Below are positions 1-64,000 of a stretch of DNA of 64,000 nt, piece by piece. A model generated the notes under the pieces. That model was given only the letters and a program-made list of their open reading frames with translations, had not been told where the DNA came from and searched no databases. Source of the stretch: Anolis carolinensis (Eukaryota); NCBI RefSeq assembly GCF_035594765.1, contig NC_085846.1, positions 30,615,190-30,679,189 on the forward strand, written 5' to 3'. The stretch's first letter is position 1, and every line of letters begins with the position of its first letter. Position numbers and translations under genes: made by a program.

Positions 1-440
1 TCATAGAATAGTAGAGTTGGAAGAGACCTCGTGGGCCATCCAGTCCAACCCCCTGCCAAGAAGCAGGAAATCTCATTCAAAGCACCCCTGTCAGATGACC
101 ATCCAGCCTCTGTTTAAAAGCCTCCAAAGAAGGAGCCTCCACCACACTCCGGGGCAGAGAGTTCCACTGCTGAACAGCTTTCACAGTGAGGAAGTTCTTC
201 CTGATGTTCAGGTGGAATCTCCTTTCCTGTAGTTTGAAGCCATTGTTCCGCCTCCTAGTCTCCAGGGCAGCAGAAAACAAGCTTGCTCCCTCCTCCCTAT
301 GACTTCCCCTCACGTATATGTACATGGCTATCATGTCTCCTCTCAGCCTTCTCTTCTGCAGGCTAAACATGCCGAGTTCTTTAAGCCACTCCTCATAGGG
401 CTTGTTCTCCAGACCTTTGATCATTTTAGTTGCCCTCCTC
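1..440 (-). mobile_element. CR1 LINE 3' fragment (ORF2 C-terminus and 3' tail)
   Basis: ORF 77..454(-) reads [52 protein letters not shown], typical of CR1 ORF2; (ATTCTATG)-type tail at position 1; closely similar to 23530-23975. Confidence 0.92.
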
Positions 441-550
441 TTCAGAGGAGACATCTTCAGAGGTTGCTTGCCATAGATGTGGGTGAAACGTCAGGAGAGA
501 ATACTTCTGGAACATGGCCATACAGCCTGGAAAACATACAACCACCCTGT
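441..550 (+). mobile_element. Penelope-like element terminal fragment with degenerate hammerhead motif
   Basis: gcttgccatagatgtgggtgaaacgtcaggagagaatacttctggaacatggcc matches the arms at 33622-33820 and the fragments at 57272 and 59419. Confidence 0.75.
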
Positions 551-574
551 AAACCCCCAATGCAATTCTGGACT

Positions 575-800
575 TTTGGGAAGCACTACTGCCACTTTAT
601 TCTGCTTTGATTAGATCTCACCTGGAATACTTTGTTTAGTTATAGGCACCACCATTCCAGGAACACATTGACAAGCTGGAAAATGCCCAGAGAAGGGCAA
701 GCAAGATGATCAAAGCTCTGGAAATCATCCTCTATGAGAAGTTGTTTAGGGAACTGGGTAGTTTTAGTCTGGAAAAGAGAAGGTTAAGAGGTGACATGTA
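575..800 (+). mobile_element. Older CR1 ORF2 fragment
   Basis: cacctggaatac..gacaagctggaaaatgcccagagaagggcaagcaagatgatc..gagaaggttaagaggtgacatg (HLEY..DKLE..QRRA..M..RRLRGDM). Confidence 0.8.
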
Positions 801-1027
801 GATGGGACTAGTGCTCTTTTCCACCTGCAGCTTTTGTTACCATGGAGAAGGTGTAGCTGTTCCTACCACAAAAATCCATTGAGGAAAAGCTTATCACTAG
901 ATAAGTTTCTTATCACTAAAACCCATTTTTAACCATAACATTCCTAATAACTTACCACATCACCAAAAATATCCTTACCACAAAAATCTGCTGCAAAATC
1001 ATAAAAAATTACAACTAATGTACCACC

Positions 1028-1320
1028 GGGGGCCCCTGGTGGCACAGTGTGTTAAAGTGCTGAGCTGCTGAACTTGCGGACCAAAAGGTCCCAGGCTCAA
1101 ATCCCGGGAGCGGAATGAGCGCCCGTTGTTAGCCCCAGCTCCTGCCAACCTAATAGTTCAAAAACAATGTGAGTAGATCAATAGGTACCGCTCCGGCCAC
1201 ATGACCTTGAAGGTGTCTAAGGACAACGCCGGCTCTTCGGCTTAGAAATGGAGATGAGCACCAATCCCCAGAGTCGGTCACGACTGGACTTAACATCAGG
1301 GGAAACCTTTATCTTTACCT
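1028..1320 (+). mobile_element. Sauria SINE
   Basis: tRNA-derived head (ggtggcacagtgtgttaaag..ggctcaaatcccg), conserved body, (ACCTTT)n tail; TSD taatgtaccacc/taatgaaccacc. Confidence 0.92.
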
Positions 1321-1767
1321 TAATGAACCACCAAAAAAAAAACCAAAAAAAAAACCAATCACCCTTACTTGCTACCCAAGATATGCATATCCTATCCTAC
1401 CACATAAAAATCCATTAGGACTGAAAGACAGAATATGATAGTTCTTTTAAAATAAGAAAATACAGCATTATTTTAAAAATCTGTATTTATAATAAGGAAA
1501 AATTCTTTCCTCCCTTATCTCCAAACCTTGTCTCATGTGAGGTTATCTTATATCTAAACTACAAATGATATGTTAACTGGCAGACACTCCAGTTCTGATC
1601 TAGACTTGACACAACCTCAAAACAAGTCTACCTAGTTTTTGCAAGTCTTCTCTCATTTTCATTTATACTGGGCAGATTGCGGGAGAGATGTTTTCTAGAT
1701 TTGTAATGTTTGTAATCACTGCTATATATAAACATGTATACACCATCGCTGTGAAGCCTTTAACTGC

Positions 1768-1996
1768 GAGGATGCATTTACACTGTTGAATTAATGCAGT
1801 TTGACATCATATTGACCCATGACAGAGTGTGGCATGGCTCACTGTTTTGGAATTGTGTTTCGGTGAGGCACCAGAACTCTTTTCCAGAGAAGGCAACAGA
1901 CCTTGTGGAACTAAAACTTCCATGATTCCAGAACACTGAGTCATGGCAGTTAAAGTGATATCAAACTGCATTAATTCTTCAGTGTAGATGCACCCC
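1768..1996. mobile_element. Non-autonomous MITE (GGGTGCATCTACACTG-type TIR, probably PIF/Harbinger)
   Basis: Inverted ends gatgcatttacactg..ttaatgcagtttga / tcaaactgcattaa..cagtgtagatgcaccc; related copies at 24083-24617 and 60768-60938. Confidence 0.65.
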
Positions 1997-1997
1997 T

Positions 1998-2236
1998 GGA
2001 GCTCCTGGTGGTGCAGCAGATTAAAAAGCTGAGCTGCTGAACTTGCTAACCGAAAGGTCAGCAGTTCGAATCCAGGGAGTGGAGTAACAGTGCTCCATGC
2101 AGTCATGCTGGCCACATGACCTTGGAGGTGTCTACGGACAATGCTGGCTCTTCGGCTTAGAAATGGAGATGAGCACCAGCCCCCAGAGTCGGACATGACT
2201 AGACTTCATGTCAGGGGAAACCTTTACCTTTACCCC
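1998..2236 (+). mobile_element. Sauria SINE (internally deleted)
   Basis: Head, body and tail match the 1028 copy; 13-bp TSD tagatgcacccct (1985-1997) / tagatacacccct (2237-2249). Confidence 0.9.
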
Positions 2237-2650
2237 TAGATACACCCCTAGGCTCAATATTCTTATGGAATGTTAATATTTTTGGGGCCCTGGACCAATT
2301 CCACCCACTTGAAATTGATAATTCATATCAGTCAAGCACAACTTTTTCAGACCAAGGGTAAGGAAAATGCAGCCTGGAGGTCCTCCCTGAAATCCGTCTC
2401 TGTAGCTCCTGCAGACTCCTGGTACTCTTGCAAAAAACTCAATACTTCAGTTCTGCTCTCCCTAAACATGAAAGAACTGATCACAAATATAACACTTTAT
2501 TTCATTTTATCTTCCATAACCCAAATTCCTAAAACAAACAAACCTCAAAAATTGGACTGGATTTGATCTAAATTATGGTAAAAATTGGTCCCCACTTTTG
2601 TGCAGTTGCTAACCTCTGCTTTTGACGTTGTTGGATTACTTTGCCACTGA

Positions 2651-2780
2651 GGTCCCTTCTACACTGCCCTATATCCCAAATTCTGATCCCAAATTATCTA
2701 GCAGTAGAAACTCATAATCCAGTTCAAAGCGGAAAACCTGGGATAAGATCTCAGGATATAAGGACAGTGTAGAAGGGGCC
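2651..2780. mobile_element. PIF/Harbinger-type palindromic MITE
   Basis: TIR ggtcccttctacactg / cagtgtagaaggggcc flanked by 3-bp TSD TGA (2648-2650, 2781-2783). Confidence 0.8.
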
Positions 2781-3730
2781 TGAGTATGCTGCTTAGGGCT
2801 GTAAAGCAGTGAGGTCCATCCAATGCATGGACCACTATACAGGGCTTCTTAAACCTTTTCCACTCATGACCCCTTTCCACCTGAGAAATGTTTACATGAC
2901 CCCGGATATATAAGGGAACAAAATAGGTATAAACATTAAAACATTTTCTGATAATAAATCAACATTTTCAAGGCTTGCTAAACAGTCCCATTTAGTTTTT
3001 ATAGAGCACAAAGGAAGCATTTTCTGCAGAGGCCACTGTAAACCCTGCACATTGTTAGTAACAAATTTGTGTACATGGATGGTGTTCAGAAACCTTTTAT
3101 TGTTGCTAATTTTTGTGACCCCAACATTGAGCTAAGGGACCCCTATACAGTTCAGGACCCAGACAATGATGTAAACAGTTCTGAAGAATGCTTGTCCAAA
3201 ATTTGGGGTTTTTTGATGCCCTGCTCTGAAGACATCCACTCAGCAGAGCACCCCAGGTGCTTCCCATTCATAATATCCAGAACTGCATTTGTTAGAACTT
3301 GAGGTAACATTTCAGATGACGAACCAAACTTTAAAAATGCTGCCTTGGCCTTTATCATCAGCTAGTGTTCTTATGGTGAGATCAATCTAATGTAAACTCA
3401 GGGTGATTCATTCTGGTTTTGCTCTACCCATTCTACCTCTGCTCCTCTTAAGGATCTTCTAGCAGACTTAAGGATTGAGGATGTACCTCTATGGTTCTTC
3501 CTCCCACAGCTGTGTCTGCAGATATATATTACTGTTAACATGTTAACAGTAACAACTCACCCCTATACCTCCCACAGACAACACCCATTGATGGCTTGCA
3601 ATCTTCATGCAAAAGCCATCCCCTTTCTCCACCCTGTGATACCCAGCTGGTTACTAAGAATGTAATCCATTCATTAGACTTCTGCGGGGTATTTGGTCTT
3701 CATCCTTTTCTCCTCTTATTGAGTATCATC

Positions 3731-3921
3731 ATGGAACAGTATCAGTGGATCCTGCTGCTTCTCACTATCTTCATGACTGGAATCTTCTTCTTTTACCACC
3801 AGAGTCCAACCTTCAGTTTCTACTGCAAGATGTTCTTGTTCAATGGCTGGATCATACTGATGGCCACCATACTTTCTCCGTGCATAACTCTATTTTATGG
3901 GCGAAGAGTAGAAAATATGAA
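3731..3921 (+). CDS. AGPAT1/2-like coding exon 1 (hydrophobic N-terminus, ..GRRVENMK)
   Basis: [30 protein letters not shown](K); donor AA|gtgagt at 3922. Confidence 0.9.
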
Positions 3922-6900
3922 GTGAGTAGAAGTTCTGTTTTTCTTTCATCAACTGTTTGTGGGTGGTCATATCTATAGGGGGAAATGTATGTTCCTGGCA
4001 CTAGGCATTTCTGCTTGCCTACCAAAAGACAGTTCAACTTTTCAGGGTTTTTTTGTCAATGCTGCTTGGAATCAGACTCCTGACTTGGTTGTCATCCCCA
4101 CTTGACAGCCCATCCCCATCTGGCTCAAGTTAGTTGGTAGCCAGCCCTTTCTTCATGTAACAAAAGAAGTATTCCCAGAAATGTCATGGGCTGCACTGCT
4201 ATATAATCCAGATTGTTTTGAACTGGATTATCTGGCAGTGTAGACTCATATAATCCAGTTCAAAGCAGATAATCTTGATTATCTGGCCTTAGATCATTGA
4301 AAGAGAATTATAGTACCAGTCACTTGTATTCCATTCTCTTTGCATTCTCCATTCTCCTATGTAATCTCAGTTGAAACTGACAATAAAAAAATTTAAAAAT
4401 GGGGTCAAAATGAGGTTAGGAGGGTTGAAAGGAAGTGTGCTTGCCTATTACTAAAACAGCACAGAGAGACTCAAATAATCAAACCAAAAACCCACACAAA
4501 TATACTAAAGTAATGAAGGATGAGACTAGACTGAGAAATAGTTAGGAAAGAGGGTTATATTTGAGTGGTTACAGCAGCGCAACAACAGTAAACACAGAAC
4601 TGCTATCAAACTCTTTCAAAAACCTTCCTCCTGTTACACATCAACTAGCAAAAAAGCCAAAAATTAAATTTCCCCCCAATCACAGCAATGGCAGGATGCT
4701 GCTAGGATTGTTCCCTATACATTTGAACTGTGAATAGTCAATACCGGTAAGCAAAGCTCAAATACCTCTCTTCCCTTTTGGTTTTCCTTCACTGGTATCT
4801 GTTCAGAATATGTTGAGGATATGTTATCGGGCTTTCTTTTCTTGTTTGGGTGACTGAATTGGTTTAAAATGATACAGGTGGAAAAAACAAAGGCTTCTGT
4901 TGTCCACTAGGGAGCACTAGAGAGAGAAAGATAGTCCATTTTATTGGAAGGAGAGTAGGTTTATTTATTTATTTATTTATTTATTTCCAATATTTCTATC
5001 CCGCCCTTCTCACCCGAAGGGACTCAGGTTGTAAAACCATTTCATCCTGTTTTCCTGTTATTCCCCCCACCCATGTCCCCATTGTGAAAACAACCCTCGT
5101 TTATGATAAGGGAAAGGAGAGGGGGAATAACCAGCAAAAATGGGGCAAATGGTTTTCCTCCTTCAACTCCCCCCAATAAAACAGACTATCCTTTTCTCTC
5201 TAGTGCCACCTAGTGGCCTCCGCCTGGATAATGGAACAGTACCAAACAAAGTAATGAAATTAACTTTATATAGCATAAAATCATATTAGTTTATTTATTG
5301 AGAAAATAAAAAGTACATAAATTAACGTAAATACTAACTAAATGTCCATAAATTGGTGCAGAAAAAAATATATATTTATGTCACTTAATTATCCCTTGCA
5401 ATAGAATCTATATAAATCTTTCTTAGCCTTTTTGCCCTGAAGGAATATTTGAAATCACTTTCAGGTCTCAAGGAACCCTGCATAAAAATTGCTTTTATTT
5501 GTTGTTGTTCTTGTTGTTTGTCTTCAAATCATTTCCATCTTACATTGACCATAAGGTGAACCTATCATGGAGTTTTTTGGGGGGTTAAGAGACTTACCCA
5601 GTGGGCTTCCATGGCTGAGTAGGGAATTGAACTGTGGTTTTTAGTTGTGGTTAAACAACTAAAAATTATTATATTGATTGCTAAAAAGAAGCTTATTTTT
5701 TCAGTCACAGTTGTTGTCCACAATGTCAGCGACATCATAGTTCCCTTCTAAACTGCCATATAATCAATATTATCAAATAATATAATCCAGATTATCTGCT
5801 TTGAACTGGATTATATGAGTCTACACTGCTATATAATCCAATTCAAAGCATATAATCTTGATTATATGGCAGTGTAGAAGAGGGCCTCAGCAGACCCTAG
5901 GATGCTGTGTAGTAAGCCTGATCTATACAGATCTGTAGTTTGATCTTTCATTCTTTATGACAAACCAAACATGGTAACAAATGCCTTTATTTTTACATCT
6001 GTGTGAGAGTGTTTTTTCTCCTATCAGCCAGGGATGAAGGCATAGGCTGGAATCCTTTTAGTGCTTTATACCTGATTAGGCAAGTTTAAGTATTTTTCTG
6101 AAGTTGCATAAGAAGGTATCCACCACCTCTTTAGGCGATTATTTTCCCCAGGCTGCCAGGCACAGCATCATATCTGACCCACAAGACCGCTGGCTGTGGT
6201 ATTAAGCCTGCTGTGTATCACTCTCAATGACAATACAACTGTTGAACTTTGCTTGGATATTATATGGATATTAGAACATATTGTGTTGGTGGATATTGTG
6301 TTGTGTTGATGAATATTAGAGCATGTTGTGTTGACAGTGTTTTTAGGTGTGTGATTTTCTAATCATGCTGCCTCACTTTTCATGACCAGCAGCCAGCCAT
6401 ATGACCGACCCTTAGAGTTTCCCAATATAAAGCAGCTCCAACATTTCCCAATATGAAGAGGTGCTAATGAGGACAGAGAAAGGGCTTCAGGAAGTCACAC
6501 AATTAGCATCCCTATTAGGAGGCAAGACTGCTGTAATCTCAAGAACATGGACAGAGAAACAACCAAAGAGTTTGTGATAGGTGTGAAAGCAACAAAATGG
6601 ATTTTCTTTGTGAGCTCAGTGCCACCATCTGGAATGAAAATATAATCCTGCTTGCCTTTGAAGCTAGCATGCTGACAGATGGATTGCACAAGATTGCCTG
6701 CATCTTGACTTGCCCAGAATATCCTGAAACATTGTTCTTCCCCTGATTTCTAAACTTCTCTTTGATTTCAGATTAGACTTTTATGTTGCCATCATTTTGT
6801 GATGTTGACTGTTTGTTTTATGTTCATCTTAATACAGCCTTCCCATGACATCACTGTCGACTTGGCTGTTCTTTTCCTGATTCTTTTTATTTAGTAGGAC

Positions 6901-7176
6901 TGACTGGGAGTTGGGGACTTGAGGGAGGGTAGATGGGATGTGTGCATGTGCATTTGGGGCTTGGAGATAGAGTCACCCTTTCAGAACAAAACAGATATCT
7001 GCCCTCCTGTATTCAGTAAGCTCCCAAAAAATAGATCAGGGCCACCACTGAAAGCTGCGACATGAAACAGCTCGTGGTTTACCCGAATAGCACAAGTCTG
7101 ATACCCACCAAACACAAAAGTATATAGGAAGTCCATTCTAGAGCACAGCTTATATTAGTGTGTGTGTGAGAGAGAG

Positions 7177-7240
<64 letters not shown>

Positions 7241-7575
7241 CATATACAGTAGAGTCTCACTTATCCAACATTCATTTATCCAATGTTCTGGATTATCCAA
7301 CACATTTTTGTAGTCAATGTTTTCAGTACATCATGATATTTTGGTGCTAAATTCGTAAATACAGTAATTACTACATAGCATTACTGTGTATTGAACTACT
7401 TTTTCTGTCGAATTTGTTGTCTAACATGATGTTTTGGTGCTTCATTTGTAAAATCATAATCTTACTTGATATTTAATAGACTTTTCCTTAATCCCTCCTT
7501 ATTATCCAACATATTCACTTATCCAACATTCTGCCGGTGCGTTGATGTTGGATAAGTGAGACTCTACTGTATGTA

Positions 7576-7614
<39 letters not shown>

Positions 7615-8087
7615 AAGAGTGATGGAATCAGGGCACTGGACAAAACAACAAAACTACAGGCCTCCCAACCTCGAAATTTGACAACACAACCCATCATCCA
7701 CGCCTCTAGGCTGATACAACAAAAGAAAAGAAAACGAAAGTCCTAATTAGAGGGAGAGGAATAATTGTTTTTATCCAATTGCTGCCAGTTAGAATAAGCT
7801 CCGCCCACTTGGTCTCCTAGCAACCCACTCAGCCCAGGGGACAGGCAGAGTTAGACCTCACTTTGACCTCTTCCACACTGCCTATAAAATACAGATTATC
7901 TGATTTTAACTGGATTATATGGCAGTGTAGACTAAAGCCCCTTCCACACAGCTATATAACCCATTTATAATGGACTTAATGTAAGGTAAAACTTTTACCC
8001 TTTACCTTAACTACCACCAATTCCTCAATACTTTATTTCACATACCACCATACTTCGCCACAGCAATGCGTGGCTGGGCACAGCTAA

Positions 8088-8143
<56 letters not shown>

Positions 8144-11100
8144 AGGTGGGGACCCGTCATCAGAAGGAGCTCTTTTTGATGTCCGATTTCCATGAACTTT
8201 TCTTTTATAGAGAGCATTGGTGGGCCAAAAATAAAGACTCAGTAGAGATAAAGGTTAATTTCTGTTTTATTTTTATTTATTTAGTATTTATATTGATATA
8301 GCAAACTGTTGAACAATGACAAAATAATTTGCATATATATCTTGGGGGGTGTGGGATAGTGATATGTGGACATAGTACAGATTGAGCATCCCTTTTCCAG
8401 AATCCCGTATGAATGACTGGAATTGTGATACCTTGGGTAAAAATAGATAAAGCCAATACAACTATCATAAAGAGAACTGTGCACATGGTTAAAGATAATA
8501 TAGTGGAAATATGGTTGGGGAGTTGGGTGATGGCGGGAATAACACAGGAGTTTTATTTTATTTTTCTTTATTTTTTATTATTGTTTGCTCAAAAAAAGTA
8601 GTAAAGATATAAACAAAAGAAATGAATAATATCTTCGGAATTCTGGATACAAAATGCACCAAACGAAAATAAGTGTAAACACGAAAAATGGGATTTACAC
8701 ATTTTTATACAAAAGGTTTATGAATATCTGCACCTAATTGAAATTAGTGTAACTAATGTGATGAAAATGTATTAAGAAACAACAGTAATATAGGAAGAAA
8801 TAAAGATCGTGACATCTTTGCTTTCTGATGGTTTAATGTACATCCGCTATGTTAATAAGGTGTATATCAAACATACATGAACGTCATGTTTAGCCTTGAA
8901 ACCTGTTTCCAATATATCTCTTCTTTAATTTCTACCCTCTATAGAAATAATGAAATTTTGTATAATTGGCTTGTAGTAGGAATTGCTGAAGGATGTATTT
9001 CTTCAATGGTAATTAACTTACATAGGTGTCACAACTTCCAGTGGTTTCTTGATAAGCAAATTAAGGAGAATATTCATGTCTTAATCACGTTTGAAAACAG
9101 AATATAGAACTTTACAGCACAAAGCAGGCAAATCGGCATTGAAGCTGGGTAATGGCCATAACCAAGGGTTTAGGGGTTCAAGCCATCCACCACCACCCCC
9201 GAAATTTTTCAGGTTTTAAAAAAGCCTGGTTTACTCATGAATTTTAATAGGTTAACCAAATACCCATGAGTGTCCACTGAAGTTTATCTGTCTTGAGTGT
9301 CCACTGAAGTTTATCGATGGAGCCTGATTTCTAAATTATTTTACATTATGGAACTACTTTTCATGGTTCACTAAAAAAAAGCCGCCCCCCCCCCCCCCCC
9401 CGTGAATGTTCTGCTGATGATCTGCCTTCTCAACACAATTAACCCATCCCTTGCTATTGATGAGAGAAACCTATCAATAGTCCACTCCTTACGTGTGGGA
9501 TAAAGATAGGTGGATGGATCCGTTGGGGAGATGGTGGCGGGGTACAAATAAAGTTTATTATTATTATTTATTATTATCTGTTTTGTCTAGTAAAACATGT
9601 TTGTGTACTGGAGGGGAGGCAACAGAAGTAAGAGTGAGTAGATACATATACATTGGATTTTACCTTTTATTTGTGAGTCAACAACTATTTATTTATTTAT
9701 TTCCGATATGTCTACTGCGCCCTTCTCCCCAAGGGGACTCAGGGCGGCTTACACAATTGGCAGGATCACTACCAGTATATCATAATACAATAAAATAATA
9801 CAACAATTAAAATAGTTAAATAACATAGTAAAATACAATATATAAAAGATTTAACACTATAAACTGAATCCTTGAATTCTGTGGCTCTAAGTGTTACATC
9901 TTGATGATCAAAGAGATGTGCATTTGCTATGCTTGCATAGACCTGAGTGATCCAGTCTTTCTTACTTGAGAGTATGCTGATTATTTGTATTGATGCTTCA
10001 CAGTTATTGTTCTGTTTCACAGTGTTATTTCTGAGTAGGTAAGAAGAGTAATACTTTGGAAAATGCTTTGTGGTGGATTCAGAAAGCAGTGGATTGTAGA
10101 GGTGTGCGTGAAATTTTTTCCTTCATTTCCTTTGTACTGTTGTTTTGTTTTTGTTTTTTTGTTTTTTTAATATAATGTTTATTTATTTTCACTCATTCAA
10201 ATATACATACACTGCAGGTGTTTGTTGCATACAGTGCAATACTTTCATCTATTAGTCTTTCATAATCATTTCTTAGACAATATATTTACAATAAGGGGTC
10301 ACAGGCTTCTATTTGTATAATATATATAATAATATTATAATATCCAAATTTATATCCGTTTCCTCCTTGCCTTCAGTCTATTAGCTTCCTCTATGTACAT
10401 TTTTAGATTAATTTTACATTGAAATGTTGGATCATTGGTTGCCATTCCTTGACAAAGTTCTCTAAAGGTTCTCCTCTTAAGTGCATTGTTATTTTCTCCA
10501 TCATCAGCAACTCTATAATATATTGTTCCAGTTCTGCTAAGGGAGGTACCTCTGGGGATTTCCAGTATCTAGCGTATACTATCCGAGCTGCCACTGTCAC
10601 GTAAAACAAAATTCTTCCATATTTCCTTTCCAATTCTTCTTCGGGCATGTTCAAAAGGTACATTTGTGGTGTCATTTTAAAATTTGTATTTAATATCTTT
10701 TCTAGATGTACATGAATCTGTTTCCAATAGCTGTTTACTTTGTTGCATGACCACCACGGGTGGTAAAATGTACCTTTTTCTTTCCCACATTTCCAGCATT
10801 TATCGGTGCAATTGTTGTTGTTTTGTTTTGACCGTTCGTAGGAAACAAGGAAATGACATGAAAATGAAAGTCGCAGCTATCGTGGTTGTTTTCATTTTCT
10901 TTTCATACTGACAGAGAGCTGCTGCTTTCCCACTACAGCTGATGTCTACCAATGGGTCTTAATAATATGCATTGTCCGACTTACCAGGCAAGGGCTGTTG
11001 CAGCTCATCATGGCACTGCAAGGGGCTTCTTCTTCCCAAGCAGCCCTCTCGCCACCCCTGGCCCTTGCTAGGGCACTTCCTGCCTCCTGGCTTTAAAATA

Positions 11101-13383
11101 AATAAATAAATAAATAAATAATACATAAATAAATAATAAATAAGCCTTGCTTTTCTCTTGATGCCTATTTTGGGCCTCTGGCCCAGGCCTCCGCCCTCTC
11201 CTGGTGGGAGGGCTACACACGGCCCTCGTTGGGGCTCTTGCCCTTGAAGCCTGCTTTGACGGCCTCCAGCTTGGGATCTCACTTCCCAGGCCTTCTATTG
11301 CCTTGCTTTCCCTTGGCTTGGGCAGAAATGCCCTCCATGTGTGGCAATTTTCGCCCCTCTAGCCCAAAAGCTGAATGGGGAGGGGGGTGAGCCTCAGAAG
11401 CCCTCCCATTGCAGGCAATGATCCAAAATTTTTCATCTTTTCGTTAGCCAGATGAAAATTCGTGTTGTATAGGCCGGCCATTTCCGTTAGCGGGACACGA
11501 ATATGAAAATGAGACATGAATGAAACTACACAAAACAAACAGCAATTCCACACAAATGCACAACTCTAGTGGATTGTAGGTGCTCTTAGAACCTGTTGCT
11601 GCTTTTCAACTATTACTGTTGAAGATAACAATGATTATTATATCAATAATACATTTATACTAATCTTTGTCCTCATCATCCATTACAACCCGTTGTGACA
11701 GGGGACTCGGCAAAGCTGAACATGCAAGGCAGAGATGAGACAACAATAATAATTACTTGAGTCTAATGCTCACCATTTTTGGCCAAATGACCTTTCCAAA
11801 ATTAGGGTGCATATTACATTTACGACATACAGTATTCTTAGCACTGAGCCAAAGCATAGGTGAAGCTGCTTCAGAAAGTACACCTGGAGCTCCTCTTTGA
11901 GGAATGCCATTTATAATTTAATTGCCAGGGCTCAATGCTATGCAATTTTGGGATTTGTAGTTTGACAGAGGAGGCTCATCACCTTGTCAATCTACAGCCC
12001 CCAGGATTCCATCACATTGAACAAAGGCAATTAAAATGGATTCATTCTATAGCATAGATGCACCCCAAGGTTTTCTTTTCCATCAATGGAAGCATTGGTG
12101 CTCTAACCCAATTGTTTGTAAGGAAGGATTTCTAAGCAGCCAACAACAACAATGCGCAGCTTTTTTGGCCAAATTACAAGGAACACACTTTTGGCCACTG
12201 CACATTGCTTTCGGCAGCAAATACTTTTTTTGGTTTCAGGCTTCTGAAAACTCAGGTGTGTATTAGATTTGATGGTGCATTAGACTCTAGTAAATATGGG
12301 TAATTAGAATTCATAACTGCCTGCTGAGATATTGAGATTTGAATCCTATATTGCATATACATGTGAATAAGTTCCTTTGAGCACAATGTGGCTTCCTTAT
12401 GAATTGGCATGAATATAGGAAGGTGCTATAAATGTTGTGACTGTTTCATACTGAGTATGAATAAAGCCCATTATGAGATTAAATATCTTAGTCTGATATG
12501 ATCTATTCACAGGGATGTAAACCAGACTGAACTAATCATAATTAGTCTTGAATTTATGTTTATAGGATTATACTATTGTAGTGTTTTTTTAAAAAGGAAA
12601 ATAAATTCTTGCTGTCAGTTTGCAGGATTGTCAGCTATTGATGAGTTTGCTTGTCAACAAGATAGAACAGGTTAATCACAGGTAGGAGGCAGATTGATTG
12701 TCCCATAAAGTCCTTAGTCATTGTTAAAAATATGAAGAAATGTCAGTCTTGCTTCCCTCCAGGTATGTAACCATTGATGATGACTCTTTGAACACAATGT
12801 TCCAACCAATTATAGATCTATTTTAGAGTCTCTATCTATTAAGGTTGAGCGAAAAAATAATAAAAGCCGTTAATCGTAATAAATTCGTTAATCGTATTAA
12901 TATTGAACTGGGTTCCGAGGTGGTTTGGTGCTTTGGAATTAACTTTCCAATTTGAAGCATTGGTGCCCATGCCTCGAAATACCTTTGGATAACCTTTCGA
13001 TATATGAGAAAGTGTTTTAATTCAACCAACCGTTGCTATTCAGGAGAGAAATCCTGTTCCCGTCCTGGAGTGGTTGGTTGCTATGGGGCTCTTAAACTGG
13101 TTTGCAGAAGTGGAGCAAGTGGCTTGCAAAGGGTTGCAAGTGGAGGGAAGTCTCGCTCGTTTGCAAAGGGGGATCTTAAACCGGCTTGCAGAAGTGGAGG
13201 GAACCCGGATTTGTAACCTCTGCAGGATCTCCCTTGCAATGTGCTGGCAAAACCACCCAGGTTGGTGAGTGACTGACTTTCCACTTCAGAGGGAGAAGAA
13301 AATTAGAAATGGGCAATGAAAGCAAACTATCACCCTGCTAAGGATTTTCCACAACTCCCCCCTATTATTTTAAATTACCCTGA

Positions 13384-13441
<58 letters not shown>

Positions 13442-16400
13442 GGCACCCCACTTTTCTCTCTAGATTTGAGACGGAAAGGGACTCACGTTAAAATATATAT
13501 AATAGTATCATTCTGGGAAGGGAAAAGGTTGCATTTTAAATCTATGTTTTAGTAGTATTCCTTTTAAAATTCACTCTATATTTGTGTGTATGTGACATGT
13601 GTAAGCCCCATCCAATCCTGGTTAGAAGCTGGCTAAACCCCATCGGAAGAAACCCACTCCTAGATTATCTTCTTATCCAAGATTATCTGGCAGTGTGGAC
13701 TCATATAATCAAAGCAGATAATCTGGGTTCAGATCCTGGGATAGAGTGTGGAAGAGTAATCAGGCTAGAGATACACTGCCCTATATCCCAGGATCGGATC
13801 CCAGATTATCTGACTTAAACTGGATTATATGAGTCCCCACTGCCATACAATATGGGATAAGAAGAAAAGTGACAGATCTCGACCAAGCTTGGCACACAGA
13901 ACCAATATGGCCAGCTGTGAATCCTGGGGGAGTTTTGGGAGGGTTGACCCAAGACTTTTGGGAATTGTAGTTCACCGACATCCTTATACATTTTCTCATG
14001 GGAGCATTCATAAAAAACAAAAGACTGAGGTTTTTTCCTAAGGCATAGTGTAACATCGGAAGCGGGCTAAGCCTCATAGGGAAGAAAGCCACTCATAAGT
14101 AGAAGAGGGCTAAGCCTCATAGGAAGAAACAGCGGGCCCCTTTTTGGGACAGCACGGTGTAGTGTAGAGGTTTGAGAGTTGGACTATGATTGTGGCTTCA
14201 TTCCCCACTCAGCCATGGAAACCCACTGGGTGATCTTGCACCCCAGAAAACCCAATGAAACAGTTTCAAACCAGGAACAAATTTCCTTATTCAGAGGCTG
14301 ATGGTGATCTGTCAGGAATGATTTAATGGTCTACTATGATTTCTGTTCCAGGTGATAAATGTCATTTCCTAATTAGTTCTGTCATAGAAACATGGCAAAA
14401 CTTTACACTGCCAAAACTTTATCTTTGTGCAAGGGACATGGTGCTATGATAGCACATTATGGTTTCCTGGGACAGTGTCCACTAGTTTAACAAAGTTTCA
14501 GCCACAAAAACAAAGTTTCTGAAGTAGAACAATGACCTTCAAAGTAAAGACAACTCAATGAAACAGGAAATAACACTTTCAAACCAGGAACAGATTTTTG
14601 TTATTATTTAAAAATGTTTTTTTTATAAAAACTTTGAAAATCCGCCATAAATCTGAGGATACATCAAACATTCTTTGATTTGGTGAGCTAACAGTGGTTT
14701 TTGTGTTCTACCACTGTAGCAAATTTCATTAGGATAGCTCAAAAAATGAGGGGGAGAGAGGCCCCTCAATTTCCTCCATTGACAATAATATTTTTCTTCA
14801 TGCACAGATGCATCCGCCATTAATGAAGTACATACGAAACTTTGGAAGTTTTGGAAAGTTTTGAAATTTTTGCTTCAAAATTCGGAAATGACTTTAGAAA
14901 TTAAGCACCAGCACCCCCTACTTTTGAAGCGAGTATTGAACCATTTTTTTTCATGGATCGTACATGCCTACTATCTACTCCAGATTTAATAAAATCTGGC
15001 AGCTTCATCAAATGGGGTGCTGAAATCCAGATAAACAACATCTACAGTTATCTGACCTGAACAAAAAAAGATATAAGATTATATTGGAAAGATTTGTTCT
15101 TGATAAATCCATGCTAATCACGCCATTGTCATCTGGCTTGCAAACAAACTACATTATTATCTAGTTTGGACTGACTAGCTTCCTGTATTTTTTCCTTTTG
15201 CTTTTTTTTAAAGAGAGGGGCAATGTTTGCTCTTCTCACTTTTTCTCAAAATGATGATAAGTGGTTCAGAGAGTATATCAGCAAATTTATATGAATGTTG
15301 CTGTGGAGCATTAGTGGATGTATCAGCTTCCTGTGGATTAATCTTGCTGAATTTCAAGTCCTAAGGACTTTTTATCGTTGAGTCATGACTAAAACAGGAT
15401 TTAATACGGGAACAGTTAAGAACATAATAACATGTATCGTTTGTGTAGTTCACTTTTGGTGAGCAAGATGTTTACAGATAGGAGTGATGTCATTGCTTTC
15501 CCAAAGCAGAGAAACTAGTTCTTAATAACAACACATAAGAAGCTAGCATATAAGATGCTCAAGTGTGGTACTTTGTTGCAGGAAGCATCTTCAGCCTTTG
15601 GAGCCATGATCCCGTGCTGTTGGTGGTCTCTGGACTGCAGACTATCTCTTTCGACTCTGACATTCCCCTTTATATTCCCACCTGGCCATTTTAGTTTTAT
15701 TTTGTAGTTATATTTGCCTTTTAAAAAACTGGCATTGCAAAATTGCTCTAAAAATACAAAATTATGAAAGAGCGGTGATGGGGGAATACGGGTTTACGAA
15801 AGTATATGTGCAAGGTATAATTGTGAGACCTCACATTGACACAATTGCACAATGGAAGAGAGGTGCAATATTAACAGTATTCAATTCAGTATGTATCTGG
15901 TATCAATGATAGCTGGACTGCAGTGGAATAACAGATCTATGTGATAAACTCCATGGCATGGTCATCTACTGGGTAGAAAATACCTTTGCTGGTAGGGAAT
16001 GCTGGGAGTTATAAAGTGCCTTTTAAGAGACAGTTGGTTTTGGGCTTAGGTAGGGAGCCCCGGTGGCAAAGTGTGTTAAAGCACTGAGCTGGAGACCGAA
16101 AGGTCCCAGGTTCAAACCCCGGGAGCGGCCGCTGTTAGCTCCAGCTCCTGCCAACCTAGCAGTTCGAAAACATGCCAATGTGAGTAGATCAATAGGTACC
16201 GCTCCGGCGGGAAGGTAACGGCAATCCATGCAGTCATGCCGGCCACATGACCTTAGAGGCGTCTACGGACAACGCTGGCTCTTCGGCTTAGAAATGGAGA
16301 TGAGCACCAACCCCCAGAGTCAGACATGACTGGACTTAACGTCAGGGGAAACCTTTACCTTTTAAGGATTTCTACAGTTGAGAAACTATTACACTGACAT

Positions 16401-19400
16401 ATAATATCTAGATTAATTCCTTTGAATATTATTATATGGCAGTGTAGATTCATATAATACAGTTCAAGGCAGTTAATGTGAATTATCTATAATAATAATA
16501 ACTTTATTTTTCTATCCCGCCACCATCTCCCCAAAGGGACTTGGGGTGGCTAACATGGGGCCAAGTCCAAAAACAGAACATGAACAGAGTTATAAACATA
16601 AATGAACAATATCAACAGAACAAGTCAAATAAGATAAAATAGAATAAAATCACAATAATACAATATAACACAATATTAACAGAATAAAATGATAAAATGA
16701 TAAACAAATTATAAAACAAAATCCATCACCACTAATGGGTAGACTGACTAATTGCAATACCTTTTAATAAAGTGCCTGGACAAAGCGCCGAAGAGTTATC
16801 TAGGAGAATTTGAGGAGGGGTATGAGTCAAGTTATTTCCAATACCAGGGCAAAATAAAGTGCCAGAATGTGATAATTCTATAGGAGGGGTCAGTCATGGG
16901 GTCGATTATTCAAATGCACAGTGGAAAAGCCATGTTTTTAGCTGTTTTCTAAAGGCTGACAGGGTTGGGGCTTGTCTAATCTCCCTAGGGAGGGAATTCC
17001 AAAGCTGAGGGGCCACCACAGAGAAGGCCCTCTCTCTCGTTCCAACCAGCCGTGCCTGTGATAGAACTGGAAGTGAGAGGAGAGTCTCTCCGGAAGATCG
17101 AAGAGATTGTGCAGGCTCATAGGGTGATTTGATACTAGATTATATGGCAGTATAGAAGGGACCTGTGATCTACATTTATCTGTCCTAAATCTCCTACATT
17201 CTGTTTAAGGTGAGAGCTACACTACTATATAATCCAGTTCAAAGCAGATAATCTGGATTCAGAAACTGGATTATATGGCCATGTAGATCGGGCTAAGTGG
17301 ATGACCTTGGAATCTAAGCCTGGATCTATGCTATCACATAATTTAGATTATCAAAGCAGATAATCCACATTATTTGCTTTATACTGGATTATATGAGTCT
17401 ACACTGCCATATAATCCAGTTCAAAGCAGATAATTTTATATGACAGTGTAGATCCAGCCTTTGATCATAAGAGATGCATCATTTTATATATCACTATTAT
17501 GTTTCTGTACATTTAAAAATATGTTAAGCAGCCCTAAAAATTGCAGACTGTACTCATAGACAGGTTTGGTTGCCCATTACTTTTCATTTTCATCTCTACA
17601 ACAGTGAGCAGAACTGTACATGATATTCCAATTAGGATTTCCGTATGGATTTGTATAAGGTCAATATGATATTTTTAAATATGATATTGACAGTGCTATA
17701 TCTGATTTCTGCTCTGTTTTTGCCCACCTTAGATATTTAAAAAGAAAACATCAATCATGCACTGGATGACAGTTTTAAAGCAACATCCACTATGACCCCC
17801 TATATCCTTTGGTCAGATTGTGCTAACTCAGAACTAATTAGTGTTGAAATAAAGTTGGGCTGCTTTTTTTGGTCCAATATGCATCCCTTTGCAATTTTGT
17901 TTACTGGATTTATTTATAAAAGCCAATTTCTCCCTTTAATGAGATGCTTTAGAGTTCTTCTCAGCCTCATTTTTCTCCACCTCTCTAAATAATTTATTGG
18001 GCTCAGCAAATGCAACCACCTTATTATACATCCCTAATTCCAGCTTTTTTTTTTCTTTCAGGAGATTCCTATACTTTAAGCTCAATAAATCTATATGTTT
18101 TGCATTTTCTTTTGAGAATTTTATGTGTGCAATCTTATTATCTTCAAATGTCCCCCTTCCACAGCTTTTGCTTTTAAAACAGTGTAGCAGAAAGACACAT
18201 GACTTTATCAATTGTTCAAAAACATGTGTGCAAATTAACTACCTTACTGCTAATTCTAAGAATTACATTAAAATTAGTTTTGGTTACCTTGGCAACAAAA
18301 CCTTTGTTTTAAAGGTGTATTGTTGTTGCGTTTTTACTGAGAGGCAGAAAGGAGCATTTACAGGATTTTTAACTTCAGAAACTTCGTTTTCGTGGCTACC
18401 ACAAACTATGTTGAATTGGTTAAGACTCTATGAGATATTCATTGAAAAATGATAGCAAAATATGCTGCGGGATGTTCTGTAAAAACAAAAAAAATTGGAG
18501 TTTAATAAACCTTTTCCATGTTTTTATGATAGAACCAATTAGGAGATGACATGTATAACCCAGGAACAAAAATCATGTTATCTATTGTCTTTAAATTATT
18601 ACATAAAGTGTCTATAGAACTTTGCTGAGCAAGGTTACAAATGTGCCAACTAAATGCGTATAACAACTTGGCATTCTTTACACAAACAAATCTAAACCTC
18701 TTCTCTCTGTAGGTTTATGCATCTCAGCATCCTGCCACTCAAAAATATCTATGGCATTAAGTTCATGGTGCAGGGTTCTGAGAATCTGAATATCAAGAAG
18801 CCTTATGTGATCGTTTCCAACCATCAGAGCTGTTTGGATCTTCTGGGTAAGTTACCAGCTTATTAAATCTGAAATCTAGCATTGGATGGAAACAGAAGAT
18901 TTGAATTATATTATTACTTATTTAATGTCTTACCCACCCTTAAACTCAGAAGTGGGAAGATGAGAGTAGAAAGCTGTTGATGAATTTAAGAGGAACAAAA
19001 ATGGCCATTCATAATTTAAAGCCAACCTGGTGGAGTGGATCCTAAATTAAAATATAGGCCAAGTATTGTATATCAGTTGTAACTACAATGATGGAGCTCC
19101 ATCATCATAGTTACATCTAATGATGCCATTTTCCAGATTTTCAGACTGGCAGCAACCCAGTTTAAAACTTTGAGGCATTGGGAAATGATGGAATTGCTTG
19201 CCTGGTCAGATGTCACATGGAGAACAGGCAGTTGGAAAGATCCCTTATAGTGTCCTCCTATAACTGCTTGTCTCAATGTACTTTGTGACCAGGAAAGCAC
19301 CACAGAATCTTTTACCAGTTCTCCAATTTATACATCCTGGAAACCCTTCAGTAAGGGTACATATTGCCAAACTAAAAAGCTAGGTTTAGAAGGAGATGCT

Positions 19401-22400
19401 TGGTCATTAACAATGGTAAACATGAATCATGTGTTACGAGATCACAAGCTCAGTTTTATGATCTCATAATTACTGAACTGGATGCCAGCTGCAATATTGT
19501 TCAATCAGAGTTATTCAAATCTGTACTGCACAATAAATAATTAGAGATTTATAAAAGTAGAACACTTTCCCCAAGATGAATGTCATAATTCAAACTTTGT
19601 GTCAAATTCTCAATTTCTGCTGCTGGTATTTTCAGCTTTAGATCACAGTGGTGATCTCCCTAATGAGGAAAAAAGAAATTCAGATATGAAAATTGAACTT
19701 TGACAAATTACTATTAGAATGTACCTACTTGTTAGCCTGAAACCTGAATATTGTTGTAACCACAGATTCAAAAGATTACAATTGTGGTTTTTGTTTTGAA
19801 TTTAAAAGGATGGATGAAGAAAACTTAAAAACATTTGGCACAGTGATGCTGTTGTTGTTATGAACTTTCAAGTGAACTCCAACTTCTGGGGATCTTTTCC
19901 TAGAGCCCTCCTCCCCCCAAGATTTATTAAGAAGACATTTGCCCATTGCCCTAAAAAATGATGAGTATGACTTGTCCAGGGTCACCCAATTCTGACTGAG
20001 TCAGAATTCAAACCCTGGACTCCAAGACTCCCAGTCCAACACTCAATGCAATGTTTGCATTCTGTCCCCTCCACTTTTCTCTGATAAAATCCCAAAATAG
20101 TTCAGAAGTGCTAGGCAGGAGGACATGGGTGAGGAGATTTAGGGATTGGTTCCAGCCTTCCAGTAGGCAAAGTGAGGCAGTTACTGTTGGGCAAGTGGCT
20201 TTATTAACAAAAGGCCCACCTAATAAACATATAGCAGAGTAACTTATTAGCAGCAGCGTGCCCAGCACCAGTAGCCAAAGGTGATAAAAAGAACAAAAAC
20301 ACACAGACCAATGTTATCTCTTCTTTTGGAGGCTTTTCTTTATAGCAAAATAATATGGTTGCACTATTTACGAAAACAAGGTTTCCATAACACAAATAAA
20401 GTTCTTTATTCTTCCTTCTTTGCTTTCATGCTGGGCTTCTTTCTCATGCAGATAAAAAGCTTCACTCTCACAGAGGCTCCTCTCATACCAAACTTACACA
20501 GAAGCTTCACACAGTAGTTTTACACACAGCAACCTTCACACTGTAGCTTCACACATGAAGCCTTCAACCTGAGGCTTCTCTCGCCAAAGCTTCTCATACT
20601 GAGGCTTTCTCACATTGAAGCCTTCTCATACTGAGGCCTTTTTCATACTGAAGCCTACTAAGCTACAGGCACACCTACTATTTTATCAGCTTTTGCTGAA
20701 TAATTGCATCCATGTAACCTTTTCAGTGCTTGACTCACATTTTTGTAATTAAAAATACCTAGTTAATTTTGAATGTTTCTGACAATTTCCTCAAGAAACA
20801 GATACCTAAAGCCCTTCAGGTGAAGTAGAGAATGTTTTCCCATCAACAGTGTTGACAATGAAATACGTATCAATTTTCTCAACCTAGCTTTGTCAGGAGC
20901 AATAATTTTTAGATGATGTTGCTTAATTGTCAGCTGAGGTTCTCCAGTAACAAAACACATTTTTCATTTTTAAGGCATGTTGGAAGTTATGCCAGAGCGC
21001 TGTGTGACCATTGCCAAAAAGGAGCTGCTGTATATGGGCCCAGTAGGCTGGGCTTGCTGGCTGTGTGGCTTAATTTTCATCGACCGCAAGAACAAAAAGA
21101 GTGCCATGGACGTCATGAACCGTGTTGCGCAGATCATGAGACAGGAGAATGTGAGTAAACCCTGGAGTGAGGGAAGCAGAAATGGGGTCCAGCATTGGAA
21201 GGGGAGTCCCGTGGGAAGCAAGGATAGTGTGACATGAGTGAATGTATTCATACCCTCCAACTGTAATGATATGGCAGATACAGTCCTAATTAATCTTCAG
21301 TCATCCCATTTTTAGCTACTTTTGAAATGTCAGTGCCATATAACCATAATAGACTTGGAAGGGACCTCATGGACCATCTAGCCCAGTGAATTTCAACCTG
21401 TGGTCCCCAGGTTTTTGGATTACAACTCCTAGAAATTCCAGCCAGTTCACCAGCTGTTAGGATTTCTGGAAGTTGAAGGCCAAAACATCTGGGGACCCAC
21501 AGGTTGAGAAACACTGATCTAGCCCAATATCCTGTTTAATGCAGGATCTCCAACTAAAGTATCCCCATCAAGTAGCTATCTGGACTCTTTTTTAAAAATG
21601 TCCAGAAAAGGAGACCCCCATGACTGCTTTGGGTAATTTGTCCCATTGCTCATATTGTCAAGAAGTTCTTCCTAATGATCAGTCAAATTCTACTGTCTTG
21701 TAACTTCAAACTACTGGACCAGATCCTACCCTCAGATTGTAACATGTATACATAGAGCATTGGTTCTCAACTTGTGAGTCCCCAGATGTTTTGGCCTTCA
21801 ACTCCCAGAAATCCTAACAGCTGGTAAACTGTCTGGGAGTTGTAAGCCAAAACACCTGAGGACCCACAGGTGGAGAATCACTGGCGTAGAGGAACACCTC
21901 TACTTTCACCTCTCTTTTCTTGAAAACAAAAAGTTCACTAGAGCTTTGAATAAGACAAGTGTATTAATAGAGGAGATGTATGTAAAGGGGAAGAATGCCC
22001 TTTTCCTCCTCCCATTGCTACTACTACCACCATCCCAGGCTCTCTCCTCATTGCCCCCTCCCATCCACCCCAGATACCTGTGTGTCCTGTGTATATGGAG
22101 GGAAGGGGGTGTGAAAGGGGAGTCATCCTATGGGAATTCATGAAGGTGATAAGACTGACAAGGAACAATAAAAGCTATTGCTGGATATGTTTATGAGAAT
22201 ATAAACTTAGCTTCACATGCATGCCAAGAAGAAAAAGGACTTGAATGGGTCCCTACAAATAAATACCAAGTGCTGTAGGCTATATTTCCGAGGAACTGGT
22301 AAAAACCCCTCTGAGTATTCCTTGCCTAAGAAAACCTTATGAAATTCGTGAAGATGCCATTAGTTGAGAGGCAACTTGAAAGCACATTCCACACAAAGTT

Positions 22401-25400
22401 TATAGGGCATGCCTGTAATCCTATGCATTATTAGCTCCTGCAGGTAAGCTCCATTTAACTCAGTAATGCTTATTTCTGATTGTATACTTGTAAAAAGGAA
22501 TGAACTTTAACAAAAGATCTTTCAGCAGGTGAACTGCAGTTTTTGGTAGAAATGCGAACAAATTGCAAAAAGGTATTAACATTTAAACTACTATTTTAAA
22601 GTAGGAATAACATAAAAGGATAGGGAACAATCCAGCCTCTGGTTTGTAGCCCTAGCCCCTTTCTACACTGCCATATGAAATCCAATTGATCTGCTTTGAA
22701 CTGGATTACATGACAGTGTAGACTCATATAATCCAGTTCAAATCAGATAATGTGGATTATCTGATAATCTGAATTATATGGCAGTGTAAAAGGGACCTTA
22801 AGTGCGTTTCATGGCTGAGTGGGGATTCGATCCCTGGTCTCCTGAGTCATAGTCCAGTGCTCAGACCACTACATCACTCTGGCCAAGGTTCAGTGCTGTT
22901 AATGTGCCTAACATATTAGGTTCAAGACAAAACCAACTTCTAAATCGTCTCCTAACTTGTATGTTTTTCTGTGGACATGAGTATGACATTTTGATGTCAC
23001 TTTTCCAAACATGTTTCAGTTTTCATTTAGGAAATGTTGAAGGGTATGCTTAATTTATGAAAAGTGGAGGAAACACACTACAGAGGTGGTGGTGTTGGGC
23101 AGTTTAATCCAGGGGAGCACATAAGCAGCCTAAAGGATATTGGCATTAGAAAGAATTGATTCAGGAGCCGTGGCCAATCCTGGAAACAAACAACACTGAG
23201 GGGTGTATGTACTGTCAATCCTAATACATTTTTTAAAAATGTCTGGCAAGTCTACTGGACCATGAATGACTGCACACAATAAGCAGAAATTCAGCCAGTA
23301 CCAAACATTTCCCCATATACAAAGATGTTGTTCTGGATAGTATTCCAGGTGTGGTCTGACCAAGGAAGAATAGAAGGGTATCATGACTTCCCTGGATATA
23401 GTGTCTAGATGCAAGGAAGTCATGCTACCCCTCTATTTCGCCTTGGTCAGACCATACCTGGAATACTGTGTCCAATTCTGGGCATCACAATTGAAAGGAG
23501 ATGTTGACAAGCTGGAATGAGTCTAGAGAAGGATGACTAAAATGATCAAGGGTTTAGAGAACGAGCCCTATGAGCAGCGGCTCAAAGAGCTGGGCATGTT
23601 TAGCGTGCAGAAGAGAAACTGAGAGGAAACATGATCGCCATGCATAAATATATGAGAGGAAGTCATAGGGAGGAAGAAACAAGCTTGTTTTTTTTCTGCT
23701 TTGGAGACTAGAATGCGGAACAAGGGCATCTTCAAAATTACAGGAAAGGAGATTCCACCTGAACATGAGAAAGAACTTCCTCACTGTGAGGGCTGTTCAG
23801 CAGTGGAACTCTCTGCCCCGGACTGTGGTGGAGGCTCCTTCTTTGGAGGCTTTTAAGCAGAGGCTGGATGGCCATTTGTTGGGGTGCTTTGAATGCGATT
23901 TTCCTGATTCTTGACAGGGGGTTGGATTGGATGGCCAGTGAGGTCTCTTCCAACTCTCTGATTCTATGATTCTATGAAAACCTCTCCTGTTGTTATTTGC
24001 CATACAGCTGTTAAAGGCACAAGTGCTTTGCTAGAGGTACAAAAGAGCACAGATTAGTAGCAAATTGCATTCTGCTGTCTTAGGGTGCATCTAAAAAGGT
24101 AAAGGTAAAGATTTTCCCCAATATTACGTCTAGTCATGTCTGACTCTGGAGATTGGTGCTCATCTCCATTTCCAAGCTGAAGAACCGGTGTTGTCCGTAG
24201 ACACCTCCAATGTCATGTGCCGACATGACTGCATGGAGCACTGTTACCTTCCCTCCAGAGCAGTACCTATTGATCGACTCACATTTGCATGTTTTTGAAC
24301 TGCTAGGTTGGCAGAAACTAGGGCTAACAGCGGGAGCTCACCCCGCTCCCCGGATTCGAACCGCCAACCTTTCGGTCAGCAAGTTCAGAACTCAGCGGTT
24401 TAATCTGCTGCGCCATCGGAGGCTCCTAGTGCGTCTACCACTTTAACTTCTATGGTTCAATGCCATAAGACTATGGCAATTATAGCTTTACAAGTTCTTT
24501 AGCTTTCTTTTCCAAATAGTGTTGGTGCCTCACCAAACTCAACCCCCCAAATTCCATAGCACTGAACCATGGCAATTAAAGTGATGACAAAATGCATGAA
24601 TTCTGCAGTGTAGAGCCAGTTTTAGAAAAAGGTACCATTTTTAACTTGTGATAATCTTGAGTCCTTTTTTTCTGCATGCCTGCCCAGCTGAGGGTATGGA
24701 TGTACCCAGAAGGCACAAGAAATCCAGAGGACACTTTGCTTCCCTTCAAGCGGGGAGCCTTTCACCTGGCTCTGAAGGCTCAGGTAAATTCTTGAATTAT
24801 AATTATAATTTCAAAGCAGTTTTTGTCAAGGGAAAGGGATCGTGTCAACTGATTTAACATTTTGGAAGCAGCAGCAGCAGTCATTCTTGATTCCAGTAGC
24901 TAAAACTAAGAAGGAAATTGTCACTCAGATTTCTTGTCACTCAAGTTCTCAAAAAGTGTTCCACAATTTATTTTCTCTTTCTCAGATTTTAGCTCCATTA
25001 GTTTTATTTCACTTTTGCATGGCCTTATTTATTGTAACATTATAATTACAAGTATTTAAAATACTTTAAAGAAAATATGGCTGGATCTATACTGCAGCAT
25101 AATCTAGATTATCAATCTACACTAATATAATCCAATTTAAATCAGGTAATCTGGATTTTATATGGCAGTGTAGATGGGGCCTGAGAGATCGCATCTTGCC
25201 CAAGGTCACTCGGGCCTTTTCTACACAGCCATATAAAATCCAGATTATCTGCGTTGAACTAGATTATATGGCAGTGTAGACTCAGATAATCCAGTTCAAA
25301 GCGGCTAATGTGGATTTTCCACTTTGATATTCTGGATTATATGGCAGTGTAGAAGGGCCCCTTGGTCTCAAGTCATAGTCCAGTGCTCAAACCACTGCAC

Positions 25401-28400
25401 AATGGGCTGTCTCTTAATATCTACTAAGAGGTATGGAAATGGCTCACTATCTAAAATAGTATCATGATTTAAATAATTAAAAATAGCAAGAGATGTAATA
25501 GTTTGGAAAGGCTTGTTAACTTATTTATTATGATATATCTGGTTTTATGGGTAAGTCACCTACATCAAGTTTAGTGCCAGAACCTCTTTGGATAAATACA
25601 AGGTGCCGGGATAATGGTTGACGATACTTCTGAAATGTTCCATAATATAGCTGCTTCCCAGCAAATTAAAAACCCTGGTCTATTATTATAATTTTTGATG
25701 ATGATGATGATATTTATTTATACCTCACTTTATCTCTCCCAAAGCAGACTCAAAGCACCTAGAATATTTAAGACATCTTTTGCAAAGACTACCGTTTAAT
25801 AGAAATGGAATGTGAAAGGGAATAGTCGAAAGCCTTTTCTTCGTATCTCAAAGCCTCTAAAATTAATTGATTTTTTGTTGTTGTACAGGTCCCCATTGTC
25901 CCTATTGTGACCTCCTCTTTAAAATGCTGCTACAGCTATAAAGAAAAGAAGTTAAAACCAGGTGAGTCTGAAGATCAATTGAAACCATGAACTAGGTGAC
26001 TAAACTACGATTGAGATTAAGCAAAATGGAAACACATAATTAGGGCTGCATTTTAAAATTTTGAATGCCAGGCGGATGTCTAATCTTGAGACAACTTGGA
26101 AGGTTAAGTTTCTTTCTCCATCAGTTTCAGTGCAACCCTAATCATGTTTACTCTGGTATAAATCTTATTGCTTTCACTTGTTGTTGTTGTTGTTGTTTGC
26201 CTTCAAGTCATTTCTGACTTATGACAACCCTAAGGCAATTCTATAATGGGGTTTTCTTGGCAAGATTTGTTTACTTTCAAGTAAAGGTGTAGAGGATTGC
26301 AAATTTATATCTTCTGCTCTCAAAGTTTAGGTACTCAGTTAATGAGTTAGGGTGAAGAGTAGCTGTACCCCCAAAATGATGTTTTTGGTTCACATAAATC
26401 TGCAAGTATTACATATGTTGTTGGAAATAGCAACCTTCTTGAAGCCTCCACTAGTTATTTGTTATGTATATAATTCAGTATGCAGTTTTCCTTGACTCTA
26501 TGTTGTGGGAGAAGCTGCAGACTATGTTATCAGAGCTTGTTCTGGGCTTGTTCAGGACTCAGACTCCATTGAGTGTGCTTTCAGATTCCAGTAGAATCAG
26601 AAGACATTAGACTTTCAATCTAGAGACTTTAGTAGAAAAAGTACAGTTTAGAAGTTAGTTGAAACAGACTATAGAGACTCGACTTTCAAAACAGAGAGAT
26701 TCTTTGGACTTCGGACTGTTGATTATGAGAAAGATGCCCTGTGTTACCTACACAGAGAAACTACTTTAAATCCTATTTGTAACTGGATTAATATGCAATG
26801 TACCTGTATGCTGAATACATGAAGTTTGTGAGTGAAGCAACTACATTACTTTTAAATAAGTCTACTTATTTTGTCTCTTGAGATCATGATTTTAAATCAA
26901 AACGTTTTAAGGGAGAGTAGATTTTTTTTGGGCAACTGAAAGAACACTTCTGAAACTCTGGTGTGTGTGTGTGTGTGTGTTTTGCACTGGCATATCTTTG
27001 TCCCTAACAGTTGAAAGAGATGTCTAGGTATATCAGTTTAACAGCCGAGAAACCTAATTGCCTTGCATGAATACTAATGGATATTTACCACTAGGGAGAA
27101 GGTTAACTAAGTTAGTTTTTAACGCTTCTCACGGAGATTTCCATTTCCCAGAAGGTTATAGTGAATGCCATTTTCCAAAAGGTTATGGCATCATTTTTCA
27201 AAATGTTAGCCCCCAATGGCGCATCAGGTTAAAGTGCTGAGCTGCTGAACTTGCTGAATGAAAGGTCAGCAGTTCGAATCCGGGAGTGGGGTGAGCTCCC
27301 ACTGTTAGCCCCAGCTTCTGCCAACATAGCAGTTCGAAAACAGGCAAATGTGACTAGATCAATAGGTACCGCTCTGGCAGGAAGGTAACGGTGTTCCATG
27401 CAGTCGTGCTGGCCACATGACCTTAGAGGTGTCTACGGACAATGCCGGCTCTTCGGCTTAGAAATGGAGATGAGCACCAACCTCCAGAGTTGGACTTGAC
27501 TGGACTGAATGTCAGGGGAAAACCTTTACCTTATGATTTCTAACAAGGTCGTGCCTTTCCAAAGATAATAATTTCTCTGAAATATGTATACACTGATGTC
27601 CACTGAGATTTGGTTCCAGGGCTCCTCTGGATACCAAACTCTTGCATGCTCAGGTTCCATTATATATAAAGACATAGTAAAATATTGTGCCTTATATAAC
27701 ATACTAGCTGTGCCCAGCCATGCGTTGCTGTGGCATTTTCTGGTGGTGTTGGTGAGAAATTGTTGAGGTAGTAGTGGTATTGAATGTCTGTTGTATGGTA
27801 GTCTTTATGTTTAGTATGCACACTGAAGTGGATTATATGGCAGTGTGGAGTAGAGGATAATCCAGTTCAAAACAGATAATATAAGATTCTAAATGGGTTA
27901 TATAGCTGTGTGGAAGGGCCTTGAGTCTACACTGCCATATAATCCATTTAAAATCTGATAATCTGTGGAAGAGGCCTAAGTGAGGCCTAACTGTGCCTGT
28001 CCCCGGGGCTGAGTAGGTTGCTAGGAGACCAAGTGGGCGGAGCTTAGCCTTCTAACTGGCAGCAATTGGATAAAAACTATTATTCCTCTCCCTCTAATTA
28101 GGACTTTATTTTTCTTTTCTTTTTGTTGTATCAACCTAGAGCCGTGAATGATAGGTTGTGTTGTCAAATTTCGAGGTTGGGGGGGCTGTAGTTTTGTTGT
28201 TTTGTCCGCTGCCCTGATGCCATCACTCTTTTATATATATAGATAAGGTACACCATTTTACTATACATGAGTCTTTATATTGGGAGAAAAATATCTTCTG
28301 AATAACACTCTATATTGTTCTAAGATTTTCAGTTTATTATTCTAAAAATAGTAAATACCTTCCAAAGATTCTTAAAGATTTTATTTTCCCTAGCATGAAT

Positions 28401-31400
28401 ATAAGAAAGTCATTTCATCACAAGGCACATCTACACTGACTACTTATTCCAAATGGCATTTGAATCAGCTCTGTAGTGGCTAAACAACGCACAAAGTTGA
28501 TTGGGATTAATGCGGACAACTATAAAATGGTCTTGAACTGTGTTAGCCAAAGTCTCAAGTTACTTTAAATTTCCTCTGAGAACCTGGAGCAAACTAATAT
28601 AAACAGTTGGGTCAGTTCTGAGATGGAACTGATTGCAACTGCTTACACATGGAGATATAATAAATTTTTCCAACCTTCTTCAGAAAAAATGCAAAACACA
28701 TTCCTGTGATTCCTTCTGCAGTGATGCATGTTTTAAAGTGTCCTTGAGGAAGCATTCAAGGAGCTAGCCTTGTTCATTTGTTTAGACATAAAAGAGGAAA
28801 GGGATGGGGGAGAAGGAGTCTAGCAGCATCTTTGAGACTGATTTATTTTAGCATGAGCTTTCCTGCATTTCAGTCCATTTATTCAGCTGCACTGACAGAG
28901 TACAATAATAAATCACCTGTGTTTAAGCAGTTACACAATTTTGAGGGTGGGATCTGAATATAATGGGATACAGAATGATGCAGATTGGACACTGGCCATT
29001 AACCTTCCGAGAGCTGAATGAGTTACAGTCCGTCAAGTCACAGGCCAGTTAGTTTTGAAGTATGAAGGCAATACATTCTGCGTGCCAGGAAGCCAGCTCT
29101 GTTGAACAGGAGGATTTTCCAAAGAGAGTCCTTTTGTTACAGGTGAATGGTGATGAAACCTATATATTAATAAATGTAGTTGCCAAGAAACCATCATCTC
29201 TGCTAAATTGCCCTCAAAGGTGTGCTTAGATGTCTCGTCTCACTTGTTGAACTAATAAAAATTATTTTTGTGCCTCATTCCTTCTTTTCTACCTCCCTAG
29301 AAATAAACAAAGCGCAGAAGGAAATATGATTGCTGCAATAAAAAATTAACATGATAGGAAAGAGGCAAGGCTACAGCCTTCCTACTGACATCAGTGTGTT
29401 AGTACAGTATTACATAGAGCCCATTGGACTGCATTTCATTTACCCATGTCTAAATATGTTTTTTCTAGGCATTTCCTAGGTCTTCCAGTGTGACCCAACT
29501 TCTGCTGGAAGTTGTTCATTCAATAGGATTTGCTATTGCCCATGGGTTTGTCTTGGAACATATCACTTGCAGATGCAGGGGTCATACTGTAAAAGGTAAA
29601 GGTAAATGTTTCCCTTTGACATTAAGTCTAGTTGTGTCCGACTCTGGGGGTTGGGGCTTGTCTCCATTTCTAAACCGAAAAGCCAGCATTGTCCGTAGAT
29701 GCCTCCAAGGTCAGGTGCATGACTGCATGGAGCGCCATTACCTTCTTGCTGAAACGGGAACTATTGCTCTACTCACATTTGCATGTTTGCAAACTGCTAG
29801 GTTGGCAGAAGCTGGGGCTAACAACGGGAGCTCACCCTGATCCCCGAATTTGAACTGTCGACCTTTCGGTCAACAAGTTCAGCAGCTCAGCGGTTTAATC
29901 TGCCCCAGGGGTGCTTGGGGTCATACTGTATTTCAAGTAAAGACCAAACATATGAAAGAGAACTGAGACATGGGTTAATTATCTTAACAAAAACTAGGAA
30001 ATATCTGGGAATAAGTTGACTTTTTTTAACTACAGAATCCTAGGATGTGCAGGTTGATGAGGCACCAACACTTTTTGTCAGAGAGAGTGAATGACCTTGT
30101 AAAACTATAACTCTCATTATTCCTTAGCATTATGCCATGGTAGTTAGTGGCATCAAAACTGCATTTGTTCTACAGTGTAAATGCATCCTTATTCATGTGT
30201 TTCTTTGCAAAACTAGTATACTGTCTACATTCATGAACAGCGTGATGCATACATTATGAAGGGAGCAAACTCCAAAATACATAATTATTGATTGGCATCT
30301 TGTTTACTCCTTAAAAAAATATATAATAACACTTTATTTATATTCTGCTCTATCTCCCCGAGTGGACTCAGAGCAGATGACAACATACACAGATAGGCAA
30401 ACATTGAATGTGTTTAATACAGTGGAACAACAATGACATACAGATACACAGACCAAAGATAAAGGCTTCCCCTTTCATCTCTGGCTTTCTGGAGGCGGCG
30501 CTCAACTCTGGCCATGGGGAGGTGCTCTTGTTCCATTTCCAAGCTGAGGAGCCTGTTGTCCGTAGACACCTCCTGGTCGTGTTGCCAGCATGGCTGCATG
30601 GGTGCCTTTATTACCTTTCTGCCGAAGCAGTACCTATCCATTGACTCACATTTGCATGGTTTCGAACTGCTAGCTTGGCAGGAGCTAGGTCTAACAACAG
30701 GAGCTAACCCTGACCTGCGGCTTCGAACTGCCAATCTTTAGGTCCGCAGATTCAACAATTCATTGGTTTAACCCATTGCACCACCATGGTTGGAAAAACT
30801 TTCCAACCTTCAAATGAGGGCCATCCCTTATAACAGTTGACACCTGCCATTTTATGAGACAAGACTTCTAACTTTCTAATAAAGGGCATCTGACAATCCT
30901 AAGGGAGTGTAGTGTTTGTGTGTATATACGTGTGCACGTGGGGTGGGGAGTACAGCCCCTCTCCCCCAGTCTCCTAAGGGGCTTGTGCACCCCCAAACCT
31001 TTAGTAGTTGTCTACCTCTGATCTGGACATAAATATTCACCTGCTGAATTTCTTTTTAGCTTGTTAAAAACCTGGCAGCTCTGCTAGAAAACAAAAGACT
31101 GGCGATCTTACTCTTAAAGCCATCGGTTCAGTCGATGACATACAGGTTAAAAGGATCTCGGCATGCCGTAGAAGAAAATAATCACCTGATGTTATGTAAA
31201 ATTTTGGAGAGTTCAGCTCAAGCACGTACATGTGCGTTCCAAATCATTAAGTGTTCAACATTCACGTTTGCAGCAATGATACATCTCTGTTCCAACAAGG
31301 AGGTGGGAATGGTGCATTGCAGCTATTAAACACATAGTGTAAGACAAATACCGGTATGTCAGCACTGCAAACCTATTCTCCACATATTCAGTATCTTTAC

Positions 31401-32110
31401 TTTTAAACTAGACATGATGACGACTAACTGCTTTGTGAGCAGTGGGTTGTTTTCTTTAAAAGCAACCTTGGGAATTGGGGCAATAACTCATACTATTGCA
31501 ACAGATTTAAGGGGGACAGATTTAAGTCTTCACCTCTGCTGTAGTTTTGCTGTTTTGATACATGATTTTCATCTTTTTTAGACTTAGGAGGATGTATATT
31601 TAATCCCATTCTGATATATAGAGCTCACACTTCCATTTTTATGTTTTGCTGTCTTTGTCCTTGCCCATGTTCCTGATGTTCCTGAGCCCACTTTGAGTAA
31701 GGCTGAAGCAAGCCAGTCAGAGGCAGAGCCATGCTTTCATTGATTAATCAAATTGTGTGATTGTTAGCTGCCTTGACTCCCCTTGGGGAGAAAGGTGGGG
31801 TATAAATATAGCAAAAATAAATAAATAAATAAATATACTTCAGTGCCTGAGACATTTCAGAATTGCTCCAGGCCCTTTCAGTGGTTCTCATCCTCATACA
31901 GAGAAATACTATGCATGATCAGTCCCATTCCCACTGTATTCAATGCAGCTCACTCCTAGGAATCTGTGCATGCAAATACAGCCTTAATCATGACTAATTG
32001 GGTCAGGGGACACTGAATATTTACTTTTCAGTTATATGTATATGCATGTGTGTGTATGCGTATGCACATAAGTTTATGTACACATGACACACCCACTAAC
32101 AAATCAAGAC

Positions 32111-32163
<53 letters not shown>

Positions 32164-34833
32164 TTACAAATTACAGCACACCTATATGGCAAACATTCAG
32201 TGCTGTTATACAATTAACAAGGACAGGCAATACAAAAACAGAGGTAAAGGCTTTATCCATCTTTTTCATTTCTGGCATCTGGAGGCTGTGCTTGACTCCA
32301 GCCATGGGGGGAGGGTTCTGTCCCTCCATCTTCCATGCTGAGGAGCTTTGTCATCTAAGACATCCTCCCGATCAAATCGTCAGTATGTCCTTATAGGCGC
32401 TTTTATTACCTCCCCTCTTAAACTGGTACCTATTTACTCACATTTCTGTTTTCAATATGCTAGGTGGGCAGGGAGCTGGGTCTGATGGTGGGTGCTCACT
32501 CCGATCCGGGCTTGAACTCCCAACCTTTTGATTGGCAGGATTTTCTGTAGCTTAACAGTAACTAAGCCCGGCCCCAGTACACTGATGAAATAGCAGAATA
32601 TTCTCAAGACAGCAAAATTATGAATGGGGAAGAACATATCGTTAGGAAAGGTTGCAGCAGTTTAACTTTTGCTTGAAAAGCAATATTTCACAATTCCTCC
32701 TCTAACCCCTACTATGGTAACTGTAAGGAAACTACTTTTGCACTTTGATTTGAGTTTGCAACAATTGAAATCAGCTGAGGCGAACAGGCCCAAAAGTATG
32801 AAGATTTTGGGATAAAATTCTAGCATGGATAAAACGAATAATGGGGGAAACAATACACTTCAGGGGAGCTTTAATACAGATCTTGGAATTCGAAAGTGAA
32901 AATAAGCATTAGGTAAATAAAAATCTGTATCACCCATGCTATGTGCTGCAAGACTCAAAATAGTCAGAATTTGGAAAAAATTAGAGATTTGGTCAATAAA
33001 GAATTAGTTAAATATGATATGGGCTATAGCGCTATCAGAAAAGTTAACCAATGCATCAAAATGTAGAGATGGGAATAGTTAATGTAACAATGAAAATGTA
33101 TCTTGCTAAATGTTTTTTTATTATAAAATAAATAAATAAAATGAAGCAAGCTGAGGACAAAGAAGGAAGTGGGAAGAAACAAGAATAACAGGGACATTGT
33201 GGTGACAGAAGATTAATTAAGTCTGTTTCTGACAAATTGGAACAGTTGTAAGGTGTGACACACACAGAGACACAACTATGCAGACAATATTTTGTCCCAT
33301 TAGTCTTGTAAGTTCCTGAATTCTAGTATTCTGGCCAGGGAGCACAATAGCACTGGAATAGGTAAGGAAGTTTCTGTGCATTTTAAAATGTATAATTGTT
33401 TTACAATTTTCATCTCTCCCCCCCCCCTTCTCTTTCACACACATGCATTTCTTCATTTATTTTCTGAGAAGTCCACAGCTAGAAGCACCTTTTTGTTTTG
33501 TTTGGGATCAACCAAAATGCCTAACACTGTGTGTTATGGGATTTTAATTGTTCCTGGTAAAGTTATTGCCAGCCTTATGTGTGGATTTTTACTTTGATTG
33601 CCTTTTCTGGTCTTTGTTTCTGTGAGTTTTCCAAGCTGTATAGCCATGTTCAAGAAGCATTCTCTCCTGACATTTCACCCATATCTATGGCAGGCATCCT
33701 CAGAGGTTGTGAGGATGCCTGCCATAGATGTGGGCAAAACTTCAGGAGAAAATGCTTCTGGAACATGGCCATAAAGCCCGGAAAACTCACAGCGACCCAG
33801 TGATTCCAGCCATGAAAGCCTCTCTTGGTTTCTTTGGTGCCTTCTGAAATACACTCACATTCCAAACATTCTAGAACTCACTCTTTAACTGATAACCCAT
33901 CATTTACCAATTAGTTCCCATAAAGTGACATTCCCCTTAGCCACGGTGGATCGTTAATAGGTCTTCTTCACAGACTAATTAAGGTTGCCCTGTTAATCCC
34001 AGCAATGCAGTATGCAATTGGAGAGTATCATGTAGGACAAGCCTGGCCTTTACAAGCTGTGTATAAATTAACTATTCCTGGACTGGACTATGAAAAAAAA
34101 GATGGTTTGTCTTCAGAATTGGCATGACCAGAGAGAGAGAGATTGCACCTTTCCCCCCAATAATTAACATTTTAATGACCTACGTGAAAAGATTTCTCCC
34201 CTATGGTAGAGTGCTCAGATATATAGTTCTTCTAGTTAGTAGCCTGATATTCATTCCAGAAACAGTTTTGGCAGAGGATGAGCTGTTCATTCTATCATGC
34301 AAGTGACAATATTTTCATTCCCCCAGGGCTGTAAGGCATTATTCATATTAGTACCAATAAAACTCCTCTAGATACGATGTACTCAAATCAGGGCTCTCTG
34401 GTTTGATTCTAGTACCTCTGCAGTTGGTCCCTGGAAAGTTTCCAGGAAAGTAAAAGAAAAATATGCACAATAACAAGGTGCTGGGCTGGTATGGAATAGC
34501 TAATAGTGATTGCACAACTGGAATAGCATCTTGTGTGATAAAGTCCTTAGAAAGAATGAACAAAGCTATCATTTTTATAGAGCCACCTATATGCTTGTAT
34601 CCAATCCGCCACAGCTTTTCCCTCTGCTAAATACTGCTATTTTCACATTGTTTCATTACATCTCTTAACCCCCAACAGGAAACTGTACCATCCGAATTTT
34701 ACCCAAGATAGAAACGCAAGGCCTTGGACTAGAAGAAGTCACAGCACTGGCTGAGAGCACCCGTAAATTGATGCAGGAAACTTTCTATGAGATTTCTGAG
34801 GATCTGCATGGTGAGAAGGAAATGAAACAGTGA
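3731..34833 (+). CDS. 1-acyl-sn-glycerol-3-phosphate acyltransferase (AGPAT1/AGPAT2-like LPAAT), complete spliced CDS join(3731..3921,18713..18846,20975..21150,24688..24783,25889..25961,34679..34833), 274 aa
   Basis: Six exons of 191+134+176+96+73+155=825 nt in one frame, all GT-AG; PlsC motifs [35 protein letters not shown]; internal exon sizes match the AGPAT1/2 structure as recalled; strong Kozak atcATGG. Confidence 0.93.
4904..5216. promoter_or_regulatory. Imperfect foldback element with convergent CTCF-consensus motifs at both ends
   Basis: CCACTAGGGAGCACTAG (4904-4920,+) and CCACTAGGTGGCACTAG (5200-5216,-); arms pair over about 45 bp, plus inner arms 5033-5068/5121-5157; L2-type tail inserted at about 4960-5027. 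Confidence 0.55.
5740..5886. mobile_element. Harbinger-type palindromic MITE
   Basis: cccttctaaactgccata..ggcagtgtagaagagggcc with internal ataatccag/ctggattat palindromes; same family as 2651. Confidence 0.75.
7183..7244. repeat. Compound (TC)n(TA)n microsatellite
   Basis: Direct reading. Confidence 0.95.
7247..7569. mobile_element. Tc1/mariner-superfamily MITE
   Basis: TIR cagtagagtctcacttatccaac / gttggataagtgagactctactg with TA TSD; second copy at 59876-60196. Confidence 0.88.
7600..8087 (+). mobile_element. Non-autonomous Helitron
   Basis: 3' subterminal hairpin gccacagcaatgcgtggc followed by CTAA|T; 5' end in TA tract (tatataaaagagtgatgg); reverse-complement homolog at 27704-28243. 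Confidence 0.75.
8091..8140. repeat. (TA)n microsatellite
   Basis: Direct reading. Confidence 0.95.
10140..10715 (-). mobile_element. L1 LINE 3' fragment (ORF2 C-terminus, 3' UTR, A-rich tail)
   Basis: ORF 10403..10675 (..[35 protein letters not shown]) resembles the non-mammalian L1 ORF2 C-terminus; AATAAA and A-rich tail on - near 10140-10185. Confidence 0.8.
13385..13441. repeat. (ATT)n microsatellite
   Basis: Direct reading. Confidence 0.95.
16053..16362 (+). mobile_element. Sauria SINE
   Basis: gggagccccggtggcaaagtgtgttaaag..ggttcaaaccccg head; body; acctttacctttt tail. Confidence 0.92.
16390..17164. mobile_element. Harbinger-type MITE split by an antisense L2 3' fragment (about 16489-17125)
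   Basis: MITE reads ..gtgaattatct | insert | tttgatactagattatatggcagtatagaagggacc; the insert is the reverse complement of the L2 3' end seen at 58560-59122. Confidence 0.75.
17213..17459. mobile_element. Two adjacent Harbinger-type palindromic MITEs (17213-17293, 17318-17459)
   Basis: ataatccagttcaaagcagataat core with ggatcta/tagatcc termini. Confidence 0.7.
18713..18846 (+). CDS. AGPAT1/2-like exon 2 (catalytic HX4D motif)
   Basis: ctctctgtag| [45 protein letters not shown] |gtaagt; 134 nt. Confidence 0.93.
20455..20657 (+). repeat. Degenerate minisatellite, units of about 14-18 bp (gaRgcYttctcatact)
   Basis: Repeated gaagccttctcatact / gaggctttctcacatt / gtagcttcacaca units. Confidence 0.7.
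20975..21150 (+). CDS. AGPAT1/2-like exon 3
   Basis: ttttaag| [58 protein letters not shown] |gtgagt; 176 nt. Confidence 0.94.
21340..21735 (-). mobile_element. Old CR1 3' fragment hosting a hAT MITE
   Basis: gacttggaagggacctcatggaccatctagcc..aagaagttcttcctaatg matches the CR1 3' end pattern at 1-240. Confidence 0.65.
21384..21516. mobile_element. hAT MITE with SPIN-like TIR
   Basis: TIR cagtgaatttcaacctgtgg / ccacaggttgagaaacactg; perfect 8-bp TSD atctagcc. Confidence 0.88.
21758..21883. mobile_element. hAT MITE with SPIN-like TIR
   Basis: cattggttctcaac..gagaatcactg; TSD acatagag/gcgtagag. Confidence 0.82.
22655..22797. mobile_element. Harbinger-type palindromic MITE
   Basis: gcccctttctacactgccata..ggcagtgtaaaagggacc. 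Confidence 0.78.
23335..23977 (+). mobile_element. CR1 3' fragment (about 23400-23977) with an inverted duplicate of its 5' end (23335-23395)
   Basis: ..[29 protein letters not shown]..; 3' tail attctatgattctatga; ORF 23130..23423(-) carries the same [14 protein letters not shown] motif. Confidence 0.9.
24094..24426 (-). mobile_element. Sauria SINE inserted into a MITE TIR
   Basis: aaaggtaaaggtaaag tail, body, and head ..cggattcgaacc..cgccatcggaggctcc; flanks gtgcatcta / gtgcgtcta. Confidence 0.9.
24688..24783 (+). CDS. AGPAT1/2-like exon 4 (PEGTR motif)
   Basis: gcccag| [32 protein letters not shown] |gtaaat; 96 nt. Confidence 0.94.
25079..25360. mobile_element. Two Harbinger-type palindromic MITEs (25079-25181, 25212-25360)
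   Basis: TIRs ggctggatcta/tagatggggcc and gggccttttctacac/gtgtagaagggccc. Confidence 0.75.
25889..25961 (+). CDS. AGPAT1/2-like exon 5
   Basis: gtacag| [24 protein letters not shown](G) |gtgagt; 73 nt. Confidence 0.92.
27208..27532 (+). mobile_element. Sauria SINE
   Basis: tggcgcatcaggttaaagtgctgagc..gttcgaatccggg head; acctttacctt tail. Confidence 0.9.
27704..28243 (-). mobile_element. Non-autonomous Helitron
   Basis: On - strand begins A|TC (28243) and ends CTAG|T (27704), with subterminal hairpin gccacagcaacgcatggc and no TSD; contains Harbinger-MITE fragments. Confidence 0.82.
29592..29916 (-). mobile_element. Sauria SINE
   Basis: Perfect 14-bp TSD ggggtcatactgta (29578-29591, 29917-29930). 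Confidence 0.92.
30322..30790 (-). mobile_element. Sauria-like SINE with an extended L2-type 3' tail
   Basis: Sauria-like head and body (30465-30790) continue into ..ctgagtccactcggggagatagagcagaatataaataaagtgttattat, an L2-like 3' end. Confidence 0.65.
32111..32575 (-). mobile_element. Sauria-like SINE with extended tail ending in (ATT)n
   Basis: Diverged body; shares the ggcaaacatt segment with the 30322 copy; (AAT)n at 32111-32163. Confidence 0.55.
33622..33820. mobile_element. Internally deleted Penelope-like element: two inverted termini forming a hairpin
   Basis: 33622-33701 is the reverse complement of 33710-33790; the junction falls at a TGAGG microhomology. Confidence 0.82.
33664..33708 (-). 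ncRNA. Minimal hammerhead ribozyme motif (Penelope-associated)
   Basis: - strand reads CCU-CUGAGGA-U-GCCUG..(loop)..UGGGU-GAAA-U-GUC^AGG: CUGANGA and GAAA boxes, stem II, GUC cleavage triplet, 3-bp stem I. Confidence 0.55.
34679..34833 (+). CDS. AGPAT1/2-like last coding exon
   Basis: ccaacag| (G)[50 protein letters not shown] with TGA at 34831-34833. Confidence 0.9.
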
Positions 34834-34906
34834 GTTCCCATGGAAGACATCAGAGGACGTTTCATCTCTCTTTCAAACCATCAGTTGATAATGACTGAAC
34901 TGAATA

Positions 34907-35252
34907 CAGGTTGAATATCTCTTATCCAAAATGGTTGGAACCAGAAAGTGTTTTGGATTTTGGATTGTTTTTATTTATTTATTTTGGAACAGCTGTGTTT
35001 GCATATATCTACACAATGAGATATCTTGGAGACAGGGCCTAAGTCAATCACAAAATTCATTTATGTTTCATAGACATTGACATCTTATATATATAGCCAG
35101 GAGGTAATTTTATACACACTATGTTTGATCATTTTATGCATGAAACAAAGTTTGTGTACATTGAACCATCACAAAGCAAATGTTCCACTATGTCAGCCAT
35201 CCAGGTGGACAATTCTGGATTTTGGAATTCCAGAAATGTGATGCTCAACGTG
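34907..35252. mobile_element. Tigger/pogo-type MITE just downstream of the AGPAT-like stop codon
   Basis: TA|caggttgaatatctcttatccaaaatg .. gatgctcaacgtg|TA; terminus resembles Tigger4/MER46-type TIRs. Confidence 0.7.
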
Positions 35253-36384
35253 TAATGATGGTAAACTCTCAGAACTCCATATAGATTAAGTACAGTGGCA
35301 TCTTAACAATCCACACCCTTTTTCCTTTCCAAAGAAGGAGACTGCACATAACATTGAAAAAGACGCAACAGAGACAGCTCTTTGGATGTATCCAGATCAC
35401 TTACTTGTCAGGCTGTTAGTAATATCATCTGCTGCACTGTATATATACGCAGCCCCAGTGTTCTGATACACGCTGGGACTGTAGATACACTCTATTCTAC
35501 ATACAACTCGGAGCCGATCAGAGAGAGAAATTATTTGGAAATCAGAATAAAGCAGTCTTCAAATCTGTTTTGCATACTTATCAATGGAATCTGACCATCA
35601 GGCAATACGGAAGACACATCTTTGTGAGACATCAACTGTGTAGACCTTTGAGGCCCACTACCGAATCAATTTTACCACATTAATAGACCAATCATGATGC
35701 TATCCTTTTTGATGTAACTCAAAAACTTCGAAGCTAGATACAGAAGAAGCAGGCTTGATAAATGTTTCGGCCATTGCTTCCTGAATATCACTTATGTGTT
35801 GTCTGAAAGCAATACAATAAGCATCTACATTGGCTTCACCTTCAAGAATGGATCAAGACAGATGCTGAGAAAAATATTGGCCAGCTCTTTCAAAGTGAGA
35901 CAAGATGAAATCATTGTGAGTTAAACCATAGAAAAAAAAGTGGAATTGTAGGGTAGCAGCTGCACAAATTGAGTTGCTTCAGCTTTATGCTTTTTCCTCC
36001 ACTTTGCAATTACATTATGGTGTTATTTATATGTGACATGATCGTCATTATCATCACCACCACCATCACCAATCTGTTTAAAGGATGTTTGACGCCAAAT
36101 GGTAATGTGGAAGTCATTTAAAAATATGTGAAAGTGTAGGCTCCCTCTCTGCACATGTTGCTATGCATTTGGAATTGAAGAGTGTAGAAATAAGATGCTA
36201 GTTACAGAGTATGGGTTCTTGGTAGGGAACTTCTATAGCTTTTTTTCTAGAACGGGATGAGCAACTGTGCAGAGGACATTCTTCCTGTGTGCATGTGCCA
36301 CTGGTGGGCTGCATCAAGTGTGCTTTGGTACCTCTCAAGTCATCTAGTACAGGCAGTCCCCGAGTTACGAACAATTCAATGTTA

Positions 36385-36765
36385 ATTTTTATTTATCATG
36401 TCAGAATCGAGGGCACAGTTGTAATGTATTTGAAAATGCCAACACAGTTTAAAAACTTGGCATTATACTAAAAATCCTTTAACCAGTAGCTGGCCACTTG
36501 GACTGCCTCTGGTGTTGCTATTAGAAGGTCCTCCACTGTGCATGTGGCAGGACTCAGGCTGCATCGTAATAGGTGGTCTGTGGTTTGTTCTTCTCTACAC
36601 TTGCATGTTGTGGACTCCACTTTGTGGCCCCATTTCTTAAGGTTGGCTCTGCATCTTGTGGTGCCAGAGCGCAATCTGTTCAGCGCCTTCCAAGTCGCCC
36701 AGTCTTCTGTGTTTCCAGGGGGATGTTTCTCATTCTGTATCAGCCATGAATTGAGGTTCTGGGTG
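36385..36765 (-). mobile_element. Vingi non-LTR retrotransposon 3' fragment
   Basis: ORF 36468..36674: RSGTTRCRANLKKWGHK..TTCKCREEQTTDHLLRC (CxC..H..C knuckle), then a short 3' UTR ending tctgacatgataaataaa. Confidence 0.75.
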
Positions 36766-38660
36766 AACTAGGGGGAGCACACTGCCCCATTATGAGGTGG
36801 TTTAGACAGTTTGGGGATAGTTTTTCAATAAAATAAATTCACCCACCCAAAAGCCCTGTGGGCTCTGATAGGCTTCTGGTGAACTTAGGGGCTGCACTTA
36901 CAGGCCTATGGGATGCAGGTTGTCAAACGATTGCATTTTGCCCAACCTATTCCACAGAAACACAGAAACCCAAGAAAAACTCACAAGAGGAACTTTTAAC
37001 TGCAAATGCAAGGCAAGAATGTGAATGTGAGTGCTCATATGGCAACACTGATGGACTCCCCTTAATCCAAACACAATACTGATCTACGCCTGTAACAATA
37101 TATTCAGCAGGCCTGTGGTGGAGACCCTTTTTTCAATAGTGTAACAATTTTTAATATATTTTCGTGGGCTGAATATAGAAAACACACAGTTATTTTACAA
37201 ATTTAATATTGTAAATTAATTCAGTTTTGATTAAGTGCAGATGCTGATGTTCCAGCATGACTTCTATTAGTGGTTTTGAATGGATTTTTGTCTATCAGCA
37301 AATTAAAAAGTGTTTGGGAAATCTAATTGAATACTTTAACTTCTTTTGTACTGTTCCTTCCGCAAAAAAATCTGAGCCATATATTATGAGAGAAAAACAC
37401 CAAAGCAGGTCACGGGGGAAATGTACATGATAGAGCAAATCTAGGGTCATCTTTGGATTTAGAAGGCCCAATTCTCATAAAAGCAGAAACATTTAAATAA
37501 AAAATGTGTGACCCTCAATTTTGCAAGCTTGTGTGATCAAAAAGAAATGAATGGCATCTGCAATTTGTTTTGTCCTTTAGCCGTATCTACAAGTAGTCTC
37601 CACCTACATGTTTTGAGCACCAGGATAGTTGTTTCTTGAAACTGAGCCATGATGTAAAGCTTTAAAAAACTCCAATTGCAGCTAACTGGAACACTGAGTA
37701 CAAAACATACAGAAACTTCCTGAAAGACCAACCTAGCAATTATGCCTAATTCATTCTTGCCACAAAATCTCTTATCTGTCATCTCAAGGAACTACTTGGA
37801 TATAATAATGAAGCAGGCAGGTTTTTATCCTATAGATGGGTGATGGTGCTCAGTACGGTCATTTGACTCAAGCTTAATAATCTGTCAGCTGAAAGGGAAG
37901 ATAAAGTTGGCTGCTATATTCCGGTAGTTCTTTTTAAAAATTAGTCTAGTTATCATTAGAAGGGAATTGCTCATAATGAGGAGTGTCCAATTTTCTCCAA
38001 AACGCTACCGCTAAATTAGATAGCATTTTGATTAGACAGGTGGAACTGAGAATATCTTTTACAGACACCAAGGAGTTGTCAGAGATAGAAGGAAATGCAA
38101 ACTAAAGTTTTTATATAAGAGATTTCTTCTACACTTGCCATTTATGTACTGATGGAAGTGAATATTTCAATGCTTCTTGACCCAAATACACATTGATGTC
38201 AAACTGTTATAATTCTACAGCATAGATCCATCCTTATCCTTCAAATAGAGGATGCTATTTGTTAGCAGACCTAATAACATTTTTTCAACCCTTAAAACCA
38301 TTGATGTGTTAGACTGTTAATTTTGTTGAACTACTGATATCATGTTGCACTTATAATTATGATTACTTATTTATTTCAACTCTTGCGTTGTCTATACTGT
38401 GTGATCCATTTTGAGTGTGATGTGTTTACCTGTGGAATGTGAATAAATTGCTATGGCTATTATTTGGACCAATTTTGATCTGACATCAGTTTTGAAGGGC
38501 AAATAGTCCTGGTCAGTCTTTATACGTAAATGATTATTGTTGACATGGGAATGTCTAGAAGTAAGGCAAAGAATACACCTGGTCACCTTTAAAATGGTTA
38601 ACACTGGTTTTTGAAGTATATATTTACAGGGATTAAGGTGTCATGACCCCCATGAAAGTG

Positions 38661-39230
38661 CTAGTCCTGAGGGTTAGGCAGCAAATTCAAGCTCTTCAGG
38701 AACTGATTCCCCTCTTTTGCCAAGCTGGATGAACCATTCCAGGATAGGGGAATGGTAGTGATGAAGACAGAGAGGAGATTAAGAAGGATGCCCACACAGG
38801 AGAGAGGATTGAAGATTCCTGTCTCTGGCTTCTTTGGTGGAGAAAACCAGAAACAATATGAGATGAAAGCCAGAGCTGCTGTCTGTAAGACAACTGAGAG
38901 GGTCATCAAAAACTGAGCCACCACCATTCCAGTTGGGATGGAATTCTCTAGTTTGCTGAATTCTACGCAATGTGTGTTGACATATTGGTCATCAAGAGCA
39001 TGGTGCTGAAAACGGACTTTCCATAATCCAATCTTAACCACTTGGATACCTAGGAAGTTTTCCACCTGCCAGATTTGCCATTGTTGGCTTTTTCAGCCCA
39101 AAATGCAAAAGACCCAGCCGACAACGGCAAGGAGGAACCCCAGTGACTGATAATAGGGGACTCGAAACCACTTGGCGATGAGGTCCTTCTTCTCTCTCCA
39201 CCCAGATCTCTCCATGGACTGCTTGTCCAT
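38661..39230 (-). pseudogene. Claudin-34-like pseudogene
   Basis: In-frame ORFs 39093..39299 and 38661..39065 join through TGA at codon 46: QSLGFLLAVVGWVFCILG*KSQQWQIWQ..GLWKVRFQHH..THC..AQFLMTLSVVL..IPLSWN..EGNQF..P. Claudin W..GLW-x2-C motif has C>R (CGT, 39012-39014); TAG before TM4. Confidence 0.78.
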
Positions 39231-40508
39231 GATGCAGGTTGGCTGAAAGACAAGAAAATAAGGAGTTATGTACACATGAGTCCTGTCCTGTGGCAACATC
39301 TGCTAAAGTAAACCTCGCAAGGAGTTAGATCCTGAGCTTGTATGGAAAGAGGAGACTTCTTTTAGGGACAGACCCTCAAAGATGGAATCAGGAGAGGAAA
39401 CGGAGGGTGTCTGTGTTTTCAGTGTTTCATCGGTAGAAAGTCAAAAAAGAGATGACTTTTCGATAAAAGCAGGTTGGAAGGTCACATCTTACCCCTTTCA
39501 AGCAATTGATGGAACTACTAAATACCTATTTGTTGCCTCTGTTGACTTAGCAGCAGCTTTTGACTCAATAAAAACCAGTTGTGGCTTAAACTGGTTAACA
39601 TCAATATGGTTAAGTGCCTACTAAAGTGGAAGTGGTTGTGTTCAACTCTATAGCTCTCCGAATGCTGAATGTGAATCCTCAATGTTTAGATGGGCAAATC
39701 AAAGGAAAGTGACAAAAATGGATCAGAGGTATCTCACTGATGTGAGGAAGAAGAGGAAAATGGCAGTCCAAAGATCCTGCAGCGCCCTAATTCAGAAAGT
39801 AAAGACAAACTGTTCAAGAAAATAAAGCTACCATCAATAATCCCTTCAGGAAGAAGGAAAGGCTTTTCCAGCAGAGTGATCTCAGACCAGAGAAGACAGG
39901 AAGATCTTCAGAGATCCTTCTGCTTTAGTCCTGATCTGAGAAATGAAGAAGCTGGTGATGTTTCGAATGGGTTGCTCTGGCGACGGCACTGGAGGGTTCC
40001 AGAGTAGTTTAGAACCTAACCAGCAACCAGCTCAAAGGCCAATTCTAGAACTCTCAAAGATGTGAAACTGGATGTTGGCAGATCCCCTTCCCTGGTTTCT
40101 ACCTTCCTGACAAGAAAGACCTTGGATAGTGAGTCGCTCTCATTTTGTTTCTTGGTGTCCTGGTGTTTAGGCCTGTTCCTGTGGTTAATTGGGGCACCAA
40201 TCCAGAAAACGACATTGGATAGACCGCATCTGCTCTAGTTTCTTAGATATGGTTATCATGATTTTCTATAGTAAATGGCATATGTTCTGTATCTCAAATA
40301 CTAGAGCTGATAGGGAAAACTGGTGTCATTTTTGGAATCAGCTGGTCAAATATACAGTACTCCGAAACAAGGCTTACATTTGAAGCATCAAAATGTGCAT
40401 TGGCCAGTATAATCTAAAGCTCATCCTGTCCATTATCAGGTGTCTCGTCAATGGGCGATACTGTCCCAGCTTCTCCTGGCCACGTGTTTCAGCAAGAAGC
40501 TTCTAGAT

Positions 40509-40728
40509 CAGGCATGGGCAAACTTCAGCACCCTAGGTGTTTTGGACTTCAACTCCCACAATTCCTAACAGCCTCAGGCCCCATCTTTTCTCCCCCTCAG
40601 CCACTTAAGCTTTGGAGCAGAGTTCTTCTGATGCTCAATGTGTTGTCGAAGGCTTTCATGGCCGGCTGTTAGGAATTGTGGGAGTTGAAGTCCAAAACAC
40701 CTGGAGGGCCGAAGTTTGCCCATGCCTG
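40509..40728. mobile_element. hAT MITE halves (TIR caggcatgggcaaact) joined around a Penelope scrap
   Basis: Arms 40509-40573 and 40663-40728 are inverted; flanks ttctagat/ctttaaag do not form a TSD. Confidence 0.7.
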
Positions 40729-40824
40729 CTTTAAAGCAAAAGCCGAATGGCCACCTGTTGACTGTGTGAATCCTAGAGTGGGGCTTTCTCCCATACTAGG
40801 ATCCTATGACTCCTTAGGAAACCT

Positions 40825-41047
40825 TTCGGGTTTCCTAGCAGTTCAAATACATGCAAATGTGAGTAGATCAATAGGTACTGCTCCAGCAGGAAGGTAATGG
40901 TGATCCATGGAGTCATGCCAGCCACATGACCTTGGAGGTGTCTATGGACAATGCTGGCTCTTCAGCTTAGAAATGAAGATGAGCGCCAACCCACAGAGTC
41001 GGACACGACTAGACTTAATACCAGGGGGAAACCTTTACCTTTTACTT
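40825..41047 (+). mobile_element. 5'-truncated Sauria SINE
   Basis: ctagcagttcaaatacatgcaaatgtgagtagatcaatagg..acctttacctttt. Confidence 0.88.
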
Positions 41048-41607
41048 ATATTTATTTATTCTGTATGACACCTTTTCCCTTCTAAAAATGCTCCAAAGTA
41101 GACCATAAGCATTAAAATAGCAACAATTTAGAAAATGCTGTTAAAAACTAGAAGTTGTGCTATATTGATTTTAGTATTAGCATTATTGTTAGGATACTAT
41201 CTTTTATTTTTGATATTACTATTAATTTATACTGTATACCACTTTTTCCCTCTTAAAATATTCCAAAGTAGACTATAAGCATTAAAATAGAATTAAACCT
41301 ACAAAGGAATCATTAAAACAAATTTAAAAGACATGAAACATTACACGACACAGATTAATGGTACAAGATACACAAGTGCAAACAAGAGATTTTTATTTCA
41401 TTAATACTCATATCTATATCTTCCAACTCTATTATCCTGTTCTGGATACAACAAATTGAATGATTCTTCTTCAACAAGAAGTCCATTATCTTTGCTATTT
41501 AATATCTCCATGGCTCTCTTCTTCCACTCCCAAGGCATTTTTTTTGGGGGGGGGGGGGATACTGTTTGTGCTTACACTTGAAAATTACCTAGGGCCGGCG
41601 CTGAATA

Positions 41608-41985
41608 CAGGCAGTCCCCAAGTTAAAAACATCTGATTTATAAATGACTCATAGCCAATAATGGGGATGAGACAACAAGAAGTGAGAGAAATCTACCTCT
41701 TGGAGGGGAAATTCACTCCTGAAAGATTTATTATCATGGGGGAAAGGTGTCTCCACTGAAACTTTGTCACCAGTTCTTGTTTCCACAACAAGCTACATTT
41801 TTCAAAATCCAATTCTCACAGGGACAGAAAGTGAGGTGAAATCATCTGAACAGAGAGGCACAGACAGCAAAGCAAACATCACAGGGGTTTTGACTCTTCC
41901 CTATGCTATCCAAAGCTAAAATATCTATATTTTTGGTAGGAGTGACACTAATAAAATGTCCCTGTTCCAATTGCATACAAACGTG
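41608..41985. mobile_element. Tigger/mariner-type MITE fragment
   Basis: TA|caggcagtccccaagtta terminus, also seen at 36349. Confidence 0.55.
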
Positions 41986-42587
41986 GAAGGCTGATTTACC
42001 ATTTTTTTCACTTGCAAACCAGAGGTAGAGAAACTGAGACCTGTGGGTCACATTCAACAGCCAGGACCACTTTTGGTGCACTACTCACCTGCTCAACCTT
42101 TAAAAAAACACTTTCTCTTTGTGCTAATGCCTTGTTTCTTTTTAAAGGTGATTTCTGGTTAGAAAAACACTTTCTCCTTTGCCTAAAGTGGCTCACAATG
42201 TCACAAATGTGTCAGAATCCCCCCATGCCTCTTATTTGCAAAAAAGCGCAGGGCTTGTAAACAGCAAAAGATTGATCACTTAAGGTATTAATAGTAACTT
42301 TTTAAACTTGTATACACTTGTGTTTTTATCTCAACCCATTTTCATTTTTGTAAGATACCTTTTGGGAAAAGTGTTGTAAGTGAATACATAATCACCACCA
42401 CCATCAGAATTAAGATGGGCGACACTAACTACTTCATTACACTAGAGCTTGGTTCCAACTTTAAATTCACTTTGAGAAGGGGCCTTTAAGCGACTCAGCC
42501 AGACAGGTCCTGGGCCTCACCAAACTACAAACCCCAGAATTCTGCAGGAGGCAGAAACTGGATTTAAAGTGGATTCATGCTCTAGCG

Positions 42588-43297
42588 CAGGGGTCCTCAA
42601 ACTTTTTAAACTGAGGGCCGGTCCACAATCCTTCAGACTGTTGAGGGGCCGGATTATCATTTGAAAAAAAAATACAAACAAATTCCGATGCACACTGCAC
42701 ATGTCTTATTTGTAGTGCAAAAACAACAACAACAAGAAGAACAATGAAAGAACAATACAATATTTAAAAATAAAAACAATTTTAACCAACATACATTTAT
42801 CAGGATTTCAATGGGAAGTGTGCTCCTGCTTCTGGCTAATGAGATAGTCAAGTTAATTAGGATTGTTGTTGTTGTTGTGTGCCTCCAAGTCATTTCAGAA
42901 TTTGGGTGAGTCTAAAATGTATTTATTTATTATTTATTTATTTACTGCATTTATTTACTACATTTGTATCACACCCTTCTCACCCCAAAGGGGACTCAGA
43001 GTGGCTTACAAATTATATGTACATACAATATATTATATTATTAGCATAGCACAATATTAGCATTATATATTACTATATTGAACTATACTGTAATATTAGT
43101 AATATTATATGCAATATAGAATATATAATTAATATTATTATATGGTATTATTATTAGTGCTATATTGTATTGCATTATAATATTATCATTATTATATGTA
43201 TATACAATATATTATATTATAAAACTGAGGGCGGGGGCCAGGTAAATGACCTCAGAGGGCCGCATCTGGCCCCCGGGCCTTAGTTTGGGGACCCCTG
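42588..43297. mobile_element. Non-autonomous hAT (Charlie/OC1-like TIR) nested in another MITE
   Basis: TIR caggggtcctcaaact / agtttggggacccctg; perfect 8-bp TSD ctctagcg (42580-42587, 43298-43305). Confidence 0.92.
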
Positions 43298-43821
43298 CTC
43301 TAGCGTGATGAGGCAGTTAGTCTTCTTGCCTAGTTTTGGAATGACTTCTTTAAGAAGTAACCAAATGTCTCCTGCCATTTGTTAAAATCTTTCAGATTCT
43401 AATTTTTTTATCTTGCTGTTCTGTATCCATTTTATACCTACTAGTTATGCAATTTAATATTCTTATTGTTCTTTAGCTCTACATACCCACATTGGAAGGA
43501 GAGACTATGTAATTTAACTTTACTTAAATAATTTTCTCATTAGGCATCTCCTTATGAAAAATTATCCAGATCTAGCTAGCTATAATGTAGAGAGACAGCA
43601 TGTGAAACCTTCAATGTTATTATTTCCAAGTGTATAAGGATCTTGAAAGCTATAACCCAAAACTGTAGCTGCTATAAACTCTGCAATACCTATGTTGTGA
43701 TCATCCACAGTCCTGCTACCACTTAACTAAATGTGTCTTGGTTGCTATCAAGAATAGGCAGTAAATGTTCTTTTGGTGAGGAAAAAAAAGACAATATGAA
43801 AAGATTTTGAGGAAAAAAATG

Positions 43822-43827
43822 TTTATT
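43822..43827 (-). terminator. FTSJ3: Probable FTSJ3 polyadenylation signal
   Basis: AATAAA on - about 265 nt past the stop codon, followed by U-rich downstream tracts. Confidence 0.55.
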
Positions 43828-44092
43828 AAACACAAATGAGAAAGGCAGAAACCCTGAAGGGAAGCCATTGGTGAAGGATACCTGAGGATAGAAGTGGACG
43901 TGAAAGGCAAAAAAATTGCCAGTATCTGTACAGCTCACACCAAAGCCACCAAAGACTATATGAGTTTTAGAAAAATCCTTGTACTTTCACATCTGGTCCA
44001 TCAATTGTTTGCTGAGTCCAGTATGATTATATATTTCAGAATATCATGTGATCATGGCAGTCAGGAGAAGTCTACTCTCCTATGACAACAGT

Positions 44093-44288
44093 TTATTTCT
44101 TCCTCCGATGTTTTGTCTTCTGTTCCTTGCGTTTCTGGGCTCTCATGTCTTTCTTGAGACGGCTGTCCACTACTTTGAAATGACCTTTGACTCCCGCAGG
44201 GCGCCTTACCTTCCGGCCAGCACCTTTCTTGGACACAACGTAAGTCACTTTCCGTTTCTCTTTTCCTAACCCTGCCTTCTTGTAGATG
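44093..44288 (-). CDS. FTSJ3: FTSJ3 last coding exon
   Basis: ccaacag| (S)[64 protein letters not shown]. Confidence 0.96.
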
Positions 44289-46298
44289 CTGTTGGGGAGA
44301 AAAGTTAAGTGAAACATTTCTATTTATAGCCATTCATCAAACTCAATTTATTAATGTAGGAATCTACTCCATAGTCCTGATTCCTAGTCACCTTCTTTCC
44401 CTTCTAAACACTTCACTTTTCTGACATTCTAATACTCATTTTAATCTGATTAACTCTTCCAGGACTATGCTTTGTCTCTTATATGAAACTTGGCTCCCAG
44501 GAACCTGGCCTTCAGCTATAAAATCATGTTTATCAAAAAGCCAGAAAATGGACTGATATAACTGAAGAAGAAGCTAAGCGGGTCTAGGCTTAGCCAGTAT
44601 TTGGATGACTGGCTCATTTCATTAAAGCAGAGCTTGTCTTGTGACCAGTGTAATGTAGCAGTGAATGGATTCAATAGTCAAAACACTTTCAGCATAGCAC
44701 AAATGTATGCCACCATACGTAATACCAGGTCCTACACAGTTGTGTAACAATCACATGGCTATACAGTCAATATTTTCCCATCCAACAAGTCACAAGTGAA
44801 AGATAGAACTGTGTGCGCAGGAGATTCTTCGTTATGAAACTGAAAAACTTTTTCATTGGCTGGAACCTCTATGGAACAACACACACAAAACTGTTTTGCT
44901 ATTATCTGTAATCTAACTGAAATCTAACTGCGAGCATTAAATGGGACTACATTTAACTGGATCGTATTGCCCTGGTGGCACAGTGTGTTAAAGCACTGAG
45001 CTGCTGAACTTGCAGACCGAAAGGTCCAAGGTTCAAATCCCGGAAGTGGAGTGAGCGCCCGCAGTTGCTCCAGTTTCTGCCAACCCAGCATTTAGAAAAC
45101 ATGCTAATGTGAGTAGATCAATAGGTACCGCTCCGTAATGGCGCTCCATGCAGTCATGCTGGCCACATGTCTACGGACAACGCCGGCTCTTTGGCTTAGA
45201 AATGGAGATGAGCACCAACCCCCAGAGTCAGACATGACTGGACTTAACGTCAGGGGAAACCTTTACCTTTACCTTTTATTGCCCGCATTAACAAGAGCAG
45301 GTTTGATTATGTTTTTTAATGTTTTACATGGCCTAATTATTTATGAGCAATATTTTTTACTTATACTTAACATGTCTACTGTTATTTATTCTTTCCTATG
45401 TATTATGATTTGTTTTTACTTCTGTTGATTTAATTTTCCCTGAATTGCTGTGTGTTTATTATTATTGATATTATCTTTCCTGTTGTAAGTTGCGCTAAAT
45501 CCCCTTGGGAAGAGGGGGTGGGATATAAATAAAGCATCATCATCATCATTATTATTCAACAACCATCTCCAAGATATTAAGGATGGCTATCACACCATCC
45601 CTTTACTGTCTTTTTGCCAGATGACACTTAGCTGGTTGCTTCAGCTTTCCTCCATGCAAACAATTGTAATACATAATATACGAGGGTGGGTCAAAAAGTA
45701 ATGCCTCTATCGCTCTAACTTTTATTTCTTTCACAACTACTGGACTATCTATGCATGATATGATAGAGGTGACCTTACTCTGCTGATATAGTCTTTTATT
45801 TTTCCGATTGACTGATTAGAATCATGAATCTGAAGCTAAAAGAAAGAGTAGTCATTGAATTTCTGGCAAAAGAAGGTCGTGAACCCAAGGAAATCAGTAA
45901 GCGTTTGAAGAATGTTTATGATTTGGCCCTTTTTGACTTTGACCTGTTTGGACCTCTGAAAAACATCTGTGAGGTCAGAATCAATGACTTGAATGATGTT
46001 AAAACAGCTTTAAATTCATAGGTCATGAAGCAAAATTCTGCATTTTTCCAGAATGGTTTTGATGCCTGGGTTAAATGATGGTGCACATGTGTACAAATTG
46101 ATGGTGACTATGTTGAATGGTAGTTTTGCCTAGAGGACAGTTCAGGCTATGATCTGTATTTTAAGATGTTTTTAATTACTTGTTCTGTTATGCATTTTAA
46201 TTTTGTATTTTATATTGTGTTTTAACTGTATGTATAAATCTTGTTCTCTGGGCGGGGTCCCTTTGGGGAGATGGAGGCAGGTTATAAGAAATAAATAA

Positions 46299-46345
<47 letters not shown>

Positions 46346-49300
46346 CATCTTCTGCTGTTATATGTTCATTCATAACATTTTTATGACCCACCCTCGTATA
46401 ACACTGTGTAACACTATTTTTGTTCCTGGGTTATAAATGTGACTTCCTAATTAGTTCTATCATAAAAACATGGGAAAATTTATTAAACAAAAGGTTGAAA
46501 TGGCATATGAAAGATTAAAAATAGGACATTTGAAGATTAAAAAATGGCAGCCACAAAACCAAAGTTTCTGGAGTATGACAATTACTTTCAAAGTAAGTAC
46601 CACACAATTAAACAGGAAATAACGATTTAAGCCAGGGACAGAAAATCTTTCAAATTTCGTTACATAGTGTACTAATTAGATCGGGTTTCAGAACCATGGG
46701 GGAATCTCCATTGCCTTTTCCTCCACTTCATATTTTTGAATAAATATGCCTGAGCTTTATCTCAACTAGAGGGTAAAGTCCAGCTTGTAGGCTTTGTATG
46801 GGTTCCAGGACATTTTATAAACTCCAACTTTTTATTCAAAGTGATTCTTGCTCCCTTCACGAAGCAAGAGGGATAACTTGACCATGCTTTTAAAATCCCA
46901 CCACTTTAAAGTAAGACATATCTTCAGGCCAGTTTGCTTCCCTTTTCCTAAATGCCAGAAGGAAAGGATCATGGCAATAGTGCCCTCTTCCAACTCCCAA
47001 AAGGATATGCAGGAACATACTGAATAAAACTGGAAGTCCAGTGAACAGCAAGTAGCCCCCTGGGTTCAGGGCAACTTTCCACTTTTGCTCTATCTGTACC
47101 ACCCATAGGCTAGTACATTTCAATAGTTTTTATTTTCTTTCTGGTCTCAATTGAAAGTGTAGATTTTCGCTCTGAAAATCCTATGTGGTATGAGGTTGAT
47201 AAAAGGGCATTTGGCCATTAACATCTACAAGAGGAGCCCCTTTGAAGATAGCTTCTGAAAACAGAACGATGCTATTCAGTATGCTTGGCACACGCAGATG
47301 GGTTTCTTTTGTATTGATCTCAAATTGTGGAATGTCCTCCTTTCAAAGTTAAGATTAGTCCCCACCTGAAAAGCAACTAGGGGGCATCTTTTCAATTTGG
47401 CCTTTTAAATTGCTTTTAGTACTTTTGATGTTTTAATATGGTTTAATGTGGATTGCTATGCCTGGATGTTGTTACTGGTCTATGTGATTTATTGTACATT
47501 GCCCATCTGAGTTTTGTGGAAACCATGCATATCTGTGTATCTGATCCTTGTAAAAGATCCTTGTAAAATCACTATGTGATTCAGCCTTAAGACCATTGAG
47601 GCTGAGGCCTATCCTTTCCAACACTGCATACTGCACTGATGATCCAAAGGAGCCCATTTTTCAGTTGGTGCTGGGAGTGGGGGTACACAAGGGACACCCC
47701 CCCCCTTGTACTTGTACCAGTAAGTACCTACTGTATATACTTGAGTATAAGCTCAGTCTTTTTTATTAGGGCTGAAAATGCCCCCCTTGGCTTATACTCG
47801 AGTGAGCGTCCTGGCCGGCTTATATTTAGATTGGCTTATACTTGAATATATAGGTTGGACAGTCTTATCTTATTAAAGTCTTATTATTGTCTTAAATTAC
47901 AGCTTTATGTAAATGTTCAAAAACATTTAACCTACTGATACCTCAATTAATGTAATTTTATTGGTATCTATTTTTATTTTTGAAATTTACCAGTAGCTGC
48001 TGCATTTCCCACCCTCATCTTATACTCGAGTCAATACGTTTTTTGTGGTAAAATTAGATGCCCCAGCTTATATTTGGGTTGGCTTATACTAGAGTATATA
48101 CAGTAATTCCTCCACTGATGGACAGGCTCTGCTAAACTTACATTGGAATCCTTTTGGAAGCTGAAGACTTACCTGCGTAGCTGAGCAGCCTTTTCGCGCT
48201 CTGAGATGTCCACTGTATTCACCACAGACTCGGCTTTCTTTCTCATCTGTTCTGCTTTCTTCAGCATCTGTGGGGACACATAAAGTACTCATTTAAGAGG
48301 AAAATAACCTCAGGGAACATGTGTGTGGGAGTGGGTATGTGTTTTCCTGCCCCAATCTCTTCACCTTCAGTTCAAAGCCAAGATACCAGCTAATGGGAAA
48401 GCCCTCTGAATGGCCATTCCCAGATGAAAACTGAGTGATTAATACTGGGCCAGAAGAACAAGTAGTTTGTCTTAACATAAAGACACCTTGGTGCCTGTGT
48501 GTGTATGCGCTCTTGCTTACCCGGCGCTTCTTGCGCGCCTTGGCTTCTGCCACTTTCTTGATGGGCCGAGCATTAATTTCCTTCCAGCGCTGGCGGTATT
48601 CCTCTACTGTCTGCCGATCCAGAGGCAATGGCTTGCGGCGATGCTGCTGCTCCTCTTGCGCAAACCAGTCCGGTAATTCCCCTTCGTCCTCATTAAAGGT
48701 ATATCTGAAGACAGGGTGATGAGTGGAAAGCAGATAGGTCAGAGCATTTCCCAAACCTCAGGTAGTAATGGAGCAGCCCCTACTGTTCATCTTCCATCCC
48801 TTCCCATTACCTGTTGAAAGAGTCGTCAATCAAGTCTCTCTTGGCCTTGCGAGAGGTGGCAATGACTTCTCCCAGCGCCAATCCCTCAGGGTCCAGAACC
48901 CGAGCTCGCTTCACTGTAGAGACACACAACTGTTACGTTAGATTTCTTGGCTACATGCTCCAGACCTATGCTGAGAGAAAATCAAAGCCAGTTAAGATGC
49001 AAGAAATGGCCGATTCCCCCACCCCTACTTACTTCGGTTTTCAATGGGTATCACCTCGATATCTTTTCCTTGTGCCCGGAGCCGCTTCTTTCCTGCACGT
49101 GAGCGTGGCTCCTCCCTAAATTAAGGGAAGAAGGGAGAATTAAAAGATTACTTTGATCCTCTTGTTCCATCAAGTTCTCTATTAGGCAGAATTAGGAATG
49201 CCAAGTTACGAACAACACTCCTATGAACCTGGTAACATTTCCCCTATTACTAGCATTTCGTAATTTATAACACTCAATCCTCTCTTCCATTTCCACCTTC

Positions 49301-51138
49301 CCAGCCACCAATCTGTCAACAATTCCATTTGTCTCACTCTGCCAATATTAATATACAGTGGGTCCTTGGTATCTGCAAGGGATTGGTTACAGGAACCCCT
49401 CCCCCACTGATACAAAAAGATGTACATGCTCAAATTCTTATTAAAATTAGTGTAGGGTAACAGAAGAGGTGGCAGAAAGGCTTATAAATGCTGTGAGCCA
49501 CCCAAAGAAGCGTGCATTGTGGTCTGCTGGCAGCTGGCACTTGGCACCTCCTCCACTAGGCCATTATTAATGCAAACTTAAAATGCTCACAATCTTTCTG
49601 CAAGCTTCACAAGGTTTGTGGAGAGACTGAGAATGTGAAGCGAGGCTTTTAATTCCCTACTAAAAATGGCATAGGGCTGCAGCGAAAGTGATGGCAAGCC
49701 CTGTCAATTGCCTTCTTCTGCCTTACGATGAAACCCTGATGCCTTAATGGTAGAAGCAGGCAGTTGGCATCTCCCCACTAAATATTCAAATGCAGGCTAT
49801 TGTGTGCAACTGAATCCTCACTGGGTTGAATTCACAGGTTGTGAACCCACAGATATGGCACACCCACTGTAATGCATCTTCAAAGCATGAACAAATGATG
49901 TATTTATTGTTCTTTATATTCAAAATACATTTTTTCTAAAATAAATTTAATCAGATTGTGGATTCACCAGTGGTCTGCAAGAACTAAAATCTGATCTGCG
50001 GCCTCACTGTTACTACTATGGACAATATCACAGCCCAACCAAAAAAAAAATTTCTTGGTGTCTTTGTTTTTAGGCTTGTTCCTGGGGTCATTTGGGGTGC
50101 TGATTCAGAAAATTGCATTAGACAGACCACATCCGCTCTGGGTTATTAAATATGGTTTTCTGTGAGCGAGCAGATGGCGACTACTAGATGGCATGTTCTG
50201 TATCAGAAACTAGAGCTGAAGTGGTCTATCAAATGCCATTTTCTGAATCAGCACCCCAAATAACCAAACCGAATCTAAAGTTGACCAAAAACTGATTCGT
50301 AACCCTTTTGGTACTAATGTTGGGAGAGTGGTCCATGGTCAAAATGGGCCCTGGTCAAAAAAAAAGGTTGGGAACCACTGGGTTACATAAATAGTAACAG
50401 CAGTCTTCCAAGTTTCTTCAAATGTATCCTCTATGATTTCTTCTCCTGTTTAGCTTTTCAGATGTTATAGAGTACACTCTATCCACATCTATATTGAAAG
50501 ATCTTCCAAAGTTTTCAATTAATTCACTATGTCTAACAAGAGTGCTATACAATTTTTATTTGACAATCTTTCATTCTCATTTTCAAATATGGAGATTAAA
50601 AGTAATGCTCCTTCATAATGTACTGTTTGACTGAACTATTTTACTTATTCAATTGAATATCTTACCCCGGAAATTAACTATCTTTGAACAGAATAATCAC
50701 ATATGCTACCCATTTCACTACAATCTCTCTACAATAACTTTGACAAATCATTATTAATTTTATGCTGTTCGAGTGAGAAGAAATACCATTTATTTAGAAG
50801 TTATTGTTTTTTAAAAATCTGTATTGTTTTTAAAATGTTCTTAGTCACCTTAAGTCCAATTATTGGGAAGAAACATGGGACATACATGCATCAAATAATA
50901 ACTGTAATGCATTTTCTTTAGCCTGGGCAGATATTGATTTATAGGGTGTCCAACTTGTATTTCACAGTTTTCCTGATAGTCCTATTCCTAAACCTGATTC
51001 TCATACCATTCTCAATCCTTTAGATTTCCCAGACTTTTCTTCCTATAATATTTGATGTAGTCTTGAAACTTACTAACTTGCTCAGTTAGTGGATTTTTCC
51101 CCATTACCCTGAGGCGATGCGGGTAAGAAATAAAATTA

Positions 51139-51191
<53 letters not shown>

Positions 51192-54100
51192 TTCAAAAAG
51201 AGCTAGAAATCTTAGGATTTTGTCCTACTTTAAGTGGTGAAAAAAATCAATTATCTGTACACAATGGAGCTAAGCAGTACCTATTGATTTAAATAAGTCC
51301 TATAAGCTTATATTTATGAAGAAATATTGTATTTTATATATTCCTTTATCACTCCATAAACAGAAATTATCTTTTATGTTTGAATAGAAGATGCATAAAA
51401 AAGATTTAAAAGGTGACAATTATACTAGGATTTTTAATAGTTAAACCATATCTTAAACAAGCCCTCTATATTGGATTGGCGATTCTTTTTACCGTTTCTT
51501 TATCTGTGGCACAAAATATTGGCACTTGACAAAGGATTTAATACAGCAGCTTCCCAACTCTGGGATTCACTTCTTAGGATGTCCACCAAAACCCAAACAT
51601 AAGCTTCTTCCCGGGCAAACGTCATAACCAGCTTTGAAAATGGGACAAGCATGTTGCAATCCAGGCTAAGCAAATGGTTGTTTTGGCAGTACATCATTAT
51701 CCATGTTTATGTCTTTAGCAACACATTCAAATCTGTTTAGCAATAGAATTAATCTCTTGATCAGTTGTCAAGGCCTGACTGATGAAATGCAGTCAAGAGG
51801 GAATTTTGTCTTAAGGCAGAGAGAGAGAGAGAGAGCAGGCTGAGAACTACAAAATGAAGAGGATTTCAGTTTTCCCATAAATATCTTTTCCCTTCCCACA
51901 GCTGCTTTCTTTCCATGGAGGCAAATTGTGGAAGCATCCCTCTGCCAGTAGAATGAAGCTCAATTCCGTTCCACACATGATCCAGACTTTGTCAGTCTCC
52001 TCTCCCCCCCCCCCCCTTGCTGCTATTTTTAATGCAAAAAAACAAAAATGCAATTACATGACTTTAAAATGTGAAACTTTTCATAAGCAGTAGGGGCTGA
52101 AAGGGCCTTTTGCAGGTGTTTGACAAAGCAAGACTAATACACTTGCAAGCAGTTTTCCTATATTTTGGGCTGTTTGAAAGGCAAAACTTTGCCTGAAAAT
52201 TATTCCATAACTGAAAATTGGTTCATAATCTTTTAAAAAAATGGGGACGGAGAGCTTAAAGGGATGCAAAATTGAGGATTGGGGAATTAAGCCTTTGACA
52301 GTGTGGATCATAATAAATTGTTTTTGGTGGTATGGGGACACCAAATCACTTTGTCTGTCTCCTGAGGAATCTGTATAACGTCCAAGCAGCAAAAATAAGA
52401 ACAGACCACAGAACAACAGATTGGTTCAAGATTGGGAAAGGAGTACGGCAGGGCTGTATACTTTCACCCTACCTATTCAACTTGTATGCAGAACACAACA
52501 TGAGACGTGTGGGGCTTGATGAATCCAAGTCTGGAGTTAAAATTACTGGAAGAAACATTAACAACCTCAGATATTCAGATGATGCCACTTTGATGGCTGA
52601 ATGTTAGGAGCAGCTGAGGAGCCTTATCACCAAGGTGAAAGAAGAAAGTGCAAAAGATGGGTTTCAGTTAAACATCAGGAAAACCAAGATTATGGCAACC
52701 AGATTGATTGATAACTGGTAAATAGAGGGAGAAAATGTGGAGGCAGTGACAGACTTTGTATTTCTAGGTGCAAAGATTACTGCAGACATAGACTGCAGCC
52801 AGGAAATCAGAAGACATCTACTTCTTGGGAGGAGAGCAATGACCAATCTTGATAAAATAGTGAAGAGTAGAGACATCACACTGGCAACGAAGGTCTGCAT
52901 AGTTAAAGCAATGGTATTTCCTGTAGTAACCTATGGATGTGAGAGCTGGACCATAAGGAAGGCTGAGCGAAGGAAGATAGACGCTTTTGAACTGTGGTGT
53001 TGGAGGAAGATTCTGAGAGCACCTTGGACCGCGAGAAGATCCAACCAGTCCATCCTCCAGGAAATAATGTCCGGCTGCTCACTGGAGGGAAGGATATTAG
53101 AGGCAAAGATGAAGTTCTTTGGCCACATAATGAGAAGACAGGAAAGCTTGGAAAAGATAATGATACTGGGGGAAATGGAAGGAAAAAGGAAAAGAGCAAA
53201 CCAAGAGCAAGATGGATGAATGTTATCCTTGAAGTGACTGGGTTGACCTTGAAAAAGTTGGGGGTGGCGATGGTCAACAGCGAGCTCTGGCGTCACAAAG
53301 AGTTGAAAGCGACTGAAACAACAAGCCACACAATTGGCTATATGCCAAAAAGTGGGGATGGTTATATCCCAAATGGAAGCTCTCAGGGAGGAAAATAGGC
53401 TCATGGGACACAAAATTAATCCCCTACCATTCCCAAGGGGGCAAATACCACCGCAGTGTTATTACTTTACCTTTCTTCCTCGGTGTCGCTGCTGTCACTG
53501 CTCTCGCTTTCTTCTGTGTCTGAGGCCTTCCCTGCAGATGGGACTTTGGTTGTTTCGGTGTCTGGGTTTTCTGCTGCTACTACCTCTGGTGCAACTTCAT
53601 TCTGGGGCAGCTTCTTCTTCCTTTTCATTGTTTTGGAGACTGGAAAGCAAATGATCATTTTTAAAGAGTGAAGAATCTTACCACACTGTCTCATTCCAGC
53701 TTTCCCACTGGATTTACTAATAGATGCCTTACATAATAGTGAAAGAAAAGAATAGGTTTCTGTCTTGAGCTTCCCTAGGTTTATAAAAGCTAGATCCAGT
53801 GTATACAATATTAGCTACAGTTACTGCAAAATGAATGGGAAGAAACAATACTGTCTTCTGGAACACGGGTCATGGGAGCCCAACTAGTCAACAAAGATCA
53901 TGGAAGCCCAACTAGTCAGCAGAGGTTTCATTTATGATGTCTGTGCTGCTCTTGTAAAATTTAAAATCCTTTCCCATGCTCTCCATATCTTAGAAACTTT
54001 TAAAAAGCATGTTAACTAAAGATATAGCCATTCTACTAATTCTTTCTAACAATAGTTTTTAAGCTTTATGGTCAAATCTGCTGGCATGGAGGGTGGATCA

Positions 54101-57100
54101 CTCTTTCTATAAACTTCTCAAGCTTCTTCTGTGCTCCATCATCACTCTCAGGTTGGACAGTTTCTCCCTTCCTGAGATAAATTAAGGCCCTTGAAATTCA
54201 TCACTCAACAAATTTACTACTGCTATTACATTTCATGATATCACATCTGCCATGATATCACATCTTGTCTGCATAGGTATGTGACTATTATCTGTGGACG
54301 TCTACTTATGAGGCATCTACTTTTGTCCCATAAATCTCCCCGCAAAGTAGGTACTGGCTGGGTTTCTTCTCACCCCATCATCAGACCTAGTCCTACAAAC
54401 TCAAAAATGAATTACCTGGTGAATTGTCTGCTTGATTCTGGGACAGGACCTGTGCCTGCCCAATCTCCAGGGCCTCGTCAGCATCATCATCAATTCCAGC
54501 AAAAATCTCCTGGACGCCAATAAACAGAGAACAAAGTCAAGGCACAGCTGGAAGCATCCTTGTCAACTTACAATATCTCTTGCTGGACACCCATCCATTC
54601 CAAACTACAGGGCACCCATCCCATAAAGCAGTCCCATGTGATGGCATACAAATGACAAATCTAGCCAAGGTCCCCCTCCAAGGAGGGCAGTATCATGCAC
54701 ATAGGCAGAGTGTGGGTCGAAAATTTGGGGGTTCAGAGGATGTTCTCAAAAGGAGAAGTTTCCAATGCTAAAATTTTCCATAGAAGCCTGCATACTCTAA
54801 AAGCAGTGGTTCTCAACCTGTGGATCCCCAGCTGTTTTGGCCTTCAACTCCTAGAAATCCTAACAGCTGGTAAACTGACTGGGATTTCTGGGAGTTGTAG
54901 GCCAAAAGACCTGGGGACCCACAGGTTGAGAACCACTGTTCTAAAGAGCCTTTCTAATCTTGAGAGCTCGACAGTCAGTACTGATTAGGACTTGGAAGGA
55001 AGACCGTCAACTAGATTCCTTGCTTAAGAAAACCCTAAAAAATTCATGGGGTTGTCATAAGTCAACAAGTGAGTTGAGGGTGTACGTGCACACCTACACA
55101 TTTAACACTTATTTTTTCTTGGGAAATGTTTAACTCCCTATATATCTAGCTATATTTTCTGTGGAAATTTTTCCATACTGCCTCTTAGTTTTTCTCTTTC
55201 TCTGACTGGTCTGTTGTGCTACATAATGTTTCCACTAGCTGTATTGTATCAGGTTTTTCCAGACTGAAGTTGGACTGATGACTATTGTTGTGAGTGAATA
55301 TAGTGAAAGGAGCCACAGTAGTTATATCGCATCAAAAGAAACTGTTGTTAAAAGGTATCTCAGGTATACTTCTTTTAAGATTTATATCCTTAAAAATGCA
55401 GCAAACTTATTTTGTTTCAGGAAATAATTATTTGGTTAAATATAAATGGATTATATGCTATTCTGAGACCCAGCATGGTGCAGTGGTTGCAGCATTAGAT
55501 TATGACTGGAGAAAAGTTTGAATCCTCAGCCTTTGAAACCCACTTGATGACCTTCGGCAAGTCATACTCTCTCAAGTCTCAGAGGAAAACAATCTCACCA
55601 AGAACACATCTCATCAAGAAAACCCTTTAGGATGACATAAATCATGAAGGCATACAACAACAACTCAATCCACCCTGAGTCCCCTCAGGGAGATAGAGCA
55701 GAATGTAAAGAAAGTATATTATATTGTTATTAAATCCTAATAAAATAAAATAAAAATAATTTGCACACAAAGCTTTGAATGTGTTTGAATATAACACTGG
55801 AGCCAAATTGGACAACCTTAATTACAGCACTGAAAAACGATCTACAATTTTGGTTTCCAGAGAAGTCACATCACTGCATGGAAGAGGAAAAGAATTACAG
55901 ATGCTTACTTTTCCAAACCACAGATTTGTCTGATGTTTATCATGCTCCTCCTTGCCTTCCAGTGAGATCAACAAAGGATTCCCTGCCTCTGCGTTCTCCT
56001 CTTCTTCCTCCTCTTCTGAGGCAACACTACAACACAAGCAGATAAGCTCGAGTGAGCCACAAACAATGAAATAGGTACAACCACCTGTCCAGACACTTGA
56101 GTGAAGAGAGAAAGCTCTGTGGACACCATGCGCCTAGAGTTTGTCCTGCTAGTCAAACTGACTCCACCTTGAACTATACAGTAAGAAATGTTTAGGACGT
56201 GCAAACCAAAAGCAACACCTCTGTATGTGCCTCGAAGATGCAAAGGAATTCTATAAATTATGCCCCATATCTTCCGAGTAGACAGGTTTTTAGAAAGGAA
56301 GCCAATACAATGATATATTTGCACCATAAGTTGGTTTTTCAAATGTTTTCAAATGTCATTTAAAAAATTAAAAATAGTGAGGTATTCTAGAACTCAGAAA
56401 CCACTGAAGACTAACTGTATTTTAAACTCAGTGATGCTAAATATTTTAAGTGATCTAAATTTTATATGAAGCAAATGTCTTATGATTATTTAAAGTTTGA
56501 ATAGCTTGATTTTACCAGGTTCTGTGTATAACATTTTATTAATGGAAAATATTAATTGAAAAATTCAAGCAAGTTCAAGCATCGAAACGATGGTGAAATT
56601 AATTGGTAATATTATGCAACTACCATATTTGTGGGTTTTGCAGATTTGATTATTCATGGATTAGATTAATACAGTCTGTTTAATGCAACTCAATGTTCAA
56701 CATCCAAAGGAAACTGATTGCAGAGTTCTGCTGCAGGACCTAGACATTCCTAGAGAAGTGGTCTCCCAGGTAAAAAGAGTTTTATTAATCATGGTTTCCC
56801 TCATTTTTGCACCCTAATCCCAGCAAAAGTTAAAGCCTACTGTATTATTAACAAGCTTGGCTATCACACAACAGCAGCTGTGGAGGTTGACATTCAGAAA
56901 CCCCATAATAACCTGAAATAAATTGAATATATATGTGATGTTATCATGTTAAAGGACCTGCAGTCTGTTATGGGTATTATCATGGCTAATATTTTGCTCC
57001 TTGATAAATGAGGATGCATTGCACACAGCAGCTCCAAAGGATAATAACATAGATAATAAAACAGAGCCAAAATACAAAATACAAGCATGAAGCAAAAAGG

Positions 57101-60100
57101 AAAGAATATAGAAAGAGAGCTAGCATTCAACAGTGAAGAAAGGAAATGAAAAATAAGAAAAATAACAGTACATGATAAAGTATGGAAAAGAAAAATGAAT
57201 CTGTATGTATTCATTTAGTTAAAAAAATGACAGAAAAAACGTGAGTTGACTTAACTATTGTCAATGTAAGCACTGTTCAAGGCTTTCATGGTTGGAATCA
57301 CTGGGTTGCTGTTCAGAAGAGAATGCTTCTGGAACATGGCCATACAACCCGGAAAACTCACAACAACCCAATGTAAGTACTATATCTTAACTCTTACAAT
57401 ATACATACCTACCTTCCTACCTACCTACCTAGATACATATAAAAGAGAGGAACCCATCCCCTTCTCTAGTAGTGTGATGAAAGGCAAGAACTTACTCTAG
57501 TAACCTAAAAGACATACTGATCCCTTTTACACTCTCCACTGTAGGACCACTTCTGGTCTTTTAAAGTATCTGGGTCAAAAAATGATGGCAGTGGTCTCTG
57601 AGGAATGACTTTCAACTTATGCAGGAGTCATATCAAAATCCACACTTTCAGCCACAAAGCTGCCCTCAACTTGAAACATGAAATTGACTTATACATGAAT
57701 ATATGTGATAAGTAAAAAAGAAGGAAGAAGGTGTTCTGCGAGAAGAGGAATAATGGATGTGGCAATGAACAAAGTTTGATACAAGTAGAAAAGGGAAAAG
57801 TAATCCGGGACAAGGCAATATGTTTTGAAGGAATAAACATTTCCCCCATGCTATTTAACATCTACATGAAACCGCTGGGAGAGGTCATCCGGAGTTTTGG
57901 AGGGCGTTGCCATCTCTACGCAGATGACACGCAAATCCACTATTCCTTTCCACCTGACTCCAAGGAAGCCCCTCGGATGCTGAACCAGTGCCTGGCCGCT
58001 GTGGCGGACTGGATGAGGAGGAACAAGCTGAGGATCAATCCTGACAAGACAGAGGCCCTCCTGGTCAATCGTGCGTCGGATCGGGGTATTGGGTGGCAAC
58101 CTGTGCTGGACGGGGTTGCACTCCCCCTGAAATCACAGGTCCGCAGTTTGGGGGTCCTCCTGGATTCAGCGTTGACGCTTGAGGCTCAGGTGTCGGCGGT
58201 GGCCGGGAGGGCCTTCGCACAACTCAAACTTGTGCGCCAACTGCGACCATACCTCGTGAAGTCTGATTTGACCACGGTGGTCCATGCCCTAGTTACCTCC
58301 AGACTGGACTACTGTAATGCACTCTACGTGGGGCTTCCCTTGAAGACGGCCCGGAAATTACAACTGGTCCAACGCTCGGCAGCCAGATTAATAACGGGGG
58401 CAAATTACAGGGAGAGATCCACTCCCTTGTTTAAGGAGCTCCACTGGCTGCCGTTCATCTTCCGGTCCCAATTCAAGGTGCAGACCATCATCTATAAAGC
58501 CCTGAACGGTTTGGGACCCACCTACCTCCGTGATCGTATCTCCTTCCATAAACCTGCCCGTTCCTTGCGATCATCCGGAGAGGCCCTGTTATCACCATTG
58601 CCTATATCCCAGGCTCGCCTTGTAAGTACAAGGGAGAGGGCCTTCTCTGCTGTGGCCCCCCGATTGTGGAACTCACTTCCCACTGAAATAAGGCAAGCTC
58701 CCACTCTGTTAGCTTTTAGGAGAGAATTAAAAACATGGCTCTTCCATTGTGCTTTCGGTGAGTAATGTCTGTCATATATCTCCGTATTACTCCCCTCCGA
58801 ACTTCTATCCTCCAGATTACCCCTTCCAAATGTCCCTGCCCATAGTGGAGTACTTCTCTGTCCCTCTCACTCCGGGTTTTATCTTTGTGTTCAAGTGGCC
58901 TGCCCTTGATTTATAGTTTTTTTGTTTTTGTTTTTTTCTTGATTTCTTGATGTTCTGTTTATTATTATTTATTGTATTTTAAATGGTGTTATGATATGTT
59001 GTTCTTATATTTTATTATGTTGTATTGCTCTGGGCATGGCCCCATGTTAGCCGCCCCGAGTCCCCATTGGGGAGATGGTGGCGGGGTATAAATAAAGTTT
59101 TATTATTATTATTATTATTATTATTTCAGATGGAGGAGCTAAAGAGAATGGATTGACTCTGAGGAAATAGGGAGCATCGAAGGAATTGCCTTCCATGCAT
59201 ATTAGATATGCAATTTCTCTTCTAGTTCTAAAGAACAAACACAAAAAAGTTAATTGGGTTTTACAAATTATCCCAAGCCATATGGTACTCTGCTCAATTC
59301 CAGTGGAAACATTTTATTTCAACAGGCAAGTATGTGTACATGAATGAGTGGAGTATCTTTTCTACAATTATCTAAACTGCCAGAACTTTTGAAACCTTAA
59401 AAAATGATATACGCAACTGTTGAAGGCTTTCATGGTCGGAATCACTGGGTTGCTGTGAGTTTTCTGGGCTGTATGGCCATGTTCCAGAAGAATTCTCTGT
59501 GTTCAGGTTGAGTCGTGTTTGGATGCTGCATTTGTACACAATGTACAAACTATCTACAGACCCACTAAAAAGGCACTGCAGACTAACTCAACCAGAGAAG
59601 TCAGCCATAGCAGAGCACTTGATGAACCAACCCAGAGACAGCATATTATTTGAGAACACAGAAATGCTGAACCACTCTAACAACCACCATGTCAGACAAC
59701 ACAGAGAAGCCACTGAAATCCATAAGCATGTGGACAATTTCAACAGAAAGTTCTCGTATTACCTGTAGTGATGAAGGCAAGATAAAGACAATCCTAGGCT
59801 TTCTAGAGAAAACACTAGGCTTTCTTGTTAAAAATGTTTCAAAGAATTATGCAACATGGAAGGAATACATATATACAGTAGAGTCTTTTATCCAACACTC
59901 ACTTATCCAACGTTCTGGATTAACCAACGCATTTTTGTAGTCAATATTCTCAATATATCGTGGTATTTTGGTGCTAAATTTGTAAATACAGTAATTACTA
60001 CATAGCATTACTGCGTATTGAACTACCTTTTCTGTCAAATTTGTTGTATAACATGATGGTTTGGTGCTTAATTTGTAAAATCATAACCTAATTTGATGTT

Positions 60101-63100
60101 TAATAGGTTTTTCCTTAATCCCTCTTTATTATCCAACATATTCGCTTATCAAACCTTCTGCCGGCCCGTTTTTGTTGGATAAGTGAGATTCTATTGTATA
60201 TACATTGGACTCTTAAAGTAACACTTGCCTATCAAGATGTTCTTGCACCTAACTTACCAACCCTGCAATCCCGCCTCTCTTTCTCAATCACAGTTGACAA
60301 AGTTCTTTTTGGAGAGGGACAGCCCTGACTTTCACTTCACATTAAAACTGCTTATAGCAGAATTATATTTTCAGAAGCAGTCTCCTCCTCCTGCCAAAAC
60401 CCAAATTATTGGCACCAACTGTACTATGCCTTCCAACCTCTGCACATACTTGTCTTGGACATTAGCTCGCTGCATCTGGCTGGACCGCTCTTCAACTTCT
60501 GCTATTTCCTCGTCATCCAGCTCACTGGCCAAAGACACATCATCATCGGAGTCTTCACCTTCTGAAAGCGAGAAGTCATTTTCTGCATTGCCTTCTGTGG
60601 CCACAAAGGTGTCTGCTGCTGCCATATCACCCTTGGTCACATCATGTAATAGCTGGAGAAGAAAGGATAACTGTTGTGTTTCATTATGTAATTTACTGGA
60701 ATGCAGACACACATGCAACAGCTAAGTACTTCCTTCCTTGCCATTATCACCTAAGTGGGCCTTTTTCAGAGTGCATCTACACTATATAATTAAGGCAGTT
60801 TGATACCACTCAGTTATGGATCAATTATGGAAGCATGGGGGTTGTCGTTTTAGAAGGTCTTTAGCCTTCTCTGCCAAATATTGCTGGTGCCTCCCCAGAC
60901 CATAACTCATGATCTCACAGAATAGTGTGGACGCATCCTTAGTATGTAGACTTCCAGAAATATCATACTATATCTGATACCACCACAGTCTGCATTTATC
61001 ATGTTGGTAATGGATGATGGGCATCGTAGTCCAGGGCACCTAGGGGGTCCCAGGCTCAGAAGGCCTCTACCCCCTTACCTGACTTTTGCCAATGGCCCGG
61101 AGAGAGAACATCCCCGTGTCTCCGTCATCGGCAACGGAGACTCCAGGAAGATCCATCTTAAGCTCAACACGCTCTCGTTGCCGGCGTCGCTCACGCAGAA
61201 TTTTGCGTTTCTTCCTGATGATGGTGAAAATAAATCAAAATGTCAACAACAAACAGTTGAAGGTAATATACTGGTCCAGCCCTGGCCAACTCTGGATATG
61301 GCATTTACTTTATGGATCAAAGGGTGGGATATAAAGTGGAACAGGATGGGGTGTGCACACTGTAATGGGAGCGGCCTGCTTTCCACTTCATAACACCCAC
61401 TGTCAACCCTCTTTTTCAGCATGCCAAGTTTAATAATAAATAGAGAAATCCTGAAATTGAAAATTCAAGGAACACACCCAAAAACCTGTCCATCTCTTTC
61501 CCACATGGGTTTATAACACTGGGACATGGCAGGGGATAGGAAGAGATAGAGCAGAAAAAGGATTAAGACCAGGCCAAACACAAGAATATAATTTAAAAAA
61601 CAGTCTGGTGCCGTTCTGCTATACCTGGTACTCAAGATTTAACACTGATCTCATAAACAAGCCAATGTAATAAAACTTGAAGCAGCAGGTAAAATTAAAA
61701 AGCATGTCATTATAAATAAATAGCAATAAAAGCAAACATTAAGTAGGCCAATGAAACAGCCCTCCATTGCCCAACCTTGTTAAATTCTTAGCGCTGACGG
61801 GCAATTGCTCTTCTTCATACTCGGGGCTTCGCTATTAAATTTGTTTTACTATGCCTTCCCCTTGTAGGGAAGAGGGGACATACAGCTGGCTTTCTGTATC
61901 CACGAATTCAACCATCCACACACTAAAAATATTCTAATTTAAAAAAAAAAATCCAAAAGGCAAACCTTGATTTAGCCATTTTATGAAGGGAACACAATTT
62001 CACCATGTCATTGCATATACCATAATGGGAATTTAACATCCTTTGATTTTGGTATGAATTGAGAGCACTGGAACCAAGCCTCAAGGCCTCATGGTACATA
62101 TTTCCACGCAACAACCAACTTATGAGATGCTGAGATGCAATTACTGGCTCAAGGTGAGCTTCACGATTCAGTAAAGATTTGTACCCAGGCTCTCGTGTTC
62201 AAGTTGGACACTCTACTCCAGCCTTCCCCAGATGTGCAAGGTCTAATAGGAATTGGGAATCCTAATCTAACCTGGAGGGCATCTGTAGGGGTTCTTATGT
62301 GTCTTCAAATAATTTCTGTTTGAAAGCAATCCTAAAGTGAATCTATTTCAGGGTTTTCTTTGCAGGATTTGTTTAGAAGAGGTTTGCCATTGCTTTCTCC
62401 TCTGAGACTGAGAGAGTGTGACTTGATCAAGGTCACCCAGTTGGTTTCATGGCCAAGCAAGGATTCAAACTCTAGTATCCAGAATCATAGCCCAATACTC
62501 AAACCACTGCACTGGTGGGATTTTTGGTGATTTCAGACCACACTAAAAATACATGATGGGACTGTAGTCCAACTGCATGGTGGCAATGGTTTAGAAATAC
62601 TTTTTTATTGTGATCCCAGACACACCTCTTAAGTTCTGCCATCTCTTCTGCTTTGAGCTCAGCAATTTTTAACTCCAGCTCTTCCTCCTCTTTTGCTTCA
62701 TCCTCATCTTCTTCCAGAGATTTTGATTCTTTCTTCTTGGGCTTTGGTTCTTCATCTCCTTCGCCTTCCTCTCCAGAACTCAAACTGAGAATAGAAACAG
62801 ATAACTTAGATTTATTATTTGAAAGCATTCATACTCTTCTCATCAGCCCGAAAGACTCCCAGAGGACATTAGGTAGGAACAATAAAACCAAGCCATTCAT
62901 AGTACACAAGCTGGCTATGGAAAAGGAAAGCAGGAAACAATGGGAAGAGGAAAACAAGCAAACATAGGCACCCATTTTTAAAGTTACAGAGCATTTCATG
63001 TAATTACATCACAACTTGGGGAAAAATGAACTCAAGGAATGACAATAATTAAATAAATGGCAATCTCATTTGCATGCTGAACACCTTGTCATCTAGTTGC

Positions 63101-63701
63101 CCCACAAGTTTAGAGTCTTACTTGATGTCAATTTCCTTCGCTTGATCTTTCAGTTTCTTCACCAGGAATCGCCTCAGCTTTGTTCTCCAGTTCAGCAGGG
63201 CCCTGGGCAAAATAAAGGAGATCATCAGACTCTGTGGCTATATGTCTATTTTGGAACAAATCCCTATTTGAGAGTTCTAGAGTTGCTAAGCACACACTTG
63301 GGACTGGACCTATACCTTGCTCACACCAATTTAAAGCCACCAACCTTACCTGAGTTCTTTGCGACCCAGAACACGGATGTCTTTACAACAATGGCGAACT
63401 TCCTCAGTGGTAGCACTATGATGCTCCAGCTCTTCACTGTCCAAGACAATCTAGGTGGCATGGGAAGAAAAATGGTTTTCTCGTTGCTTCAGGCAGCTAC
63501 CCAAAACTGTCAAGTAATTCAGCTGCCATTTCAACCAGTAAATAATTCAGTACACCTCTCCTCCCCCATCCAAACCCCCCACAGTCCAGTCCTCACCTCA
63601 CTGGCTTTAGCCAAGAAGTCCACAGGGTTGGCAGCTTTCAAGAAATCTGTCAGTGTGCAGCGCTTATAAAGGACCGTGGCACCATCTTCATATCCTTCTG
63701 C
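44093..63701 (-). CDS. FTSJ3: pre-rRNA 2'-O-ribose RNA methyltransferase FTSJ3 (Spb1 homolog), 3' 14 coding exons (608 aa); 5' exons outside the window
   Basis: 14 GT-AG exons, phase-compatible, 1827 nt; recognisable FTSJ3 segments [83 protein letters not shown]. Confidence 0.96.
44968..45276 (+). mobile_element. Sauria SINE
   Basis: ccctggtggcacagtgtgttaaagc..ggttcaaatcccgg head; (acctttt) tail. Confidence 0.92.
45681..46396 (+). mobile_element. Internally deleted mariner transposon, with an L2 tail inserted at about 46195-46345
   Basis: TA|cgagggtgggtca .. tgacccaccctcg|TA; ORF 45824..46021 fuses an N-terminal [18 protein letters not shown] segment to a DLAxxDFxLFGPLK segment. Confidence 0.85.
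46402..46669. mobile_element. MITE with CACT-terminal TIR (possibly Chapaev/CACTA-related)
   Basis: cactgtgtaac / gttacatagtg; related fragments at about 14330-14600 and 18480-18590. Confidence 0.5.
47731..48103. mobile_element. Tc1/Tc2-type MITE
   Basis: TA|ctgtatatacttgagtataagc .. gcttatactagagtatatacag|TA, with internal gcttatactcgagt repeats. Confidence 0.82.
48173..48267 (-). CDS. FTSJ3: FTSJ3 exon
   Basis: [31 protein letters not shown]; cag|..|gtaagt. Confidence 0.95.
48521..48704 (-). CDS. FTSJ3: FTSJ3 exon (Spb1 C-terminal domain)
   Basis: [42 protein letters not shown]; cag|..|gtaagc. Confidence 0.96.
48811..48913 (-). CDS. FTSJ3: FTSJ3 exon
   Basis: [34 protein letters not shown]; cag|..|gtaatg. 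Confidence 0.95.
49033..49115 (-). CDS. FTSJ3: FTSJ3 exon
   Basis: [27 protein letters not shown]; tag|..|gtaagt; phase-compatible. Confidence 0.88.
49356..49869. mobile_element. Tigger/MER2-type MITE
   Basis: TA|cagtgggtccttggtatctg .. cagatatggcacacccactg|TA. Confidence 0.7.
49960..50380. mobile_element. hAT-type non-autonomous element fragment
   Basis: Ends aaggttgggaaccactg (hAT-like TIR); internal block homologous to 40140-40410. Confidence 0.55.
51141..51190. repeat. (ATT)n tail of an L2 3' scrap
   Basis: gaggcgatgcgggtaagaaataaaatt followed by (ATT)n. Confidence 0.8.
52322..53325 (+). mobile_element. BovB (RTE) LINE, 5'-truncated and inactivated RT
   Basis: [78 protein letters not shown], with in-frame stops; actgaaacaacaa tail. 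Confidence 0.93.
53471..53639 (-). CDS. FTSJ3: FTSJ3 exon (low-complexity region)
   Basis: [25 protein letters not shown]; cag|..|gtaaag; phase-compatible. Confidence 0.85.
54416..54509 (-). CDS. FTSJ3: FTSJ3 exon
   Basis: [31 protein letters not shown]; cag|..|gtaatt. Confidence 0.9.
54804..54938. mobile_element. hAT MITE with SPIN-like TIR
   Basis: cagtggttctcaacctgtgg / ccacaggttgagaaccactg. Confidence 0.88.
55468..55665 (+). mobile_element. tRNA-derived SINE (MIR-like core, RTE-like tail)
   Basis: cagcatggtgcagtggttg..gtttgaatcctcagc..tgaccttcggcaagtcatactctctc..acaacaacaac; related copies at 14150-14260, 22805-22885 and 62325-62512. Confidence 0.6.
55909..56026 (-). CDS. FTSJ3: FTSJ3 exon
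   Basis: [39 protein letters not shown]; tag|..|gtaagc. Confidence 0.9.
57272..57372. mobile_element. Collapsed Penelope termini
   Basis: aggctttcatggttggaatcactgggttg joined to gagaatgcttctggaacatggcc..caacaaccca. Confidence 0.7.
57840..59122 (+). mobile_element. Young 5'-truncated L2 LINE with uninterrupted RT C-terminal ORF and intact 3' end
   Basis: [69 protein letters not shown]; stop at 58765; 3' stem-loop and (TTA)n tail. Confidence 0.95.
59419..59752 (+). mobile_element. Penelope-like fragments (terminus and GIY-YIG endonuclease C-terminus)
   Basis: [47 protein letters not shown], preceded by a terminal repeat. Confidence 0.82.
59876..60196. mobile_element. Tc1/mariner-superfamily MITE (same family as 7247-7569)
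   Basis: TA|cagtagagtc .. gttggataagtgagattctattg|TA. Confidence 0.85.
60450..60652 (-). CDS. FTSJ3: FTSJ3 exon
   Basis: [30 protein letters not shown]..; cag|..|gtatgt. Confidence 0.92.
60768..60938. mobile_element. GGGTGCATCTACAC-type MITE
   Basis: gagtgcatctacacta .. tagtgtggacgcatcc. Confidence 0.6.
61079..61214 (-). CDS. FTSJ3: FTSJ3 exon
   Basis: [45 protein letters not shown]; cag|..|gtaagg. Confidence 0.95.
62325..62512 (-). mobile_element. tRNA-derived SINE (MIR-like core)
   Basis: gagagagtgtgacttg..ggtcacccag..ggattcaaactc..caaaccactgcactgg. Confidence 0.6.
62626..62784 (-). CDS. FTSJ3: FTSJ3 exon
   Basis: [20 protein letters not shown]-like ([14 protein letters not shown]); cag|..|gtgtgt. 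Confidence 0.92.
63122..63202 (-). CDS. FTSJ3: FTSJ3 exon
   Basis: [26 protein letters not shown]; cag|..|gtaaga. Confidence 0.95.
63350..63450 (-). CDS. FTSJ3: FTSJ3 exon
   Basis: [34 protein letters not shown]; tag|..|gtaagg. Confidence 0.95.
63597..63701 (-). CDS. FTSJ3: FTSJ3 exon
   Basis: [35 protein letters not shown]; cag|..|gtgagg. Confidence 0.95.
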
Positions 63702-64000
63702 CTGTTCAAGAAAGGATGGGCGAAATGAAAATAGGAAAACATGCCTGGAAAGCGTAGGCTTGAACTTCATCACATTACTTACTGCAAATCTAAACTTCAT
63801 GCTCTCCCTTCTTTCAAACATTCTTGAAATCAAGGATATTTGATCCCCTTGACTCCTCTACTTCCCCAAAATCTTGGGACACCCTTAGGCTTCCTTTATG
63901 ATGCCCAAGTCAAGCCCTCGTGGTTACGGACAAAAGCATGGCCATTTACAACCAATGCTCAGTAGAAATACCCGAACAGAAACAAACACATTCTTCTATT

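Follow-up and report, generated by a model that had tools for sequence, protein, structure and literature searches.

Mammalian lipid biology regards AGPAT1 (LPLAT1, LPAAT-alpha) and AGPAT2 (LPLAT2, LPAAT-beta) as the only two lysophosphatidic acid acyltransferases (LPAATs) of their subfamily; in the MHC class III arrangement, EGFL8 is situated beside AGPAT1. For Anolis carolinensis, AGPAT2 has been reported in 2026 under the name LPLAT2 (PMC13500770). The locus described here, located in a window of 64,000 nucleotides (the whole stretch of A. carolinensis DNA that was analysed), carries a further gene of this type, designated AGPAT1L in the following, in the neighbourhood of FTSJ3. It is a known and annotated gene (RefSeq XP_016850080, UniProt G1KUJ2), both entries being named "AGPAT alpha". 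We assign a probability of roughly 0.85 to the reading that AGPAT1L is a functional paralog of AGPAT1, which originated by DNA-level duplication prior to the squamate-bird split, has PRR29 and FTSJ3 in its neighbourhood and lacks a known counterpart in mammals.

The gene occupies positions 3731-34833 of the plus strand with six exons and five introns (Table 1). Its 825-nt coding sequence encodes 274 amino acids followed by TGA, all splice junctions are of GT-AG type, and every motif-bearing exon was found where the first-pass annotation, which had claimed a complete LPAAT of this length with intact motifs, had placed it.

Table 1. Positions of the AGPAT1L exons and of the neighbouring gene in the window
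Feature	Positions	Strand	Remarks
Exon 1	3731-3921	+	conserved ATG; N-terminal pair of long hydrophobic helices; phase 2 at its 3' end, followed by GTGAGT
Exon 2	18713-18846	+	134 nt; motif I NHQSCLD (18819-18839) with catalytic His/Asp; Pfam PF01553 E 1e-05 for this exon alone
Exon 3	20975-21150	+	176 nt; motif II GLIFIDR (FIDR, 21076-21087); Pfam PF01553 E 2e-11 for this exon alone
Exon 4	24688-24783	+	96 nt; motif III PEGTR (24706-24720); Pfam PF01553 E 1.5e-08 for this exon alone
Exon 5	25889-25961	+	73 nt; motif IV VPIVPIV
Exon 6	34679-34833	+	C-terminal 51 codons and TGA (34831-34833)
FTSJ3	44093-64000	-	3' end directed toward AGPAT1L; extends past the window end

Position 3731 was regarded as the conserved start, because codons 1-14 differ from those of Sceloporus by synonymous changes only (four, versus no nonsynonymous change) and Met-15 is replaced by Leu in A. 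sagrei. The model is identical to P0361 (XP_016850080.2) over residues 15-274, including the C-terminus, and to the database protein P0173 except for the last residue. The five introns are inserted at the same positions and in the same phases as in AGPAT1, and the lengths of the internal exons (134/176/96/73 nt) are identical in the AGPAT1 genes of Anolis and Sceloporus and in both bird paralog groups; AGPAT1L is therefore a DNA-level duplicate, as had been proposed from its AGPAT1/2-type introns, and a processed retrocopy is ruled out. The surroundings of exon 1 revealed a CpG observed/expected ratio of 0.05-0.14 at a GC content of about 0.41 and thus no CpG island, in agreement with the initial description, which had taken this as a sign of possible tissue-restricted expression, e.g. 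in skin or glands. Likewise, the adjacent gene proved to be FTSJ3, its profile matches comprising Spb1_C (44093-44317 and 48293-48754) and DUF3381 (63531-63833); both genes are in convergent orientation.

Transcript support was obtained from spliced contigs of two public sequencing runs (coded X17 and X20, presumed to be RNA; both contigs originate from one study): The contigs of both runs show the exon 3/4 joint (21150|24688, GT..AG), and record 24 of X20 links exons 3, 4 and 5. In this record, exons 4 and 5 seem to be joined with an offset of 3 nt, for which a repeated CAG that fits either side accounts. Its sequence continues for 473 nt past exon 5, offering room for exon 6 and approximately 0.3 kb of 3' UTR; judged by its length, the record probably covers both. 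AGPAT1L is a real, spliced and expressed gene.

On sequence grounds, AGPAT1L is assigned to the PlsC/AGPAT family of lysophosphatidic acid acyltransferases: P0173 scored 139.7 bits with Pfam PF01553 (cut-off 23) and 133.8 bits with TIGR00530 (cut-off 102.95), and motifs I-IV (NHQSCLD, GLIFIDR, PEGTR, VPIVPIV) are all present. The residues N, H and D of motif I are invariant across all 51 aligned relatives, as are F143, R146 and E175-R178; NHxxxxD and EGTR are unchanged in every AGPAT1L ortholog. The AlphaFold2 model (pLDDT 91.9, pTM 0.87) predicts a PlsC-type alpha/beta fold preceded by N-terminal membrane helices (residues 2-24 and 26-55). Among solved structures, PlsC of Thermotoga maritima (5KYM) was the top match, with E 2.6e-18 in the sequence comparison and E 6.6e-12 in the Foldseek comparison of folds (TM 0.64 by target), where GPATs and PatA came next; its catalytic motifs align with those of AGPAT1L. 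However, it is a bacterial enzyme with only about 20% identity and N-terminal helices of different length. Most likely, AGPAT1L would act as a membrane-anchored LPAAT: According to the established family model, the protein would be anchored in the ER membrane by its two N-terminal helices, the sn-2 hydroxyl group of lysophosphatidic acid would be activated by the His/Asp pair of NHxxxxD for its attack on acyl-CoA, and FxxR and EGTR would bind the glycerol phosphate moiety, with phosphatidic acid as the presumed product.

AGPAT1L and AGPAT1 agree in length class, in intron positions and phases, in the four motifs and in the two N-terminal helices, whereas they differ in locus (FTSJ3/PRR29 versus EGFL8/MHC class III), in the C-terminal tail and in the residues F37, S49, P72, L89 and L168, which are derived in AGPAT1L. 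AGPAT2 has the fold, the motifs and the exon plan in common with AGPAT1L, as well as the GPVG and ENL-VW-YPEG stretches, but is less similar (44-46% identity, compared with 50-55% for AGPAT1). The mixture of AGPAT1- and AGPAT2-like residues pointed out previously does exist, but it is lopsided: At the 15 alignment columns that separate both enzymes, AGPAT1L exhibits the AGPAT1 state in seven, the AGPAT2 state in two and neither in the remaining six. It is not an AGPAT2, since the AGPAT2 clade (100/99) excludes it. The greater proximity to AGPAT1 (about 53% versus 44% identity; seven versus two diagnostic columns), together with the NCBI name "AGPAT alpha" given in Anolis and Pogona, could suggest that AGPAT1L represents the only AGPAT1 of the genome, moved from MHC class III to the FTSJ3 locus. 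This explanation, one of two offered by the first-pass annotation, is virtually untenable: A separate AGPAT1 of A. carolinensis (P0343, XP_062829728.1, 268 aa) is encoded on another chromosome-scale contig, shares about 90% identity with the AGPAT1 proteins of other squamates, falls into the true sauropsid AGPAT1 clade (100/98), from which AGPAT1L is absent, and adjoins an EMI- and EGF-domain gene resembling EGFL8. In consequence, AGPAT1L has to be regarded as an extra paralog and not as a translocated AGPAT1; both genes are also present in Sceloporus, Pogona, Podarcis, Gekko and several snakes.

Orthologs of AGPAT1L, annotated as "alpha-like", were identified in geckos, snakes, lacertids and iguanians, and in the careful maximum-likelihood tree they formed a squamate group (100/97; the lacertid copies and Varanus on long branches) with a group of bird proteins of about 300 aa (B1; e.g. 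swan P0183 and ostrich P0188) as its sister (99/93). In this analysis, which corresponds to the phylogenetic check proposed beforehand, AGPAT1L was placed apart from both the sauropsid AGPAT1 and the AGPAT2 clade. The bird genes are also "alpha-like" by name and resemble AGPAT1L in exon structure and in the GWACWL signature of exon 3, but encode an extended C-terminal tail (233 nt versus 152 nt in exon 6) and are compact and GC-rich. The chicken gene with the symbol AGPAT1L possibly belongs to this group, the bird 269-aa group being the alternative.

A duplication of AGPAT1 confined to squamates (or even to iguanians), with an independent origin of the bird "alpha-like" genes, would be in line with the differing downstream neighbours: FTSJ3 is convergent with AGPAT1L also in a snake (L004), a gecko (L005) and Sceloporus (L008), whereas another gene follows in ostrich and swan. 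Furthermore, word searches yielded no turtle or crocodilian ortholog, and a sauropsid-wide origin therefore requires losses or missed annotations in these groups. Against such a restricted origin, which we consider highly improbable, stand the common clade of squamate AGPAT1L and bird B1, the five derived residues named above, which are common to both, and the constraint analysis: Forcing squamate AGPAT1L and squamate AGPAT1 together worsened the tree by 65 log-likelihood units and was rejected (AU p 0.0018). In addition, PRR29 is located directly upstream and on the same strand in one lizard (Zootoca) and two birds (swan and ostrich), although it was absent from the 64-kb window and from the flanking 10 kb at the other squamate loci. 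Thus, the third, lineage-restricted LPAAT paralog of the original proposal stands as an extra paralog besides P0343, but its restriction applies only at the sauropsid level, as birds share it. Squamates and birds separated approximately 280 My ago; across this split, in geckos, snakes, iguanians, lacertids and birds, the reading frame, the splice sites and both catalytic motifs have stayed intact.

The relationship of AGPAT1L to the AGPAT1/AGPAT2 split appeared as a polytomy in the careful tree, while quick trees placed AGPAT1L and the bird group B2 outside the AGPAT1+AGPAT2 clade (SH-aLRT 97-99). Both topologies, as well as a locus in neither the MHC nor the NOTCH1 neighbourhood, would be compatible with an old vertebrate paralog, e.g. 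from the early genome duplications, that survived in sauropsids alone, with losses in mammals, amphibians and fishes. We regard this as unlikely: The searches for amphibian, lungfish, coelacanth, ray-finned fish and shark members of the group returned none, and an old paralog would therefore need many independent losses. The deep position in the quick trees may be due to long-branch attraction, which is to be expected toward the root for a protein that evolves 3-4 times faster than AGPAT1. Moreover, the placement of AGPAT1L+B1 within sauropsid AGPAT1, corresponding to a duplication in the sauropsid stem, was not rejected (AU p 0.19). Under the preferred reading as a duplicate of AGPAT1, any dating of the duplication to before or after mammals and sauropsids separated is an inference, and a shift of AGPAT1L in substrate or tissue use would be possible.

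From the wider perspective of genome biology, the case is an ordinary duplication within a gene family. For the LPAATs, it means that lizards, snakes and birds possess at least one further member of the subfamily, and birds probably two. As AGPAT1L is often labelled simply "AGPAT alpha", comparative work and expression studies on reptiles and poultry can confuse it with AGPAT1; a separate orthogroup name, with the PRR29/FTSJ3 synteny as marker, would avoid this confusion. AGPAT1L also provides a natural test case for subfunctionalisation.

The dN/dS ratio of AGPAT1L amounted to 0.24-0.28, compared with 0.073 for AGPAT1 in the same species pair, and was well below 1 in each exon block, which indicates purifying selection, albeit in relaxed form. 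This 3-4-fold elevation, the very long branches of the lacertid copies and of Varanus and the missing turtle and crocodilian orthologs might be taken as signs of a redundant duplicate that is transcribed w/o a function of its own and drifts toward loss; a chicken "AGPAT1", which may be either paralog, was undetectable in the tissues tested in one study (PMC6726641). The intactness of frame, splice sites and catalytic motifs on both sides of the squamate-bird split and the dN/dS values below 1 leave only a slim chance for such decay. The opposite view, that AGPAT1L is a non-redundant, sauropsid-specific LPAAT which has acquired a distinct preference for substrates or a distinct role in certain tissues, or even an old vertebrate paralog kept by sauropsids only, is tentative and has a small yet appreciable probability: It would be compatible with the squamate-bird conservation at a 3-4-fold dN/dS of AGPAT1, with the CpG-poor promoter region and with the chicken gene named AGPAT1L, whose rise in late embryonic skin (PMC5774689) provides a weak hint. 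Under the non-redundant reading, the enzyme might, for example, supply phosphatidic acid in the skin of reptiles and birds, for lipids of the water barrier or of glands.

All motifs named in the first-pass annotation were present on the plus strand in a six-frame scan of the window, and its observation of an AGPAT1-like LPAAT gene at this place (hereafter AGPAT1L) was borne out in every part. The introns of the six-exon model are all of the GT-AG type, each with a good polypyrimidine tract, the coding sequence comprises 825 nt (274 codons plus TGA), and the window sequence contains no N runs. The exons were searched singly, the spliced sequence being joined only locally, for translation and for comparison with database proteins; whole-protein searches, fold and alignment used as a stand-in the A. 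carolinensis protein P0173 (UniProt G1KUJ2, XP_016850080.1; 274 aa), which came from a word search queried with a snake relative and equals the model at 273 of the 274 residues, the last residue being the sole difference. RefSeq also has a newer version of the protein, P0361 (XP_016850080.2), which has 260 aa, is encoded on a 120-Mb contig and agrees with the model at every residue from 15 to 274, C-terminus included. The window thus belongs to A. carolinensis, and its gene is already annotated in databases, as "AGPAT alpha".

Features of the window and a further AGPAT1-like gene of birds
Feature	Position	Strand	Remark
AGPAT1L exon 1	3731-3921	+	boundary reading
AGPAT1L exon 2	18713-18846	+	boundary reading; PF01553 match with this exon alone
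AGPAT1L exon 3	20975-21150	+	boundary reading; PF01553 match with this exon alone
AGPAT1L exon 4	24688-24783	+	boundary reading; PF01553 match with this exon alone
AGPAT1L exon 5	25889-25961	+	boundary reading
AGPAT1L exon 6	34679-34833	+	boundary reading
FTSJ3	44093 to window end	-	Spb1_C and DUF3381 matches
Reverse-transcriptase (RVT_1) / CR1-like LINE ORFs	57731-58765, 52737-53219	+	within FTSJ3 introns
RVT_1 / CR1-like LINE ORF	77-454	-	at window start
B2 gene (269-aa bird group), Anas platyrhynchos	L002 10001-18061 / L003 10001-17959		adjoins animal haem peroxidase gene

The newer RefSeq entry begins at Met15 (window position 3773). Since this methionine is replaced by leucine in A. sagrei, and codons 1-14 show four synonymous and no nonsynonymous changes against Sceloporus, the ATG at 3731 is regarded as the conserved start; on the conservation of these codons, the 274-aa model of the first-pass annotation is to be preferred to the RefSeq start. 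Approximately 130 nt on the 5' side of this ATG are strongly conserved between Anolis and Sceloporus in a pattern as in a 5' UTR or core promoter. The absence of a CpG island at exon 1, as first described, is confirmed by an observed/expected CpG ratio of 0.05-0.14 and a GC content of 41% in its surroundings.

The exon 3 stretch was present in 20 public runs labelled with one organism, whose reads were aligned over 5,901 nt of the window. Contigs in the runs X17 and X20, which are separate samples in a single 2014 study, pass directly from position 21150 to 24688 and omit an interval bounded by GT..AG: the X20 contig (799 nt) joins exons 3, 4 and 5 and continues for 473 nt, and the X17 contig (493 nt) joins exons 3 and 4 and includes 193 nt upstream of exon 3. 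Where exon 4 meets exon 5, the joint seems displaced by 3 nt owing to a repeated CAG that fits either side; runs X18 and X19 contained unspliced pieces only. The predicted splicing is confirmed by the X17 and X20 contigs, and AGPAT1L is a real, intact and expressed gene.

With regard to its identity, the first-pass annotation had considered an additional LPAAT paralog or, alternatively, a translocated AGPAT1. A second A. carolinensis protein, P0343 (XP_062829728.1; 268 aa), falls into one 90% cluster with AGPAT1 proteins from Pogona, Sceloporus, Varanus and pythons; its gene is located on a 325-Mb contig, and the downstream neighbour encodes EMI and EGF domains (EGFL8-like). Such a neighbour is expected in MHC class III, where human AGPAT1 is flanked by EGFL8. 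The possibility that AGPAT1L is the AGPAT1 of this genome is ruled out by P0343 with its EGFL8-like neighbour, and the translocation alternative fails given this separate protein in the same species. AGPAT1 has been placed in the anole MHC region (PMC9679377), and "alpha" and "alpha-like" proteins co-occur in many other squamates.

In the HMMER search with exon 3, a Phrynosoma fragment was the best match (86% identity), all others reaching at most 66%. Identity to the window protein was highest in iguanians (Sceloporus 81%, Pogona 67%), followed by cordylids, snakes, Varanus and geckos (53-63%), the bird set of approximately 300 aa (53-60%) and true AGPAT1 (50-55%). A careful maximum-likelihood tree (64 rows, 275 columns, LG+C20 PMSF) was calculated with four distant relatives from the exon 3 HMMER matches as outgroups, the partial or aberrant rows P0007, P0143, P0316, P0328 and P0242 being omitted. 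Squamate AGPAT1L formed one group (support 100/97) that was joined by the bird "alpha-like" group B1 (the set of approximately 300 aa, e.g. from swan and ostrich) at 99/93, apart from the sauropsid AGPAT1 (100/98) and AGPAT2 (100/99) clades; a constraint grouping squamate AGPAT1L with squamate AGPAT1 was rejected (AU p 0.0018).

The gene neighbourhood was compared on both sides. FTSJ3 lies beside AGPAT1L as first annotated, recognized by its Spb1_C and DUF3381 matches, the two genes being convergent with approximately 9.3 kb between them; the orthologs of snake, gecko and Sceloporus are likewise convergent with a gene of FtsJ, DUF3381 and Spb1_C domains. On the upstream side, a 210-aa gene located 2.5 kb before swan B1 bears the PRR29 signatures LMMIQN..M.Q, VFHHHY and SATGTVGA, the gene preceding the ostrich ortholog carries PF15248 (PRR29 family), and Zootoca, a lizard, has a PF15248 gene immediately before the AGPAT1-like gene, on the same strand. 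The tree, and in agreement with it the PRR29 synteny, indicates that AGPAT1L is older than the squamate-bird split. Searched with the swan exon translations, PRR29 was found neither in the window's 3.7 kb upstream of AGPAT1L nor within 10 kb upstream of the gene in A. sagrei, Sceloporus, snake and gecko, and FTSJ3 was absent within 10 kb downstream of the bird gene in swan and ostrich. Downstream of the ostrich ortholog (L011 18202-24879), a 1435-aa product was encoded whose first exons resemble the N-terminus of the alpha-2-macroglobulin family and not FTSJ3; the downstream gene therefore differs between birds and squamates. On both tests, tree and synteny, AGPAT1L belongs to neither the AGPAT1 nor the AGPAT2 orthogroup, and the main inference of an extra LPAAT paralog was correct.

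As to the age of the group, quick trees placed AGPAT1L outside AGPAT1 plus AGPAT2, and in the careful tree its position relative to the two was a polytomy. A constraint placing the group inside sauropsid AGPAT1 was not rejected (AU p 0.19, the group having been named after the quick tree had been seen). Turtle or crocodilian orthologs were not found among the best 120 matches of the word searches or among ten named clusters of exon 3 relatives, and no members from outside sauropsids were among the matches listed for the exon 3 HMMER and word searches. Because of the polytomy, the constraint result and these missing matches, the favored reading is that AGPAT1 was duplicated in the stem lineage of sauropsids or of amniotes and that the group then evolved fast; an origin older than the amniote stem is a minority possibility.

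AGPAT1L shares the sizes of its four internal exons (134, 176, 96 and 73 nt) with AGPAT1 and with the two paralog groups of birds, which shows a duplicate at the DNA level with maintained structure, as stated in the first reading (genomic duplicate, not retrocopy). NHxxxxD and EGTR are invariant across all AGPAT1L orthologs. Pairwise dN/dS of A. carolinensis AGPAT1L was 0.24 against A. sagrei, 0.28 against Sceloporus and 0.25 against gecko, similar across all three exon blocks, and that of AGPAT1 between Anolis and Sceloporus was 0.073; selection on AGPAT1L is purifying yet clearly relaxed. P0173 passes the curated thresholds for both PF01553 and TIGR00530 and matches Thermotoga PlsC (5KYM) by sequence; the same structure was the best PDB match of its predicted fold (pLDDT 91.9), and a PDB search with exon 3 alone yielded only chance zinc-finger matches and a weak 5KYM match. 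Squamate AGPAT1L and bird B1 have F37, S49, P72, L89 and L168 in common, against the conserved AGPAT1 state. Judged from its sequence, AGPAT1L is a predicted enzyme that would work like AGPAT1.

AGPAT1L is a member of a sauropsid AGPAT1-like group already listed in databases as "alpha-like". The symbol AGPAT1L has been used in a chicken skin transcriptome paper (PMC5774689), and chicken "AGPAT1" (XP_001233846.2), which may be any of the paralogs, was undetectable in all tissues tested (PMC6726641). A 2026 survey covering Anolis and chicken reports LPLAT2 (AGPAT2) from A. carolinensis and does not name AGPAT1L in its main text (PMC13500770); literature describing or dating the group as a separate paralog was not found. 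AGPAT1L is already annotated and its enzyme family is well known; new here are the definition of the orthogroup, its age and its rate.

Further AGPAT1-like genes were encountered among the relatives. In the lacertid Zootoca vivipara (L010), PRR29 (8969-11987) is followed by an AGPAT1-like copy (21351-35928) and a second from 45488, the pair being a tandem duplicate; the first copy type (P0161, P0237) has a very long branch, and one fused model is named "proline-rich protein 29" by NCBI. The bird group B2 (269 aa, AGPAT1-like; P0024, P0240, P0244, P0333) has the same exon plan and was weakly sister to AGPAT1L (86/30), with no squamate member seen. A divergent AGPAT1-like protein of the tuatara Sphenodon punctatus (P0031, UniProt A0A8D0H6P0; 207 aa), possibly the AGPAT1L of that species, is on a long branch of unsure place. 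In the window itself, a 134-aa ORF on the minus strand (38661-39065) had no Pfam match at E 0.01, and tails related to the CR1 elements recur in AGPAT1L introns at approximately 23.4-24.4 kb, where read depth was enormous.
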